Positions 1-64,000 of a stretch of 64,000 bases of DNA are shown piece by piece (the first letter of the stretch is position 1; each line of letters starts with the position of its first letter). The notes below the pieces were generated by a model. It saw only the letters and a program-made list of their open reading frames with translations. It made no database searches and had not been told where the DNA came from. This stretch comes from an uncultured Candidatus Saccharibacteria bacterium. GTDB taxonomy: Bacteria; Patescibacteriota; Saccharimonadia; Saccharimonadales; Saccharimonadaceae. The stretch spans positions 29,807 through 93,806 of the forward strand of contig CAMIMA010000001.1 of the NCBI GenBank assembly GCA_946222675.1, given 5' to 3'. Made by a program: the position numbers and the translations under genes.

Positions 1-927
1 TTCCATGGTACGAACCTTACCCCAAGCGCTGCCCGCCACAATAAAGTCGCCCTTGTTTAGCGTGCCGTTCTCAATCAGCATACGCACCACGGCGCCACGC
101 CCCTTCTCGAGGTTAGACTCAATCACCAAGCCCTCAGCCTCAACGTTATAATCGGCCTTTAATTCTTCCATGTCGGCCACGAGCAACACCGCGTCGAGCA
201 ACTGGTCGACGCCTTGCCCCGTCACGGCCGAGACTTCCACCATAATGGTGTCACCGCCCCACTCTTCTGGGTTGAGGCCGTAGTCGCTCGCCAGTTGCGT
301 ACGCACTAAATTCGGGTTGGCGGTCGGCTTATCCATCTTGTTGATAGCTACCACAATCTTGGCGTTGGCGGTACGGGCAAACTTAATCGCCTCCACGGTC
401 TGTGGCTTTACGCCATCATCCGCTGCCACCACGATAATCACCACGTCGGTCAAGGTCGCGCCGTGCTGGCGCAAAGCGGCAAACGCCTCGTGCCCTGGGG
501 TATCAAGAAAGGTAATCGGCCGGTCGTTGTGTACGGTCTGATAGGCCGAAATGTGCTGCGTGATGCCACCCGCCTCGCCCGACTGGCGATGCATCTGCAA
601 AATGTTGTCTAGCAAGGTAGTCTTGCCATGGTCAACGTGCCCCATCACCGCCACAATCGGCGCGCGTGGCTTAGCGTTCTTTGATAAATGAATCTCGAGC
701 TGGTCGGTGGCATCCGCCTCCACGTCCTTTTTCTCAATTTTGGCGTCAACGCCCAACTCTTCTAGAATAATTTCAGCGGTCTCAAAGTCAATCCGTTGGT
801 TAACGGTGGCCATGATACCGTTCTTAAATAGCTCGCCTACGAGCTTGACTACGGGGATGTCTAGCTTAGCCGCTAGGTCACCCACCGTAATCATACTCGG
901 GATTTGGATAATTTTATTGTCTGCCAT
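1..927 (-). CDS. infB: Translation initiation factor IF-2, N-terminal part and G-domain; the 3' part of the gene lies beyond the window start.
   Basis: Minus-strand translation from ATG at 925-927 gives [22 protein letters not shown]...[12 protein letters not shown] (G1), DTPGHEAF (G3) and NKMDK (G4). An AGGAG ribosome-binding site lies at 931-936 on the complement. Confidence 0.9.
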
Positions 928-978
928 CACACTCCTTTCTGGCGCAGATGGCAAACTGCGCCGCTAATTAATGGGCAC

Positions 979-2022
979 TCATTTTGTTAAACCAAGACGA
1001 ATCTTACGATTCTCAGTGTCGATTTCTAATACGTTGAACTCACGCTTTTCGTTCACGGTGAAGAGCTTCTCTGGGTTGACATCTTCGCCGAGTTCGCTAA
1101 CGTGTACCAGCGCCTCAACGGCTGGGCTAATCTGGACAAAGGCACCAAATGGGGTGACGCGAGTCACAGTGCCTTCAACCTTATCACCAACCTTAAACTT
1201 GGCAGCTTCGTCAAGCCATGGGTCAGGCGTGGTCTGCTTGATAGACAAGCTGAGGCGGTCCTTGTCGATGCCAATAATCTTGGCCTTGACTTCGTCACCA
1301 ATGTGGAGGCGATCCTTCACCTCAGCAATGTGCTCCCAGCTAACTTCGCTGATGTGCACGAGGCCTTCGATACCGTCAACGTTGACGAACGCGCCAAAGT
1401 CGACAATGCCAGTCACCTTACCAGAGACGATGTCGCCAACCTTCATGTTGGTGAGGCGTTCGGTGAGGCCATCCTTTACGGCTTCTTTTTCGCTGAAGAT
1501 GAGCTTATTACCCTTCTGGTCAGCGTCAAGAATCTGGACTAGCATGTCCTTGCCAATCAAAGCCTTCAAGCGGCGAATGATTTCGTCTTTATCGCTGGTA
1601 CGTGGGTAGTGCTCGGTGCTGAGCTGTGACACTGGCATAAAGCCACGCACACCTTCAAACTCAATCAGCAAACCGCCACGATTGGCGTCAAATGGGGTAA
1701 CAGTGATGCTCTTACCCTCTTCAACCACGCGCTGGACTTCGTCCCAGCCGCGCTCCTTCGCTGCCTTGCGTAGAGAAAGCAGCACCATGCCGCTTGGCAA
1801 TTCGTCATCAATGACGCTAGCGACTACATCGTCGCCAAGATTGTACTTCTTGCCGAAGCCGATTTCACGACGTGGCACCATACCTAGACCGTGCGCGCCG
1901 AGATCTACCAAGATTTCATTCTTTTTGACGGAAAGAATTTTACCGTTAACAGTCGAACCTGCTTCAACTACATTTGCTTCACCGCCAGCAAGCAGGTCAG
2001 CCATGGTTAAGGCTTTTGCCAT
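979..2022 (-). CDS. rpsA: 30S ribosomal protein S1, a short form with four S1 domains.
   Basis: ORF 979..2055 translates to repeated S1-domain motifs (GxVxGxVxxIxxFGAFVxL). The likely start is MAKALTMADLL at 2022, with GAGG about 12 nt upstream. Confidence 0.85.
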   Translation of the reverse strand: MAKALTMADLLAGGEANVVEAGSTVNGKILSVKKNEILVDLGAHGLGMVPRREIGFGKKYNLGDDVVASVIDDELPSGMVLLSLRKAAKERGWDEVQRVVEEGKSITVTPFDANRGGLLIEFEGVRGFMPVSQLSTEHYPRTSDKDEIIRRLKALIGKDMLVQILDADQKGNKLIFSEKEAVKDGLTERLTNMKVGDIVSGKVTGIVDFGAFVNVDGIEGLVHISEVSWEHIAEVKDRLHIGDEVKAKIIGIDKDRLSLSIKQTTPDPWLDEAAKFKVGDKVEGTVTRVTPFGAFVQISPAVEALVHVSELGEDVNPEKLFTVNEKREFNVLEIDTENRKIRLGLTK

Positions 2023-2321
2023 TAAAATAAACCTCACAGATAGCGGCCTAGCCACACGCTACCTCTATATTAACTACTTTGACGGGGCTAGAGCCGCCAA
2101 TTACCATCTAGCATTATAGCAGAAAAAGCTAAACTTGTACAGTGCTTTTACGCGCTTTTGGTTTTCCGCTAAAGATACCTATATTATAGCATAATCACGG
2201 CAAACTATTTTGGTGAAGTAAGGATGGCTCCACCAATGCCTTCATTGGGAGTAACTAATTACTAAACCGCCACCCCTTAATGGAGTGGCGATAGTGTTCA
2301 CAAAATTAGTCGCGGGATAAC

Positions 2322-3863
2322 CTAGAACTCGTAACCAGTGTTAGGTGCACCGTACTTGCCATGCTTCTGGTTACCATCTGACTTTTGTTGGTCAGAGCCG
2401 GTTAGCTCGGTCGGCTTTAATTCATCTGAGTCAGCTGTATTTGGGTTGGCTGGATTAGCTGGATTATGGCCCTGCTTACTTGGATCAGTTTTGTCGGCTT
2501 GGTTGTCGTCCTGACCGTCTAGACCTAGGTCTAGGATTGGATTAGGGGCAGGATTATTTAAGGCGTCACGTACCTTGGCGACTAGCTGGTCAAGCGTCGA
2601 GGTCTTGTCGGCGCGAACATCAGCGGCAACCTTAGTTAAACCCTTATCCTCGGCAAACTTAGCTATCTGCTCCTTAAGCTGATTCCACTTCTCAGCATAC
2701 GGCTTTAACGCATTAGCATCGGCTAGCATCTTTTGCTGAAGTGGCGCCACCGCAGCATTAGCAGCCGTAGCCTCCGTAGTGGCTGTCCGAAGCGCCTGAA
2801 AATTGCCCCGCATCGTAGCTGCAGCCTGCGCAGGAGCTTCAAACGTCGCCTTAGCCGCAGTACAAGCAGCTTCCGCCGCCTTTTCCTTCTCGGCAAACTC
2901 CGTGGCTACCTTATCGTAAGCTTTCTTAGCTTGGTCGCGCTGAGCGGTGAGAGCAGCCTTATCTAGCTTACCATCAAGCACGGCATGGAAACGTTCTTCT
3001 ACCTTTTGCATAAACATCGCGAAGTCCTGATTGACCTTATTAACATGCACGTTTTCCTTCGAGCCAAAACTCTTGTAGGTTACGTAGGCAGCAGCATCAT
3101 CAGCATAACGCGTCTTGCCGCACACACTGAGAACTGGCTGACTATAGTTCCAACCTGAGGTTTTGGAATTATTAGACATACCCTTATCTTTTGCGCTACG
3201 CTCAGCACCAGCGGCGTATTTAATGGCGTCGTTGATATTATCAAGAACCTTGCTCGGCTTGCCGTTCACTACCTTCTTGCCACGGAAATACTCACTGTAA
3301 TTCTTCAAAGCACCTGCCTGCTTGTCGGTTAAAACTTTGGTGTCGATGCCATCCATGACATCAGCTAGTGCGACCAACTGAGCCTCCTTGTCTGCCGCTG
3401 GCTTTGGCTTGTCGGCAGCATTGATAAGACTGTTAAGAAAGGCTTCTTCAATGCGATTCTTAGTGTATCCCTTATCTTGGTCAAACTTCTCAAGCTCGTC
3501 AGCCGCCTTATATGTCGCCGAGCCTGGCGCGCGCAACTTCTCGGCTTGGTCTTGCGCATTATTATATGCAGCCATACTCTGCCTCAACGTTTCACCTGCA
3601 CTCTTAAGCTTTTGCGCAGCTTGCTTAGCAGCTGCATCGGCTTGGTTAAACGCAGTTTGCGACTTATCCGCCGCTTGCTTGTACTTGGCATAGTCATTAT
3701 ACACACTAGCCTGCTTGGCGAACTCATCTAGCGACTGCGGCGGCGTGTTCTCCTCTGCATTAGCTGACAGGCTACAAGGTAAGACCAGTGCTATACCTAG
3801 CGCCAACGTACCAAAAGCCATCACGCCAAGCGATATGACGTTCAAGTATTTGCGTTTACTCAT
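2322..3863 (-). CDS. Secreted Ala/Lys/Gln-rich surface protein of family A, with signal peptide MSKRKYLNVISLGVMAFGTLALG... and a conserved C-terminal ...HGKYGAPNTGYEF.
   Basis: 513 aa ORF. Its N-terminal signal and C-terminal roughly 100 aa are conserved with the 21989..23260 and 23507..24271 proteins. PANP repeats are encoded by degenerate GCTGGATTAGCTGG repeats. Confidence 0.75.
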   Translation of the reverse strand: MSKRKYLNVISLGVMAFGTLALGIALVLPCSLSANAEENTPPQSLDEFAKQASVYNDYAKYKQAADKSQTAFNQADAAAKQAAQKLKSAGETLRQSMAAYNNAQDQAEKLRAPGSATYKAADELEKFDQDKGYTKNRIEEAFLNSLINAADKPKPAADKEAQLVALADVMDGIDTKVLTDKQAGALKNYSEYFRGKKVVNGKPSKVLDNINDAIKYAAGAERSAKDKGMSNNSKTSGWNYSQPVLSVCGKTRYADDAAAYVTYKSFGSKENVHVNKVNQDFAMFMQKVEERFHAVLDGKLDKAALTAQRDQAKKAYDKVATEFAEKEKAAEAACTAAKATFEAPAQAAATMRGNFQALRTATTEATAANAAVAPLQQKMLADANALKPYAEKWNQLKEQIAKFAEDKGLTKVAADVRADKTSTLDQLVAKVRDALNNPAPNPILDLGLDGQDDNQADKTDPSKQGHNPANPANPNTADSDELKPTELTGSDQQKSDGNQKHGKYGAPNTGYEF

Positions 3864-3924
3864 CTACTCTCCTTCTTTAAACTAGCCTCTACATAAACAA
3901 GTGCTTGTAAATGTATGTGCTTGT

Positions 3925-3956
3925 ATTGTACCCCCCCCCCCGCGAGCTTACGTCAA
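3925..3956 (-). promoter_or_regulatory. Putative sigma70-type promoter of the 2322..3863 gene: TTGACG, a 20 nt spacer containing G11, then TACAAT.
   Basis: On the minus strand the sequence is TTGACGtaagctcgcGGGGGGGGGGGTACAAT, about 60 nt upstream of the start codon. With G8 the spacer would be the optimal 17 nt. Confidence 0.45.
3931..3941. repeat. Homopolymeric C11 tract (G11 on the coding strand) inside the promoter spacer.
   Basis: The run cccccccccc+c is read directly from the sequence. Confidence 0.95.
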
Positions 3957-4058
3957 GTACTTGACATAAGCTCAATGTACCAAAATTGCTACACATTATA
4001 TATAAATAAAGCCCAGCTTTAATGAAGATAGCTGGGCACGAGACGAGTTATAGCTGAG

Positions 4059-4274
4059 TTATTTTACCTTGTTGGCCTTAGTGGTAGACTGGTCGTACTG
4101 CGGTAATTTAAACTGGCCGACCTCGGTTTGGTCAAGCGCCTTGACGTCGTAGAGCAAGCCGGCGCGCACAGCGAGCTGGCCAACCACCTTGCGCTGCTCA
4201 CGCTCGCGCACTTGTCGCTCTAGTTCAGTCTGCGGCGCACGATTGGTTTTTTCGCTATTGTGGTTTTTCATCAT
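4059..4274 (-). CDS. Small hypothetical protein (71 aa), charged, with no recognisable domain.
   Basis: ORF only. A hairpin terminator (gcccagc...gctgggc) sits at 4008-4036. Confidence 0.3.
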   Translation of the reverse strand: MMKNHNSEKTNRAPQTELERQVREREQRKVVGQLAVRAGLLYDVKALDQTEVGQFKLPQYDQSTTKANKVK

Positions 4275-4416
4275 ATTTATACATTAGCACAAAAGACCGA
4301 AATTGTCAATAAGCCACCTCGATTGTCCTAAAATAGCCATAAACGCCTTGTAATGCTGCACAAAATTTGTTATTATCTTAAGCAGAATAACAATGAGGTG
4401 GGAGATTTAGATATAA

Positions 4417-5394
4417 ATGAGAAATAACGACCCTTTCAAACCGGCGCTGGCGAGGCCGCTGTCTGATAGTGACCTAGCGAACGACCCGCATCCAGATAAT
4501 TTTTTGGCTGGCAATGACGGCTTAGGCCGCCGCTTAAACCGCCGCATGACGATGGACGGCGTAATGCAGCCTGAGTTACCAGAGACACCAGCTGCGCCTG
4601 CTACTGTTGAGCAACCGCAGCCAGTCGAGCAACCAGCCCCAAGTGCGCCCGCGGCACCTGATTTATCTAATTTGGCTAACTTGCCAGATGCCCCAGCGAC
4701 ACCTGACTTTAGTGACCTTAATGCTGCGCCAAATCAAGACCCATTAAACAACCCGCTTGCCACGCCAAACGAAGCAAGCACGCCAAGTGCAAAAGTCTTG
4801 CCGCCAGAGGCCGATGCTGCCTCTGCTACTGGCGACCAGAGCACTAATCTCTTCGAACAAGCCGCGCAAGTCGCCGACAACCAGAAAAAACCACCGAAAC
4901 TCGCCACGCCGAAGCAAAAGCAAGTGACTATTTCATTACTTACTATCATCTTCTTCCTATTGTTCCTTGCGAGCACCGGCGTGGCCGTGTGGTTTGGCTA
5001 TGACAATAATAAGAAGTCCACTGCGCTGGCCGATGCCCAAGCCAAGCTTGCCCAGTCGAAAGACTACTTGAGCGACAAGACCAATACCAGTACCAAGACA
5101 TCAACTCAGTTTGACGCCTTACAGGCCAAGATTGCCGACCTCACCAAGAAGAATGACGAAGCCAAGCAGCAGCTTGACGAGAAGCAAAAGAACATCGACG
5201 ACCAGAACAAGAAGATCGCCGACCTCACCAAGCAGAACGGCGACTTCCAGAACAAGATTAATTCCGACAAGGCCATCTCTGATAACATGCATAGCCTCGC
5301 TGTCACACTCTGCGCCAGCAACCCAAGCATTGCCGGCTCCGCGCCTTGCGTCCAGCTCAACTCACAGCAGCAGCCACCACAACCTGGCCACTAG
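4417..5394 (+). CDS. Pro-rich membrane-anchored coiled-coil protein with the N-terminal motif MRNNDPF.
   Basis: The 325 aa ORF has a GAGG ribosome-binding site, a P/A-rich N-terminal region, one TM segment (ISLLTIIFFLLFLASTGVAVWF) and coiled-coil heptads (KIADLTKKNDEAKQQLDEKQKNIDDQNKKIADLTKQ). Confidence 0.6.
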   Translation: MRNNDPFKPALARPLSDSDLANDPHPDNFLAGNDGLGRRLNRRMTMDGVMQPELPETPAAPATVEQPQPVEQPAPSAPAAPDLSNLANLPDAPATPDFSDLNAAPNQDPLNNPLATPNEASTPSAKVLPPEADAASATGDQSTNLFEQAAQVADNQKKPPKLATPKQKQVTISLLTIIFFLLFLASTGVAVWFGYDNNKKSTALADAQAKLAQSKDYLSDKTNTSTKTSTQFDALQAKIADLTKKNDEAKQQLDEKQKNIDDQNKKIADLTKQNGDFQNKINSDKAISDNMHSLAVTLCASNPSIAGSAPCVQLNSQQQPPQPGH

Positions 5395-5482
5395 TCTAAC
5401 CACCCCGCCTCGGCGGGGTTTTATGGTACCGCGCACCGCGAGTTTTGACATTTTAAAATAAATGCGGTAAAATATAGTAGAT

Positions 5483-5836
5483 ATGAAGACAAGTATTCAT
5501 CCACAGGACTATCGCTTGGTAGTTTTTGAAGACGAAGCCGCACACTTCTCATTTTTGACGAAGTCAACCGCTCCATCAAACGAGACCACCAAGTGGGAGG
5601 ACGGCAACGAGTACCCGCTAATCAAGCTCCACATTTCTTCAGCGAGCCACCCATTCTTCACTGGTGAAGAGAAGATTATCGACACCGAAGGTCGTGTTGA
5701 TCGCTTTGCCGCCAAGATGAAGGCTGCAAAAGAACTTAAGGAAGCTCAAGCCAAGCGGGTTGCTGCTGCAAAGGCTGCCGCCAAGGCCAAAGCTGAGGCT
5801 GAGGCTGCCAAGGCTAAAGCTGAACTCGAAGCTTAG
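5483..5836 (+). CDS. rpmE: 50S ribosomal protein L31 (type B, lacking the CxxC pair) with an Ala/Lys-rich C-terminal tail.
   Basis: [15 protein letters not shown]...[12 protein letters not shown] matches the L31 signature. The C-terminus is an [22 protein letters not shown] extension. Confidence 0.8.
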
Positions 5837-5911
5837 TCTGTCCGTACCGCTACCCCTGACGTCGTTGGGGGTAGTTTTATTTTGCCCTCTCATATCTGGT
5901 ATAATAGTACT

Positions 5912-6982
5912 ATGGAAATTGCAATCAATCTTGATGAACTAAAGCGCGAGCAAGCCGAGCTCGAGCAATTTATGGCCGACCCGCAGGCCTTCTCTGACCC
6001 GCAGTACAGCAAAAAGGCCAAGCGGCTGGCGGAAATCAGCGACATTTTGGCGAAGGCCGAACGCCGCAATGAACTACATCACCAACTAGAAGAAGCCAAA
6101 GAGTTCGCCACCGGCAGCGACGAGCTAGCCGAGCTGGCGCAGGCTGAAATCCCTGACCTTGAGGCGCAATTAGTGCAAATCAACGACGCTATCAACACTT
6201 TGCTAGCCCCGCACGACCCGAACGACGACAAAAACGTCATTATGGAAATCCGCGCCGGTGCGGGTGGCGACGAAGCTTCGCTCTTCGCTAGCGAACTGCT
6301 TAAAATGTACCTCCGTTACGCCGAGACTCATCATCTCAAGACTGAAATTATGACCGAGAGCGCCAACGACGCCGGCGGCATTAAAGAGGTGGTCTTTAAG
6401 GTAACGGGCGACGAGCCATACGCCCAGCTCAAGTTTGAATCCGGCGTCCACCGCGTGCAACGCGTGCCCGTCACCGAGTCGCAGGGCCGCATCCACACCA
6501 GCACCGCCACTGTCGCCGTGCTACCTGAGGCCTCCGAAGCCGACATTGACATCGACCCGAAGGACCTCCGCATCGACATTTACCGTAGCTCCGGCAAGGG
6601 TGGTCAGGGTGTCAACACTACCGACTCCGCCGTGCGTATCACTTACTTGCCAACCGGCCTGATTGTCACCAACCAAGATGGCCGCTCGCAGATTGAGAAC
6701 AAAAAGAAGGCCATGGAAGTCTTGCGCTCGCGCTTGCTCCAGATTGAGATTGATAAGCAGAACGCCGCCGAAACCGCCGAGCGCCGCGCCTTGATTGGCT
6801 CGGGCGACCGTAGCGAAAAGATTCGCACTTACAACTTCCCGCAGGACCGCATCACCGACCACCGCATCAAGTACTCGCGCTCCAACGTGCCGGCCGCGAT
6901 GAATGGCGAAATTGACGACATCATCGAACACCTCCGCGCCCACGAACGCGAACTAAACTTGCAACAGGCGGCGATAAAATAG
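5912..6982 (+). CDS. prfA: Peptide chain release factor 1.
   Basis: It carries the GGQ motif ([23 protein letters not shown]) and an RF1-type PVT motif ([23 protein letters not shown]). The likely start is ATG 5912, immediately after TGGTATAAT (5897-5905), so the mRNA may be leaderless. Confidence 0.9.
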
Positions 6983-6990
6983 AGGTAGCA

Positions 6991-7824
6991 TTGGCGGACT
7001 TCACAATTGAACAACTTTTGATCACTGGCACGCAGCGCCTTGTGCTGCACCACATTGACTCGGCGCGGCTTGACGCCGAGCTTTTGCTTGCCTGCGCTAC
7101 CAAGCTCGACCGTACTGCCCTGCTCGCCCACGGCGACCAAGTGGTTGACGCCGCGACCGCCGCTATCTTCTTCGACCTCATTGCCCAGCGCGCGCGACAC
7201 ATTCCCGTCGCCTACCTCACCGGCCGCAAGGCATTTTATGGCCGCGACTTCACCGTCACGCCCGCCACGCTGATTCCGCGCCCCGAGAGTGAGGTTATGA
7301 TTGACACTCTAAAGCGGCTCTACCAACCTGACCAACACCACGCCTTACTAGACGTTGGCACCGGCTCGGGCTGCCTCGCCATCACGGCACAGCTTGAACT
7401 GCCCGACCTTAAGGTAACAGCCAGCGACATCAGCCAAGAAGCGCTGCCTGTCGCCGAGCTCAACGCCGGCCGCTACCACGTAGACAATAAAATTACCTTC
7501 GTCAACTCGAACTTATTTAACAATATCACGGGGCACTTCGACTTCATCCTTGCTAACCTGCCGTACCTTGACTACGACCGGCGCGCCGACTACTCGCCTG
7601 AGCTAGCGCACGAGCCGAACCTCGCGCTCTACACTTACGACCACGGCAACTGTCTAATGCTGGAGCTCGTCGCCGTCGCGCGCAACTATCTCACGCCGCA
7701 CGGCTACCTGATAATGGAAATGGAAACCCACCAGCTTAGCCAAGTGGCCGACCGAGCCATCAAAAGCGGGCTTGAGGTCGTCTCAAAGGCACCGTTCACC
7801 CTTGTCCTACAGCGCGCCGCTTAA
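6991..7824 (+). CDS. prmC: Release factor glutamine N5-methyltransferase PrmC/HemK.
   Basis: DVGTGSGCLAIT (SAM-binding) and NLPY motifs are present. The gene sits directly downstream of prfA, the classic operon arrangement. Confidence 0.85.
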   Translation: MADFTIEQLLITGTQRLVLHHIDSARLDAELLLACATKLDRTALLAHGDQVVDAATAAIFFDLIAQRARHIPVAYLTGRKAFYGRDFTVTPATLIPRPESEVMIDTLKRLYQPDQHHALLDVGTGSGCLAITAQLELPDLKVTASDISQEALPVAELNAGRYHVDNKITFVNSNLFNNITGHFDFILANLPYLDYDRRADYSPELAHEPNLALYTYDHGNCLMLELVAVARNYLTPHGYLIMEMETHQLSQVADRAIKSGLEVVSKAPFTLVLQRAA

Positions 7825-8015
7825 ACGAACCATGTGGAGAGTGTTTGCTCAATGTCAAGTGCTAAAAGTAAATAGAAATTTAGACACTGGCTACATATTG
7901 AAAACAATCTTATAACATGGTACTATGCATACATATAAATGTGAAACGATGTTGTTTATGCCAATATATTATAGCAAGTCCAACAATAAGAAACTACTAA
8001 ACGAGGTGACAAATA

Positions 8016-9101
8016 ATGGCTGATAATTCAAGCCTAAGTGCTGCTAGAAACGCAAAGAACGACGAGTTTTATACCCAATATAGTGATATAGAAACAGAAA
8101 TGAATGCCTATATTGAATATAATCCCTGGGTATTCAAAGATAAAACTATCCTTCTCCCCTGTGATGATCCAGAATGGTCAAATTTCACTAAATATTTTGC
8201 ATCAAATTTTACAAGGCTTGGTATAAAAAAGCTTATTTCAACTTCTTATGCACAAGGAGTAGCAAATAAACAGCCTACATTATTTGAACTCAAGTCACCT
8301 TTGTATAATCCACAGCAACATGATACGCACGGTAAACTTTTTACTCTAACTCGTGATACAGATGGCAATGGCACAGTTGATACTGACGACATTGAATTTA
8401 CCGGATATCTTGAAGGTGATGGCGATTTTAGAAGTAATGAAGTAAAGAAGCTTCGTGACGAGGCAGATATTATTATTACCAACCCACCCTTTTCACTCTT
8501 TAGAGAATTTTTAGCGTGGATTTTGGAAGCCGATAAACAGTTTGTAATTATAGGCAATAAAAATGTTATTACTTATAAAGATGTCTTCCCTCTGTTAAGC
8601 GATAATAAAATTTGGCTCGGACCTGGTTTCCCTGGTGGAAACGCGTTCTTTAAAATTTCTAATGATTCTATTAGAAATTTTGCTGCTGGTGTTTACGATG
8701 ATAATACAGGCTTAGTGAAATTTCGTAATGTTGGATGGTTCACCAATATTGACCACGGAAAGCGTCACGAGAACCTGATACTTGACACAATGGAACATAA
8801 TCTTAAATTCAACAAAAAATTGCAGAAAAAGCTTGAAAAAGACTATGGAAAACTCGAATACCCTCATTACGACAATTATGACGCGATTGAAGTTCCGTTT
8901 ACCGAATGCATTCCATCAGATTATGACGGTGTGATGGGTGTGCCTATTACGTTTATGGACAAATATAATCCAGACCAGTTCGATATCGTAGCGTTTAGAA
9001 AAGGTGAGGATGGCAAAGATCTAGTCTTCACGAGAGAGAGAGAGAGAGAGAGAGTACAACCATACTTTCGTATCCTTGTACAACATCGATTCCGGGAATG
9101 A
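8016..9101 (+). CDS. N6-adenine DNA methyltransferase (gamma-class, motif IV NPPF). Its reading frame is ended prematurely after a (GA)11 tract.
   Basis: IIITNPPFSLFREF matches a (D/N)PP(F/Y) catalytic motif and there is an AGGTG ribosome-binding site. The ORF runs ...VFTRERERERVQPYFRILVQHRFRE* with the repeat at 9032-9053. Confidence 0.7.
   Translation: MADNSSLSAARNAKNDEFYTQYSDIETEMNAYIEYNPWVFKDKTILLPCDDPEWSNFTKYFASNFTRLGIKKLISTSYAQGVANKQPTLFELKSPLYNPQQHDTHGKLFTLTRDTDGNGTVDTDDIEFTGYLEGDGDFRSNEVKKLRDEADIIITNPPFSLFREFLAWILEADKQFVIIGNKNVITYKDVFPLLSDNKIWLGPGFPGGNAFFKISNDSIRNFAAGVYDDNTGLVKFRNVGWFTNIDHGKRHENLILDTMEHNLKFNKKLQKKLEKDYGKLEYPHYDNYDAIEVPFTECIPSDYDGVMGVPITFMDKYNPDQFDIVAFRKGEDGKDLVFTRERERERVQPYFRILVQHRFRE
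9032..9053. repeat. Dinucleotide simple-sequence repeat (GA)11 inside the 3' end of the methyltransferase gene.
   Basis: The run gagagagagagagagagagaga(g) is read directly; it encodes RERERER. Confidence 0.95.
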
Positions 9102-9292
9102 TAAAGAACGCAGAAGGAAAGATAAATGGGCATCCTACTTACGCGAGAATAACAATCATGCGCAAAAGACGCCTGTAGAAATTATTTTTCCACTAGCAAC
9201 AAATTTACAAAATGGGCTTATAAATGACTGCACTATTAATGGAAAGAAAACTTATGTCAGAATACTAATAAGGAAAGCAGAGGTAACTAGTT

Positions 9293-10459
9293 ATGAAAAC
9301 AACACTTGTAACTGATTGGACAGTTGGAGATATTTGCAAAGGCTTTATTTACGATAAAAACGAAGATAAGGGCCTATTCGGTTTAGACGGTAAGCTTATT
9401 ATTCAGCCTGAGTACCAAAGAAATTATATTTATGGTGATGGTAAAAAAGATGTTGCTGTTGTCGATTCTCTGCTCAAAGGTTATCCTCTTGGCTTAATTT
9501 ATTTTGTGAAGAATAATGACGGAATGTATGAAGTATTAGATGGGCAGCAGCGTATTACATCATTCGCACGTTTTGTTAATCAATCGTGGCCTTTTGCCGT
9601 TGAACGTGATGGCAAACCAAAATATTTCAACAGTCTTTCCAAAGATGAGCAAGATTTAATTAGTAATACAAAGCTTACAATTTACGTATGCGAAGGAACG
9701 CCTTCAGAAATTGAAGCATGGTTTGAAACTATTAACATTGCCGGAGTTCCGCTAGTAAAACAAGAACTAAGAAATGCGGCTTATCATGGTAGTTTTGTAA
9801 CGCTTGCTAAGGAAGAATTTTCAAATACTTCTAATTCTAAGATGAATATGTGGCAAACATATGTGAAAGGCGATCCTAAACGTCAAGCAATTCTTGAAAC
9901 TGCTCTCGACTGGGTGAGTGATGGAAAAATTGACGATTATATGGCTCAACATAGAAACGATGCAGATATTAAACAGTTAAAAAACCACTTTGATACTGTA
10001 ATAGATTGGATAGATTCAATATTTGACTATACTGGAAATGAAATGTGTGGCCAAGAATGGGGCAAGCTGTACACTACGTATCACAAAAATGCCTATAGTA
10101 AGGCTCAGATTGCAGAACGAGTATCTGCGCTTTTAGAAGATTCTCAAGTTCAAAATAAACGTGGCGTTATCGAGTATGTGCTTGGTGGAGAATCTGATAA
10201 AACTCTTCTTAGCATACGAGTATTTGACGAGAAAACAAAAAAGCAAGTGTACGCTCGCCAAACGGAAGCCGCTAAGGAAAAAGATACATCGAATTGTCCG
10301 CTTTGCGCTTTGGGTAGTGACAACAACTCCAAACGTATCTATAAATTGAGCGAAATGGACGCGGACCATGTAACAGCTTGGAGCAAAGGTGGTGCGACAG
10401 ACGAGTCAAATTGCCAAATGCTTTGCAAGACTCATAATAGAGCTAAAGGCAACAAGTAA
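9293..10459 (+). CDS. DUF262 (ParB-like, DGQQR) domain protein with a C-terminal HNH nuclease motif; a putative restriction endonuclease partner of the adjacent methyltransferase.
   Basis: [10 protein letters not shown] is the DUF262/GmrSD N-terminal signature. The C-terminus CPLCA...[12 protein letters not shown]...[16 protein letters not shown] is an HNH motif. A GAGGT ribosome-binding site is present. Confidence 0.7.
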
Positions 10460-10683
10460 CAAATTATATCTTGGTTGCAATGTAAAACGGTGTGAAATGC
10501 GTTACAGCTTTTTTGATATTTCTATCGTTAAAAAGTGCGCACCCAACATTCATAGTATGCACTCAAAAAAGTGTAGTTATACTCGAAGTTCACTTAAGCC
10601 ATATAAACAAAACAACCTATTGATGGCAAACGATTGAACACAATTTTTATTATATAGTCCTTCAACCAGCGCCGCCACCTCTG

Positions 10684-11538
10684 TTATGGCTGTATTGGTA
10701 GTTCAAATAAACGACTAAAGAAGATGAGTAGCACCACTGTCATCGCCAGTGCAAACACCACCGGCGCGCCGAGCTCTTCCCATGTCACGTGGCGGTCATC
10801 CGCCCACGCCTTATACACCTTGATGGTGACAAATGAAATCATCGCCACAAAAATCACAATCTGCGGTAGCAAAATCAGTAGCGAAATCACCGGGTACATC
10901 ACGTTCCAGTGCCAGCAGGCATAGCCAAGAATAGTCACCAAGACGCCCCAAACTGAAGCCAGCAGCGACCGCGACTTCTCGTCATACTGTCCCAACGCTT
11001 GCCGCGCCGCACTAAACGCCACCACAAAAGTCAGCACTAGAGCCAGCCACAGCGTCTCCTTCGACAGCGTATAAATCACCATCAGACCGAACAATTCACA
11101 CACGCTCGCCTGAAACAGCACCGCACGCTCGCTCGACAGCGGCTTAATCCATGCCAGCCAAATGGCGTACAGCGTTGCAATGCCCAGCTGCACCTCAAGC
11201 GCGTTAACGTTAAAGCTCCAAAACATCGTGCCCATAGTCGGCGGCAAACCGTTACGAATCAGGTTCTCGTATGTGTTGCCCACATAAGTCGCCAGCATAA
11301 TCACACTCAAACCAACCACCAAATCCGGCAACGAACTCAAGATATTTGCCCACCAGTAACGCGGCCGCACCGCCAGCACGCGCCACTTCGAAATCAGCAG
11401 CAAGCCAATGGCGAGCCACGGCGTCTTAAAAAAGTACACCAGTAGCACCATCAAAAAGCCGAGTGCCACGTTGGCAATCACGTGTGTTGCCAGCGCGAGC
11501 CAGCCGTGGTGATGCGCCGAATGTATAAAATCCACCAT
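10684..11538 (-). CDS. Polytopic integral membrane protein (about 8 TM segments), function unknown.
   Basis: The 284 aa ORF is hydrophobic throughout. Confidence 0.55.
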   Translation of the reverse strand: MVDFIHSAHHHGWLALATHVIANVALGFLMVLLVYFFKTPWLAIGLLLISKWRVLAVRPRYWWANILSSLPDLVVGLSVIMLATYVGNTYENLIRNGLPPTMGTMFWSFNVNALEVQLGIATLYAIWLAWIKPLSSERAVLFQASVCELFGLMVIYTLSKETLWLALVLTFVVAFSAARQALGQYDEKSRSLLASVWGVLVTILGYACWHWNVMYPVISLLILLPQIVIFVAMISFVTIKVYKAWADDRHVTWEELGAPVVFALAMTVVLLIFFSRLFELPIQP

Positions 11539-11608
11539 AGATAGTTACATTATAGCATATCGCGCGGGTTCTGGACAAAATGCTTATAGTTGCGCTACAA
11601 TAAATAGA

Positions 11609-12304
11609 GTGAAAATTAATGCAGATGAACCATTAAAGCCGCAGCCAGTCGAAGAGCCGCACCCGATGGACCGCGCCGAGGCCAAGAATGCTTGGCGCGA
11701 TTTTACGCGCATTTTTGGTTTTGTTGTTGCCGTTATCGTCGGCGCTTGGGCCATTAATACCTTTATTTTTCAGAGTTTTGACGTCGTTGGCCCGAGTATG
11801 GAGCCGACTCTTGAAGGTCAAAACGGCAGCGACCGCGTGTTAGTTAACCGCCTGCCTGTCACCTTCGCGCGTCTGCAAGGTAAACCGTACGTACCAAAGC
11901 GTGGTGACATTATCGTCTTTAAGAGTACTGCCCTGACCAGCACCGGCCAGCCAGAGTACGTGGTGAAGCGCGTCACTGGTCTGCCGGGCGAGCGCATGGT
12001 GGTGAAAGATTGCCAACTCTATGTTCACAACCAAGAGCATCCTGAGGGCTTCGACCCATACCCGACTTTTAAGAATTTGGCGCCGAACGATAAAGAGGTC
12101 AACCCATGTGTTGCCGGCGAAGGCACTGATATCACCGTACCGCAAGGCGAAATCTTTGTGGATGGCGACCACCGCTACGGCAACTATTCCACCGATAGCC
12201 GCAATGGCGGCGGACGGCCAAGCCTCGGCACCATTCCATTCGAAAACATCGTTGGTCCGGTTGGTGTTCGCCTCTGGCCAGTCAATAAAATCAAGCTATT
12301 TTAG
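11609..12304 (+). CDS. lepB: Signal peptidase I (S26 family).
   Basis: Motifs GPSMEPTL (catalytic Ser box), KRVTGLPGE and GDHRYGNYSTDSR are present. Confidence 0.8.
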   Translation: MKINADEPLKPQPVEEPHPMDRAEAKNAWRDFTRIFGFVVAVIVGAWAINTFIFQSFDVVGPSMEPTLEGQNGSDRVLVNRLPVTFARLQGKPYVPKRGDIIVFKSTALTSTGQPEYVVKRVTGLPGERMVVKDCQLYVHNQEHPEGFDPYPTFKNLAPNDKEVNPCVAGEGTDITVPQGEIFVDGDHRYGNYSTDSRNGGGRPSLGTIPFENIVGPVGVRLWPVNKIKLF

Positions 12305-12608
12305 CTAAACTTAGCCCCAATCCCAGCCATAAGGCTGGGATTTAATTATGAGCGTATGGGTAAACTAACTTCATAAAGCCCCGTCGCTAGCAGCTTAATG
12401 CTTCAGCACCACATTCAACACCGCCACTGCATCCTTCATCTACACCGCGCGCGTTACCAAAATGTGGGTTACATCTGGCGGCACTTGGCCCGTTACTACG
12501 TTATGTAACATAACAAGTTGCCACGATTTATAGCCATAAAACTCCCACAAAAACTAATCCCCAGCGCAATTATTAAGGGCTGGGGATTGATCTAAACTAT
12601 CAGCTCGG

Positions 12609-13826
12609 CTATTTCTTTAGCTCGTCAAGCGCGGCTTGGAGCTGGTTATCGTGACCCTGCTGAATCTGCTCAGTGTCAAGCTTCACTTCCTTGTCTGGCT
12701 TGATACCCTCGTGGTTGATGTTCTTGCCTTTCGGCGTGTACCACTTGGCCACAGTAACCTTAAGCTGACCGCCGTCAATTGGCAATAGCTGCTGCACACT
12801 GCCCTTACCGTAAGACTTTTCACCTAACAATGTGGCGCGGCCGTAATCGTGTAATGCGCCTGCCAATATTTCCGCTGCCGAAGCTGTACCGCCGTTAATT
12901 AACACCACAGTCTTGTACTGGTTAAGGGTTGGTTCACCCTGCGACAACAGTGTGCCCATCACCTGCGAACCGCGGCGCTCCTGCACCACCATGTTGCCCT
13001 TCGGTAGCCACATACCGGCCAAGTCTTGCGCAGCGTCCACGTATCCGCCACCATTATCGCGCAAGTCAAGCACCAAGCCCTTCACGTGCTGGTCGGTCAA
13101 CTCCTTGCCCGCCTTGTTCATCAACGACGCCGTATCTGCGCCGAACTGCGACACGCGAATGTAGCCAAAGTCGCCTTCCTTACGCCACGTGACGCTCGGC
13201 GTGGTAATTTTGTCACGCTTCAGGGTGAAGTCCTTACGCTCCGTACCACGAATGATAGTCAGCTTTACTTCTGTACCAATCGGCCCTCGAATCTTCTTCG
13301 CTGCCTTCGCCGGATGCAAGTCAAGCGACGGCTCGCCGTCAATGGCTGCAATCAGATCACCACTCTTCAGCCCCGCCTTTTGCGCCGGACCACCATCAAG
13401 AATTGACATCACCTGCAACTGTTTGTCTTGGCTGATGCCCATGGCAATGCCGATGCCTTCAAACGAGCCCGCGAGGTCGTCAGTCAGGGCCTTCGCTTCT
13501 TCGTCGGTCAGATAAACCGTGTACGGGTCCTCCGCACCGGCCACCAGACCACGCACTGCGCCCTGCTCAAGCTTAGTTTTATCAAGCTTGCCGTCAAACT
13601 TCTGTTGCAACGTGTCGTAAACTTCGCGCAAACTACCGTAGTCGATGGTATTAAATGACACATTTTGGAATCGCGTGCCCAATGCGAAGCACACCAGTCC
13701 CGTGCCCAGCGCAATTAAAAAGCATACCGCTGGAGTCACACCTTGGCGTGGCTTACGGGCGGTCGAGCTTGGCTGCGTCGCCCAAACTCCCTGATAATTA
13801 TTTTCACCCTCACTCATTGCTACCAT
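12609..13826 (-). CDS. ctpA: Carboxy-terminal processing protease (S41) with a PDZ domain; the start is uncertain (the ORF extends to 13919).
   Basis: It contains PDZ (GLKSGDLIAAIDGE) and the S41 catalytic region VVLINGGTASAAEILAGALHDYGRATLLGEKSYGKG. An N-terminal TM segment is present. Confidence 0.8.
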   Translation of the reverse strand: MVAMSEGENNYQGVWATQPSSTARKPRQGVTPAVCFLIALGTGLVCFALGTRFQNVSFNTIDYGSLREVYDTLQQKFDGKLDKTKLEQGAVRGLVAGAEDPYTVYLTDEEAKALTDDLAGSFEGIGIAMGISQDKQLQVMSILDGGPAQKAGLKSGDLIAAIDGEPSLDLHPAKAAKKIRGPIGTEVKLTIIRGTERKDFTLKRDKITTPSVTWRKEGDFGYIRVSQFGADTASLMNKAGKELTDQHVKGLVLDLRDNGGGYVDAAQDLAGMWLPKGNMVVQERRGSQVMGTLLSQGEPTLNQYKTVVLINGGTASAAEILAGALHDYGRATLLGEKSYGKGSVQQLLPIDGGQLKVTVAKWYTPKGKNINHEGIKPDKEVKLDTEQIQQGHDNQLQAALDELKK

Positions 13827-13963
13827 TATACCACAAGCGCGACCGTGTGGGGGTGGAAAATTCGCCCCACCGCCAAAGCGTAGTTCACCAACCACAATAT
13901 TCAGCCAGTCTTTGCTCAATATCTAAATCATGATAAAATTGTGATAATAAAGGAGATTAAATT

Positions 13964-14236
13964 ATGATAAACATCCGCCCAGTATCTGACCTCAGAAATA
14001 AGTTCCCCGAAATAGAAAACGCCGTCACTAAATCCAATACCCCTGTTTTTCTGACCAAAAACGGGCATGGCGCAATGGTCCTAATGAGTATGGCGCAGTA
14101 CGACGCCCTCACCGACCGCATCGAGCGCAAACTAGACGAAGCCGACGCGGCGGCAGCTCACTCTCGCGCCCGCCTTTCTGAATCTGAGGTTTTTGATAAT
14201 ATAGAGAAACAACTACGTGCAACCCCAAATCTATAA
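13964..14236 (+). CDS. Type II antitoxin of the Phd/YefM family.
   Basis: 90 aa; PVSDLRNKFPEIENAVTKSNTPVFLTKNGHGAMVLMSMAQYDAL is typical of Phd/YefM. It overlaps the downstream toxin ORF by 20 nt. Confidence 0.6.
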   Translation: MINIRPVSDLRNKFPEIENAVTKSNTPVFLTKNGHGAMVLMSMAQYDALTDRIERKLDEADAAAAHSRARLSESEVFDNIEKQLRATPNL

Positions 14237-14531
14237 ATTAACCTTCTTACCTATTTTTAGGGACGACCTAGAAGAAGCCGTGAGATATATACAATGTGCG
14301 CTACAAAACCCAGAGGCAGCGCTAAAATTCAGCGATTCAGTAAAGCTAGCAATTAGAGAGAGACGCATGGCGCCACTGGCTTTTGCGCCGTATCAAACAC
14401 GCAAACCACACAATCAAACATATTATAGAATTAATATAAAAAATTTTTCTATTTTCTATGTCGTTATTGGCGACACAATGGAAGTGCGTAGGCTAATATA
14501 TAGCCGTCGCGACATAAATAAGATATTATAA
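14217..14531 (+). CDS. Type II toxin of the RelE/ParE family.
   Basis: 104 aa; ...YRINIKNFSIFYVVIGDTMEVRRLIYSRRDI matches the RelE/ParE C-terminal pattern. Start overlap with the antitoxin is the classic toxin-antitoxin operon arrangement. Confidence 0.6.
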   Translation: MQPQIYKLTFLPIFRDDLEEAVRYIQCALQNPEAALKFSDSVKLAIRERRMAPLAFAPYQTRKPHNQTYYRINIKNFSIFYVVIGDTMEVRRLIYSRRDINKIL

Positions 14532-14572
14532 CCCCCCGCAAGCGTGGGGGTATGTAGCTGCCAGCGTAAAGG

Positions 14573-15772
14573 CTATGGCATCTGCGCAAAGTAGATATAG
14601 CCATCAAACAACCCTGGGCTGGCGTTGTAGTGCATGGCGTAGTTGCCGCGGTTGTCTGAGTTGTAGTCTGAATAATTAAACGTGCCGTCTGAGTTGACCG
14701 ACTCAACCCACGCCACGTGGCCATAAGTACCGTTGCGCATCACTGCCACCGCACCCGGCTTCGGCGTGCTGCCGGTTGGTATACCGTAACCTCTGGCACG
14801 ACCCAACCAATTCTTGGCGTCGTTACCGCCGCGCGTCCAGTACGATGGCCAGCCATAGGTGCTTGCCACCTTAAACGCGGCATAGCTCACACACTCGCGG
14901 CTGTACATACCGTAGCTATCTACCATGGAATCCTTCGGCGCATGGCACCAACGATCCGGATATCCACCACCGCAAGCAGTGCCCGCCGCCGTCTTGAGAC
15001 GATTGCCACCCTTCGCACGCATACGGGCGGCAATTTCTGCGGCCTGCTGCTGCTTCAATTGTGCGATGCGGTCGTTACTCTGCTTAGTCAGCGCCTGATA
15101 AGCGGCGTCCTGTCCCTTTGTTTGATCAAGGAGTGTCTGCTGCTCTTGCCGGCTGGCACCGAGCGCTGCCTTTTGATCTTGTTGGCTCGCCAATAAAACC
15201 TCCGTGCGCTTTTTCTTCTTCTCGAGGTCGATCTTCATCGACTTAATGCTATCTACGCTCTTCTTAATGTTATCGCTCACCACCTTTTGCTGCGTCTGGC
15301 GGTCAACGTAATCGCTGATAGAATGGCTATTCATCAAGATATCAAGAGCAGACATTTCGCCATTGAGGTACTGTGTCTTGAGACTCTCGCTGAGGGCAGT
15401 CGCTTGACGCTTTATCTTCGCCTCAAGTTCGGCGATCTTCTGCTGCAAGCTATTGCGCTCGGCTGTAGTCAAGTTAATCTGTGCCTGAATTTGCTGCTGC
15501 TGCAGCTGCAAATCGGCAATTTTGTTCTGAAGATTATCCGCCTGCGCCCGCAAGTCATTTCTACGATTATCGTAGTCGGCAATCTGCAGCTTAATAGCGT
15601 TTATCTGTTCGTCATACTTGTCGGCACGAGCCACATGCCCCGAGAAGTACGGTACCACCATGCCCGACACCATTAGAGCACCAAACACCAGCGTGCCAAA
15701 GCGAACTTTGGCGGTGCCGTAGCGGCGATGTGCTGGCTGAGAGTTTAGACTTTTTGTTATTTTGCGCATCAT
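14573..15772 (-). CDS. PcsB-like peptidoglycan hydrolase: N-terminal TM anchor, long coiled coil and C-terminal CHAP domain.
   Basis: Coiled-coil heptads are rich in Q/L/K. The C-terminus CGGGYPDRWCHAPKDSMVDSYGMYSRECVSYAAFKV...GHVAWVESVNSDGTFNYSDYN carries the CHAP Cys...His signature. Confidence 0.7.
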   Translation of the reverse strand: MMRKITKSLNSQPAHRRYGTAKVRFGTLVFGALMVSGMVVPYFSGHVARADKYDEQINAIKLQIADYDNRRNDLRAQADNLQNKIADLQLQQQQIQAQINLTTAERNSLQQKIAELEAKIKRQATALSESLKTQYLNGEMSALDILMNSHSISDYVDRQTQQKVVSDNIKKSVDSIKSMKIDLEKKKKRTEVLLASQQDQKAALGASRQEQQTLLDQTKGQDAAYQALTKQSNDRIAQLKQQQAAEIAARMRAKGGNRLKTAAGTACGGGYPDRWCHAPKDSMVDSYGMYSRECVSYAAFKVASTYGWPSYWTRGGNDAKNWLGRARGYGIPTGSTPKPGAVAVMRNGTYGHVAWVESVNSDGTFNYSDYNSDNRGNYAMHYNASPGLFDGYIYFAQMP

Positions 15773-15875
15773 AACCTATCCTTCGTAATATTTATATTAT
15801 AACCGCTTATGCCAAATTGTGCAAGGGTCTAATGGTAATCTCGCAGCGAATTGGTCGCTAACCAGCCGCGGCGCG

Positions 15876-17945
15876 CTACTGGCGGAAGTCACCCAGCACG
15901 ACGCGGAAGGAATGTGCTTTATCTACCTTACCATTATATGCACTAGCGTAGAATAAACTCAGACCGCCTTTATCGCCACCACGAGTAAACCATAAATTAT
16001 AATTCCATTCATTATGAGTATCATTATAGCATCCACCAGCGAGCACCCCAAACGCCATATTCCACATAGTGCCATGTTTAGGACCGCATGCTGATAAATA
16101 TGTGCCACGGTCGTACTCTACTTCATGTAGAGATTGACCACCACAAGTTTCCCAAGTGCATTCATAGCGATTTATGGATGCAAAATGATATAAATTGGTA
16201 TATGGCGGCTTAGTGTCAAATGCCGTGTTTTTGTACTCTGGATTCAATACCATCCGACTAGGGTCGTCGCTGTATGCCGCCGCCACAACCTCTCTGCCAC
16301 CACCGGCCATATCATAAATGCCAGTCGGGTTGTTTGTAGTGCTAGCTAACTGACCAGTTGTCCCATTGTATGCTAATTGTGAATCAAGTGAACTACAGGC
16401 TGATTGCGTACCTACTTCGCCGCCATACTTATTGTTACTAAATTTGCCATTCTTACCACGCATAGCGCCGCAACCAGTTATGCCATATTTTAATTCTATC
16501 TTAGGTATATTCTTCTTCTTATCTCTTCTTTGATAAAAACCGCTTTGATTATTAGGCTCAACCTTATCAAATCCAGCTCCATATTGACTTGCCGACAAAT
16601 AAGCCGCTGCACCCCAGTCATTGTTGTTTATGATGCGCGAGCTATAGTGCGCCAAGTTGTTATTATTCTGTGCCGCCAATAGCGTACTTCCAACTGTATT
16701 ACCCGAGTCAACCACACCAAACGACTTCGCTGCCGCAAATAACTCCTCTAGCTTACCATTCACGCCATCAGCATCACCAGAAAGGTATTTCTGATTTGGC
16801 AAAACAGTTGGCTGTTTAAGGTCACCAGTGGTCTGAAATTTCGCAAACCAAATACCGTTGAGCTCCTTGGTGCCGAAGGTAAAGGCTGGATGAGTCGCCC
16901 AAGTACCGGCATCGCTTGGCTTACCGTCAATATAATCACGGTTCAAGTCGCACTCAGTACGGTAGTCCACTCCCTTGCTTGCGCAAACTGCTGGTATGCG
17001 CTTTGGATCGGTTGCTTTCTCAAAATGAATGTTAAAGTTCTGCTCTTTAACCAATTTATCGGTATGGTCGCGACGCATCACCTCATAAGCATAGCGCGGG
17101 ATGTATACCCAGTGGCCCAAAATATCAGCCGGATCAACCACCACGCTCTTGTCTTTATACTTCGCGTAAGCCTCCTTCTTCACCGTCACGGCGTTAGCCC
17201 ACTGCTTATTGGCGTAATCATACCAGCCGCTATTGGCATCTTCTGGGTTGGCTACACTGGTCCACTGTGCATCAGTAGTACTACCCGTGTATTTTACTGG
17301 CACCATGTCTGGGTCGATGTCAATCTTACAGTCGTTATCCGCAGAACCCGCCCGACAAATAGACTTGCTCACCTCTGGTGGCTTCGGCGCTAGCTTTGGT
17401 GTTACTGTGTAAACTACATGTGTAATATACTCGCCGGCTGGTAAATTAGTACTGTCTATATTGGCAGCAAATGTGACCAGTTTGGTGCATTCGGTTACGC
17501 TCTTGCAGCCGTCTAGAGTATTCGGCGTGACGTTGGCAAGACGCAATGGAGCAGATTTGGCAGGAACCTGACTATATTTATCTGATGATTGGTCAAGCGA
17601 ATAGCCCCACTGATTAGCCGGTAGCGTAGACGGAGCACCTTTCTTCACGGCAGTAATTTTATAATTACTATTAGCCGAATTTACTAAATCCTGCTTGTCT
17701 GCAGCCATTGTAATACTAAAGCCATCGTGCGAGCTTGATTTAACAACAATGTTAGATGTAGCCTTATAAAGATCATCTTGTGGCGTCAGATTTGCCGCTT
17801 GTTCTACGGTAATGCTGATTGGGTTAGTCTGGTTAGATGGCTCTGCCGCATGCGCCGGCATCGCAAATAATCCCAGCGCAGCTACTAACGCCGCGCCAGT
17901 ATAGATTACCCCCCCCTGTGGCGTCACTAAATAATTTCGGCTCAT
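15876..17945 (-). CDS. Large secreted surface protein of family B: shared N-terminal domain plus an FGE-sulfatase-like C-terminal domain. A G8 tract lies in the signal-peptide coding region.
   Basis: The signal peptide is MSRNYLVTPQGGVIYTGAALVAALGLFAMPAHA. Blocks conserved with the 34037, 43021 and 45240 proteins include PVKYTGSTTDAQWTSVANPED, ADILGHWVYIPRYAYEVMRRD and HPAFTFGTKELNGIWFAKFQTTG. The C-terminus is RGG...AHSFRVVLG. Confidence 0.7.
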   Translation of the reverse strand: MSRNYLVTPQGGVIYTGAALVAALGLFAMPAHAAEPSNQTNPISITVEQAANLTPQDDLYKATSNIVVKSSSHDGFSITMAADKQDLVNSANSNYKITAVKKGAPSTLPANQWGYSLDQSSDKYSQVPAKSAPLRLANVTPNTLDGCKSVTECTKLVTFAANIDSTNLPAGEYITHVVYTVTPKLAPKPPEVSKSICRAGSADNDCKIDIDPDMVPVKYTGSTTDAQWTSVANPEDANSGWYDYANKQWANAVTVKKEAYAKYKDKSVVVDPADILGHWVYIPRYAYEVMRRDHTDKLVKEQNFNIHFEKATDPKRIPAVCASKGVDYRTECDLNRDYIDGKPSDAGTWATHPAFTFGTKELNGIWFAKFQTTGDLKQPTVLPNQKYLSGDADGVNGKLEELFAAAKSFGVVDSGNTVGSTLLAAQNNNNLAHYSSRIINNNDWGAAAYLSASQYGAGFDKVEPNNQSGFYQRRDKKKNIPKIELKYGITGCGAMRGKNGKFSNNKYGGEVGTQSACSSLDSQLAYNGTTGQLASTTNNPTGIYDMAGGGREVVAAAYSDDPSRMVLNPEYKNTAFDTKPPYTNLYHFASINRYECTWETCGGQSLHEVEYDRGTYLSACGPKHGTMWNMAFGVLAGGCYNDTHNEWNYNLWFTRGGDKGGLSLFYASAYNGKVDKAHSFRVVLGDFRQ
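17919..17926. repeat. Homopolymeric C8 (G8 on the coding strand), encoding the GG of TPQGGVI in the signal peptide of the 15876..17945 gene.
   Basis: Read directly; the tract is in frame in this state. Confidence 0.9.
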
Positions 17946-18247
17946 TAAACCCTCCTTCTTGTTGACTAGTTATCGGCTAGCTCTCGCACAATTTTCTTAC
18001 TTATTTAGTATAACACAAGCACAATGTCGTGGCAACTAGACGCGATGCCCTCATATGGCTTTGGCGATAGTATGGAACGGGCACTACCATCACCTGCCGT
18101 ATCTACGGCAAACTATTATATCTTTATGCCAATTTAGACTGACAATACCCACCCGAAAACAAGGGTGCCCAGCAGTTTCCTGCTGGGCGCATGATAGAAA
18201 GATTTCCGTGACGGGACCAGACTTGCCGGCCGGTATCACGGGGTGAG

Positions 18248-20488
18248 CTACTTATTCATTACTAGGTATGAGTAAAAGCTCACTGGCTTTTCGTTCTTTG
18301 CCTGACGCGCGGCATTGAACTGGTTAAACGCCTCAACACGCTGCTTGAGGTCATCTAGACTCTGCGCTTGCTCGGTCTCAGTAGCATGCTTGCCGTTCGC
18401 GACGTGATCATGACTCTGGTCATACTCAGCCGCCGCCATCTGGAAGACCATCTTCTGACCTTCTGGAGTCAACCGTACTGGTAACTGATTACCATTCTCG
18501 TCAGTGCGCGTGTCAAGCAACCCATAAAGGTCGCCAAACTGCTGCTGCATGTCCTCATTCGACACTGCATGGCCACTCTCCACACCCTTCTGGAAGCGCC
18601 AATCATTGATACTCTGCTGGAAACTGTCAATACTATCAAACGCACTATCAAACACCGCCTGCTCGCGCTCCATCTTCTGATCAAGCTCGTTATAAGCAGC
18701 TTCATGGTTAACCGCAAACTCCTGCGTTTCAGTGTTGTCGGCAGCATTGTCGGCGCCGGACTCAGCGCGGCGCGGCTCACGGTCATTGCCACCGCTCATG
18801 TACCAGCGTGCAAGCTTTGGATCAACCTTGCTCCAATCCATCTTATTGGCTCCTTGAGCGCAAAGCAAAGAATCCATATCCTTTCGCGTACTCTCAACAA
18901 ACTGCGTGGCATCCTCCTTAAAGCGCTTCATGTCATCGTCGCTTAACTCTACGCCGGCCTCCTTTAGCTCAGCCAAGGCGTCAGCCTCATTTAGCTTGCC
19001 ATCCTTATCGGTATTATTGCGAAACACAGAATCCATTCGATCTAGCCGCTGATATGCTTCATGCTGAGGGTTCTTCGGATCAGCCACTTCAGCTCGCCCC
19101 AATTCACGCAATTGCTTTGTTAGGTCAGCGCGCTGATTTCGCTCAATGTTATGACGAAGTCGCTCAGCCATACTGCTAATCTGCTCCTGTGTTAGCATAG
19201 CGTCCGCGACTTTTTCGCCCGCCATGGCTCGATTAATTAACGAGCGATTATATGAGTCAATGAGACCATTAAATTGCGCCTCAGTAATATTACCCGCATC
19301 AATTGCTTTATTAATTGGATCTAGGTCGCCAGATTGCGTTTCTTTCGCGGCCTCTGGCTTATTGCCACCTGCTTCAGGCTGAGCAGATTGCTCAGCATTG
19401 TCTGGCGTTTCAGTTGATGATTCAGTCGTAGATTCGCCACCATTGCTAGAGTTACCCCAAACATCCGGCGCACCATTAGCAATTGGCTTAAAGTTCTGCT
19501 GGTGATTTGCATTTTGACGAGCATAACTCATCTCCTTTATCATGGCGTTATACATAATACGCTGCAAATCTTCAGACGATAGCCGCAACTGGTCAACATC
19601 CAAGCCCTTACTGGCGTAACCTGTCACCATTTGATTGTAAGCCTCGATTGCTTGGCTCGCGCTAGTAACGTCATAAGTGGTAACTGCTGTCATGATCATC
19701 TCATGGGCACCACGCAGCTGTTCCATACCAGCCTTGCGCTCCTCTGGAGACAATGGAGTGTCCTTTTCTTTGGTCGACTCCGACTCAGCATCATTACCAG
19801 CCTCATTTCCCTTAGCGGAACTTTCGACGTCATTATCAGCATTCTCCGCTTTGGAAGTCTCAGACTCGGTAGCTTCTGGCTTGAATTCTGGTTCAGAATC
19901 AAAATCCGCATGCGGAATGTCACCCTCCGGCTGGAGCTTCAAGTCAGGCACCTTAAGATCTGGTACCTTAAAGCGATTAGGGTTATCGACCTCAACATCA
20001 GCGTCCGCCGAAGCCGGCTTAGAGCCACTAATATCCGGATCATCTTCTGATTTAGCCTCTTTTGCTTCATTGGCACGCTCCATTGACTTGGCTATACCCT
20101 TTGCTTCATCAATATCAGCCTCGCCGCGCGCATAACGGCGGAAGAAGTCCTCAGCCTCTGGCGGCAGCTTAACCTCCGGCTTGTCGTCAGTTGTAGCCTC
20201 ACCCTGCTCCTTGGATTCAGATTTTTTGTTAAAACGGCGGTCGCACCAGCTGGAGACACGGTCTTTTACATACCGCGCTGGGCGCGCCATCTTCTCGCCG
20301 ATAGCATGCATGGTGTTGTGTATGGCCTTGCCGGTGTTGTGCATAGCATTACCAATAGCCACCTTGGCCATGACAAGCTTGTTTTTTAGAGAATTCTTTT
20401 CTTTGCTCTGTTCTTGCTCTGCATTCATAAACTTCTCCCCTGCGCGGCGGCGGTCATCGGAGTAATAAGCCTTACCTTCTGGACTCAT
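18248..20488 (-). CDS. Large acidic low-complexity protein (746 aa) with no TM segment; function unknown.
   Basis: It is a long ORF with a D/E/K/N-rich composition. Its start overlaps the stop of the downstream small ORF (ATGA at 20485-20488), indicating an operon. Confidence 0.5.
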   Translation of the reverse strand: MSPEGKAYYSDDRRRAGEKFMNAEQEQSKEKNSLKNKLVMAKVAIGNAMHNTGKAIHNTMHAIGEKMARPARYVKDRVSSWCDRRFNKKSESKEQGEATTDDKPEVKLPPEAEDFFRRYARGEADIDEAKGIAKSMERANEAKEAKSEDDPDISGSKPASADADVEVDNPNRFKVPDLKVPDLKLQPEGDIPHADFDSEPEFKPEATESETSKAENADNDVESSAKGNEAGNDAESESTKEKDTPLSPEERKAGMEQLRGAHEMIMTAVTTYDVTSASQAIEAYNQMVTGYASKGLDVDQLRLSSEDLQRIMYNAMIKEMSYARQNANHQQNFKPIANGAPDVWGNSSNGGESTTESSTETPDNAEQSAQPEAGGNKPEAAKETQSGDLDPINKAIDAGNITEAQFNGLIDSYNRSLINRAMAGEKVADAMLTQEQISSMAERLRHNIERNQRADLTKQLRELGRAEVADPKNPQHEAYQRLDRMDSVFRNNTDKDGKLNEADALAELKEAGVELSDDDMKRFKEDATQFVESTRKDMDSLLCAQGANKMDWSKVDPKLARWYMSGGNDREPRRAESGADNAADNTETQEFAVNHEAAYNELDQKMEREQAVFDSAFDSIDSFQQSINDWRFQKGVESGHAVSNEDMQQQFGDLYGLLDTRTDENGNQLPVRLTPEGQKMVFQMAAAEYDQSHDHVANGKHATETEQAQSLDDLKQRVEAFNQFNAARQAKNEKPVSFYSYLVMNK

Positions 20489-20805
20489 GCTGCCACCTTG
20501 GCCACACTAGCCTGATAATCTTCTTTAAAGCGCGTCATCGCCCGCGACTGAATAGCGTCAATGTCAATGCCAATTTCTTGGATATAGCCAGCGATTTCTT
20601 CGTCTGAGTCGTGCCCCGACTCAACCATCTGCATCAAGTGCTTCAGCTGGTCGTCGCTAATAGCCTCGTAAATGTCGTTATCTACCATACTGGCGACCTT
20701 AGTTGATATTTCTACCTCTGTTTTCTGCCGCTCTTTATCCGCTAGCCCTGGGTGATATTCCTGTACTAACTGGTGAGCAAAGCGCGCGATTGTCTCCAAA
20801 TCCAT
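20485..20805 (-). CDS. Small acidic hypothetical protein (106 aa), co-transcribed with the 746 aa acidic protein.
   Basis: The ORF has a 4 nt overlap with the gene downstream. Confidence 0.45.
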   Translation of the reverse strand: MDLETIARFAHQLVQEYHPGLADKERQKTEVEISTKVASMVDNDIYEAISDDQLKHLMQMVESGHDSDEEIAGYIQEIGIDIDAIQSRAMTRFKEDYQASVAKVAA

Positions 20806-20888
20806 GCAACTTCCTTTTGATTTATTATAGCTTACGTTTATATTTTAGCAGACTAGGCGCGGCGGCGCAATAGCTATATAATTGAACT

Positions 20889-21338
20889 ATGATAACTATG
20901 GAGCGGCTCGTACAACAACTGCGTCAAGACTACCCCGACCTCACCTTTACAGCGGGTGAACGGGCGCGCTGGGTGGCAAGCGAGCGGCGAATTTACTACA
21001 CGACGGCCGCCGACGAGCTGATGCACGAGCTCGGCCACGCCCTGCTTCACCACAGTAATTATCGCCAAGACGTTGACCTCGTGAAAATCGAACGCGCAGC
21101 GTGGAATAAGGCTCTGGCGCTCGCACCCCACTACGGCGTGAAGCTCGACCCCTGTCACATTGAACGCATCCTTGACGACTACCGCGAATGGCTCTACCAG
21201 CGGTCACGCTGCCCCGACTGCAGCCAAACGGGCTTACAGTCGCGCACCACGCTAGCCTATCACTGCCTCAACTGCGGCGCCCGCTGGCGCGCCAATGACG
21301 CCCGCGACTGCGCCTTGCGCCGCCGGCACATCGAGTAA
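20889..21338 (+). CDS. ImmA/IrrE-family (DUF955-like) zinc metallopeptidase with a C-terminal CxxC...CxxC zinc ribbon.
   Basis: HELGHALLHH is an HExxH motif. The C-terminus has CPDC...CLNC. Confidence 0.55.
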   Translation: MITMERLVQQLRQDYPDLTFTAGERARWVASERRIYYTTAADELMHELGHALLHHSNYRQDVDLVKIERAAWNKALALAPHYGVKLDPCHIERILDDYREWLYQRSRCPDCSQTGLQSRTTLAYHCLNCGARWRANDARDCALRRRHIE

Positions 21339-21446
21339 ACGCTACTAGACAAATACCCCGCCAGCTCAGCCGACGCAGCAAAACAAACCCAACTAAAAAG
21401 CTCCCCATCCAAGGGGAGCAAGTTGAACCCAGAGCGGCCAGTAGCT

Positions 21447-21695
21447 CTAGGCGTTAATAACGACAATTGAGTCTTTACTTTGGTCGTCTACTGGAATTGC
21501 GCGCTTTGCTGGCCCGCGCCGACTAATCCGACCGCCCTTAGCACCTGCTGCGCGAGCGAGTTCTGGGTTGGCGGCAAAACCACCAGTAGTACCGTTCTGG
21601 CCACCTTTGCGACCAATCCGAGCGTAAAAATCTGCACCATGCAAGCGACGATTCGTCTCAGCCGCCTTGCGTGCACCTTCTTTTGTACCTGCCAT
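21447..21695 (-). CDS. KGG-repeat general stress protein (YciG/GsiB-like).
   Basis: Repeated KGG-type segments (GRKGGQNGTTGG; GAKGGRISRRG) in an 82 aa basic protein. Confidence 0.6.
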   Translation of the reverse strand: MAGTKEGARKAAETNRRLHGADFYARIGRKGGQNGTTGGFAANPELARAAGAKGGRISRRGPAKRAIPVDDQSKDSIVVINA

Positions 21696-21988
21696 TTGAT
21701 AAATCCTTTCGTTAAAATAAGGGCTATCGCCCTAGTTGCCTAGGTAGCGATAACCCTCTGCTATCTCACACTTCCCGTGTATGCTTATATATTAGCATAT
21801 ACTTAATATATTGTCAAGTAGTTTGCGCTTAATTTTTTAATTTGTCAAATAAAGCCCATAGAGGACAACAGTGGCAACAGATAAACCCACTTCTAACAGA
21901 GGTCACTAAACCATAACGGCACAAAACCAAAACCGCCACCCCATAATGGAGTAGCGGACAGTGTTTGCAAAGTTAGTTGTAGGCTAAA

Positions 21989-23260
21989 CTAGAACTCGTA
22001 GCCGGTGTTAGGTGCACCGTACTTACCATGCTTCTGGTCACCCTCTGGCTTTTGCTGGTTAGAGCCGGTTGGCTCGGTCGGCTTTAATTCATCTGAGTCA
22101 GCTGTATTTGGGTTGGCTGGATTAGCTGGTTCAGTCGGATTATCGCCCTGCTTGCTTGGATTAGTTTGGTCAGCTGGATTGGCTGGATTAGCTGGCTCGA
22201 CTGGATTGGCTCCCTGACCATTTGGATCTGGATTTGGCGCTGGAGCTGGGGCTGGCGTGGTATCCTTAGGTAACGCATTGCGCACCTTAGCGACCAGTTG
22301 CTCAAAAGTTGAGGTCTTGTCGGCACGAACATCAGCAGCAACCTTGGTTAGCTTCTTGCCCTCAGCAAACTTCGCTAAGCTCTCCTTAGCGGCAGCATAC
22401 GCCTCGTCAGCCTGTGTTGCAGCCGCACGGTCGGCGCTAAGCTGCTTTTCTGCCTGATTCGCCGCCTCGTTGCTCGTCTGGTACGCCTTGCTAGAAGCTT
22501 CTGCCTTGACTTTAGCCTCATTCGCGGTCTGCTCGGCAGCGTTTGATTCCTTGGCAGAATTAGCAGCCTTCGTCTTTGCATCATTATATGCGTTCTCAAG
22601 ACCCTTTATGGCTTGGTAGTCATCCATTAAGCCCATGATTGAGGTCTTTATGCTGTCTTTAGTAGCATCATCATTTAGCAGATCGCAGAATTTGTTAACC
22701 GCAGCACTAAACGACAACTCCTTACCGTTGTCGTCTAACTCCTTCACGTAATTATCCCAAACGTCGGCCTTGTCGGCCTTCACTTTGTTGTCCTTCTTAA
22801 CATTGTTAAGAGTGCCCTTGAGATCTTTACGCTTCTCTTTAGGTATGTTCTTCTTAAGAGCAGCGTTGCGCGTATCTTCATACTGCTTCTTAGCTTCATG
22901 CTCAGTTTTAGCATCATTATCTGCGTTAGTCTTGGCAGCCTTCGCCTTCTCGTCTGCGTCATTCTTAGCAGCAGCATCAGTCTGCTGAGTCTGCTTCTTC
23001 GCCTCCGCCTCTTGGCGCTTGGTCTGAGCATCTTTGGTAGAAGTCTCCACTTTAGCCGCAGCAGCCTGCGCCTTAGCGTAGGCTTCCTTACCGGTAGCCT
23101 CAATGGAGTCTAAATCGTCTTTATTTCCTACTACTGGCGTATTGCCGTCCGTAGCCTTTACCAACAGGGACATTGGCAAGATTGCCGTAGCACCCAAAGC
23201 TAATGTACCCAATGCAACCATGCCGGTTGATACTAGGCGTAGATATTTGCGCTTAGTCAT
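21989..23260 (-). CDS. Secreted surface protein of family A (paralog of 2322..3863) with C-terminal ...HGKYGAPNTGYEF.
   Basis: The signal peptide is MTKRKYLRLVSTGMVALGTLALG. The C-terminal 100 aa and the 3' flank match the 2322 gene almost identically at the DNA level; the central region differs. Confidence 0.75.
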   Translation of the reverse strand: MTKRKYLRLVSTGMVALGTLALGATAILPMSLLVKATDGNTPVVGNKDDLDSIEATGKEAYAKAQAAAAKVETSTKDAQTKRQEAEAKKQTQQTDAAAKNDADEKAKAAKTNADNDAKTEHEAKKQYEDTRNAALKKNIPKEKRKDLKGTLNNVKKDNKVKADKADVWDNYVKELDDNGKELSFSAAVNKFCDLLNDDATKDSIKTSIMGLMDDYQAIKGLENAYNDAKTKAANSAKESNAAEQTANEAKVKAEASSKAYQTSNEAANQAEKQLSADRAAATQADEAYAAAKESLAKFAEGKKLTKVAADVRADKTSTFEQLVAKVRNALPKDTTPAPAPAPNPDPNGQGANPVEPANPANPADQTNPSKQGDNPTEPANPANPNTADSDELKPTEPTGSNQQKPEGDQKHGKYGAPNTGYEF

Positions 23261-23506
23261 TTCATCCTTTCTTAATTAAATACTCTTCTATTATAACTTA
23301 TGGCTAATTAATTTCACAATACTTTTTGGGATAATTGCCGCCAAATGGTAAGAGCCAGAGCTACTCCATGTAGCCGTGTAGTCGCCAAACAACGCATATA
23401 TAGGGTAATTATAAGATTTGGAGCAATAAAACTAAAACCGTCACCCCGCATGGGAGTGACGGTCACACCAGCTGCTACTAGCGTAAGTAATTATATTCTA
23501 GCAAAA

Positions 23507-24271
23507 CTAGAATTCGTAACCGGTGTTAGGAGCACCAAACTTGTGGTGATTCTTGCGAGTCTTAGATTCCTTGGTTGACTTAGACTCTTTATTGGTCTTA
23601 GTCTCCTTGTTAGTCTTGACGTCCTTGTTTTCCTTGGTTTCCTTGGATTCCTTGTTAGGCTTAGCTTCATTAGCATTACCGCCAAGATCTTCAAGCTTAG
23701 TCTCAGGAAGACCCTTGCCCTTTTCAGCTGCATTTAGCATTGCAACTAGCGCATCAGCACTTGCATTGCTCTTGCGGATTTGCTTAGCTAAGAAGCCAAA
23801 ACCTTCCTTCTCGGCACGCTTAGCTAGAGCTTCCTTTAGTTCAGGTGACTTCAATGCTGCTTCGTAGGCGGCCTTAGCGTTGTTGTATGCAGTTTGTACC
23901 AACTTTGAAGTATTACGTTCAAACTTAGGGTCAAGCTTAGCTACCTTATCATAGTTAGCCTTAGCTGCATCATAAGCATTCTTCAAATCCTTTAGGGTTA
24001 CAGTCTTAAAGGCATTAACCTTAGCAGGAGTCAAACCCAAAAGATTCTCATAGCCGCGAAGGGCATCAAGAGCCTTATCGTAATCCTTCTTAGTCTTGGC
24101 TTCATTAACAGCCTTAACATACTTATCTACGCTAACCTGCTCCTTAGCATTTGGAGTGTGAGCAGCATTAGCGGCGCTAGCTACTGGTAGAACAGTAACC
24201 AAACCTAGAGCTAGAGTACCGAAAGCTACGACACCTGCAGATACAACGTTTAAGTAATTGCGCTTACTCAT
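23507..24271 (-). CDS. Secreted surface protein of family A (short paralog), Lys-rich, with C-terminal ...HHKFGAPNTGYEF.
   Basis: The signal peptide is MSKRNYLNVVSAGVVAFGTLALG. The C-terminus carries KETK/NKE repeats followed by the conserved terminal octapeptide. Confidence 0.7.
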   Translation of the reverse strand: MSKRNYLNVVSAGVVAFGTLALGLVTVLPVASAANAAHTPNAKEQVSVDKYVKAVNEAKTKKDYDKALDALRGYENLLGLTPAKVNAFKTVTLKDLKNAYDAAKANYDKVAKLDPKFERNTSKLVQTAYNNAKAAYEAALKSPELKEALAKRAEKEGFGFLAKQIRKSNASADALVAMLNAAEKGKGLPETKLEDLGGNANEAKPNKESKETKENKDVKTNKETKTNKESKSTKESKTRKNHHKFGAPNTGYEF

Positions 24272-24564
24272 TTGTTTAATCCTTTCATTAGATTAGTTAG
24301 TTAACATTTGTGCGCACAATAGAATATTTATTATGCAGCAGCTGGTGTGATGATTGTGCCTGACTGAATGTAATTCATCAAACCTCCATTCATTACACTT
24401 ACGTATAGTGTATCCTATTTCCCGCTTTTTTGCAACACTTTTATTAAGCTTATGTAAAAATTACAATGCCAACTCAAAACCCCGCACTATGGCGGGGTTT
24501 ACAGAGGTGGCCAGCCGACGCGTTACTGACCGGTCAGCCGAGTGTACTTTATATTATAGTGAAT

Positions 24565-25449
24565 TTACTTTTGCTTCTTGCTTAGCAAGTGACGTGCATA
24601 AACCTTGCGGGTTGTAATGGCGATAGCACCAGCAGCAACGAGGGCGACTACTAGAGCAATGGTCGACTTACTGTAAGCCTGACCATTAATCATAAAGTAG
24701 CCAGTGTTTGGGCTGCGGAAGCCGCGGCGACCGTGGCGACGATGGTTCTTGCGGTGATCATTGCCTTGGTGGCTGTGATTACCTTGACCGTTTTCATCAT
24801 TTTTACCATTCTGGTCATTACCACTGTTCTGGTTATTCTGACCGTTCTGACCACCCTGATTCTGACTACCATTATGGTCCTTGTCGTTATCCTTGTCGTT
24901 GTCACTGTCGTACTCATGACTGTAGTCATTATAGTCTGGGATCACTGATGGGATAACGGCCGTCCAGTTGACGGTAATCTTGGTCGTAGCGTTGACGTCG
25001 TTACCCTGTTTATCCTTGCCCTTGGCAATGAGCTCAACAGCGTGCTTACCGACACCAAGCTCAGCTGGTAGGTCAAACTCAATCTCGGTATCTTTGCCAG
25101 CTGCGAGCTTACCTTGCTTGACTGACTTGCCATCAATCTTCATCTCGTAATCAACATCGACGTCTGCAGTGACGGTTAGATTATTGCGCTGGTTCTTGGT
25201 CTCGCCAGCGTTGTTGTCTTGTGTCCAAGAGAAAATGCCTTGGTTGTCTTTGCCGAGCTTCTTACCGTTAAAGCTGGTCACGCGTAGCTTGACTGCATTC
25301 TCCACCTTAAGTTTGACGGTCTGCGTTACAGCATTAGCATCGGTAGCACGCACAACTGACATTGGCAACACTGCAGTGAGGCCGATGGCGAGCGTCCCGA
25401 GGGCAATTACGCCCACTGAGATACTCTTTAGGTAATTACGTTTAGTCAT
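24565..25449 (-). CDS. Small surface protein with an LPXTG-like sortase sorting signal (SPNTG, then a hydrophobic segment and a KKQK tail); CscD-like.
   Basis: It has the family-A-like signal MTKRNYLKSISVGVIALGTLAIG. The C-terminus reads ...RSPNTGYFMINGQAYSKSTIALVVALVAAGAIAITTRKVYARHLLSKKQK and the central region is N/Q/G/D-rich and of low complexity. Confidence 0.65.
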   Translation of the reverse strand: MTKRNYLKSISVGVIALGTLAIGLTAVLPMSVVRATDANAVTQTVKLKVENAVKLRVTSFNGKKLGKDNQGIFSWTQDNNAGETKNQRNNLTVTADVDVDYEMKIDGKSVKQGKLAAGKDTEIEFDLPAELGVGKHAVELIAKGKDKQGNDVNATTKITVNWTAVIPSVIPDYNDYSHEYDSDNDKDNDKDHNGSQNQGGQNGQNNQNSGNDQNGKNDENGQGNHSHQGNDHRKNHRRHGRRGFRSPNTGYFMINGQAYSKSTIALVVALVAAGAIAITTRKVYARHLLSKKQK

Positions 25450-26451
25450 TTATTTATCTCCTTTACGGCTGGTAGCCTTATGTGATTTAGCTGACTTATT
25501 GTTGCGCTTGCGAGCGTCCATAATGCCCTTCACGTTAATAGCGGTAAAGACTGCAATTAGCAAGATACCAATGATAGCAAGTACAAAAATCCAAATTGGC
25601 ACTGAGACTACGACCTTTTCGATAGAATGGTCACGACCGTTAACGCTCACCTTCTGCTTTACTTTGTAGATACCAGTGCGCATTTGCGTCCAAGTCATGT
25701 CGAAGTCACGGCTGGTCTCTGGATAAACGCTAGCCTGCTGTTGTTCGCCTTGGAACTCAAGGCGGTTGTCAAGCCATGAGTGGACTTCCATAGAGTAGTT
25801 GACAGCGGCGGCAACGTTACCTTCGTTCTTAATGGTAAATGAAGACTTGAGTGGAGCCTGTGGCTGGTAGCCTGGGATAGACTGCTTCTCAATAGTGTTG
25901 CGGTCAACAGTCTTGCCACCCTTCATGCTGGCGGAAATCACCATACCAACGCGGGCGCTTGACTTCACACTAGTGGTCGCGCTCTTGTCTTGTGTTGGCA
26001 AGACAGTTGAGGCAAACAAAGTAGCATACTGCGTGCCGGCTGGCGGGTTGTCTGGCACCTTAATTGTGTAGTTGACCACGGCGGTCTTGCCTGCTGGGAT
26101 GCCGTGAAGCTCGGCCTTGTCGACAGAGATCCAGTCCTTCATCAAACTATACTTACCAACCTTGTCGTAGTTTGGTGCTGAGTAGTTGTTGTTGACAATG
26201 GTATAAGAACCAGAGCCAATCTTGAAGTCCATCGGGATGGTTGAGGTATTCTTCACCGTCATTTGACCCTTATAGACCTGCTTTGGCGCCAACTCGATTG
26301 AGTTCGTCGCCGGTGAAATCATCAAGCCAGTGGTTGGCTTGACATCCTTTTTATTTGCGGCCGACACCACACCAGTGGTAATCATTGCCAACGCCAGCAC
26401 TGCCGCCGAAACGGTAAGTGCGTGGTGTTTAATTTTATGTAGTAACGTCAT
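25450..26451 (-). CDS. Cell-surface protein with an N-terminal signal peptide, Ig-like central region and a C-terminal TM anchor with a basic tail; a DUF916/DUF3324 (CscA)-like architecture.
   Basis: 333 aa. The signal is ...VVSAANK and the C-terminus is IWIFVLAIIGILLIAVFTAINVKGIMDARKRNNKSAK. Its stop overlaps the start of the 24565 gene, indicating an operon. Confidence 0.5.
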   Translation of the reverse strand: MTLLHKIKHHALTVSAAVLALAMITTGVVSAANKKDVKPTTGLMISPATNSIELAPKQVYKGQMTVKNTSTIPMDFKIGSGSYTIVNNNYSAPNYDKVGKYSLMKDWISVDKAELHGIPAGKTAVVNYTIKVPDNPPAGTQYATLFASTVLPTQDKSATTSVKSSARVGMVISASMKGGKTVDRNTIEKQSIPGYQPQAPLKSSFTIKNEGNVAAAVNYSMEVHSWLDNRLEFQGEQQQASVYPETSRDFDMTWTQMRTGIYKVKQKVSVNGRDHSIEKVVVSVPIWIFVLAIIGILLIAVFTAINVKGIMDARKRNNKSAKSHKATSRKGDK

Positions 26452-26607
26452 TAAACCTCCTTTACCTCCATTACACTTATGTATATTATATCACACAAGT
26501 AACGTAATAATGCAATAGTTTTACTCGACTCTACACGTCTATAAAACCAAAATCCCCGCCAAAGGCGGGGTATATACGTTAGTCTATGCTATTAACGTTG
26601 CGCTACA

Positions 26608-27228
26608 TTAATCGGCAGCAACCGTGTAGACAACTTCATCGGTATAAGTACCAGGGGCAACAGTAGCGTCCTTCTTGAAGTTGAACTTAGTCTCAGCCTT
26701 AGCGCGGTCAAGAGTCTTGAGATCTTCCTTCTTGGCTTCTACTAGAACGATTGGAGTATCGCTCTTCTTTGGCATTGCGAAAGCCTTTTCAGTAGTCTGA
26801 CCAGCCTTAGTGACCTTAACAAGAGCGTTCCAACCCTTAGAGGCAGCATTAGTATCAGCAACTGTTGGGATACCATCGGCAGCTGGATCGGCAGTCTTAA
26901 GGTCGGTGTCTTCGTCGGCATCAGTTAAAGTGATGCGACCTGGAACGTTACCCTTGTATGTTACATGCAAACCATTTCCCTGTGCAGTGTCATGCTTGTC
27001 GTCAGTGTTGCCGGTAGCATCATTCTTAGCCTTGCCGTTTTCAACTTCACCTTGGCCAAAGGTGTTGATATCAACACCGACTTCCTTAGCTACGACTAAC
27101 TTCACGGTCTGAGTTACAGTGTTAGCCTGAGTTTCTGCGTTGGCTACTGGAGCCAACACGGTTACGCCAACCAAGCCAAGCGCCATAGTACCCATGGCGA
27201 GGAATGGCATAGCTTTGACAATTTTCAT
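26608..27228 (-). CDS. WxL-like small secreted protein, paralog 1 of 4 in a tandem array.
   Basis: It begins MKIVKAMPFLAMGTMALGLVGVTVLAPVANA (AxA cleavage site), has a central GW(N/S) motif and ends ...GTYTDEVVYTVAAD, which resembles the distal WxL motif (G.Y....W.L) with W replaced by Y. Confidence 0.5.
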   Translation of the reverse strand: MKIVKAMPFLAMGTMALGLVGVTVLAPVANAETQANTVTQTVKLVVAKEVGVDINTFGQGEVENGKAKNDATGNTDDKHDTAQGNGLHVTYKGNVPGRITLTDADEDTDLKTADPAADGIPTVADTNAASKGWNALVKVTKAGQTTEKAFAMPKKSDTPIVLVEAKKEDLKTLDRAKAETKFNFKKDATVAPGTYTDEVVYTVAAD

Positions 27229-27254
27229 TTGTCCTCCTTTAAGTTATTTATTTA

Positions 27255-27270
27255 TTAGTGTCTCCACTAA
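27255..27270. promoter_or_regulatory. Perfect palindrome TTAGTGtctcCACTAA just downstream of the TGTTATAAT -10 box of the 26608 gene; candidate operator.
   Basis: The same 16 nt palindrome recurs at 28819-28834 and 29680-29695, upstream of paralogs 3 and 4. Confidence 0.5.
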
Positions 27271-27461
27271 TTAAACTAATTATATCAGTTAATTTGCGTA
27301 AGCGCAATAGAATTATGGCTAATTTCACCATTTTTCTAGTAATTTTTACCACGGGTTCCGCCCTGCTTTGTGGGATTTAATATTCAGGACATCTAACGCG
27401 ATATACAAAAAGCCAGCCCACTTTATGGGGCTGGCTAAATGAGCTAATTAGCTACTATAAA

Positions 27462-28022
27462 CTAGTTATTTTCGCCACTAGCAGCTGGGGCTGGGTTAGC
27501 AACCAACGAATACTCTACAACGTCTGAATACTCACCAGCTTGGATGGTGCTGTCAGTGTTGAAGTTGAAGTGAGCCTTTGCAGTAACATCACCGGTCTTT
27601 GCTGTTTCCTCAATTACAACAGCAGTAGTGCCCGTGGCTGGTATAGCATGCTTGTTGCCATCCTTACCAGTAACATTCCAACCTGGGTTAGAAGTGATAT
27701 CAGCTAAAGTCTTGATTTCAGCTTTAGACTTATCGCCATCTAGGCGCAAACTGGTATCGTCGTCTTTGTCGGTCAAAGTTAGCTTAAAACCATTAGCTGA
27801 GTTACACTTGACCTTGAACTGCGACTCGGCATTCTTGCCATCGTTGCTCTTTACTTCGTCCAAAACCGACTTCTCTAGACCCAACTCAGAAGCGACATTC
27901 ACTGACACCTTCTGGGTGGCAGTTGAATTAGCGTTCGCTACTGGAGCTAGAAATGTTGCACCAACCAAGCCAAGTGCCATGGTGCCCATGGCTAGGAATG
28001 GTGTAGCTTTGATAGTTTTCAT
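27462..28022 (-). CDS. WxL-like small secreted protein, paralog 2.
   Basis: It begins MKTIKATPFLAMGTMALGLVGATFLAPVANA and ends ...GEYSDVVEYSLVANP. Confidence 0.5.
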   Translation of the reverse strand: MKTIKATPFLAMGTMALGLVGATFLAPVANANSTATQKVSVNVASELGLEKSVLDEVKSNDGKNAESQFKVKCNSANGFKLTLTDKDDDTSLRLDGDKSKAEIKTLADITSNPGWNVTGKDGNKHAIPATGTTAVVIEETAKTGDVTAKAHFNFNTDSTIQAGEYSDVVEYSLVANPAPAASGENN

Positions 28023-28227
28023 TTTCCCTCCTACTTACTTTAATATTAGTACATTTACTAACTACTTTAGTATAACAGGTATTCGCTTATAAGCGCAAGT
28101 GCTTTGGCGCTGCGCTCGCCACTACTACCACATTTAATTCACTGGTAAATTTTACTACGTCACAACCCTAGACAAAAGCAGCCTAGATGAGCCGAGGCTG
28201 CCTTTGACCTATTATTAGCTAAACAAA

Positions 28228-28788
28228 TTACAAGTTAGAAGCTACCGTATACTCAACGAGGTCGCTGTAAGTACCGCTTGGAATTGAGTTGTCTGCCTTA
28301 AAGGTGTAAGCAACGTTGAACTCAGTAACCGAAGCTGATGGGGCGCTAGTTTTAGCAACCTCTAGCTTATCGTTGCTGTTCTTAGCTGGCATAGCCTTCT
28401 TGCTACCATTTAGAACAACACTCCAACCGAGACTGCTGGTTTCACTAATATCATCCGCGGCTGGGATAGGAGTGCCGCTAGTAGCGCCATTTAGACGTAG
28501 ATTAGTGTCATTATCGGCATCGGCTAGCTTAACTGTAAAGCCATTAGCTGGGTTACCTTCAACTTCACCCTTGGTTGCCGCGCTTTCCTTGCCGTCTAGA
28601 TTACCAGTAACAGTACCCTGACCCTGAGTAAGCTTAATAGACAAGTGTGAGCCAACCGTAACCTGAACGGTCTGCTGTGCAGAAGCACTGTCGTCAGCGT
28701 TAGCCACTGGTGCTAACACGGTTACACCGACTAGACCGAGTGCCATAGTGCCCATAGCTAGGAATGGCATAGCTTTCACAATTTTCAT
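28228..28788 (-). CDS. WxL-like small secreted protein, paralog 3.
   Basis: It begins MKIVKAMPFLAMGTMALGLVGVTVLAPVANA and ends ...GTYSDLVEYTVASNL. Confidence 0.5.
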   Translation of the reverse strand: MKIVKAMPFLAMGTMALGLVGVTVLAPVANADDSASAQQTVQVTVGSHLSIKLTQGQGTVTGNLDGKESAATKGEVEGNPANGFTVKLADADNDTNLRLNGATSGTPIPAADDISETSSLGWSVVLNGSKKAMPAKNSNDKLEVAKTSAPSASVTEFNVAYTFKADNSIPSGTYSDLVEYTVASNL

Positions 28789-28818
28789 TGTATTTATCCT
28801 CCTTTTAAACTTTTTATC

Positions 28819-28834
28819 TTAGTGTCTCCACTAA
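28819..28834. promoter_or_regulatory. Palindrome TTAGTGtctcCACTAA (copy 2) in the promoter/5' UTR of the 28228 gene.
   Basis: It is identical to the copies at 27255 and 29680. The upstream promoter TTGCGC, 16 nt spacer, TATAAT reads on the minus strand. Confidence 0.5.
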
Positions 28835-29097
28835 TTACTTTAATTATAACATAAAAATATTTAAGCGCAAGGGCTTTGATCTAATTCTAGCGTATTTTTT
28901 ACTACAAGCTAAGAGTTCAATGGTCGGCTCCTATCAAATTGGCGACTGCCACCTCAACCTACCCCCCCTGACGACTAGCTAATGACCAGCCAACGATACG
29001 AGCATTCATCACGACAAACCCGCCTTCGCAGGCTCATCACCAAATAAAATAAACTCCTCGGAGGTATGGGGAGTTTATTTATCTGCAAGTAATAGTA

Positions 29098-29646
29098 TTA
29101 GTTTACTTGGTTTGGCGATACTGTGTAAAGCACCGTGGTCTTGTAAGTACCGTTAGCGACTGAGTTGTCGGCCTTGGCTGCATATTGCACAGTGAACGTG
29201 CCGCCGCCTGGCTGGTCAGTCTTCGTTACCTGCTGGCCCTGCCCCTTTGGCATCACCTTGTGGTGAGCGCCGCCGTAGAATGCACTCCAGCCCTTGCTGA
29301 CTGTAGTGGCGTTATCAACCGCCGGAATGACCGACGCAGCACTATTGCCGTTTAAGAGCATGTCCGCATTACCACTATTATCCTCGATGGTCACAGTGTA
29401 GCCCTTCAATAAATTGCTACCGATTGTACCAGTAGTAGTTGAGCTGAGTGCGCCGTCAGGCGTGGCGGTAACATCGCTCTGGCTCAAAGAAAAGCTCAGA
29501 GTTGGCTTGATATCAACTGACACAGTCTGTGAAGCCGTGCTCTTGGCCTCTTCAGCGTTTACCACTGGAGCTAGCACAGTGGCACCCACTAAGCCGAGCG
29601 ACAAGACGCCCATTGCCAATAGCGGGAAAGCCTTAACAATTTTCAT
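29098..29646 (-). CDS. WxL-like small secreted protein, paralog 4.
   Basis: It begins MKIVKAFPLLAMGVLSLGLVGATVLAPVVNA and ends ...GTYKTTVLYTVSPNQ. Confidence 0.5.
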   Translation of the reverse strand: MKIVKAFPLLAMGVLSLGLVGATVLAPVVNAEEAKSTASQTVSVDIKPTLSFSLSQSDVTATPDGALSSTTTGTIGSNLLKGYTVTIEDNSGNADMLLNGNSAASVIPAVDNATTVSKGWSAFYGGAHHKVMPKGQGQQVTKTDQPGGGTFTVQYAAKADNSVANGTYKTTVLYTVSPNQVN

Positions 29647-29679
29647 TTTTTTGTTCCTCCTTTTTTGGGTATTTATCTC

Positions 29680-29695
29680 TTAGTGTCTCCACTAA
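29680..29695. promoter_or_regulatory. Palindrome TTAGTGtctcCACTAA (copy 3) in the promoter/5' UTR of the 29098 gene.
   Basis: It is identical to the copies at 27255 and 28819. Confidence 0.5.
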
Positions 29696-30012
29696 TTACC
29701 TCAATTATAACAAAATGACGCCATAAGCACAAGGGTTTTAATGCCAATTTTGTAGTAAATTTGTGATAAAATTAGCACCATCCCACTGCCCCGAGTGGCA
29801 CAGAGCCTTCAGAGGTAGCGCCTCCACAAGGAGCGATAACCACGCCTGACGTGTCTGGACTCATCTAAGCTGCTAAATTGCCCTAAACTCCCCGCTCACG
29901 CCGCCCTAGGCGGTAAAATTACCCCTAAACCTCATAAAACAGCACTACTAAATAAATGTTGCGGCGCGGGTGGCAAAGCCGATAGCTTCCCAGCGGCGAA
30001 AAATTGGTATTC

Positions 30013-30037
30013 AAAAAGCCCCCGCGTTAACGGAGGC
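30013..30037 (-). terminator. Rho-independent terminator following the 5S rRNA.
   Basis: The minus-strand RNA reads gcctccgttaacgcgggggc followed by UUUUU. Confidence 0.6.
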
Positions 30038-30043
30038 TTTATG

Positions 30044-30155
30044 AAATTCGGCACCGCGCTATTTTACCGCAAAGCAGTATCGTCGCCGCGGCTGGGCTTG
30101 ACTTCTGTGGTCGGAATGGGAACAGGTATAACCCCAGCGCCATGGGCACCGATGT
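30044..30155 (-). rRNA. rrf: 5S ribosomal RNA (boundaries approximate).
   Basis: The minus-strand sequence ...ACCUGUUCCCAUUCCGACCACAGAAGUCAAGCCCAGCCGCGGCGACGAUACU... aligns to the 5S loop B/C consensus (CCGUUCCCAUACCGAACACGGAAGUUAAGC). Confidence 0.6.
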
Positions 30156-30290
30156 TAATATCTATCGCAATAGATACTAGCATCGATACCCATAGAGGTC
30201 GATGTTATATTCAATCAAAGATTGACGTTTGAGTTAAACACTCAACTACCAATTCAGCCTACTTGAGTTAAGTTATCGCATTCGCTATAC

Positions 30291-33280
<2,990 letters not shown>

Positions 33281-34036
33281 ATGCATTGACTGAATCGGTA
33301 GTTGAGTCTTTAACAAAGTTATTAACACAACTTGCCGTCAATCCTTACATAACATGTTGTCGAATTCTAATTATTTGCATAACTAGAATATCATCATCAT
33401 ATTTCTTACGATTGAATATAAATTGTTAAATTGCAGTGCGTTACAAGACGAATCAGCACGAAGTGCTAATTTATCTCTCCTAGAACACACATTAGAACCC
33501 TGCTCTGACTGCACAAATAATTATTTGGTCATCATTTGCGCTAGAGAAGACCTCCATCTGCGTTCTAGCTATTTAATTGTAACAAACTTTTAAAATGTTT
33601 GCAACACCTTTTTTAATTAATTTTGGCGATTTTATTTGCCGCAATTAATTAACTGTTAAACTGTGCGAAGACGGTAAAAGTCACGGCTTTGGCGGTTCAG
33701 CCCACAGAACAATTATTGCTGAATTTAGACCGTCCGAAAACTGTAATTTTTTTACTGATGGCGCCTAGCGAATCCGCTCGGCGTACCCTCGCAGCTTTTG
33801 TCATTGGTTCCCGCAGAACTTAACTAACTGTTAAATATCTTAGCAAACCCCACCCCGCCTGTCAACACTTTTTTGGACTTTTTGTGAGAATTTGCGCGAA
33901 TTTGTGGGAATTATTGTGTGGGTGCCGCAGGATGGTTATATATATAATTATATATATACGCGACACCTATATATAAGTATCAAGCACCCGTGAGTGCTTG
34001 ATACTTAGGATAGCTCTTAAACGTGATAGGAGCACA

Positions 34037-36226
34037 TTAGTCTTGCGCCGTCGGCGCGAGCGCGACGCGGAACGCGTCGGCTCCATCGTAGTAACTACTA
34101 GGAGCGTAACCAAAAATCCTATTCACATCAAACAATCCAGCACTCAAACCATGCATCCAACTACCGCCACGGCTAGACCAAGGATAGGATGTGCCATCCT
34201 GCTCTACGAAATAGGCTGCTTGGTTGAGCCACATGTTGCTTCCAACACTACTTGAACCGTTATGGGTTTCGTAGAGGGCTTGACCACCACAGGTTTGATA
34301 TGTACAAAAGTTAAAGCCCTTAAAGTTATATGTATTGACGTATGGTGGATGAGCCGCTGAATCAAAGTAGTTAGTGTTTGAGTTGTTTAGGTTATCGCTA
34401 TAACTAGCTGCTACATATTCGTAACCACCACCAGCCATGTCATAAATGCCGGTTGGATTGTTAGTGGTACTGGCAAGTTGGCCAAGAGTACCGTTGTAGG
34501 AACGTTGTGGATTATCCATACTACAAGCTTGCTGAGTACCGAGATTACCTACACTAATACCCATATGCTTTACCTCTAACAAATCGCCAACGTTACCGTT
34601 GCCATAGCTATCAGTATTGCCATTTTCCCATGGACCACAACCTGTAACACTATACGTATACCCATAAGTAGTATGCTTTATACCACTGGAATTAATTTGA
34701 ACCTTATCATATCCGGCACCATATTTGCTAGCAGAAAGATATGTAGTAGCACCCCAGTCATTGTTGTTAACCATATGAGAACTGAGATTAATCAGATGAT
34801 GACTATTCTGAGTAGTAGAAATACTACTACCACCAACGTTTCGTGGATCATATACACCGAAAGACTTAGCTACTGAATATAAATTACCAATGCTATTGAT
34901 TCCTCTATATTGACCAGAAATATGGGCTTCATTTGGTAAGACAGTTGGTTGATCTGCAGTGCCTGTCGTTTCAAACTTCGCAATCCAGATGCCATTGAGT
35001 TCCTTACTGCCGAAGGTAAAGGCTGGATGAGTGCTCCATGTGGAAACCTCCCCGCCCAGCAGAGGCAATTCGCGGCTAACGTTACACTCGGTGCGGTAGT
35101 CCTTGCCTTTGCCCGTCTTACAGGCTAGTGGACGCTTCTTTGGAGTTTTAGTGTTTTCAAATTTAATATCAAAATTCTGCTCTTTAACCGGTTTATCCGT
35201 ACCGTCACGCCGCATCACCTCGTAGGTGTAGCGCGGAATATAGACCCAGAAACCGAGAATATCAGCTTGGTCTACTACCTTACTAAAGCCACGGTATTTA
35301 CTGAGAGCTTCTGGCTTGACAGTAATAGCATTTGCCCATTGTTTGTTAGCGTAATCATACCAGCCGCTGTTGGCTGCTTCTGGGTCGGCGACACTGGTCC
35401 ACTGGGCGTTAGTGGTGCTGCCAGTGTACTTGACTGGAATCATGTTGTGGTCAAGGGTGACGAGACAAGAACTGTCAGTGTTCCCTGCCTCGCAAGTCTC
35501 AGATGGGTTGGCCTTGGCAGTACGCTGTGGCCAATCAACTGGCTTTGGTGCTGGTTTCGCCGTTGCCGTATAGGTAACCGTAGTAGAGTACTTGCCGGCA
35601 GCAAGGCTATTCAGTGCAATGGCAGCGCCAAAGGTCATGTGCACTTCACACTGCTTTTTACCTTTGCAGCCAGCATTGTCGTATTCTGATGCCGTGTCAA
35701 CAATCACGCTCGGTGCTTCATCACCAGCCGGAACACGCATAAACCCGCTTGGTCTAAACTCCGTACCATAGCTCTCTTCCAACCGATATCCCCATATATT
35801 CGAATTCGCGTTCATCCCCATTAATATCTCCGCCTGATCCATGCCTTTAATCCGGTGTCGGCTATCTAGAGTATTGACTAAGTCTGCACTATCCGCATGG
35901 ATAGTCAAGTTGAATCCGCGTGGCTTGGCGGTTTTAATATTCACGGGCGTGGTGGCCTCATGCAAATAAGAATCAGCCGAAGGCTTAAGGTCGGCATCCG
36001 AGCCGATGGTAAGCTCGACGGTATTGTCGTCGGTGGCGTGGACTGGCGTAGTGAGGATGAACGGTGTTATGGCGAGCGCAAGAGCACTAAACGCAACCCC
36101 GCGGGCGAGAGTCTCTAATGTAGGTGCGCAGAACGCACGTCCTGTTCTGGCGGTATAGCGGTTAGTCGTGTAGGTAATACTACTTAATTGGCTCTGCTTT
36201 TGGCGACTACTGTTTTTGCTCTTCAT
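34037..36226 (-). CDS. Large secreted surface protein of family B (shared N-terminal domain plus FGE-sulfatase-like C-terminal domain), inserted between tRNA-Ile and the 23S rRNA.
   Basis: 729 aa with an AGGAGA ribosome-binding site. The signal anchor is ...FSALALAITPFILTTPVHA. It carries the conserved blocks PVKYTGSTTNAQWTSVADPEAANSGWYDYANKQWANA and HPAFTFGSKELNGIWIAKFETTG, and the C-terminus RGGSWMHGLSAGLFDVNRIFGYAPSSYYDGADAFRVALAP matches the FGE-domain ending (RGGSW...GFRCA). Confidence 0.7.
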   Translation of the reverse strand: MKSKNSSRQKQSQLSSITYTTNRYTARTGRAFCAPTLETLARGVAFSALALAITPFILTTPVHATDDNTVELTIGSDADLKPSADSYLHEATTPVNIKTAKPRGFNLTIHADSADLVNTLDSRHRIKGMDQAEILMGMNANSNIWGYRLEESYGTEFRPSGFMRVPAGDEAPSVIVDTASEYDNAGCKGKKQCEVHMTFGAAIALNSLAAGKYSTTVTYTATAKPAPKPVDWPQRTAKANPSETCEAGNTDSSCLVTLDHNMIPVKYTGSTTNAQWTSVADPEAANSGWYDYANKQWANAITVKPEALSKYRGFSKVVDQADILGFWVYIPRYTYEVMRRDGTDKPVKEQNFDIKFENTKTPKKRPLACKTGKGKDYRTECNVSRELPLLGGEVSTWSTHPAFTFGSKELNGIWIAKFETTGTADQPTVLPNEAHISGQYRGINSIGNLYSVAKSFGVYDPRNVGGSSISTTQNSHHLINLSSHMVNNNDWGATTYLSASKYGAGYDKVQINSSGIKHTTYGYTYSVTGCGPWENGNTDSYGNGNVGDLLEVKHMGISVGNLGTQQACSMDNPQRSYNGTLGQLASTTNNPTGIYDMAGGGYEYVAASYSDNLNNSNTNYFDSAAHPPYVNTYNFKGFNFCTYQTCGGQALYETHNGSSSVGSNMWLNQAAYFVEQDGTSYPWSSRGGSWMHGLSAGLFDVNRIFGYAPSSYYDGADAFRVALAPTAQD

Positions 36227-36460
36227 TTGGTTGTTCTCCTCTTTGCTTTTATATCCGCCACCACCGGCTAGATACTTGCATTATAACATAGGCGCAATCG
36301 ATTCACCAAATTCATCCCTGCTCTACCAAATAAAAAGTGCAGCAGATAACTGCTGCACTGGGAGTTGAATTATGGGCATTTGTGCCGCAGATTGGTTGAG
36401 GCTATGAGCCCCACTTCACTTCAGAAGATGTCGCACGCGGCCAAATTGTTTCAACTGCTG

Positions 36461-36739
36461 CTAGCCAGCTTCGTCATACTCACTACTGTAGTGGTACAAG
36501 TCGACTTTGATGTGTGACGGCTGGTCGCCCGCGTACCAGATGTGGTAGCGCAGCACTATATTGCCGTGCCGTTTGTCGCGGTCGAGATATTCGACCCACG
36601 TATCGTCCTGATTGGCTCGCTCCAGCAAACAGTTCGCGCCGTACCAGATGTCACTCTCACTGATGGGGTATCTCAGATAAAATTCTGGTGAGGTACGTTG
36701 TCCAAAATCTAGCTCATCCATGTATCCAATACTCAACAT
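36461..36739 (-). CDS. Small cytoplasmic hypothetical protein (92 aa), aromatic-rich, lying between two surface-protein genes.
   Basis: The ORF has a strong AGGAGGG ribosome-binding site and its own terminator at 36335-36362. No signal peptide is present. Confidence 0.5.
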   Translation of the reverse strand: MLSIGYMDELDFGQRTSPEFYLRYPISESDIWYGANCLLERANQDDTWVEYLDRDKRHGNIVLRYHIWYAGDQPSHIKVDLYHYSSEYDEAG

Positions 36740-36981
36740 TGTCCCTCCTAATGTACTTGACCGTTAGGCGTCACCCCCGCCCACCTGCCGCGGGCTTAAC
36801 TATTATAGCAGAATGGAAAGATAAGACTATGTATAAATTGCCTGTGCGCTGCACAGGTAGCACAGCGGGATTAATTCGACAAATAAAAATGCCCCTCCAA
36901 TGGAAGGGCTAATAAGTGGACTATGTGCTCAATTAATACTAAGATTTTAAGTGGTGTTGGTAGTGCCAATAGTGTCCGACT

Positions 36982-38208
36982 CTAGTAACATGGCGACCCA
37001 ATCGCCTCAGCAAGAGTGTCGGCAACTTTCTTAGCGTCGGAACTAGCATAACCCTGCAACTCATCTACCTGACGACAGTCGTAATAGTACTCGTGATCGT
37101 GGTCGTAATAGTGATTACACTTCGACTCGTCCGGCACATTAGTACAGCCCATTGCATGCAGACCAACCCAGAAGCCATTGTCGTATTCCGCAAAACTATC
37201 TAAAAGACCTCCAACGTCACTATATTCACATTTATGAGTTGTGGTATCTACTGAACCGCAAAAATTTATATAGTTACCTTGCCTAGAATAAACTGGAACG
37301 AAAGCAAATACTTTAACCATGTCATCCAAGTCTAACTTAACTGATTCTGCAGTAGAACCGTTCCTATATATAGACAAATACTTCTGTTCGCCAGACTTAG
37401 TCAAAATGGCAATATGTGCCCAGGTCGCACGGTAATAAGTACTGTAGTCAAACCAATTATTTCGTTTCCATGCAGTAGCCTTAATCGCATACCATGAATC
37501 GTCCTTCCATACAACCATTACAGTATTTCCACGGTTACTGAAAGCAGCGCAATTATGCCAATCACCATTACTGTAATAGCATCCATTAGTCGTCCACTTT
37601 GGTGGCTCTGGTGCTGGTGGGGTCGGCGGAACGTATGGCTCGGGGTCTGGTGCGGGCGGTACGTATGGCGCAGGTTTGCTAGTGGCGGTGTAAGTTAACG
37701 TTGTAGAGTAATAACCAGAAGCGCTTTTCTTGGGTTCAATATTAGCGCCGAAAGTAATTGGAATACCGCAATATGAGACTCTATCACATACACCCTTTAC
37801 TTCATTTGTTACGTTTGCTAATATTGCAGCATTGTACGATGAACTCGGTATTTCATTAAAAGTACCACTGTCACCTGTCATACTGTAGCCCCACTGGTTA
37901 GCGCCAAGATATCTATTATGTCCCGAAACACTATTAATTACATAGTTTGAGTCACTACTGTTAACTAGGTTAGGATTATTGGCATACATACTGAGCGTAA
38001 AGCCGTAACTATTACTGTTGTCTACAGTAACAACGTTTTTGTAGTGGAGATATTTGCCGCTACCGCGCAATGTAGCGTTTGCTGTATCAAGGCTGATACT
38101 AATGTTGTCTGCGTGGGCTGGCGCGGCGAAACCTAGCAGGGTTATCGCGAGAGCGATAAGGCTTAAAAATCTACCCCCCCCGCAGCTATTTGGTCTTAGT
38201 ATGCTCAT
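36982..38208 (-). CDS. Secreted surface protein: family B shared N-terminal domain fused to a Cys-rich C-terminal domain of unknown function. A G8 tract lies in the signal peptide.
   Basis: The likely start is the second ATG (MSILRPNSCGGGRFLSLIALAITLLGFAAPAHA), with GGAGGA 10 nt upstream. The N-terminal domain contains GFTLSMYANNPNLVNSSDSNYVI...ANQWGYSMTG. The C-terminal domain is PPKWTTNGCYYSNGDWHNC...ATWAHIAILT...GSPCY. Confidence 0.7.
   Translation of the reverse strand: MSILRPNSCGGGRFLSLIALAITLLGFAAPAHADNISISLDTANATLRGSGKYLHYKNVVTVDNSNSYGFTLSMYANNPNLVNSSDSNYVINSVSGHNRYLGANQWGYSMTGDSGTFNEIPSSSYNAAILANVTNEVKGVCDRVSYCGIPITFGANIEPKKSASGYYSTTLTYTATSKPAPYVPPAPDPEPYVPPTPPAPEPPKWTTNGCYYSNGDWHNCAAFSNRGNTVMVVWKDDSWYAIKATAWKRNNWFDYSTYYRATWAHIAILTKSGEQKYLSIYRNGSTAESVKLDLDDMVKVFAFVPVYSRQGNYINFCGSVDTTTHKCEYSDVGGLLDSFAEYDNGFWVGLHAMGCTNVPDESKCNHYYDHDHEYYYDCRQVDELQGYASSDAKKVADTLAEAIGSPCY
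38174..38181. repeat. Homopolymeric C8 (G8 on the coding strand) encoding GGG in the signal peptide of the 36982..38208 gene; in frame.
   Basis: Read directly from the sequence. Confidence 0.9.
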
Positions 38209-38318
38209 ATTGTTTTTGTCCTCCATTTTTTACACCAATTTTCTAGATACCTGCATTATAACACAAGCGGGATAAAATACCAAACAAAAGCGCCCCTTGC
38301 GGGACGCTCAATAATTTC

Positions 38319-38395
38319 TGGTGGGCGGTTCAGGACTTGAACCTGAGACCTCGTCATTATCAGTGACGCGCTCTAACCAACTGAGCTAATCGCCC
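38319..38395 (-). tRNA. tRNA-Ile (anticodon GAU).
   Basis: The minus strand reads GGGCGATTAGCTCAGTTGGTTAGAGCGCGTCACTGATAATGACGAGGTCTCAGGTTCAAGTCCTGAACCGCCCACCA, a cloverleaf with anticodon loop CTGATAA and an encoded CCA. Confidence 0.9.
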
Positions 38396-38401
38396 ACAGC
38401 G

Positions 38402-38478
38402 TGGTGGAGATAAAGAGACTCGAACTCTTGACCCCCTGCTTGCAAAGCAGGTGCTCTAGCCAACTGAGCTATATCCCC
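38402..38478 (-). tRNA. tRNA-Ala (anticodon UGC), with the G3:U70 identity pair.
   Basis: The minus strand reads GGGGATATAGCTCAGTTGGCTAGAGCACCTGCTTTGCAAGCAGGGGGTCAAGAGTTCGAGTCTCTTTATCTCCACCA. Confidence 0.9.
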
Positions 38479-38624
38479 ATGCCGAGCTTCTACTATGTAG
38501 ACTATAACTAGTCTACACTATCCGCGCAGCAATTGCAATAGTATTGTATTAGTTCAATACATTTAGGATTTTTGGGTTCCGTTGCAAGATATGGAGTTAC
38601 GTATTGTGGGGTTGCCCGACAACT

Positions 38625-39793
38625 CTAATAGCACGGCGACCCAAGCGCCTCGGCAAGAGTATCAGCAACCTTCTTGGCGTCAGAACCATGATAATCCTGC
38701 AACGCATCTAGATTATCATCACATCTGTAATCACACTTCGACTCGTCCGGCGCATTGGTGCAGCCCATTGCATGCAGGCCAACCCAGAATCCAGCGCCAG
38801 AGTTATCGCCATAAGACTTCATACTCTCATTAAAAGTACTTCCAACATCACTGTATTCACATTCATGAGTGGTTGTATCTACATAACCGCAAAAATTTAT
38901 ATAGTTACCTTGCCTAGAATAAGCTGGAACGAAAGCAAGTATTTTAATTATGTCATTCGAGTCTAACTTAACTAATTCGTGCCCATGTATAGATAAATAC
39001 TTCTGCTCGCCAGACTCAGTCAAAATGGCAGCATGCGCCCAAGTCGCATGGTAATAAGTGTAAGTTCTGTAATTAAACCAACCACTCCATGTAGCATAAC
39101 CAAACCCATACCATGAATTGTCCTTCCATACAACTGGCCTAGCATATGTATCTGTAGGCATCCCGACAGTGCAATTATGCCAATCACCATTACTGTAATA
39201 GCATCCATTAGTCGTCCACTTTGGCGGCTCTGGCGCTGGAGCTGGTGGGGTTGGTGGCACATATGGTGCTGGCTTACTGGTGGCAGTGTAGGTTAGACTG
39301 GTGCTGTAGCTGCCAGTTGGTAGGCGCTTCTGGTCTAGGTTGGCGCCAAAGGTAAGATAGAGTGTGCAATCGTCAACACTGGTGCAGTTCCCTTTGCTGT
39401 AGCTGGTGACGTCGGCAAGGGTTGCGGATGAGACTGAATTGAACGTAGTAGCATCCTTGCCCATGCCGTAACCCCATTGATTAGCAGCAAGTTGCTGGTT
39501 GGTGCCAGATACGGAGCCTATTTTATAAGTGGAGTCTTTATCGTTTACCAGATTAGGTTGGTTAGCATGCATGCTGAGTGTAAAGCCATAGGTGTTGCTG
39601 TTACGTACTCGCACGCTACTGTTGTGTTTGTAGAGGTTGCCACTACGCTGCAGGGTAACAGTGGTCGTGTCGAGGTCGATTGAGATGTTGTCCGCGTGGG
39701 CTGGCACCGCAAAGCCTAGCAGGATTATCGCGAGAGCGACAAGACTTAAAAATCTACCCCCCCCCCGCAGCTGTCTAGTCGTAATTTATTCAT
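38625..39793 (-). pseudogene. Paralog of the 36982 surface protein (shared N-terminal domain plus Cys-rich C-terminal domain) that is frame-shifted in its signal-peptide region by a G10 tract; a phase-OFF contingency gene.
   Basis: The ATG at 39791-39793 gives MNKLRLDSC, then G10 leads to a stop (ggg ggg ggg gta gat ttt taa). With G8 or G11 the read-through ...GGGRFLSLVALAIILLGFAVPAHADNISI joins the 360 aa ORF 38625..39707. Confidence 0.75.
39757..39766. repeat. Homopolymeric C10 (G10 on the coding strand) causing the frameshift in the 38625 paralog.
   Basis: Read directly: 4 C at 39757-60 plus 6 C at 39761-66. Confidence 0.9.
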
Positions 39794-39988
39794 GTTGTTT
39801 GTCCTCCATTTTTACACCAATTTTCTAGATATCTGCATTATAACACAAGCGGGATAATTTACCAAGCATTTCGCGACGATACAACTAAATGGCTAGGCAA
39901 CGGGCGGCAGCCCTCTGCCACCCGCGCACGAACGCATCTACTAAACCGACACCCTCACCAACCAGCGTCTAAAGCCTTCGCTGCCCTG

Positions 39989-41464
39989 CTACTTCTTACT
40001 CACTAAGGTGCTGCGGAGGTCCGCCAAGCTATCAATAAACTGGTTGCGGAGGTTAGCAACGTCGCCAAAATAGGTATCCAATCGCTTCGACTCGTCGGTA
40101 ATTTTCATCATTAGCCCAAACACTGCGCCAAAGTCACTCATATCATCAGACTGCTTTGACGAGCCCTTTGGTTGCTCCTTCGCAAACGTAGAAACCAAAT
40201 TATACAGGTCGTCAACCAGATCATTTGCTAACTTGTTGAATTCTTTATCGCTTGACTTATGGCTACTCATCTCAGCCTTGAGCTTCTTGACCAAGACCAG
40301 CCCCTTTTGCATTTTTTTCTTGTATTCAGGCGAATTGGAATTGATACCATTAGTGTTAAACTCCTTCATGTCTTTCGCATACTTGTTTAATATTTTGAAA
40401 AACTTCGTGGCGGCATCAGCATGGTTAATGAATTTCTCATAGACTTCTTTAGTGGCATCTACCTTTTCCGCCACAATCTTGTTGTCGAAGGTGTTGCGGT
40501 TATTGATAATCTGCTTCATGGTGGCGCGATACTTGGCAATGCCCTCGGCTGGCGTCTTCACCGCCTTGAACAACGTTTTATCTGGAGCATCGCCGGTCTT
40601 AGTGAAGAAATTCTGCATTTCATCGCTTGTCATCGAATTATTGTCAGAAAAGTTCACCTCTTTCTTTTTGGCGACATTTTTTACACTGTCGATGGCGGTA
40701 ATAGCGCCACTGTACGCCTGTGCGCGCAAAACCATTCTGATACCGAACACACCCACCACTAACAAAACCACGGCAGCGGCGGCCACAGCTGAATAAATAA
40801 TTGTCTTGTTCGGCTTCTTCTTGCTATCGGCAGCATTCGCAGCGGCGGCAAAGTCAGGCATAGAAGTCACAGCCGGAGCGGTGATTATCGGGTTTGGCTG
40901 AGCTGGCGCCGGCTGGGCTGGCTGGAATGATTGGGTTGGCTGTACGGACGAAGCTGGCTGAGATGATGGAGCTGACTGGAATGTTGATTCAACCGTTTGG
41001 GCTGATGATTGGAATGTTGACTGCGCATCTTGAGGCTTCGGCTGGACCGGCTGAGCTGATGGCTGGAATACTGTAGTTGGCTGAGACGACTGAGCTGGTT
41101 GGGCTAACTCTGGCGCGACAGGCTGAATTGCCGCGTTGTACCGCATTGGCTGGGTGGTCTGAGTTGGTTGCTGAGACTGGTCTAGATGCTGGGTCTGCAC
41201 TTGTACTTGTGACGCCGACTGAGTTGATTGAGTCAACTGAGACGCTTGAAATACTGGTTGCGTTGCCGGCTGCACCGGCTGAGCCGCTGGCTGAAATATT
41301 TTAGTCGGTTGAACTACTTGAGCTGGCTGCACTGTTAATTGAGCCGGTTGGTCCTGTTGAACTGGCTGTGCTGATGGCTGAAACGCCGACTGAGTTGATG
41401 GTTGGGCTGCTGGCTGGTCTGGTTGGTCATCCCTACTCCAGACGTTAAATGGATCGCTTTGCAT
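39989..41464 (-). CDS. Pro/Gln-rich membrane-anchored protein (N-terminal MQSDPFNVWSR, one TM, C-terminal helical domain); paralog of 41531..42772.
   Basis: The 491 aa ORF has a low-complexity Q/P/A/S N-terminal half and a TM segment SAVAAAAVVLLVVGVFGI. C-terminal blocks (AIDSVKNVAKKKEV; TLFKAVKTPAEGIAKYRATMKQI; YEKFINHADAATKFF) are shared with 41531. Confidence 0.65.
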   Translation of the reverse strand: MQSDPFNVWSRDDQPDQPAAQPSTQSAFQPSAQPVQQDQPAQLTVQPAQVVQPTKIFQPAAQPVQPATQPVFQASQLTQSTQSASQVQVQTQHLDQSQQPTQTTQPMRYNAAIQPVAPELAQPAQSSQPTTVFQPSAQPVQPKPQDAQSTFQSSAQTVESTFQSAPSSQPASSVQPTQSFQPAQPAPAQPNPIITAPAVTSMPDFAAAANAADSKKKPNKTIIYSAVAAAAVVLLVVGVFGIRMVLRAQAYSGAITAIDSVKNVAKKKEVNFSDNNSMTSDEMQNFFTKTGDAPDKTLFKAVKTPAEGIAKYRATMKQIINNRNTFDNKIVAEKVDATKEVYEKFINHADAATKFFKILNKYAKDMKEFNTNGINSNSPEYKKKMQKGLVLVKKLKAEMSSHKSSDKEFNKLANDLVDDLYNLVSTFAKEQPKGSSKQSDDMSDFGAVFGLMMKITDESKRLDTYFGDVANLRNQFIDSLADLRSTLVSKK

Positions 41465-41530
41465 AGTGTTAATATCCTTTTTGTTTAAGCTTATACCTAT
41501 ATAATAAACTATTTTTCCGATAATACAACC

Positions 41531-42772
41531 CTACTTTTGCCGCTTAGCGACCTCGTCGCGGAAATACGCGAGGCTATCGACGAATCGGTTGCGATAGTCC
41601 ACCGTGTCATTAATGTATTTGTTCATTTCTACCGACTTTTGCGCCACATCCGACGCAGCGGCCCGCATCCCTGCCTTGTCGAACAATTCCTCATCAATCT
41701 TCGGGTGGATTTTGCCGTATTCCACGATGTGCTGCATAAATTTATTTAGCGAGCCAACCGAATTCTGCACTATTTTGTCGAACTTCTTGTCACCCGAATC
41801 AAGGTCGGAAACCTTGTCGTTTATCCGGCTGACGGCGGCGGCGATATGGTTGTACTGCTCCAGCGTGCCTGAGGTGTAGTCGGTGAAGCCCTTCTCGACA
41901 TCCGTGATGTCCGCCGCGCAGAGAGTGAAGTACTTCGTGGCGGCCGTGGCGTGCCGGTTGAACTGGTCGTAAATCGACTTGGTCGTCGCGAACTTTTGAG
42001 CAAGATTTTTATCGCTCGAAATAGTGTGGTTGGCGGACAGCTTGTCCATCGCAGCCTTGTACTTAGCGAGGCCATCCTCCGGACTTTTCGCCGCGTTAAA
42101 GAGCGTCTCGTCAGGCGACTTGTTAGTCTCCGTGAAGAAGACCTTGATTTTCTCCATCTGAACAGAGGTGATGCCGTAGGTGTCAACGCCGACTTTCACC
42201 TCCTTGCTGTACGCCACGCCCTTGACGCTGTCAATCGCCGCGATGGCGTCAGCATAACCCTTGCCACCGAGCAGAAGCACTGCCAACGTTGCCGCCAACA
42301 CTACCACGGCCGCGGTCAAGACACCCGCAATCGTATAAATAATTGACTTGTTCGATTTGGGATTCGCCGGGGATGACTGTGATAGCTGAAGTGGTTGAGA
42401 TGATGAGAAGGGGTGCGGTTGTGTCTGTGGCGCTGGGGCTAGCTGCTGAGGCTGCGACTGTGTCTGGAGCGCTGGGACTGATTGGAATTCCGGCTTAGGC
42501 TGTGACGCTGGCTGAACAGGCTGCGCAAACTGAGGCGACTGCGCCGTCAATGGGGTTTGCTGAGGTTGGAATTGCGGCGTCGACTGAAAATTCTGCAGGG
42601 GTTGCGGGTCCGACTGTAATGATAGCATCGACTGCACTGCTGGTTGAGACGCCGCGGCCGGATGAAGCGATTGAGGTACTGGCTGGACATTAGTCTGGTC
42701 ATTAAACTGCTGCGCGTCGGCCTCTGCTACTTTGCGGGCTCTATTCAAGACGTTAAATGGATCGCTTGGCAT
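41531..42772 (-). CDS. Pro/Gln-rich membrane-anchored protein (N-terminal MPSDPFNVLNR); paralog of 39989..41464.
   Basis: 413 aa with the same architecture and the conserved blocks AIAAIDSVKGVAYSKEV; TLFNAAKSPEDGLAKYKAAMDKL; YDQFNRHATAATKYF. Confidence 0.65.
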   Translation of the reverse strand: MPSDPFNVLNRARKVAEADAQQFNDQTNVQPVPQSLHPAAASQPAVQSMLSLQSDPQPLQNFQSTPQFQPQQTPLTAQSPQFAQPVQPASQPKPEFQSVPALQTQSQPQQLAPAPQTQPHPFSSSQPLQLSQSSPANPKSNKSIIYTIAGVLTAAVVVLAATLAVLLLGGKGYADAIAAIDSVKGVAYSKEVKVGVDTYGITSVQMEKIKVFFTETNKSPDETLFNAAKSPEDGLAKYKAAMDKLSANHTISSDKNLAQKFATTKSIYDQFNRHATAATKYFTLCAADITDVEKGFTDYTSGTLEQYNHIAAAVSRINDKVSDLDSGDKKFDKIVQNSVGSLNKFMQHIVEYGKIHPKIDEELFDKAGMRAAASDVAQKSVEMNKYINDTVDYRNRFVDSLAYFRDEVAKRQK

Positions 42773-43020
42773 AAATATCCTTTTTGTTTAAGCTTATACC
42801 ACCATGTTACCACACCCCGTCGCGCCAGCGCAAACCGTACGGAAATTTGGGCATTAGCAAGCCAAACTAGTCGTGTGGCGCCGGAGAACTCTTAAAGCCT
42901 CGTCTCTTGCCCCGAACAAGCACGCGATGGATCTGCCGGCGAACGCCTCTGTTCCTCTTATTGTCTGGAGCCAGAACGGCGGCATTCCAATTCGGTACGC
43001 CACCACCACTGCATTTGGTG

Positions 43021-45156
43021 CTACACCGTAGGCGCGAGCGCGACGCGGAACGCAGTGTTGTTGCTGCTTTGGCCATCGAAACTGTCGACGTAGAAGATGC
43101 CACTATTCAAGCCTCGAGCCTCGCCACCCCGTAAGAACCAATGATAAGATGGATAATTCTGCCCTAAGAGATAGGCCGTTTGGTTAAGCCACATACTAGA
43201 TCCGGTACTACTTGAACCATTGTGAGTTTCATAGAGAGCTTGGCCACCACAGGTTTGGTAGGTACATGAGTTGAAGTCTTTAAAGTTGTATGTGTTGACG
43301 TATGGTGGGTGAGCAGCGTTAGAACCAAAGTACTGGTTGGTGTCTGAGTTATATAAGTTATCACTGTAACTAGCTGCAGTGAATTCATAGCTACCGCCAG
43401 ACATGTCGTAGATGCCATAGACATTGTTGGTGGTACTGGCGAGTTGACCAAGGGTGCCGTTATAAGCACGCTGTGGGTCGCTTGAACTACAAGCAGATTG
43501 AGTGCCAAGAGCGCCTCCGCCACGGTAACTGCTGGTATTGCCGTTAGCTTGTGGGCCGCAACCGGTAGTACCATAAGTATATTCCTTGCCGTTATCGTGG
43601 CTATCGTCCTGGCTGTTTATTTGGACGCCGTTATAGCCGGCACCGTACTTACTGGCGCTGAGATAAGTTGCAGCACCCCAGTCGTTATTGTTAGCCATAT
43701 GGGAACTAAGTTTAACAAGATGGTGATTGTTTTGAGATGGTACTGTGTAATCTGTTTTACCGCCAAAATTATTGCTATCTACTACACCAAAAGTTTTAGC
43801 AGTAGTATACATACGACCGATATTGTATGATGCAGTGTACCAACCAGACATGTGAGCTTCGTTTGGCAAGATAGTTGGTTGAGTGTCAGTGCCGGTGGTT
43901 TCAAACTTAGCAAACCAGATACCGTTGAGCTCCTTGCTGCCGAAAGTGAAGGCTGGGTGGGTAGCCCAAGTGCCGGCGTTGCTTGGCTGGCCCTTGATGT
44001 AACTGCGGTCGAGGTTACACTGGGTGCGGTAATCTTTACCGGTCGTGCCACAGGCAGCTGGGTGACGCTTTGGTGTGGTCTTCTTTTCAAAGCTAATCAG
44101 GAAATTCTGGGCTGGTACCGGATTATCTGTGCCGTCACGGCGCATGACTTCATAAGCATAGCGTGGGATGTAGACCCAGTAACCGAGGATGTCGGCTTGG
44201 TCAACTACCTTAGTCTGATTCTTATATTTACTTGGGTCCTTCACTGTTACAGCGTTCGCCCACTGCTTGTTATTGTAGTTATACCAGTTACCTTGATTGG
44301 AACTATCCTCGGGGTTCGCGAGGCTGGTCCACTGAGCATTAGTGGTGCTGCCAGTGTACTTAACTGGTATCATATTGGCATCTAGGTCGACTTGGCAGTC
44401 GTTCTGCGGGTCACCCGATTTGCAGGTGGTTGGGTCAACGGTTGGCGCTGGTTTTGGTTTAGCAGTGGCCGTGTACATAATGGCGGTGCTATAACTACCA
44501 CTGGCGAGCTTTGCTGGATCGACGTTGGCCGCAAAAGTGACGGACTTGGTGCAGTTCGCAGGGTTAGTGCATCCGGCTGGCTTAGCTTTGGTGACGTCGG
44601 CCACCACGGCTGGGGTAGCTTGGGCGCCGGCTGGGACGGCGCTAAAGGTCGTGGCAGACTTATTGAGAGAATAGCCCCACTGGTTGGCATTTAATGCAAC
44701 TGGTGTGGCGCTTGGGGTGGCAGAAATTTTGTGAGTCGAGTCTTTACTGTTTATAAGGTCAGCAGTATCGGCTTGCATAGTGAGATTAAAGCCGTAAGGT
44801 TTGCCAGTTGTAACCTTAACGTTTGTGGTGGCTTTATAGAGTGTGCCGGTTGGTTGGAGTGCTGCATTCTGGTCAACCGCGATGCTAACGGTGTTATCGT
44901 CAGCAGCATAGACTGGTGCAGTGAGGATAAATGGCACAGCAACTAAAGCAAACAGACCAAACGCCGCCCCGCGGGCGAGACCGCCCGCTAATAAATTCTT
45001 ATAATTGGCTTGGCTATCGGCTACCGACGCAAAGTTATGGTTAGCTGTTGGTGCCAAGGGCGCCGGAGTGGCTATTTTACCCCTACTTTTAGTAGTTTGA
45101 GATAAGAGGCTTAAAAGTCTACCCCCCCCGCAGCTGTTAAGTCTTAGTATATTCAT
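43021..45156 (-). CDS. Large secreted surface protein of family B (shared N-terminal domain plus FGE-sulfatase-like C-terminal domain); a G8 tract lies in the N-terminal coding region.
   Basis: The likely start is MNILRLNSCGGGRLLS (ATG 45154-45156) with the conserved TGTTATAGC promoter region upstream. Conserved blocks include CQVDLDANMIPVKYTGSTTNAQWTSLANPED and HPAFTFGSKELNGIWFAKFETTG. The C-terminus is FLRGGEARGLNSGIFYVDSFDGQSSNNTAFRVALAP. Confidence 0.7.
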   Translation of the reverse strand: MNILRLNSCGGGRLLSLLSQTTKSRGKIATPAPLAPTANHNFASVADSQANYKNLLAGGLARGAAFGLFALVAVPFILTAPVYAADDNTVSIAVDQNAALQPTGTLYKATTNVKVTTGKPYGFNLTMQADTADLINSKDSTHKISATPSATPVALNANQWGYSLNKSATTFSAVPAGAQATPAVVADVTKAKPAGCTNPANCTKSVTFAANVDPAKLASGSYSTAIMYTATAKPKPAPTVDPTTCKSGDPQNDCQVDLDANMIPVKYTGSTTNAQWTSLANPEDSSNQGNWYNYNNKQWANAVTVKDPSKYKNQTKVVDQADILGYWVYIPRYAYEVMRRDGTDNPVPAQNFLISFEKKTTPKRHPAACGTTGKDYRTQCNLDRSYIKGQPSNAGTWATHPAFTFGSKELNGIWFAKFETTGTDTQPTILPNEAHMSGWYTASYNIGRMYTTAKTFGVVDSNNFGGKTDYTVPSQNNHHLVKLSSHMANNNDWGAATYLSASKYGAGYNGVQINSQDDSHDNGKEYTYGTTGCGPQANGNTSSYRGGGALGTQSACSSSDPQRAYNGTLGQLASTTNNVYGIYDMSGGSYEFTAASYSDNLYNSDTNQYFGSNAAHPPYVNTYNFKDFNSCTYQTCGGQALYETHNGSSSTGSSMWLNQTAYLLGQNYPSYHWFLRGGEARGLNSGIFYVDSFDGQSSNNTAFRVALAPTV
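45122..45129. repeat. Homopolymeric C8 (G8 on the coding strand) encoding GGG in the N-terminus of the 43021 gene; in frame.
   Basis: Read directly from the sequence. Confidence 0.9.
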
Positions 45157-45239
45157 GTTGTTTTTGTCCTCCATTTTTACACCGTTTCCCTTAGATACCT
45201 GCATTATAGCACAAGCACAATAATTCGCCAAATCATAAC

Positions 45240-46979
45240 TTATTCAGGGCGTGGCGACAGCACCACGCGCAATTCGCTCTCCCCGACCAAGCCGAACGCA
45301 ACGCTCGAGTCTCTATCGGACGCTGAGGCGTTATACCCCAGCCAGTGCGTGCCGCTTTGGCGCCCCTGAGTGTCAGGGCGCAAAAATACATCCCGCTCGC
45401 CTCCCGCGGTGTCTTTACTCAAAATCTCGTACAGCGCCAGCCCACCACAGTCGCGCCAAGTGCAACTGCTGTAGTTAAACACCTTCAGCTGCTCAAAATA
45501 CGGCGCCACCGGCAGCTCCTCGAAGTTCTTCTTTATTACTCGGTCGCGCGGCTCCGCCATCACGCCCGTCATCGCTATAGTGTTATAATAAGTGGTACTT
45601 AGGTCATATATGCCCGTCACATTGCCCGTACTACTGGCGGTCTGGCCGAGCTTGCCGTTGTATCCATGGTCAAAGTCGCGCTCCAAGCACGCCCGCTCAG
45701 TACCAAGCGGGCCGCCGTCGCCATAAGTCTCATGATATTTATAGTCGTCATCAGGGTTCGCCGGCTTAGCAATATACGGCCCGCAGCCAGTCACCGGACG
45801 GTCAAAGCTGCCCGTGTTGGTTTGCTCTGTCATATTGCGCTCAATGCCATTCCAGCGCCCCAAGCCGTACTTGCTGGCAGACAAGTAAAACACAGCGGCC
45901 ATTTCACTCCCCCGCGGCAAGCGCGAACTGTAGCTCGCCAAATGGTGCGAATTCTGCGGCGGCGCCTTAAAGTCGTGGCTGCCACCCACATTACCCTCAT
46001 CCTTCACGCCAAAAGTCTGCGCCGTCACATAAGCGCGGCCGACTGTCTTGTTCATCGCCACGTTGTTGCCAACGCCCAAGCTGTTCGGCAGAACAGTCGG
46101 CTGGTTGGCGTCGCCCGTCACTAGGAACTTGCCCACCCAAATGCCGTTCAGCTCCCTCTTGCCAAACGTAAAGGCGGGATGCGTCGCCCAATCGCCGGTC
46201 TTCTTCGGCTCCTCGCGCCTGACGTCAACGTTATCGAAGCGGATTTCAAACTGCAAGTGCTTCACCACTGGATCTTGTGGTGAGAAGCGCAACACTTTAT
46301 AGGAGTAACGCGGAATATACACCCAGAAGCCAAGAATGTCGGCTTGGTCGACCACTGCGCTCTTGCCCTTGTACTTACTCGGGTCCTTCACTGTCACAGC
46401 GTTCGCCCACTGCTTCTGCCCATAGTCGTACCACTCGCCTTGATGCGAAGCGTCCTCAGGCTTAGCCATACTTATCCACTCGGCATGGCCTGGCTTACCG
46501 GTGTAATGCACGGGTATCATGTTCGGATCAAGGTCAACCCGACACATATTCTGCTGGTCGCCCGAACGGCAATTGCGCACCGCGGCGGGCACATAATTTC
46601 GCTTCATCTGATAGCTGCTCTTTTGCGACGCACCGCGGAACACGCCAAACTTGTCTGCTAGCACATAAATAAACCCGCAGACCGCCACCACTAGTACGAC
46701 AATGCTCAATAATAATACTATTTTTAAAGACACGCGGTGGCTTGAATTATGATTGCGCGGTGGCACTTCAGCGGCTAACCCGCCAGTCGCCGAAACTGGC
46801 TGGCTAACCGGCGGCATAACCGGCGCCGGCTGGTTAGCTACTGGCATAGCCTGCACTGGTGGCACGGCTGACACCGGTTGGTTAGTCGACGCAAACTGAT
46901 TAGCCGTCATAGTCGGCAACACCGGCACTGCCGGCTGCTCTGACGCCGCTGGCGTCGTAAAGTCATCACCCTGTTGCAT
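45240..46979 (-). CDS. Membrane-anchored FGE-sulfatase-like domain protein: Pro-rich cytoplasmic N-terminus, one TM, and a shortened extracellular core related to family B.
   Basis: 579 aa with a TM segment IVLLLSIVVLVVAVCGFIYVL. It shares the core CRVDLDPNMIPVHYTGKPGHAEWISMAKPED...ADILGFWVYIPRYSYKVLRF...HPAFTFGKRELNGIWVGKFLVTG...SSVAFGLVGESELRVVLSP. Confidence 0.65.
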   Translation of the reverse strand: MQQGDDFTTPAASEQPAVPVLPTMTANQFASTNQPVSAVPPVQAMPVANQPAPVMPPVSQPVSATGGLAAEVPPRNHNSSHRVSLKIVLLLSIVVLVVAVCGFIYVLADKFGVFRGASQKSSYQMKRNYVPAAVRNCRSGDQQNMCRVDLDPNMIPVHYTGKPGHAEWISMAKPEDASHQGEWYDYGQKQWANAVTVKDPSKYKGKSAVVDQADILGFWVYIPRYSYKVLRFSPQDPVVKHLQFEIRFDNVDVRREEPKKTGDWATHPAFTFGKRELNGIWVGKFLVTGDANQPTVLPNSLGVGNNVAMNKTVGRAYVTAQTFGVKDEGNVGGSHDFKAPPQNSHHLASYSSRLPRGSEMAAVFYLSASKYGLGRWNGIERNMTEQTNTGSFDRPVTGCGPYIAKPANPDDDYKYHETYGDGGPLGTERACLERDFDHGYNGKLGQTASSTGNVTGIYDLSTTYYNTIAMTGVMAEPRDRVIKKNFEELPVAPYFEQLKVFNYSSCTWRDCGGLALYEILSKDTAGGERDVFLRPDTQGRQSGTHWLGYNASASDRDSSVAFGLVGESELRVVLSPRPE

Positions 46980-47035
46980 ACCTGCTTTAAGTATATCATA
47001 GCGCTTAAGGCAATAAAATATCTTGTTTCACCACC

Positions 47036-47062
47036 AAAAATACCCGCCGAAGCGGGTATTTA
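47036..47062 (-). terminator. Rho-independent terminator immediately downstream of the 16S rRNA.
   Basis: The minus-strand RNA reads aauacccgcuucggcggguauu followed by UUUGGUGGUG. Confidence 0.55.
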
Positions 47063-47203
47063 GGACAATCCAGTAGTGCAAGTCACTTTCCGTACATCAA
47101 GGTGAATTCTATCCATAAAATGTTATCTCGCGAATTCGATTCAAGATAACTGGACCGACCTGACTATTATTGGATGAACCAATAACGTCTGTTTACTCCC
47201 TAG

Positions 47204-48668
<1,465 letters not shown>

Positions 48669-49057
48669 GTAAAAGACTGTTTATTGCTAAACAGTACATT
48701 GTAGTTTTGAAACTAACATAAAAGATGTACTGACGAAATTGACTTGCACTACTAAATTGTAAATTTGCAGTCTAACTTGAGAGCCCGTTGAGCCTTGGCC
48801 CGTTCGATTTAACCTCTCGCGCTTGACTGATTATTATGTTACAGCATTTGAGACGCGGGGTCAACACTTTTTAGTCAAAAAATTGTAGTAAAATGTGCAA
48901 CGTATTGACGTCATAAATTATACCTCTGTTAATTGTCACACCAGCCAACTAGCACCGCAAAAATTACCCTTGATTTGGCTAAAATCTAACCCAAGCGGCG
49001 CAGTTCTTATATATATGTATATATAGGCGCGGCGGCAAACTATTATATATAGATAAC

Positions 49058-49086
49058 AAAAAATCTCGCCACATGGCGAGATTAGT
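49058..49086 (-). terminator. Rho-independent terminator after the gyrB-gyrA-DUF212 unit.
   Basis: The minus strand reads aatctcgccatgtggcgagatt followed by ttttttg. Confidence 0.6.
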
Positions 49087-49087
49087 T

Positions 49088-49594
49088 TTAGTGAACGATA
49101 AACCCGATAGCCAAGCCGACCAGCAGTCCGAGCAAGCCGCCCGCCGCCACTTCTTCCGGTAAGTGGCCGCGCGAGAAGTATGGCACATCAGTTTGCCGCC
49201 CCGTGTTCTTAAAAATCAGCTTGCTGTATTCTTCCTGCTTTTCCTTTGGCGCCTCGCTAATCATCTTCATCAGGACAAGCCCCTGCTCACCCACTGCACG
49301 CCGCACGTGCATCGCGTCGTAGGCCACAATCAGCATCAGCATGAAGGCCACGCCGAAGAGCGACGAACCTAGGCCCTCGCGCATACCAATCACCACGGTT
49401 AGCGCCACAATCGACGCCGTGTGGGTGCTCGGCATGTTGCCTGACGAGAAGAACTCGCGCAACGTCACACGCTTCTTACCCACCAGCAGCGATACCTTGG
49501 TTAGCTGTCCGATGATGTAGGCCGCCAGCGCCGCCCAAAGGTACGGCGAGCTGATGAGGCCTTTAAATTGTATTGTGATATAGTTAACGTCCAC
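49088..49594 (-). CDS. Divergent PAP2-family membrane protein (DUF212/YuiD-like).
   Basis: GNMPSTHTASIVAL matches the DUF212 PSSHTA motif. Several TM segments are present. Confidence 0.65.
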   Translation of the reverse strand: MDVNYITIQFKGLISSPYLWAALAAYIIGQLTKVSLLVGKKRVTLREFFSSGNMPSTHTASIVALTVVIGMREGLGSSLFGVAFMLMLIVAYDAMHVRRAVGEQGLVLMKMISEAPKEKQEEYSKLIFKNTGRQTDVPYFSRGHLPEEVAAGGLLGLLVGLAIGFIVH

Positions 49595-49606
49595 CCTGTT
49601 CTCCTT

Positions 49607-52174
49607 TTAGTTATCTTTTTCTGCTGCGTTATCGTCATCCTTAGCGCCATCGTCCGAGACTAGCCCGACCGACACCACTGAATCGTCTTCGTCAAGGCGC
49701 ATAATACGCACGCCCTGCGTGGTGCGACCAAGTGTTGGAATGTCATTCAAGCCGACCCGAATGGTCTGACCGCCTGCCGAAATAGCAATGATTTCAGAGG
49801 TGTCAACGTCAAGTGAGCGCGCGGCGATGATGTTGCCGGTCTTGGCAGTCACTACAGCGGCCTTAATACCGACGCCGCCCCGCTTATGCACTGGGAAGTT
49901 CGACACCTTTGTCTTCTTGCCGTAACCCTTCTCGCTCATAATCAAGAGACACTGGTCCTTCTGCGACTTATCAACCACGTCCATACCGACCACGCGGTCA
50001 CCTGGGCGCAAGCGCAAACCGCGCACGCCACGGGCACTGCGGCCGATTGGGCGAGCATCAGCCTCGCTGAACCGAATCGCCTGACCAAACGCTGTTGAAA
50101 TAATCACATCAGCATCACCTGACGTCTTACGCACCCAGCGCAATTCGTCGCCGTCGTCGAGCTTGATGGCAATCAAGCCGTTGGCGCGCACGGTCTCGTA
50201 CTCCTTGGCCAGTGTCTTCTTGATAGTACCATTGGTCGTAGCCATAAATAGGTAGCCGTCGCGGTGGTCAGCTTCGTCCTTGCTGTACTTCACAATTGAC
50301 GTCACCTTTTCGTTAGGCTGCAATTGTAGTAAGTTTACCAACGCTACACCCTTAGCCTGCAAGCTAGCGGCCGGCACATCGTAGGCACGGAGGCGGAAAA
50401 TGCGCCCCTTGTTCGTGAAGAAGCTGAGGTAATCGTGCGTGGTGGCCGTAATTAGCTGGTCAACAATATCCGATTCCTTAGTTGTCACGCCACGCTTGCC
50501 CTTGCCGCCACGATTCTGCTGGCGATAGGCTGTCATCGGCGTGCGCTTGATGTAATTTTCGCTTGTTAATAAAATTACAGCATCTTCCTCTGGTATTACG
50601 TCCTCATCTGCCATCTTACCCAACTCATGATTGATAATCTTGGTGCGGCGCGGGTCGTCATACTTCGTCTTTAGGTCGACTAATTCCTGACGAATGATAT
50701 CAAGAATCTTCTGCTCGTCCGCCAAAATTGCCTCCAATTCCTTAATGCGGCGATGCAACTCGTTTAGCTCATCCTCAATCGCCTGACGGTCAAGACCGGT
50801 CAACTTGCGCAACTGCATGGCCAAAATGGCACGCGCCTGAATTTCACTCAGGGCAAAACGCTCCATCAAGCCGTGCATGGCCGTATCGTAGTCTTTACTA
50901 CCACGAATCAGCTTAATGACTTCATCAATGTTATCAAGGGCAATCTTCAAGCCCTCCAAGATGTGAGCGCGCTCCTTAGCCTTCTTAAGCTCAAACTCTG
51001 TGCGACGACGCACCACAATGCGACGATGCTTGAGGTACTCATTTAGAATATCCTCCAGCCCCAGCACGCGCGGCTGAATGCCGTCAACTAGCGCCAACAT
51101 GTTGTAGTGGAAAGTGGTCTGCAACGCGGTATACTTGAACAACTGATTTAAAACTTTGTTCGGATAGGCATCCTTCTTGAGGTCAATCACCACGCGCACT
51201 TCGCCACGGGCAGATTCATCGCGAATGTCTTGAATGCCAACAATTTTCTTTTCGTTGACCATCTCGACAATCTTTTTTTGCAACGTCGCTTTATTTACAC
51301 CATACGGGATTTCCTTCACTACAATCTGGTGACGTCCACGCTTGGTTTCACAAATCTCCGTCACGGCGCGAATCACCACTGAACCGCGACCCGTCAAGTA
51401 AGCCTGCTTCATAGCTGGGCCAGCGTACACCACGCCACCAGTTGGGAAGTCCGGCCCCTTCACTATCTTTAAGAGGTCGTCAATCGTTGTGGCATCTGAA
51501 CCGTGGTCAATCAGGTAAATCACGGCATCACACAATTCACCCAAGTTGTGGGTTGGGATGTTGGTCGCCATACCAACGGCAATACCAACTTGGCCGTTCA
51601 GTAGTAAGTTCGGCAACTTAGCCGGCAATACCACTGGCTCCTGCAACTCACCATCATAGTTATCACGAAAGTCCACCGTCTCTTTATCGAGGTCAACCAA
51701 AAGCTCGGCGCCTGCTTTACCCATTCGCGCCTCAGTATAACGGCTAGCAGCTGGCGGGTCGCCATCCATCGAACCAAAGTTACCTTGGCCCTCCACTAGT
51801 GGATAGCGCATCACCCAATCCTGCGCCAAGCGCACCATAGCATCATAAATTGCCGAGTCGCCGTGCGGGTGATATTTACCCATCACATCACCGACAATAC
51901 GCGCCGACTTTACAAACTTAGTGCCGGGGCGCCAGCCATTTTTCTCCATGGTGTATAAAATACGACGGTGAATCGGCTTTAGGCCGTCACGCACATCTGG
52001 CAACGCGCGGTCAATAATAACCGACATTGAGTAGCGCAAATAGCTGTACTCCATCACGTCTTCCACAGTCTTGAGCTCCACCACGCGGGAATGCTGCGCT
52101 TGGCCGTTGACGGTCTCGCCAGTGGTTGGCACTGGTGTATTCTGATTTTCTTGATTCTCGTTCATCTCACTCAT
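49607..52174 (-). CDS. gyrA: DNA gyrase subunit A.
   Basis: Contains RYTEARMGK, the active-site Tyr region and the QRD/GyrA box; 855 aa. Confidence 0.95.
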
Positions 52175-52186
52175 CTCTATCTCCTA

Positions 52187-54211
<2,025 letters not shown>

Positions 54212-54392
54212 TTACGCAATGTTTCTATTTTACCAATTTAATCTGATTAAGTCAATTATAAGCCATTTACAGCCGTTTTAAGGCGGCTAAACGCCATTTT
54301 GAACAATATAATTACACAATAAGCCCACTACCCTTCTAGCCCAAATACCTCAGTAAATGAGCTAGAATGTAGTGCAGGCTTCGCGCGCTTAG

Positions 54393-57300
54393 CTAGCGGC
54401 GTGGCGGCTGCTGGCTAGGCTGCTGATGTAAGTCGTACTGCATCACGGCCTGCGGGTAAAGCGGTCGGTCGGAGTGTACTACTGGCATCGGTGGAATTGC
54501 CTGTGGAGCTTGCGTAGCGCGCTGTGCTTGTGGCGGCATTGCCTGAGGCATTGGCATCATCTGTGGCGCTGGATATCCCTGGTACCCCTGTGTCGGCACC
54601 TGTGGTGCTGGCATTGGCTGCGGCTGCATCACCGGCGTAGCAAACTGCTGTGGCTGAATGGGCTGGATGAATTGAACGGGCTGTTGCACCATATTTGGCG
54701 GATACTGCCCTAGCATCGGCGCACGCGGTGGCATTGCCTGAGGCGTTGGCATCATCTGCGGCACTGGTTGAGCTGGAGCTGGTCGTGGCGGCACTGATTG
54801 AACTGGTTGGGTTGACTGAGCTACATTAGCAGTATGTGGTGCGCGAGCAGGCTTAGTGGTAGATGGTTTTGACTGAGCCGCTGAGGTAGAATTATGGCGC
54901 AACTGGTCGGCGCGTGCCTCTAGCCAATCGCCAAGGAAGCTACTTTTGCCATCAGAATGCTTGTCCTGATGCTTATTTGACGTTGCAGGCGTAACAGAAA
55001 GACGTGCTCGAATCTCCGCCTCAACTTGGGCGCGAGGAATGCCGTACTTCACCGCCGAAAGCAACTTCAGCTTCTCAGCTAACTGCTCATTTGGATGCCC
55101 CATTGGCGGTGGCAAGCGTAACGAGAACGGCGAAGTCGGCGAGCCGTTAAGCAGCATCTTCACAGCGGCAGTATAATTCGGCATGTACTGCAAGTCCTCG
55201 GTGTCAAACACCGGCGCGAACAGCTTAACAATATTCTCAGCATCCTCCGAGCCCACGCGGCCGATAATAAACGACCCCGTGTTACCCATGATGGCAGCGC
55301 GAATCTTGTCCGTCAGCTGTGTCACAAACTGGTTGGCGACGGTCAAGCTGAGGCGATACTTACGCGCCTCAGACAGAATAGATTCAAACGAATCAGTGGC
55401 AAAGTTCTGGAACTCATCCACGAACAAGCAGAAGTCACGGCGCTCCGCCTCTGGTATATTGGCGCGCGACATAGCTGCGGCTTGGAACTTCATCACGAAC
55501 ACCATACCAAGGAGCTTAGCCGGCATCTCACCCAGCTTACCCTTCGACAGGTTGACGAGCAAAATCTTGCCTTCGTCCATCACCTTACGGAGGTTCACCG
55601 TAGAGTGCACCTGCCCCAAAATGTTACTCATCATCGTGTTTTCGAAGTCCGCCCACTTCGAGACTACCCAAGAAGTCACCTCGCCGGCGTCGTTCGAGCG
55701 CTGGGCGTTCGGCCATTCCTTTGTCCAGAAGTCGATGGCACGCTGATTCTTGAGGTACTTAATCTTTGGCTTAGCAAAATCAGGGTCAACCAACACTTTC
55801 GGGATATCCATAAACGTGCCACCTTTCGGGTCTGCCATCAAGAGTAATGCGGCGTTGCGCACAATATTTGCCATGCGCGGCCCCACAATACCTTGGTGTT
55901 GCGGGTCGTACAATGAATACAGCATATTCATTGTCTCAGCAATGATATAATCTTGTGTTCGCTCTGGGTCTGGGTCATTCGGGTCAATCTCGAACAAGTT
56001 CATACCAATTGGGTTATCCATATCCGACGGGTTGAAGTAAATCACATCATCAATACGGTCGCTCGGCACCATGGACAATAATTTTTCAGCACTATCGCCG
56101 TGCGGGTCAATAAAGGCAAAGCCCTTGCCTGCCACCATGTCCTGCAACGCCAAGTTCTCCAGGAAGACAGACTTACCCATACCAGTCGCACCCATCACGT
56201 AGATGTGGCGACGACGGTCGTTATCACCCAAACGAATCGCCTTCTTGCGCCCACGATAAATATTGTATCCAAGCAGCAGGCCCTTATCCATCACTAGAGC
56301 TGGGCCATCCACCTCCTTAAAATGCTGGCGTTCCACCTGAGTCGATGGCACGTTGGTCTGGTCTGGCAAGTGGAAGATTGAGGCTAGCTCAACGGTATTC
56401 AAAATATTTTTGTCATCCTCTTGTGGGAAGAAACGCATAATATAGTTGGTAGCAAACTGCTCCGTATTTTCAATTGGCTTAAATTTAAAGCTGTTGTTAT
56501 TTGGCGAATTAAATAGTGCGAAGGCCGAAACTACTCCACCCACTAGCTGGCGTGCTCGCTCAAGGTTCGGACAAGAAGCAATTAGGCGGATCTTTACCTC
56601 ATAACCGGCATAACGCGCCTTCTCTTCCATAGCTTCCACGCGCGCTTGCTCAACACCATTTAGAGGCTTCGGCCCCTTCTCCTTATCTTTTTCCTTCTCA
56701 GCACTCGGCGGTTGCCAAAGGGCGGCAAAGATTTGCCCAAAATATTTCAAACCCGTACTACCAGCAGAGGTGTCCTTCTTGCCTTCGCGAATATTCTGCG
56801 TCTTAGTTTCAATTGACTTCACCCAACCTGGCTTGGCCGGACGTAGTAAAATTTGCAATCCCAGCCCATCACCACGCTGTGCCGCAGAAAACGCATTTAA
56901 GATAGCACCAGTAGCATCGCGCTTAATCTCCTTATAGGTTGCGATTGGCGCTTCAAACGAATTAGCCAATACAAATTCACCACCCGACACACCACTAATC
57001 TTAGTGGTTGGGTTAAATAAGTTCAGCTCCTCAACCTCTTCAAGTTGCGCCGTTGGGTAAGCGGCAATGATTGCCTGCTTAATAGCGTCAATCAGCACTG
57101 TCGGCACCACAGCATAGTAGTGAATCAGCCCGCCATGTGCCACGATCTCGAATGACATGTGCCGCTGGCCGTAAAAGCTGCTTTTAAAACCTCTGGTAGC
57201 TGTAGACAAAATCACATTATACATCGTCTGCGCCTGCGAAATCATCTCGTCAGCTACGTCACGCGTATCGCGCCCGCCAGCCTTGATATCTTCACTTGGC

Positions 57301-57467
57301 GGCGGCAAGTGAATTAGAATCGGCACCATCTTGAGACTGCGCTCGTAGTTCTTCTGCTCACGCAAACGTGCCCGATAAACCACAAAAGCTGCGATACAGC
57401 AGGCCGCCGTCACGCCAAAAATCATTAAGATTAACAGTAGTGGTACAACAGCTGAACTAATATCCAT
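54393..57467 (-). CDS. Type IV secretion-type ATPase (VirB4/VirD4 or TraG-like, FtsK/HerA superfamily) with an N-terminal TM segment and a Pro/Gln-rich C-terminal tail.
   Basis: Walker A is VMGATGMGKSVFLENL and Walker B is FCLFVDEFQNF...RKYRLSLTVANQFVTQL (the VirD4/VirB4 DE...RK.G...QS..QL pattern). An N-terminal TM segment is present. 1024 aa. Confidence 0.5.
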   Translation of the reverse strand: MDISSAVVPLLLILMIFGVTAACCIAAFVVYRARLREQKNYERSLKMVPILIHLPPPSEDIKAGGRDTRDVADEMISQAQTMYNVILSTATRGFKSSFYGQRHMSFEIVAHGGLIHYYAVVPTVLIDAIKQAIIAAYPTAQLEEVEELNLFNPTTKISGVSGGEFVLANSFEAPIATYKEIKRDATGAILNAFSAAQRGDGLGLQILLRPAKPGWVKSIETKTQNIREGKKDTSAGSTGLKYFGQIFAALWQPPSAEKEKDKEKGPKPLNGVEQARVEAMEEKARYAGYEVKIRLIASCPNLERARQLVGGVVSAFALFNSPNNNSFKFKPIENTEQFATNYIMRFFPQEDDKNILNTVELASIFHLPDQTNVPSTQVERQHFKEVDGPALVMDKGLLLGYNIYRGRKKAIRLGDNDRRRHIYVMGATGMGKSVFLENLALQDMVAGKGFAFIDPHGDSAEKLLSMVPSDRIDDVIYFNPSDMDNPIGMNLFEIDPNDPDPERTQDYIIAETMNMLYSLYDPQHQGIVGPRMANIVRNAALLLMADPKGGTFMDIPKVLVDPDFAKPKIKYLKNQRAIDFWTKEWPNAQRSNDAGEVTSWVVSKWADFENTMMSNILGQVHSTVNLRKVMDEGKILLVNLSKGKLGEMPAKLLGMVFVMKFQAAAMSRANIPEAERRDFCLFVDEFQNFATDSFESILSEARKYRLSLTVANQFVTQLTDKIRAAIMGNTGSFIIGRVGSEDAENIVKLFAPVFDTEDLQYMPNYTAAVKMLLNGSPTSPFSLRLPPPMGHPNEQLAEKLKLLSAVKYGIPRAQVEAEIRARLSVTPATSNKHQDKHSDGKSSFLGDWLEARADQLRHNSTSAAQSKPSTTKPARAPHTANVAQSTQPVQSVPPRPAPAQPVPQMMPTPQAMPPRAPMLGQYPPNMVQQPVQFIQPIQPQQFATPVMQPQPMPAPQVPTQGYQGYPAPQMMPMPQAMPPQAQRATQAPQAIPPMPVVHSDRPLYPQAVMQYDLHQQPSQQPPRR

Positions 57468-57469
57468 CG

Positions 57470-57943
57470 TTACAACTTCGGCGCTTCGCCGATGACCCTC
57501 CCAAATCGTTTCTTCACATAATCACGCATCATAGCAGAGATGTTCATTTGCTGGCGATACGGGTCTAGTGAATTCTTGGCAATCTCAGCCTTCACCTTGC
57601 CCACCCATTCGCGTTCAATCTTATCAGTATCAGTGGCGCCATCAGGGTCAGAAGTCGCCATGCTTGAGGTTGCCTGGGTGGTTGCCGGTATAGGATTAGC
57701 CGCCACCGGCTGCTGTGGTGGCTGCGCTAACTGCTCCGCCGCCAACGCCTCCTGCTCAAGTCGAGCAATTTGCTCAGCCCGTGACTGAGCTGGGTCGCCA
57801 TTCATGACATTTGCAGTATTCATTGCACCAGTGTTGTAATTTGGCGCCACAAAATTACCCACCTGTGGTTGCGGCATCATATTTGGTCGTGCAGCTGGTC
57901 TTGGTGTTTGTTCAATATGTGGCTGATTGCTTGTTGGTGCCAT
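57470..57943 (-). CDS. Pro/Gln-rich small protein (157 aa) whose stop abuts the start of the ATPase gene; possible T4SS accessory component.
   Basis: The ORF has a 3 nt gap to the downstream ATPase start. Its N-terminus is MAPTSNQPHIEQTPRP... of low complexity. Confidence 0.45.
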   Translation of the reverse strand: MAPTSNQPHIEQTPRPAARPNMMPQPQVGNFVAPNYNTGAMNTANVMNGDPAQSRAEQIARLEQEALAAEQLAQPPQQPVAANPIPATTQATSSMATSDPDGATDTDKIEREWVGKVKAEIAKNSLDPYRQQMNISAMMRDYVKKRFGRVIGEAPKL

Positions 57944-58026
57944 ATATCGCTATTATAGCATAAACGTATTGAATGAATACAATTTTTAAATAGATTTCTG
58001 TTGTGTAATTGTCGCCATTAAATAAT

Positions 58027-58431
58027 TTATTTTAGGCGCTTCATTGTATATAGGATCGCCAATGCCTCAGTAACCGTTATTAAAACGACATCAAGTAACC
58101 CTAGTTTTCCAATGGAATTGAATGACATTAAGACAATCGGCACAAAGCTTAAGATAACACAGATAGCAATCAGCCGCCGATAGTAAAGCGCTTGTTTAAC
58201 CCCCGCTAGCGCCGACGCTGGCAGTGGTCGGATAAGCCGATATGAGTAGTAGCCTAACGTAGCAAGGAACATAATCACCCCGAGTGACGCCATGTAAATT
58301 AAAAAGAAGACTAGCAAGATACCAGCAAGTCCGCTCGTATCAGGGCTAGTCAAATTCAGCACGGCCGCCAGCGCCACAATTGACACGACAAAGCTAGCAA
58401 CTGCTGTATAAATAAGATTTTTGCACCTCAT
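58027..58431 (-). CDS. Small polytopic membrane protein (134 aa; 3-4 TM segments) upstream of the ATPase operon; VirB3-like position.
   Basis: Hydrophobic ORF; its position relative to the ATPase. Confidence 0.4.
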   Translation of the reverse strand: MRCKNLIYTAVASFVVSIVALAAVLNLTSPDTSGLAGILLVFFLIYMASLGVIMFLATLGYYSYRLIRPLPASALAGVKQALYYRRLIAICVILSFVPIVLMSFNSIGKLGLLDVVLITVTEALAILYTMKRLK

Positions 58432-59994
58432 TATGCTTATATTTTATAGAATTTGGGGCAGTAAGGCAATATGCTCAAGGTTTGCGGGAACCGAACTTTG
58501 CCCTACCACCCCGAAGAGATGGAGGAGAGGAGGATACTGACATAAGTGTCAGGAAAAGTACTATAAGAGAGGCCGCTGGCTGCACAAGTTGGTGAAGTCT
58601 AAAGTGCGACAAGCTCATCCGCCAAACTAAAATCTAAAAAAGGGCGCGAGTCACCGGTAGCACAGCCAACAACCTTTCACTGACCGCTCCCGTTCGGGAG
58701 CATATCTGCGGAGCTAAGCGCTCCTAGAGAGCGCCTCCGCTCGACGCATGTTTGCAACAGAGTGACGGCACTAGCCGCACACTAGCGCAAAGTACTCTTT
58801 GCCGCGAGGCTAAGACCGTCATTCCTGCTGCAAACAAACTAGTTTTATGGAAGAGCGACTTATGGGGCTGCGTTCTCACTTTAAAACCAGTGATGGTCGG
58901 TGTCGATGACCTTATCAATCATCTATTTTGTTTGTTCTGTTTGTTTAATGGGTAATGTACAAGCTGGATTGGTGACAACTTTGAAGCGAACTTTTATTAA
59001 ATTGTTTAATTTTTGTTTGCTTGTCTTTTTGTCTTTCAAGCTTGTTTTAAGTCTATCAAATTTTAGTGCTTATGTCAACTATTTTGGCGCACTTTGTATT
59101 GTTATTTTTATAACATTTATCTAGTAGCAGGTTTTGCTTAAGCTTAGTTTTTGGCGCGTTTGGTGTTGTAAATATGTATATTATTTAGTTATTTTTATTT
59201 GACGTCAAGTTTTTTACAACGCTCCAGCCGGCACGTTTAAGCTACAACATCCGCCTAAAATTAGATCACAATCAGGCTCTACCACTAACCTAGGCCAGAG
59301 TCGTTAAACCCGCCGCACATAACCGACCTAACGAAACAAATCACGCACGGTAGCAAAACCGGCATCCAAAAAACAACAAGCCGGCCAGCCAGCCAACCGT
59401 GAACACACTAATAACATTTAGCCACCATCAGCCCAGAGCGTAATTCGCGTAGTCACTCGCAACCAGCTAGACATTTACGTAGCACAAGCGCCGCGCACGC
59501 CGCCAAGCCATAACAAAAACATCATCGACGCGCTAAAAGACTCAAAGCTAGCAATCGCGCGACGCCGCCAGTCAGTCTTGGCAAATTCGCGCGCGGAGCG
59601 CGCCGTCAAATCGACAATTTTGCCGACTGCGTGGCAAATAAAGCCCGAACCGCTCGCCAATACAAGTTGTGTTCATTTTTTCGCCACATCTTGGCCAAAA
59701 ATAGCGCCCTATAGGCGCCTAACAGCCAAAATCAGACCTCGGACAACAAATTAATGGCTTGATTTACGACAAAATCAAAAAACGACCAGCTGCGAGAATT
59801 ACTGGTCGTTCAAGAAGATAGATTTATGTAGTTAATAATGTTTATTTTTGTGTGCGCTGCTTATGAATATATTTTTTATTCATAAGCTACTTTAATAATA
59901 GACCACTCTAAAAAGACTGTCAACAATTTTTATAGTCTTATTTTGGTAATTTTTACTACATTGTAGCCGAATTCTGGGGAAAACTTAGCTGAAC

Positions 59995-60018
59995 AAAAAA
60001 CAGGGCTAAACTGCCCTG
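59995..60018 (-). terminator. Rho-independent terminator directly downstream of the tmRNA.
   Basis: The minus strand reads cagggcaguuuagcccug followed by UUUUUU. Confidence 0.65.
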
Positions 60019-60032
60019 CCTCTGATAATGTC

Positions 60033-60453
60033 TGGTGGAGCTGGCGGGTACCGACCCCGCGTCCAAATGGTAACCTGATAATCGTCTACGAAGCCTAGTT
60101 ACTTGCAAAACTGAGTTCAGGCCAATTCTTATCAAGTAACAACGATGAATTGGTGCTGATTTGCGTTGGATTTCACCGCAGAGGGCGGCAAAACGCCTCT
60201 ACTGGCTAAGCAACATAACTATGACACCCCAGAACACCTATCTTGCGTCGGTGTTAGGATGGGCTGCGAAAATAAAAAACTAGTGTAAAACTAGGCAGCG
60301 ACTGCAACTGCAGCTAGCTTAGGAGCAAAAGCATCCTTAACGCTGGCTACAAATGCCTGCAAACGTGATTTTGCATTTATTATGTGATTGTAAGTGATCA
60401 ACTACTCGCAAATTACCCTGTTAAATTCCATCTGTCAAAGCATATTCAGCCCC
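60033..60453 (-). ncRNA. ssrA: tmRNA (SsrA).
   Basis: The 5' end on the minus strand is GGGGCTGAATATGCTTTGACAGATGG (acceptor with G3:U70). The 3' end GGACGCGGGGTCGGTACCCGCCAGCTCCACCA matches the E. coli ...GGACGCGGGTTCAACTCCCGCCAGCTCCACCA. The internal tag ORF ...GCA TTT GTA GCC AGC GTT AAG GAT GCT TTT GCT CCT AAG CTA GCT GCA GTT GCA GTC GCT GCC TAG encodes ...KLAAVAVAA*. Confidence 0.8.
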
Positions 60454-60530
60454 AGATACCCTTATCTTAACATACCCGTCGCGGCACGCCAAGGGCGCCA
60501 GATAACCATAAGTGCTATAATGTTAGTATT

Positions 60531-62024
60531 ATGATCGCACGCACAGCCACAGCGGTTATCAAGGGGTTTGACAGCGTTGCAGTCACGGCCGAATGCTATA
60601 TCACCAATGGTTTACCCGCGTTCAACATCGTCGGTTTAGCCGACAAGTCCATTAATGAATCACGCGAGCGCGTCCGCGCCGCCATCACTAACTCTGGTTT
60701 TAAGTTCCCAACCAAGCGCGTCACCATCAACCTCCTGCCCGCCTCTGTGGCAAAGGATGGCTCGCACCTCGACCTCGCAATTGCGTTGTCAATTTTAATT
60801 GCCAGCGACCAACTACAGCAAGCTGATGTTAAAAACACACTATTTATCGGAGAACTGGGTTTAGATGGTAGTTTGCAGCCAATCCGCGGCGCGTTAAGCC
60901 TCGCCGAGTGCGCCACGGGCAAGCGCTTCAAGCAAGTTATTGTACCGCAAGCTAATAGTGCGCAAGCTGCACTAATTCCAAATGCCAATGTAGTAGGAGC
61001 TACTACACTTAATAGTGTAGTTCAGCACTTAATGGGCGAGAAAGTGCTACCGCCTGCCGAACCTCACGTTGTACAAAATACTTGTACTAATTTAGACCTG
61101 CTTGACGACATCTACGGGCAGGAAGTTGCCAAGCGCGCGCTTGAAATCGCCGCCGCCGGCCACCACAACATCTTGTTCGTTGGCCCTCCTGGGTCGGGCA
61201 AAACGATGTTGGCTAAATCCCTGCCTGGGTTGTTGCCACCACTCACTGACGACGAGATTCTCGAGACCACCAAGCTCTACTCACTAGCCAGTGAGTCTGA
61301 CGACATTATTACCACTCGCCCATTCCGCTCACCACACCACACCGCTTCGCATGTTGCCCTAACTGGCGGCGGCACTAACCTGATGCCGGGCGAGATATCC
61401 CTCGCCCACAACGGCGTGCTCTTCCTCGACGAAATGCCCGAGTTTAGCAAGCACACTCTTGAGTCGCTGCGCCAACCGCTCGAAGACCACGTGATTCACA
61501 TCAGTCGCGCCAGCGGCAAGGCCACTTATCCCGCCAACTTTATGCTACTCGCCACCATGAACCCCTGCCCGTGCGGCTACTTCAACGACCCCGACCACGA
61601 GTGCACCTGTACACCACAGCTCATCGCCAATTACCAAAAGAAAATCTCCGGCCCACTACTCGACCGCATCGACATCTTCATCCAAGTTAGCCGCGTACCC
61701 CAGCGCGACCTCGGCAAGCGCAGCACCACCCCACTCGCCCACACCTACCGTCAGGCCATCGCAGACGCCACCAACCGACAAGCCGCCCGCCAGCACTGCT
61801 TCAACGCCAGCCTCACCAACCGACAACTCAAGCAGCTTGTTCAGTTTGACGACGCCGCCAGCCAACTGCTCCTGACTGCGACCGAAAAAATGAACCTCTC
61901 CGCTCGTTCCTACTTCAAGCTGATGCGCGTCGCGACCACCATCGCCGACCTCACCGGCCACGACAGCGTGCAAGTTGGCGACATGGCCGAAGCCATCCAG
62001 TACCGCCAAGTCACCCTCAGCTAG
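60531..62024 (+). CDS. comM: Mg-chelatase-like AAA+ ATPase ComM/YifB family protein.
   Basis: The N-terminal YifB signature is VAVTAECYITNGLPAFNIVGLADKSINESRERV; Walker A is GPPGSGKT; the C-terminal Mg-chelatase region is present. 497 aa. Confidence 0.85.
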   Translation: MIARTATAVIKGFDSVAVTAECYITNGLPAFNIVGLADKSINESRERVRAAITNSGFKFPTKRVTINLLPASVAKDGSHLDLAIALSILIASDQLQQADVKNTLFIGELGLDGSLQPIRGALSLAECATGKRFKQVIVPQANSAQAALIPNANVVGATTLNSVVQHLMGEKVLPPAEPHVVQNTCTNLDLLDDIYGQEVAKRALEIAAAGHHNILFVGPPGSGKTMLAKSLPGLLPPLTDDEILETTKLYSLASESDDIITTRPFRSPHHTASHVALTGGGTNLMPGEISLAHNGVLFLDEMPEFSKHTLESLRQPLEDHVIHISRASGKATYPANFMLLATMNPCPCGYFNDPDHECTCTPQLIANYQKKISGPLLDRIDIFIQVSRVPQRDLGKRSTTPLAHTYRQAIADATNRQAARQHCFNASLTNRQLKQLVQFDDAASQLLLTATEKMNLSARSYFKLMRVATTIADLTGHDSVQVGDMAEAIQYRQVTLS

Positions 62025-62138
62025 CCACCACACCGCATACTTATATATATAGTATAAAAATACAAAAATTATCGAAAAAACTATTGACGCCGGCACACGC
62101 ATTCTATATAATTATAGGTGCGTGTTAAACGTGAACAT

Positions 62139-62213
62139 TCCGGAGTAGCGCAGCGGTAGCGCAGTTGACTGTTAATCAATTGGTCGCCGGTTCGAATCCG
62201 GCCTCCGGAGCCA
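62139..62213 (+). tRNA. tRNA-Asn (anticodon GUU), with a U1:A72 pair and an encoded CCA.
   Basis: TCCGGAGTAGCGCAGCGGTAGCGCAGTTGACTGTTAATCAATTGGTCGCCGGTTCGAATCCGGCCTCCGGAGCCA has an anticodon loop CTGTTAA and a T-loop GGTTCGAATCC. Confidence 0.8.
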
Positions 62214-62244
62214 TATAATAATATAATTCAGGTAAGGATAAACC

Positions 62245-62769
62245 ATAGCCAGCAAATCAATTCGGATAAATGGCGAGATCCGTGCCAAAGAGCTACGTGT
62301 GATTGATGAAAGTGGTGCTCAACTCGGCATTATGTCGAAGAATGACGCCCTCAAACGCGCTCGTGAGGCCGGTCTTGACCTAGTAGAAATCTCACCGACT
62401 GCGGTGCCACCTGTTGCGAAAATCATCGACTGGGGCAAATACCAGTACCAAAAGATGAAGGAACAGCAGCGTAACAAAAAGAACGCCCATGTCAGTGAAC
62501 TTAAACAAATTCGCCTCGGCCTCAAAATTGGCCAGAACGATTTAGAAATTAAGCTACGCAAGATCCGCAAGTTCTTATTAGACGGCGACAAGGTCAAAAT
62601 TCAATTGATGTTTCGTGGTCGCGAAATGGCTCATCCAGAGGTCGGACAGGCGCTATTAAAGCGTATTCTTGAAGAGCTCGCCGAAGATGCCGTGGCCGAC
62701 AACAAGGCTACTATGGCCGGTCGTAACCTGAGTGTAATAGTAAGGAGCAACAAGAAATGCCAAAAATGA
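62245..62769 (+). CDS. infC: Translation initiation factor IF-3, with a probable non-AUG (AUA or AUU) start.
   Basis: In frame upstream of the tracked ORF (62299..62769), after a TAA at 62239-41, the sequence reads TIASKSIRINGEIRAKELRVIDESGAQLGI.., giving the IF3 signature INGEIRAxEVRxI. The candidate starts are ATA 62245 (AAGGA 6 nt upstream) or ATT 62260; no ATG is present. Confidence 0.75.
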   Translation: MASKSIRINGEIRAKELRVIDESGAQLGIMSKNDALKRAREAGLDLVEISPTAVPPVAKIIDWGKYQYQKMKEQQRNKKNAHVSELKQIRLGLKIGQNDLEIKLRKIRKFLLDGDKVKIQLMFRGREMAHPEVGQALLKRILEELAEDAVADNKATMAGRNLSVIVRSNKKCQK

Positions 62770-62951
62770 AGACCCACAAGGGTACCGCGAAGCGTATTCG
62801 CGTGACCAAGGCTGGCAAGATGCTACAAGAGAGTGCTGCAATGCACCACAAGTTGTCACATCAGACTGCCCGCAACAAGCGCGCCAAAGCAGCGCCAAAG
62901 TCAACCACCGGTGAACGTGCTAAAGTCATTCGCCGTGCATTGGGTATCTAA
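62757..62951 (+). CDS. rpmI: 50S ribosomal protein L35.
   Basis: MPKMKTHKGTAKRIRVTKAGK... It overlaps the infC stop, giving the classic infC-rpmI-rplT arrangement. Confidence 0.9.
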   Translation: MPKMKTHKGTAKRIRVTKAGKMLQESAAMHHKLSHQTARNKRAKAAPKSTTGERAKVIRRALGI

Positions 62952-62972
62952 TAATCGAAGTAAGGAGATAAA

Positions 62973-63320
62973 ATGAGAGTTAAACGAGGAGTTACCGCCC
63001 ACGCACGCCACGCTAAAATGATTAGCCGTGCCAAGGGCTTCAAGCACAACAGCGCAACCCGCAGCTTCCGCCTAGCCAAGCAGCGCGTTATCAAGGCTTT
63101 GCAATATGCCTTCCGCGACCGCCGCACCAAGAAGCGCGACCTACGCCAGCTATGGATTACCCGCATCAACGCTGCCGCTCGTCAGAACGGCACCACTTAT
63201 GCCCGTCTAATGTCTGACCTTAAGAAGGCCAACATTACCCTAGACCGCAAGACCCTAGCTGACCTCGCCGTCCGCGAGCCAGCCGCCTTCGCTGCCATCG
63301 TCAAGTCAGTCAACAAGTAA
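62973..63320 (+). CDS. rplT: 50S ribosomal protein L20.
   Basis: [39 protein letters not shown]... Confidence 0.9.
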
Positions 63321-63338
63321 TCACGTCTTGACGTCACA

Positions 63339-63364
63339 CGCCTGCCTCTGGCAGGCGTTTTTTT
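63339..63364 (+). terminator. Rho-independent terminator of the infC-rpmI-rplT operon.
   Basis: cgcctgcc tct ggcaggcg followed by ttttttt. Confidence 0.8.
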
Positions 63365-63794
63365 GTTGCTCTTAAGCCTCACTATTCCAACCACACATCA
63401 GAATTGTCCTAATAACAGAGGTGTCTGTGGCAGGCAAACTGGCTTAATTAGCGCTGTCTTAATATTTGGGCGGACGATTGGGCTGCTGATTGCCCCGCCG
63501 ACAGGCGAGGCGCTCGCCGCCCGCCCGTCGTGACGTCATGACGGGCGAATAAGCTTAAACACTGCACTACTACTGCCAACTGTTGTACACTGCACCACCA
63601 TTAACAGAGGCAGCTGTGCAACACAATAAAGCGCTCAACATAGGCGCAATTTATGCTTAAATATCCAGCACCGCCACATTAATTTATCTACCAATAAATC
63701 TCTAGTGCTACATAAAATCCATCAGTCGCGTCATAGCGAATGATACTGCATATATAAAAAACTGCTTGGTAAAAAGCCAAGCAGTAAATGGAGT

Positions 63795-64000
63795 CCCAAA
63801 CAACATGGGAGCCAGATGGCCGGTAAGCCGGGTTTTGTCGAGAATGATCATCTATCTAGACGTCTTGTCGCCAAGACGTTCAAGCGGATAAGCGGCGAGC
63901 CGACGAGCAGCCGGTGCTCTCGCCTCCTTGCAGCCAACAGGGTTTACCCCCGCCCCGTGTCACCATGGGGCGCCGTAGTCTCTTACACTACTCTTTTCAC
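63795..64000 (-). ncRNA. rnpB: RNase P RNA, 3' portion (the gene continues beyond the window end).
   Basis: The minus strand reads ...CTAGATAGATGATCATTCTCGACAAAACCCGGCTTACCGGCCATCTGGCTCC, which aligns to the E. coli M1 3' region CTAGATGAATGACTGTCCACGACAGAACCCGGCTTATCGGTCAGTTTCACC (P4 3' strand ACAGAACCCGGCTTA). It is followed by the terminator hairpin cugcuuggcuuuuuaccaagcag plus U6 (63758-63786). Confidence 0.6.

Follow-up and report, generated by a model that had tools for sequence, protein, structure and literature searches.

Why do three divergent secreted proteins of a Saccharibacterium stop at exactly the same residue, right after a PNTG motif of sortase type and with no segment that would hold them in the membrane? 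The question arises in a 64,000-nucleotide stretch of genomic DNA, here called the window, from an uncultured Candidatus Saccharibacteria bacterium (contig CAMIMA010000001.1, positions 29,807 to 93,806). The original prediction of three paralogs with a common signal peptide and an identical C-terminal end was verified at the level of the ORFs and of their ends. The group, family A, consists of three minus-strand ORFs of 513, 423 and 254 aa, located where they had been placed; all begin with M(S/T)KR(K/N)YL..(I/V)S.G..A.GTLALG and finish with K(Y/F)GAPNTGYEF and a TAG stop codon. The genes and their parts are the following:

2322-3863, minus strand: family A gene 1, 513 aa, with signal peptide, helical region, Pro-rich linker, tail GAPNTGYEF and TAG
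3756-3863, minus strand: dedicated signal peptide of gene 1, MSKRKYLNVISLGVMAFGTLALG...ANA
21989-23260, minus strand: family A gene 2, 423 aa, with an AF2 model
23507-24271, minus strand: family A gene 3, 254 aa, including the AEKEGFGFLAKQIRK helical module
23153-23260, 24164-24271 and 25345-25449: signal peptides of the same type in genes 2, 3 and the anchor protein
2325-2351, minus strand: 27 nt coding for GAPNTGYEF in gene 1 (stop 2322-2324)
21992-22018, minus strand: 27 nt coding for GAPNTGYEF in gene 2 (stop 21989-21991)
23510-23536, minus strand: 27 nt coding for GAPNTGYEF in gene 3 (stop 23507-23509)
2261-2290, minus strand: terminator hairpin of gene 1, CGCCACTCC-ATTAA-GGGGTGGCG, then GTTTAGT, a weak T run
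21923-21957, minus strand: intrinsic terminator of gene 2
23426-23464, minus strand: intrinsic terminator of gene 3

In the AF2 model of the gene 2 product, residues 46-136 and 218-301 pair as an antiparallel coiled-coil hairpin that carries a small helical head (141-215); next come a further small module of helices (305-329) and a disordered Pro-rich linker (334-423) with the tail at its end. On the best reading, family A proteins are Sec-secreted surface coiled-coil stalks with the architecture of a wall-spanning surface fibril: a signal peptide, an antiparallel coiled coil of ~90 residues that bears a small head at its distal end, ~90 residues of proline-rich, disordered linker spanning the wall, a His/Lys-rich patch and a free (K)(F/Y)GAPNTGYEF-COOH. 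A protein identical to the gene 1 product is present on ENA contig L045. The helical module of gene 3 shares 39% identity over 98 aa with an LAKTG-anchored actinobacterium-like protein.

In the signal peptide, third positions vary in 21 of the first 23 codons and second positions in only 4, and it is common only to family A and the anchor protein encoded at 24565-25449. When ORFs were selected by this signal peptide alone, blind to the tail, every complete one ended either in GAPNTGYEF or in PNxGY plus a membrane anchor. YSIRK-type signal peptides co-occur with LPXTG signals, and the perfect co-occurrence of KR.YL..S.G..A.GTLA.G with a particular C-terminal signal resembles that arrangement; however, Pfam YSIRK_signal gives no match and the conserved residues are spaced otherwise.

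The tail, which had been called an octapeptide, counts nine residues. Its nucleotides had also been described as conserved, and the 18-mer ACTGGTTACGAGTTCTAG is exact only in the gene at 2322, whereas the other two copies carry 2 synonymous differences; within 3 mismatches it has 3 matches against 0.03 expected. In a scan of 185,579 species genomes, the exact nonapeptide was found in 20 copies, each immediately followed by a stop codon, in 5 Saccharibacteria species genomes and none elsewhere. All five belong to the TM7-H1 clade; the tail carriers are vaginal Saccharibacteria of TM7-H1 type and make up a small clade. The complete relatives found (~60 sequences) all end in (G/S)APNTGYEF with TAG or TAA. 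At 95% nucleotide identity, the 27-nt tail stands out as an island between flanks of 44-69%; it varies at third codon positions only, with all changes synonymous, and it is kept unchanged in a species whose anchor protein is just 43% identical. Neither a hydrophobic segment nor a charged tail was found at the family A C-termini, and no hidden hydrophobic extension lies downstream of their stops in any frame. The kind of LPXTG-type continuation that had been named as counter-evidence does occur in part, in distant homologues of the helical module, which bear LAKTG or LAHTG, a hydrophobic stretch and a charged tail on an actinobacterium-like contig, but in none of the related Saccharibacteria. 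The YEF end in all Saccharibacterial relatives and the synonymous-only changes bear out the prediction that the C-terminal end is a signal under selection, its stop position fixed, and not a truncation artefact. The hairpins said to be conserved are indeed present behind all three genes, but they have no special meaning. They lie at about 2268-2290, 21933-21957 and 23436-23464, 31-45 nt past the stop, and all combine a GC-rich stem with a T-rich run behind it; therefore they are ordinary intrinsic terminators, inherited along with the gene 3' end. The 3' ends of the genes at 2322 and 21989 share 86-89% nucleotide identity over ~200-240 nt, 3' UTR and terminator included.

Gene 1 stands ~18 kb away from a surface cluster. 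In all genomes examined, 2-4 family A genes come directly after the pilin-like, CscA-like and anchor genes of such a cluster, which in the window contains the following elements:

24565-25449, minus strand: anchor protein, 294 aa, with the family A signal peptide, at the CscD/PamR position
24697-24714, minus strand: SPNTGY motif of the anchor protein
25450-26451, minus strand: CscA-like protein, 333 aa, with signal peptide, beta-rich ectodomain, C-terminal membrane helix and basic tail
26608-29646, minus strand: four paralogous secreted proteins of 182-206 aa, pilin-like or small-WxL-like (26608-27228, 27462-28022, 28228-28788 and 29098-29646)

The assignment of this cluster to the Csc/WxL or Pam type depends on sub-threshold HMM matches; the four secreted paralogues match NCBIfam CPR_Pam_pilin_C only weakly (17.8 bits against a cutoff of 55), and 13 of 16 members of the CscA-like family have hits to Pfam WxLIP_PGBD (DUF916). 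In the Csc/WxL clusters of Firmicutes, CscA is a DUF916 protein with a membrane helix, CscB/C are WxL proteins and CscD is a small LPxTG protein, the latter at the position of our anchor protein (PMC1534035). Gene order and types match here, where several secreted beta proteins of ~180-200 aa are accompanied by a ~330-aa protein that combines a DUF916-like domain with a C-terminal membrane helix, and by another that bears a PxTG-like motif plus an anchor; each gene has its own signal peptide. However, the HMM matches are sub-threshold, Pfam WxL gives no match in the cluster, the phylum is Saccharibacteria, and appended free-ended paralogues like family A are not described for Csc clusters. The CPR-specific Pam pilus is also similar: its pilins are small and Ig-like, its accessory proteins are anchored in the membrane, and PamR, at the base, consists of a beta-sandwich and a C-terminal membrane helix (bioRxiv 10.64898/2026.03.03.709456). 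The mature N-terminus of the anchor protein (TQTVKLKV...) resembles those of the pilin-like proteins (QTVKLVV..., QTVSVDI...), as a donor strand would predict. On the other hand, the matches to CPR_Pam_pilin_C are weak, the pilins here are of single-domain size, and descriptions of Pam include no C-terminal AP..G.Y motif and no free-ended partners (bioRxiv 10.64898/2026.03.03.709456).

The anchor protein holds the counterpart of the tail. It consists of an Ig/FnIII-like sandwich, a disordered N/Q/D-rich stalk and a basic patch, and the end that had been predicted for it was found in the sequence: SPNTGY, 13 residues (FMINGQAYSKST), a 17-residue hydrophobic stretch (24610-24660) and a 14-residue basic tail, RKVYARHLLSKKQK. 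Comparison of HGRRGFRSPNTGYFM in the anchor protein with HHKFGAPNTGYEF in family A shows homology between the tail and the motif before the membrane helix, and on the best reading the tail is a shortened copy of that motif. The anchored motif occurs in the TM7-H1 clade as SPNTG, GPNAG, SPNAG, SPNSG or APNSG; at the same cluster position in divergent Saccharibacteria it is GAPNTGAYV, KAPNTGWYV, KAPNSGAYI or RAPSAGLYI, that is, AP[NS][TSA]G.Y, which adds APNTG and APSAG to the variants over all orthologues. Across lineages it follows hydrophobic-x-A-P-[NS]-[TSA]-G-(x)-Y-x-hydrophobic, so the putative sortase-cleaved Thr is not conserved; the middle positions accept T/S/A and N/S, as a turn would. 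In the model of the anchor protein, the motif opens a small beta-hairpin before the membrane helix, with low confidence around the motif. The cytoplasmic tails of the anchored versions are long, at 14-28 residues.

Our leading, still tentative, explanation is that the tail, which would derive from the motif of the anchor protein, serves with its free C-terminus as a peptide for docking or retention. We infer that a conserved cell-surface partner, with the membrane-anchored CscA-like protein or the pilus base as the best candidates, would bind the tail non-covalently, terminal carboxylate included. This explanation is favored because tail residues and stop are frozen in the ~60 sequences although the paralogues are old, as the altered third positions of the signal peptide indicate; a fixed free C-terminus matches reading by a binding pocket and not the needs of a sortase, and a constant free tail beside a drifting anchored motif fits a short peptide bearing all specificity alone. 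It is also favored because the homologous anchor motif is held at the same cluster position in divergent Saccharibacteria, because family A is tightly linked to the cluster and shares its signal peptide only with the anchor protein, because Csc/WxL components are reported to bind each other, the DUF916 protein binding WxL and LPxTG partners (PMC1534035, PMC9772566), and because of the wall-spanning fibril architecture and the fact that family A does not use the classical sortase signal that is available. As a counterpoint, a peptide of 9-11 residues would have limited affinity, gene 1 lies well apart from the cluster, the HMM matches behind the cluster assignments are sub-threshold, the anchor protein model has low confidence at the motif, and APNTG fits x-P-x-T-G with Thr invariant in all free-ended copies, for which a sortase is the simple explanation.

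A less probable but serious alternative is that a Saccharibacterial sortase cuts APNT|G, frees GYEF and attaches the stalk by a covalent bond to the wall, the pilus or the anchor protein; the motif that ancestrally lay beside the membrane would have been co-opted as a sortase site, so that P, T and G became frozen. The tail does sit at the end of a Sec-secreted surface protein behind a Pro-rich wall-spanning linker, where the distant homologues bear their LAKTG or LAHTG; in a neighbouring paralogue the motif is followed by a hydrophobic stretch and a basic tail; and a DUF11 protein just outside the window ends in IAKTG, a hydrophobic stretch and RSRH, a classical-type signal that implies a sortase in the organism. 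A sortase gene adjoins secY in a related Saccharibacterium, but none was found in the window, up to 10 kb beyond either end, or in related DNA L001-L012. However, of the three features that define an LPXTG signal, the tail lacks two, the hydrophobic segment and the charged tail. Position 1 is Ala in family A and A/S/G, not L/I, in the anchored orthologues; the invariant Y-E-F and stop after the Gly would be unexplained in a mere leaving group. The earlier description of PNTG as a sortase-type motif is therefore not established, given the variable Thr and the long cytoplasmic tails of the anchored orthologues and the different IAKTG signal of the same organism.

PDZ domains recognise hydrophobic-x-hydrophobic C-termini of the YxF type, and Y-E-F-COOH with its fixed stop could be a PDZ ligand or pro-peptide read by an S41 Ctp protease or an HtrA-type protease for maturation, quality control or regulated release. 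We consider this improbable. A candidate reader lies ~8 kb downstream on the same strand, here and in CP026537.1:

12609-13919: C-terminal processing protease (S41, CtpB-like, with PDZ domains)

This gene is only loosely linked to the cluster, and its neighbours, PcsB and a signal peptidase, are housekeeping surroundings; moreover, the conserved APNTG, the homology with the anchor protein and the common signal peptide would all be unaccounted for. DegS-type PDZ domains bind YxF-COOH and PapD-type chaperones bind the C-terminal strand of pilins. The tail may be likened to both by its aromatic-x-aromatic-COOH and fixed terminus, and the cluster includes chaperone-like Ig-fold proteins, but the tail is short, with Pro and Gly. 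Least probable is that the tail has no function of its own and is what remains of an anchor truncated recently, with gene conversion among the paralogues keeping it uniform, since, even if the similar 3' ends of genes 1 and 2 indicate that conversion of 3' modules does occur and the family is limited to a narrow clade, the peptide is constant while the adjoining sequence on both sides differs between 3' module types, it is intact beside the 43% identical anchor protein, and the stop codon has switched between TAG and TAA without shifting position.

With such a docking peptide, soluble paralogues that lack an anchor would still be kept on the cell, and the GAPNTGYEF tail is probably a surface-retention tag of a new kind.

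Three genes on the minus strand of the window encode the secreted proteins of family A, which, as the original prediction held, have a common signal peptide and an identical end.

Family A in the window
2322-3863, minus strand: family A protein of 513 aa
21989-23260, minus strand: family A protein of 423 aa
23507-24271, minus strand: family A protein of 254 aa
C-terminal peptide of family A: HHKFGAPNTGYEF

The three ORFs start with M(S/T)KR(K/N)YL..(I/V)S.G..A.GTLALG...A.A and end with ...K(Y/F)GAPNTGYEF followed by TAG. This tail, at first described as an octapeptide, has nine residues, and the 18-mer quoted as common to the three genes is exact in one copy and carries two synonymous differences in the other two. 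With the 423-aa protein as query, a homology search returned 35 proteins, of which all 32 that were complete at the C-terminus end in GAPNTGYEF. From 1.84 billion representative proteins a profile search retrieved only 17 matches in total, including seven further family A representatives ending in GAPNTGYEF and one ending in SAPNTGYEF. When 185,579 species genomes were scanned with a degenerate DNA pattern for the nonapeptide, the 20 matches fell in five Saccharibacteria genomes, each directly followed by a stop codon, TAG or TAA depending on the species. As the pattern scan required the peptide itself, ORFs were also picked by the signal peptide alone, a control without the tail in the query; all the complete ones end either in GAPNTGYEF or, in the neighbouring gene's family, in PNxGY plus a membrane anchor. 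The proposed check in related genomes thus came out in favor of conservation, since all Saccharibacterial members end at YEF. Over the 21 kb compared, the window and the CP026537.1 chromosome (Candidatus Saccharibacteria genomosp. TM7-H1 isolate E1, 723 kb) are 95.6% identical, and the tail appears to occur only in the TM7-H1 clade, together with the basic patch preceding it and the shared signal peptide.

Among distinct copies the 27 nt of the tail are 95% identical, against 69% in the 30 nt upstream and 44% in the 30 nt downstream, and the four variable positions within it are all third codon positions. In the first 23 codons of the signal peptide the third position varies in 21 and the second in only 4, which argues that the family A paralogues are old. 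Purifying selection acts on both the signal peptide and the tail. The saturation of the signal-peptide third positions also means that conversion does not maintain these codons, and with it falls the idea that the conserved ends serve as handles for antigenic-variation cassettes. Readthrough or recoding of TAG was discarded, given that TAA stands at the same position in other species, more stops follow downstream and a hydrophobic tail is encoded in none of the frames, and so was a phage origin, as the tail pattern was absent from the viral_contigs collection.

In the AlphaFold2 model of the 423-aa member, residues 46-333 are predicted with confidence (pLDDT mostly above 90). The model consists of an antiparallel coiled coil of two ~90-residue helices (46-136 and 218-301) with a small helical head at its far end (141-215) and a short helical module (305-329), followed by ~90 disordered Pro-rich residues ending in a His/Lys-rich patch and the tail. 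This is how a fibrillar surface protein that spans the wall and is attached by its C-terminus would be laid out. Foldseek searches of the PDB with this model returned only generic coiled coils (best E 0.036), and the signal peptide gave no match to the YSIRK_signal model at E <= 0.1. In Pfam and NCBIfam nothing scored above threshold for the tail or the proteins; the sole match near the motif, Rumino_NPXTG at E 0.026, fell on the anchored neighbour, protein 4. The literature searched had nothing relevant on PNTGY, APNTG or SPNTG, so that none of the three sources has a described signal that matches.

A conserved hairpin behind each gene had also been claimed. It is present: 31-45 nt past each family A stop lies a GC-rich stem of 9-12 bp and then a T-rich run. 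In related genomes, 22 of 26 distinct 3' contexts passed a strict stem-plus-T-run terminator test, while in the remaining four the stem is kept and either the T run is weaker or the stem has a mismatch. The stems covary (CCGCC/GGCGG, CCACC/GGTGG, CCGTC/GACGG) and Rfam gave no match at these sites, and hence we regard the hairpins as terminators and reject a special 3' RNA element. Part of their conservation is due to recent exchange of a 3' module between paralogues, because genes 2322 and 21989 share 86-89% nucleotide identity over about 200-240 nt at their 3' ends (window 2264-2491 versus 21930-22129), a stretch that runs from the last ~55 codons through the stop and the UTR to the terminator. 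Orthologues of the 423-aa gene elsewhere have a linker and UTR module of a different type (KKGHHKF), which likewise points to exchange of 3' modules among paralogues.

Directly upstream of family A, on the same strand, lies a cluster of pilin-like genes and two genes for membrane proteins.

Cluster upstream of family A
24565-25449, minus strand: protein 4, the anchor protein, 294 aa
25450-26451, minus strand: protein 5, CscA-like, 333 aa, with C-terminal membrane helix and basic tail
26608-29646, minus strand: four paralogous secreted, pilin-like proteins of 182-206 aa

The order of pilin-like genes, protein 5, protein 4 and two to four family A genes is kept in all related genomes examined, and four family A genes keep the GAPNTGYEF end in a species where the anchor protein shares only 43% identity with that of the window. 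In protein 5 the signal peptide is followed by a beta-rich ectodomain and a membrane helix. In its family, 13 of 16 members match Pfam WxLIP_PGBD (DUF916; best E 4.8e-6) and two match WxLIP_HBD, the window copy scoring 17.4 bits against a cutoff of 27.3; a PDB sequence search with it gave no match. Its size, helix and basic tail fit CscA, a protein of about 320-380 aa with DUF916 and a C-terminal membrane helix. The four small paralogues gave no match to Pfam WxL at E <= 0.1 and resemble WxL proteins only loosely (GW.. and G.Y...V.YT motifs). Of 17 pilin-like proteins, four matched the NCBIfam model CPR_Pam_pilin_C below threshold (best E 0.0028, with 17.8 bits where the cutoff is 55), and a PDB search with the pilin-like profile gave no significant match, with one at E 0.59. 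With its DUF916-like membrane protein, its small secreted beta proteins and its anchored protein with a PxTG-like motif, the cluster resembles in arrangement the Firmicutes Csc/WxL clusters, in which CscA stands with small WxL proteins and CscD, a small LPxTG protein (PMC1534035, PMC9772566). It resembles as well the CPR Pam pilus, with its pilins, membrane-anchored chaperones and membrane-anchored base protein PamR, in whose description WxL and DUF916 are unmentioned (bioRxiv 10.64898/2026.03.03.709456). Pilus-like clusters were seen at window 24565-29646 and in related loci L013, L016, L018, L020 and L022-L035, and in all lineages seen the base protein has a conserved motif, AP..G.Y...GG.A[YF]S, ahead of its membrane helix.

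Protein 4 has a signal peptide of the family A type and a mature N-terminus, TQTVKLKV..., that resembles those of the pilin-like proteins. Its model, of low confidence overall, shows an Ig/FnIII-like sandwich (pLDDT 70-84), a disordered stalk, a basic patch and a membrane helix preceded, again at low confidence, by a YFMI-NG-QAYS hairpin; Foldseek gave generic Ig-like matches, PapD-like domains among them at E about 5e-3. The C-terminal part reads SPNTGY-FMINGQAYSKST, a 17-residue hydrophobic stretch and RKVYARHLLSKKQK. Protein 4 had been taken for a carrier of a full LPXTG-type signal, and the SPNTGY, the hydrophobic stretch and the tail are indeed there, but the Thr varies in its orthologues and their cytoplasmic tails have 14-28 residues. 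Within the clade the anchored motif is SPNTG, GPNAG, SPNAG, SPNSG or APNSG, and in more distant Saccharibacteria GAPNTGAYV, KAPNTGWYV, KAPNSGAYI or RAPSAGLYI. The conserved pattern, hydrophobic-x-A-P-[NS]-[TSA]-G-(x)-Y-[VI]..[GA]G.A[YF]S, suggests a turn that links short strands ahead of a permanent membrane anchor more than it does a cleavage site. The family A tail copies the first part of this juxtamembrane motif in a portable form and is under selection.

A classical sorting signal is found in the same organism. Contig L045, 99.986% identical to window 1-13865 and reaching 7.7 kb past the left end of the window, encodes a surface protein with DUF11 repeats.

Surface protein left of the window
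L045 18417-20171, about 4.5-6.3 kb left of window position 1: DUF11-repeat surface protein, 584 aa

It ends in REIAKTG-ASDALSATAMLTILGAMVTAY-IRSRH, a textbook three-part signal with a hydrophobic stretch, and therefore the organism almost certainly encodes a sortase. A sortase was looked for and not found in the window, within 10 kb of its two ends and in related loci L001-L012. A sortase gene does directly follow secY in a related Saccharibacterium (PF04203, nearest to class F, below cutoff), and a query with it gave none in any other locus compared. That gene lies directly between secY and infA (L020 18404-20532, also L021), ~8 kb from the cluster of pilin-like genes, CscA-like gene and APNSG-type anchor of that genome.

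Outside the clade, profile searches matched family A only through a helical module, LAK.AE..G...AK.IR.SK (E 3.5e-8 to 4.6e-4). Over 98 aa the 254-aa paralogue shares 39% identity (pairwise E 2e-9) with P0097, a homologue on contig L049. This contig (ENA, 43.9% GC), which looks actinobacterial, carries P0097-type proteins together with a SpaA-type pilin and a sortase. The P0097-type proteins have the family A layout and end in LAKTG, a hydrophobic stretch and RKIRH, so that the free tail stands where distant homologues carry a classical sorting signal. Truncation of family A had been expected to show as relatives continuing through an LPXTG-type tail; the distant homologues do continue in this way, but they belong to another lineage, and the Saccharibacterial members all stop at YEF. 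An AEKEGF.F.AK.IRK helical module is common to family A and the proteins encoded at L049 7891-11498, the latter ending in LAKTG or LPKTG signals, and the style of the DUF11 protein's signal, [IL]AKTGA...R..RH, resembles the LAKTG...RKIRH tails on that contig. Gene exchange between TM7-H1 and a neighbour or host among the actinobacteria, possibly Gardnerella, or mimicry between the two, may account for the shared module.

We tentatively favor the reading that the tail is a free C-terminal docking or retention peptide. It would be read with its carboxylate by a conserved surface partner, for which the CscA-like protein or the pilus base would be the likeliest candidates. Docking would explain why the stop has a fixed position, why all tail residues stay frozen although the anchored motif drifts, why linkage with the cluster is tight, and why an available classical sorting signal is left unused.

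That family A proteins are instead sortase substrates lacking an anchor, one of the roles first suggested for the tail, seems rather unlikely. An x-Pro(Ala)-x-Thr-Gly pentapeptide does lie near the C-terminus, APNTG in all family A tails and SPNTG in protein 4, and APNTG fits x-P-x-T-G. None of the free-ended copies has another residue in place of the Thr, CscD proteins are of the LPxTG type, and both the sortase behind secY in the related Saccharibacterium and the IAKTG signal of the DUF11 protein speak indirectly for the presence of such an enzyme. However, the classical motif of the organism is IAKTG and not APNTG, the anchored motif has T, S or A at the position of the Thr across Saccharibacteria, and Y-E-F would be the leaving group, yet Y-E-F and the stop are invariant. 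Two of the three sequence features of the LPXTG class are missing from the tail: the stop comes three residues past the Gly, with the terminator 31-45 nt further and no hydrophobic tail encoded in any frame downstream, and the protein ends in ...GYEF with its basic patch upstream of the motif instead of a positively charged C-terminal tail.

It is unlikely, in our estimate, that the tail would be a minimal sorting signal without membrane anchor, on which a sortase-type transpeptidase acts once the protein is fully secreted. The protein would then end only three residues past the scissile Thr-Gly bond, and the enzyme would come from the epibiont itself or, a more radical option, from the actinobacterial host. 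If true, coiled-coil stalks would be covalently attached to the pilus or wall of the epibiont or to the host cell wall, and the module shared with the LAKTG-anchored proteins of L049 would be a borrowing from the host.

That the nearby Ctp protease reads the tail through its PDZ domain seems improbable, even though YEF-COOH is a free C-terminus of the hydrophobic-x-hydrophobic kind and an S41 peptidase with PDZ domains, recognized via orthologous annotated loci, is encoded at window 12609-13919. A functionless relic is very improbable for a tail that varies only at third codon positions. The remaining share of probability we leave to an explanation yet to be conceived.

Several other features were observed in the window, which has 49% GC, unlinked 16S (47204-48673) and 23S (30303-33281) rRNA genes, tmRNA, RNase P RNA and type IV secretion genes. 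Relative to CP026537.1, it has an insertion of ~690 bp at 13846-14532, between a PcsB-like CHAP hydrolase (14573-15772) and the Ctp peptidase (12609-13919), with two small overlapping ORFs (13964-14236 and 14217-14531) of toxin-antitoxin-like look. A second family of large secreted proteins (579-736 aa) is encoded at 15876-17945, 34037-36226, 43021-45231 and 45240-46979, and at 12450-18711 of related locus L047; several of its genes lie between the unlinked 16S and 23S genes, one member weakly matches FGE-sulfatase-like proteins, and the C-termini are conserved, of the ...AFRV.LAP... or ...FRVVLGDFRQ type. Another conserved C-terminus, ...DAKKVADTLAEA(I/L)GSPCY, is common to the paralogues encoded at 36982-38226 and 38625-39707. 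At 8016-10459, an EcoRI-type methylase gene (8016-9101) adjoins that of a GmrSD_N/HNH protein (9293-10459), the Pfam assignments being taken from the identical contig L045.

The tail would best be filed among the C-terminal surface-sorting or anchoring signals, of a narrow and clinically interesting clade only. TM7-H1 is an uncultured, ultrasmall epibiont for which, to our knowledge, neither the host nor the means of attachment is known. It is a vaginal Saccharibacterium and one of the taxa associated with preterm birth (PMC6750801). Family A provides it with lineage-specific, multi-copy and fast-diversifying surface stalks, and these, whose genes lie beside a pilus-like cluster, are therefore prime candidates for host contact. 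The analysis also connects the recently described CPR Pam pilus with the Firmicutes Csc/WxL clusters, and points to the conserved AP..G.Y motif ahead of the membrane helix of the base protein. If the proposal is true, a nine-residue, anchor-free retention tag would be a new entry among the surface display signals of the Gram-positive type; it would give a simple sequence handle with which to list the surface proteins of these genomes, and would offer a concrete route to finding the receptor.

Follow-up and report, generated by a model that had tools for sequence, protein, structure and literature searches.

RESULTS

A restriction-modification pair in a low-GC island

The window analysed here, a 64,000-nucleotide stretch of a Saccharibacteria genome, contains a low-GC island carrying a two-gene restriction-modification module (Table 1). 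The GC content of the island is 36.7%, compared with 49% for the whole window and about 55–60% for the flanks. It lies at the same position in conspecific Saccharibacteria strains, and is 94% identical at the nucleotide level, over 1.7 kb, to the island of Gardnerella pickettii (L082). When viral contigs were scanned for the tract together with its flanks, no match was obtained, and hence there is no sign of phage carriage. The region upstream of the methylase gene in the window is not conserved. As a candidate upstream controller (C-protein) gene we considered a small HTH ORF present in the Gardnerella-type loci; it is absent from the window.

Table 1. Features of the methylase–nuclease locus (positions within the window)
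Feature	Position	Strand	Evidence or remark
Low-GC island with two-gene restriction-modification module, between prmC and a membrane-protein gene	7830..10680	.	
EcoRI-family N6-adenine DNA methyltransferase gene, isoform A (present frame), 361 aa	8016..9101	+	PF13651 + PADLOC MTase_II
NPPF catalytic motif (motif IV), methyltransferase residues 156-159	8481..8492	+	
(GA)11 hypermutable tract, next letter G; encodes (Arg-Glu)n loop	9032..9053	+	
Tail A, frame 0: VQPYFRILVQHRFRE, stop 9099-9101	9054..9101	+	coding in all three frames
Tail B, frame +2, used at n = 7, 10, 13: S-TTILSYPCTTSIPGMIKNAEGKINGHPTYARITIMRKRRL, stop 9176-9178	9055..9178	+	
Tail C, frame +1, n = 6, 9, 12: 86 codons, stop 9313-9315 within nuclease gene	9055..9315	+	
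Shine-Dalgarno-like GAGGT, 8 nt 5' of nuclease ATG	9280..9284	+	sequence inspection
DUF262(GmrSD_N)-HNH nuclease gene, 388 aa	9293..10459	+	Pfam + PADLOC
DGQQR motif of nuclease	9539-9553	+	
HNH motif of nuclease	10364-10438	+	

The first ORF of the pair matches the EcoRI_methylase family (PF13651) over residues 7–334, with an E-value of 1.2e-119 and a score of 400.1 bits that lies above the Pfam gathering threshold (cut-off 26.4). The PADLOC MTase_II model (3e-89) aligns residues 4–358 with positions 7–328 of the 332 in the profile. Membership of the family is also indicated by the NPPF motif and by the presence of a Y-x-R-I-x-I strand in all three frames. A PDB sequence search with the methylase gave no match, and NCBIfam holds no model for either the methylase or the nuclease protein. 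A Foldseek comparison of the isoform A model with the PDB returned just generic Rossmann methyltransferases, with E > 0.01, and was set aside.

The (GA)11 tract is the sole dinucleotide run in the 64 kb window to reach six units. It has the character of a contingency locus, being a perfect repeat of slippage-prone length inside an ORF where a change of one unit shifts the frame. The frame read downstream is set by n mod 3, a remainder of 2 giving tail A, 1 giving tail B and 0 giving tail C.

Three tails behind the tract

The first point to note is that all three frames close with the terminal motif of the family, Y-x-R-[ILVM]-x-[ILVM], as PYFRILV in A, TYARITI in B and TYVRILI in C. Alignments of 48 and 49 family members show no variation at the Tyr and Arg of this tail. 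The frame of tail B is open for 40 codons and closes with a family-type tail, KINGHPTYARITI. The coding overlap that results comprises ∼45 nt read in three frames and 77 nt read in two.

The C-terminus of M.EcoRI, the prototype of PF13651, is matched collinearly by tail A (the reference being the plasmid-borne copy adjoining R.EcoRI): ...KDLSINGKCPYFRILIKNKRLQK in M.EcoRI corresponds to ...KDLVFT(RE)nRVQPYFRILVQHRFRE in the window. The two enzymes share an N-terminal DEFYTQ, the NPPF motif and a terminal ...KDL-x-hairpin-PYFRILI, but M.EcoRI has a single tail and no repeat, and its partner R.EcoRI is a PD-(D/E)XK enzyme whereas that of the window methylase is a DUF262-HNH protein. HMMER did not carry the Pfam alignment over tail A, ending it at profile position 307–313 of 345, so the case for this tail rests on the M.EcoRI and PADLOC alignments. 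For the B variant the Pfam alignment runs to the profile end (345 of 345), with a score of up to 408.7 bits, and for the C variant it reaches position 344 of 345. AlphaFold2 models built from shallow alignments (48 and 49 close homologues) had a mean pLDDT of 65 for isoform A and 58 for isoform C; the C-terminal half was unreliable (pLDDT 30–55), and we therefore draw no structural conclusion on the tails.

These results agree in large part with the first-pass annotation of this DNA, which had placed the tract within an adenine methyltransferase gene carrying NPPF and had described a +1 frame open from the tract to a TGA that overlaps the nuclease ATG. Its stop for the present frame is also correct, although the distance it gave, 22 codons, is not: the stop lies 15 codons past the end of the tract and about 23 past its start. 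It had proposed that one added GA would fuse the gene to the +1 extension; in silico, (GA)12 does yield a fused protein of 433 aa and (GA)9 one of 431 aa, and the natural proteins P0004 and P0002, respectively, are identical to them in sequence. What it overlooked was the third frame, which at n = 7, 10 or 13 leads to the stop of tail B.

Repeat number and tail state in nature

Database counterparts of the window gene that are 97–99% identical to it encode proteins of 359, 386, 429, 431 and 433 aa, corresponding to n = 8, 10, 6, 9 and 12, respectively. Tail B is thus represented in nature by P0003 (386 aa), and tail C by P0004, P0002 (431 aa) and P0008. Proteins with an A-type ending are annotated as full-length in Gardnerella pickettii and Fannyhessea vaginae. 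Within the window's own species, five strains with an identical genomic context have n = 6, 8, 10, 11 and 12, so that its length differs between near-identical genes; that the tract sets the frame of the 3' end agrees with the earlier proposal. These five loci are 96–97% identical over 7.3 kb with just 1–4 gap openings, and the tract is essentially the sole indel; the variation is seen only between strains or samples that have diverged by ∼3–4%.

The tract is perfect in all 23 complete loci (n = 5–14), and all three tails are intact in every one of them, whatever the frame currently in use. The loci comprise 14 distinct overlap sequences from at least seven genera and three phyla, and come from Saccharibacteria, Gardnerella, Mobiluncus, Bifidobacterium, Alloscardovia, Actinomycetaceae and Bulleidia. 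Seven are in state A, eight in B and eight in C, so that all three states occur in nature. Two of the repeat numbers come from a finished chromosome (CP026537, n = 10) and an isolate genome (GCA_000414625, n = 11). A census of 77 protein clusters formed at 90% identity gave 46 in C, 16 in A and 15 in B, which we do not take as evidence of a fitness difference because the variable distal tail splits the C forms into more clusters at this identity. Nested genes with two tracts were seen at L087 and L004, and have four tails and one dead end.

Conservation of the overlapping frames

The more frames that are read, the higher the nucleotide conservation. Among divergent loci the identity is 91% in the triple-coded stretch (45 nt), 86% where two frames are read and 56% in the single-coded part (C only), with 73–78% for the gene bodies as a comparison. 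Each tail has a core that does not vary in the frame to which it belongs, and VQPYFRILV of tail A is invariant in 10 loci. When the observed 26 substitutions were simulated 20,000 times, all three tails were kept in only 0.5% of cases. At L005 and L008 the overlap region is 18–23% diverged, and the three frames, with their motifs, are still open (simulation p about 0.005). Recent horizontal spread could lie behind part of the conservation of the overlap region.

An alternative-frame tail was found in only three of 65 tract-less relatives. At the tract-less loci L075 and L033, stacked dead tails lie 3' of the current stop, with no repeat to reach them.

The partner nuclease

The pairing of the methylase with a DUF262-HNH protein, which had also been suggested at first pass, is a conserved one: the nuclease gene follows directly downstream in essentially all of 80 genome loci from many phyla, and the two proteins match the PADLOC MTase_II and REase_II models. 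Such adjacency of separate methyltransferase and endonuclease genes is the arrangement of a Type II system. Pfam finds GmrSD_N (1.8e-20) and HNH (PF01844, 6.7e-8) domains in the nuclease, and its full-length match to REase_II (1.1e-84) is far better than that to any Type IV-like model. The Type IV restriction enzymes GmrSD and BrxU combine DUF262 with DUF1524 (PMC4619093, PMC12707154). The window nuclease resembles them in having a DUF262 domain (with DGQQR) followed by a His-Me finger nuclease domain; it differs in that this second domain is a PF01844 HNH, in its length of 388 aa and in always being adjacent to a methylase. A Pfam search gave no match to DUF1524 in the window nuclease, which does not therefore have the domain make-up of a GmrSD-type Type IV enzyme. 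The DUF262 domain may also allow NTP-dependent or modification-sensing behaviour. No solved relative of the nuclease was found in a PDB sequence search.

Whichever of the three states a locus is in, the nuclease is found unbroken, from residue 1 through to residue 388. The tail C frame overlaps its ORF by 23 nt, and the stops of frames A and B lie about 190 and 115 nt upstream of its start. Translational coupling would be possible in the C frame only, as the sole frame that ends at the nuclease start. This idea is weakened by the nuclease having a Shine-Dalgarno sequence of its own and by the lack of any predicted occluding RNA structure, the RNA from 9170 to 9320 being no more structured than shuffled sequences (z = +1.3), apart from a weak hairpin over the nuclease ATG. 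No promoter-like site was found on the + strand between 9100 and 9290.

Alternative explanations for the tract and tails

The present state had been read at first pass as a truncated, switched-off methylase in conflict with an active nuclease. On such a reading the gene would be a classical ON/OFF phase-variable methylase, similar to those of phasevarions, with (GA)11 specifying an inactive truncated enzyme and only the fusion to the 80-codon extension being ON. The tract does shift the frame, the long form runs up to the nuclease gene, Pfam coverage of the present protein ends at profile position 307 of 345, and C is the commonest state among the 90%-identity clusters (46 of 77). We nevertheless regard this explanation as highly improbable. 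Tail A reaches the very end of M.EcoRI, complete with the invariant Tyr and Arg, and the PADLOC alignment extends to 328 of 332; together with the full-length annotations elsewhere, this speaks against a truncation. An intact nuclease accompanies states A (seven loci) and B (eight) as often as C (eight), and the conservation of tails A and B across phyla extends to loci that do not use them, which an OFF frame would not need. ON/OFF switching by premature termination does not describe a gene in which three of three frames lead to complete family-type C-termini and, because all three supply complete tails, no conflict between nuclease and methylase is expected. Among the findings that would count against it, the first-pass annotation had named homologues ending at the present ORF end and a downstream frame with no likeness to methylase C-termini. 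Homologues do end there, but the downstream frame does have such a likeness.

A different view is that tails A and B are non-functional relics of recombinational cassette stacking, which look conserved owing to recent horizontal transfer of a 3' module, the repeat being a polymorphic loop with no switching role. Dead stacked tails do exist, at the tract-less L075 and L033, and the island does move between phyla, as judged by the 94% identity between Saccharibacteria and Gardnerella. However, those dead tails cannot be reached through a repeat, whereas the tract is perfect, with n = 5–14, in every lineage; conservation scales with the number of frames read; and the diverged L005 and L008 have retained three open frames and their motifs. 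We therefore judge this explanation highly improbable as well. It is harder still to believe that errors of sequencing or assembly at a site of low complexity produced the variation in repeat number. Most of the related sequences are indeed short-read metagenome assemblies, but a tract of 10–28 bp fits well within a single Illumina read, the variation recurs across independent samples and assemblers (the finished chromosome and the isolate genome included), and every value of n leads to an open frame with a proper tail.

DISCUSSION

Taken together, the sequence comparisons suggest that the 3' end of this gene is very probably a hypermutable three-position C-terminal switch in which the methylase is never lost. 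The perfect (GA)n encodes an Arg-Glu loop just ahead of the last beta-hairpin of the enzyme and is followed by three tail cassettes in series, each with its own frame and its own stop (A at 9101, B at 9178 and C at 9315). Slipped-strand mispairing, presumably occurring within populations, would alter n, and n mod 3 would decide whether tail A is read directly, whether A is read as a short linker leading to tail B, or whether A and B together serve as a longer linker to tail C. As the invariant terminal strand Y-x-R-[ILVM]-x-[ILVM] is supplied by every frame, the methylase is predicted to be complete in all states, and the cell to be protected from the adjacent DUF262-HNH nuclease; all three isoforms would be catalytically active.

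Phase variation of restriction-modification systems is usually ON/OFF, and is thought to be safe only where restriction needs the methylase, as in Types I and III. Repeats around which more than one frame is productive occur in the lic1 and lic2A contingency loci of Haemophilus influenzae, in which several start codons in different frames lie behind a tetranucleotide repeat. The likeness to the window locus lies in these productive frames and in an output that is graded rather than binary, but lic1 and lic2A rely on alternative starts at the 5' end and retain one OFF frame. Truncation of HsdS affects specificity in the NgoAV Type I system of Neisseria gonorrhoeae. There, a poly-G tract lies in hsdS (PMC9577141) and, as would be the case for the window gene, slippage yields alternative functional forms of a restriction-modification component; NgoAV, however, has two states, concerns a Type I specificity subunit and is without the three-frame design.

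The window gene also shares with phasevarions a perfect repeat in a methyltransferase ORF, which varies in number between strains and sets the frame. Phasevarions include the repeat-controlled Type III mod genes (modA and others) of Haemophilus, Neisseria and Helicobacter, and M.MmyCI of Mycoplasma mycoides is controlled by (AG)12, the same dinucleotide as in the window (PMC5909438, PMC3498834). In phasevarions premature stops in two of the three frames give ON/OFF control and restriction depends on Mod, so that the OFF state is harmless. The window tract, in contrast, is some 15 codons short of the end of a Type II methylase with a separate nuclease, and each of the three frames specifies a complete protein. 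In our literature search we found no description of a three-frame tail design, the closest concept being the C-terminal phase variation at 3' homopolymer tracts in Helicobacter canadensis (Snyder et al. 2010, PMC2823697), and on the basis of that search the locus is a not previously described form of repeat-driven phase variation. As in H. canadensis, the protein is not abolished but given a different C-terminal sequence by a repeat close to the 3' end of the ORF. Whilst the alternative frames of H. canadensis give short unrelated tails, those of the window give homologous, family-typical tails that are conserved across phyla and lie in overlapping triple- and double-coding sequence.

Any consequence of switching would most likely be either a change in the properties of the methylase or a change in the expression of the nuclease. 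It is conceivable, though we put it forward only tentatively, that the three tails do more than provide a safety net and specify three functionally distinct enzymes or system states, making the device a safe three-position selector for a Type II system. If methylation specificity or efficiency differed between the tails, the locus would be a three-state phasevarion without loss of self-protection; alternatively, nuclease output would differ, because ribosomes would reach the nuclease start codon in the C frame only. The two-tract genes at L087 and L004 would, in that case, be the same kind of device at a higher order.

The window locus would represent another solution to phase variation, suited to a Type II pair whose nuclease is free-standing, in which the hypermutable repeat is kept and each frame is given a complete C-terminus. 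It would also be a small natural case of triple overlapping coding under selection, implying that what is selected is either the switching of isoforms or robustness to slippage that cannot be avoided. The restriction-modification system is one common to vaginal and gut bacteria, and Gardnerella isolates with published methylomes (42 in PMC13483204) carry the same design, which makes it directly testable; the gene of strain DNF01198P is in the C state. A vaginal Saccharibacteria epibiont and Gardnerella carry near-identical copies of the module, which may therefore bear on how methylation identity is shared between CPR epibionts and their probable actinobacterial hosts.

Three reading frames behind the repeat

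The methylase and nuclease genes lie in a low-GC island (36.7% GC, against 49% for the window and 55–60% for the flanks), and the (GA)11 tract within the methylase gene is the sole dinucleotide run of at least six units in the 64 kb window. The methylase gene was rebuilt in silico with n = 7 to 14 repeat units, and versions of one terminal motif were found to close all three frames behind the tract. The +1 frame proposed in the first-pass annotation is indeed open from the tract to its TGA, overlapping the nuclease ATG by 23 nt, and in the rebuilt gene its fusion to the methylase is predicted at (GA)12 or (GA)9. The tract was rightly read as a frame selector, although not one with a single productive frame: three are productive, the third having been overlooked.

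Features of the methylase–nuclease locus and the isoforms (A, B, C) predicted for the three frames
Feature	Position	Strand	Details
Low-GC island	7830-10680		holds methylase and nuclease genes; between prmC and a membrane-protein gene
Methyltransferase ORF, 361 aa	8016-9101	+	EcoRI-family N6-adenine DNA methyltransferase, PF13651 1.2e-119
NPPF motif	8481-8492	+	in methyltransferase
Perfect (GA)11, then G	9032-9053	+	inside ORF 8016-9101
Isoform A stop	9099-9101		frame 0; n = 8, 11, 14; tail ...RVQPYFRILVQHRFRE; 361 aa at n = 11 (present state)
Isoform B stop	9176-9178		frame +2; n = 7, 10, 13; tail ...STTILSYPCTTSIPGMIKNAEGKINGHPTYARITIMRKRRL; 386 aa at n = 10
Isoform C stop	9313-9315		frame +1; n = 6, 9, 12; 433 aa at n = 12
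Nuclease gene, 388 aa	9293-10459	+	DUF262/GmrSD_N domain; DGQQR at 9539-9553; C-terminal HNH motif

The present state had been taken for a truncated methyltransferase, a reading against which several comparisons argue. The window methylase belongs to the EcoRI methylase family. We took as reference the M.EcoRI that is encoded beside R.EcoRI on a plasmid of E. coli. Genuine M.EcoRI ends in ...KFRKGVDEKDLSINGKCPYFRILIKNKRLQK and the window protein in ...AFRKGEDGKDLVFT(RE)nRVQPYFRILVQHRFRE; in the alignment isoform A is collinear with M.EcoRI up to the end, the hairpin turn SINGKC of M.EcoRI being replaced by the repeat-encoded Arg-Glu stretch. Residues 4–358 of isoform A align to positions 7–328 of the 332 in the PADLOC Type II methylase profile (MTase_II), and across the 48 and 49 family sequences aligned, the Tyr and Arg of the terminal strand are invariant (isoform A: Y350/R352; isoform C: Y414/R416). 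The Pfam alignment reaches the profile end in B (408.7 bits) and C (402.7 bits), compared with 400.1 bits for A. Because of this collinearity, profile coverage, residue invariance and Pfam extension, a complete, family-typical C-terminus is, on sequence grounds, supplied by each of the three frames, the present one included.

Variation in repeat number and conservation of the tails

Database proteins 97–99% identical to the window protein have lengths of 359, 386, 429, 431 and 433 aa, which are the exact products expected at n = 8, 10, 6, 9 and 12. Four of these length variants were traced to contigs sharing the window gene order (L31, prfA, prmC, methylase, nuclease, membrane protein, signal peptidase), with 96–97% identity to the window over 7.3 kb and 1–4 gap openings. 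Their repeat numbers are 12, 6, 8 and 10, so that the repeat varies between related strains (n = 6, 8, 10, 11 and 12, the window having 11), which we take as evidence of a hypermutable tract. The nearest named genomes are Candidatus Saccharibacteria, a MAG (97% protein identity, n = 7) and the TM7-H1 isolate E1 (n = 10). The tract is interrupted (TREKERE...) in a few homologous proteins (P0042, P0070, P0071), which suggests that these would be locked in the C frame, with occasional loss of switching.

This arrangement, in which TTYAC(GA)nG precedes the three tails, recurs in Gardnerella pickettii, Mobiluncus porci and Bifidobacterium pongonis, as well as in Alloscardovia, Actinomycetaceae and Bulleidia MAGs and further metagenome contigs. 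In all 23 complete loci (14 distinct overlap-region sequences; n from 5 to 14; 7 in state A, 8 in B and 8 in C) the three frames are open with Y-x-R-[ILVM]-x-[ILVM] near the stop, independent of the frame in use. Nucleotide identity in divergent pairs is 91% over the triple-read 45 nt, 86% over the double-read 77 nt and 56% where frame C alone is read, compared with 73–78% for the gene bodies. Tail cores are invariant in their own frame (VQPYFRILV; GMIKNAEGKING..TYARIT). The overlaps of the window and a homologous locus, L005, differ at 26 of 125 positions, and when 26 random substitutions were simulated 20,000 times, all three tails survived in 0.5% of runs. As a control, an alternative-frame ORF ending in the motif was found in only 3 of 65 tract-less relatives. 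We count the conservation, simulation and control as evidence, at the level of sequence, for selection on all three tails.

Probable origin of the design

In two of the three control cases, the homologous loci L075 and L033, the ORF is a dead remnant of an older tail downstream of the current stop. These second tails follow the methylase stop and precede the start of the nuclease gene (about 5090-5130 in L075, 2499-2720 in L033). L033 also has a broken methylase frame and two copies of the conserved FEILG anchor. To judge from the dead tails and the duplicated anchor, tail replacement in this family evidently proceeds by the stacking of a new cassette ahead of the existing one; in the tract-bearing clade, stacked cassettes probably became reachable via the repeat. 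Some homologues carry two dinucleotide tracts per gene (L087, 3551-3572 and 3784-3803; L004, 5068-5082 and 5284-5301, the upstream one interrupted). The upstream (AG)11, which comes after GRFYV, selects among three outcomes: a fourth tail (..RRLYSRLIIQKKK), a dead end of 10 aa, or translation onward through a second GVMGVPITF module, a duplicate, to the (GA)n tract and its three tails.

The island is 94% identical over 1.7 kb to Gardnerella pickettii GCA_000414625 (locus L082, 2487-4956), with a further 0.6 kb at about 90% nucleotide identity. Such similarity speaks for a recent transfer between a CPR epibiont and Actinomycetota that share its (vaginal) niche and are possibly its hosts. Gardnerella-type loci have a small ORF of 45–66 aa whose end coincides with the methylase start or falls just short of it (L082, 2364-2501; L083/L084, 2319-2501; L087, 2291-2491); it resembles a controller (C) protein and has an HTH_26 match in L082. 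No small HTH-type ORF was found upstream of the window methylase, where the sequence is unrelated to these loci.

The partner nuclease and consequences of switching

Of the 80 genome loci retrieved, from many phyla, essentially all have a DUF262-HNH homologue directly 3′ of the methylase. The window nuclease matches the PADLOC Type II restriction-enzyme profile (REase_II) over its full length (1.1e-84), and its C-terminal domain in the profile search is PF01844 HNH, where GmrSD-type Type IV enzymes carry DUF1524; sequence search found no solved relative. Given the conserved adjacency, profile match and HNH domain, the pair would thus behave as a conserved Type II-like restriction–modification module. 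An active nuclease beside a switched-off methylase had been envisaged. Loci in states A, B and C alike, however, have an intact nuclease, which speaks against that conflict and fits a protective role for all three isoforms.

The locus combines a repeat, three serial cassettes in three frames, conservation and inter-strain repeat polymorphism. Slipped-strand mispairing would alter n within populations and so move the ribosome between tails, with cassette A presumably forming a linker in isoforms B and C, joined in C by cassette B. We regard such a three-tail switch as likely, and an adaptive difference between the isoforms as rather less likely than not. One candidate difference is nuclease expression: in every locus the C frame terminates between −23 and +25 nt relative to the start of the nuclease gene, while termination in frames A and B comes about 190 and 115 nt before it, and no promoter-like site was found in between. 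Against frame-dependent expression, the nuclease has its own GAGGT Shine–Dalgarno sequence and RNA structure upstream of it is not above shuffled controls. A weak 9-bp hairpin including G-U pairs (9288-9314) would sequester the nuclease ATG by pairing with the C-frame stop region, and the region as a whole is not more stable than shuffled sequence. Changed methylase properties are the other candidate. Family members vary most from NPxQFEI to the last strand; predicted structures of both modelled isoforms are unreliable in the C-terminal half.

Comparison with known systems

Well-known repeat-controlled methylases, among them those of the Type III mod phasevarions and the (AG)12-bearing M.MmyCI, switch ON/OFF (PMC5909438, PMC3498834); unlike these, the window locus has no predicted OFF state and so falls outside classical phase variation. 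In Helicobacter canadensis, 3′ homopolymer tracts have been suggested to underlie C-terminal phase variation, with alternative frames that give short, unrelated tails (PMC2823697), whereas those of the window are homologous, conserved and complete. In the literature we found no description of a repeat with such C-termini in all three frames, nor of this system in Gardnerella or Saccharibacteria. By its structure and polymorphism, as read from sequence, the locus belongs to the simple-sequence contingency loci. The window also holds intergenic C11 (3931-3941) and C10 (39757-39766) runs, the latter lying upstream, by about 50 nt, of a 360-aa minus-strand ORF that begins with GTG at 39707, and three C8 runs (17909-17916, 38174-38181, 45122-45129); these long homopolymers could be further contingency loci of this genome.
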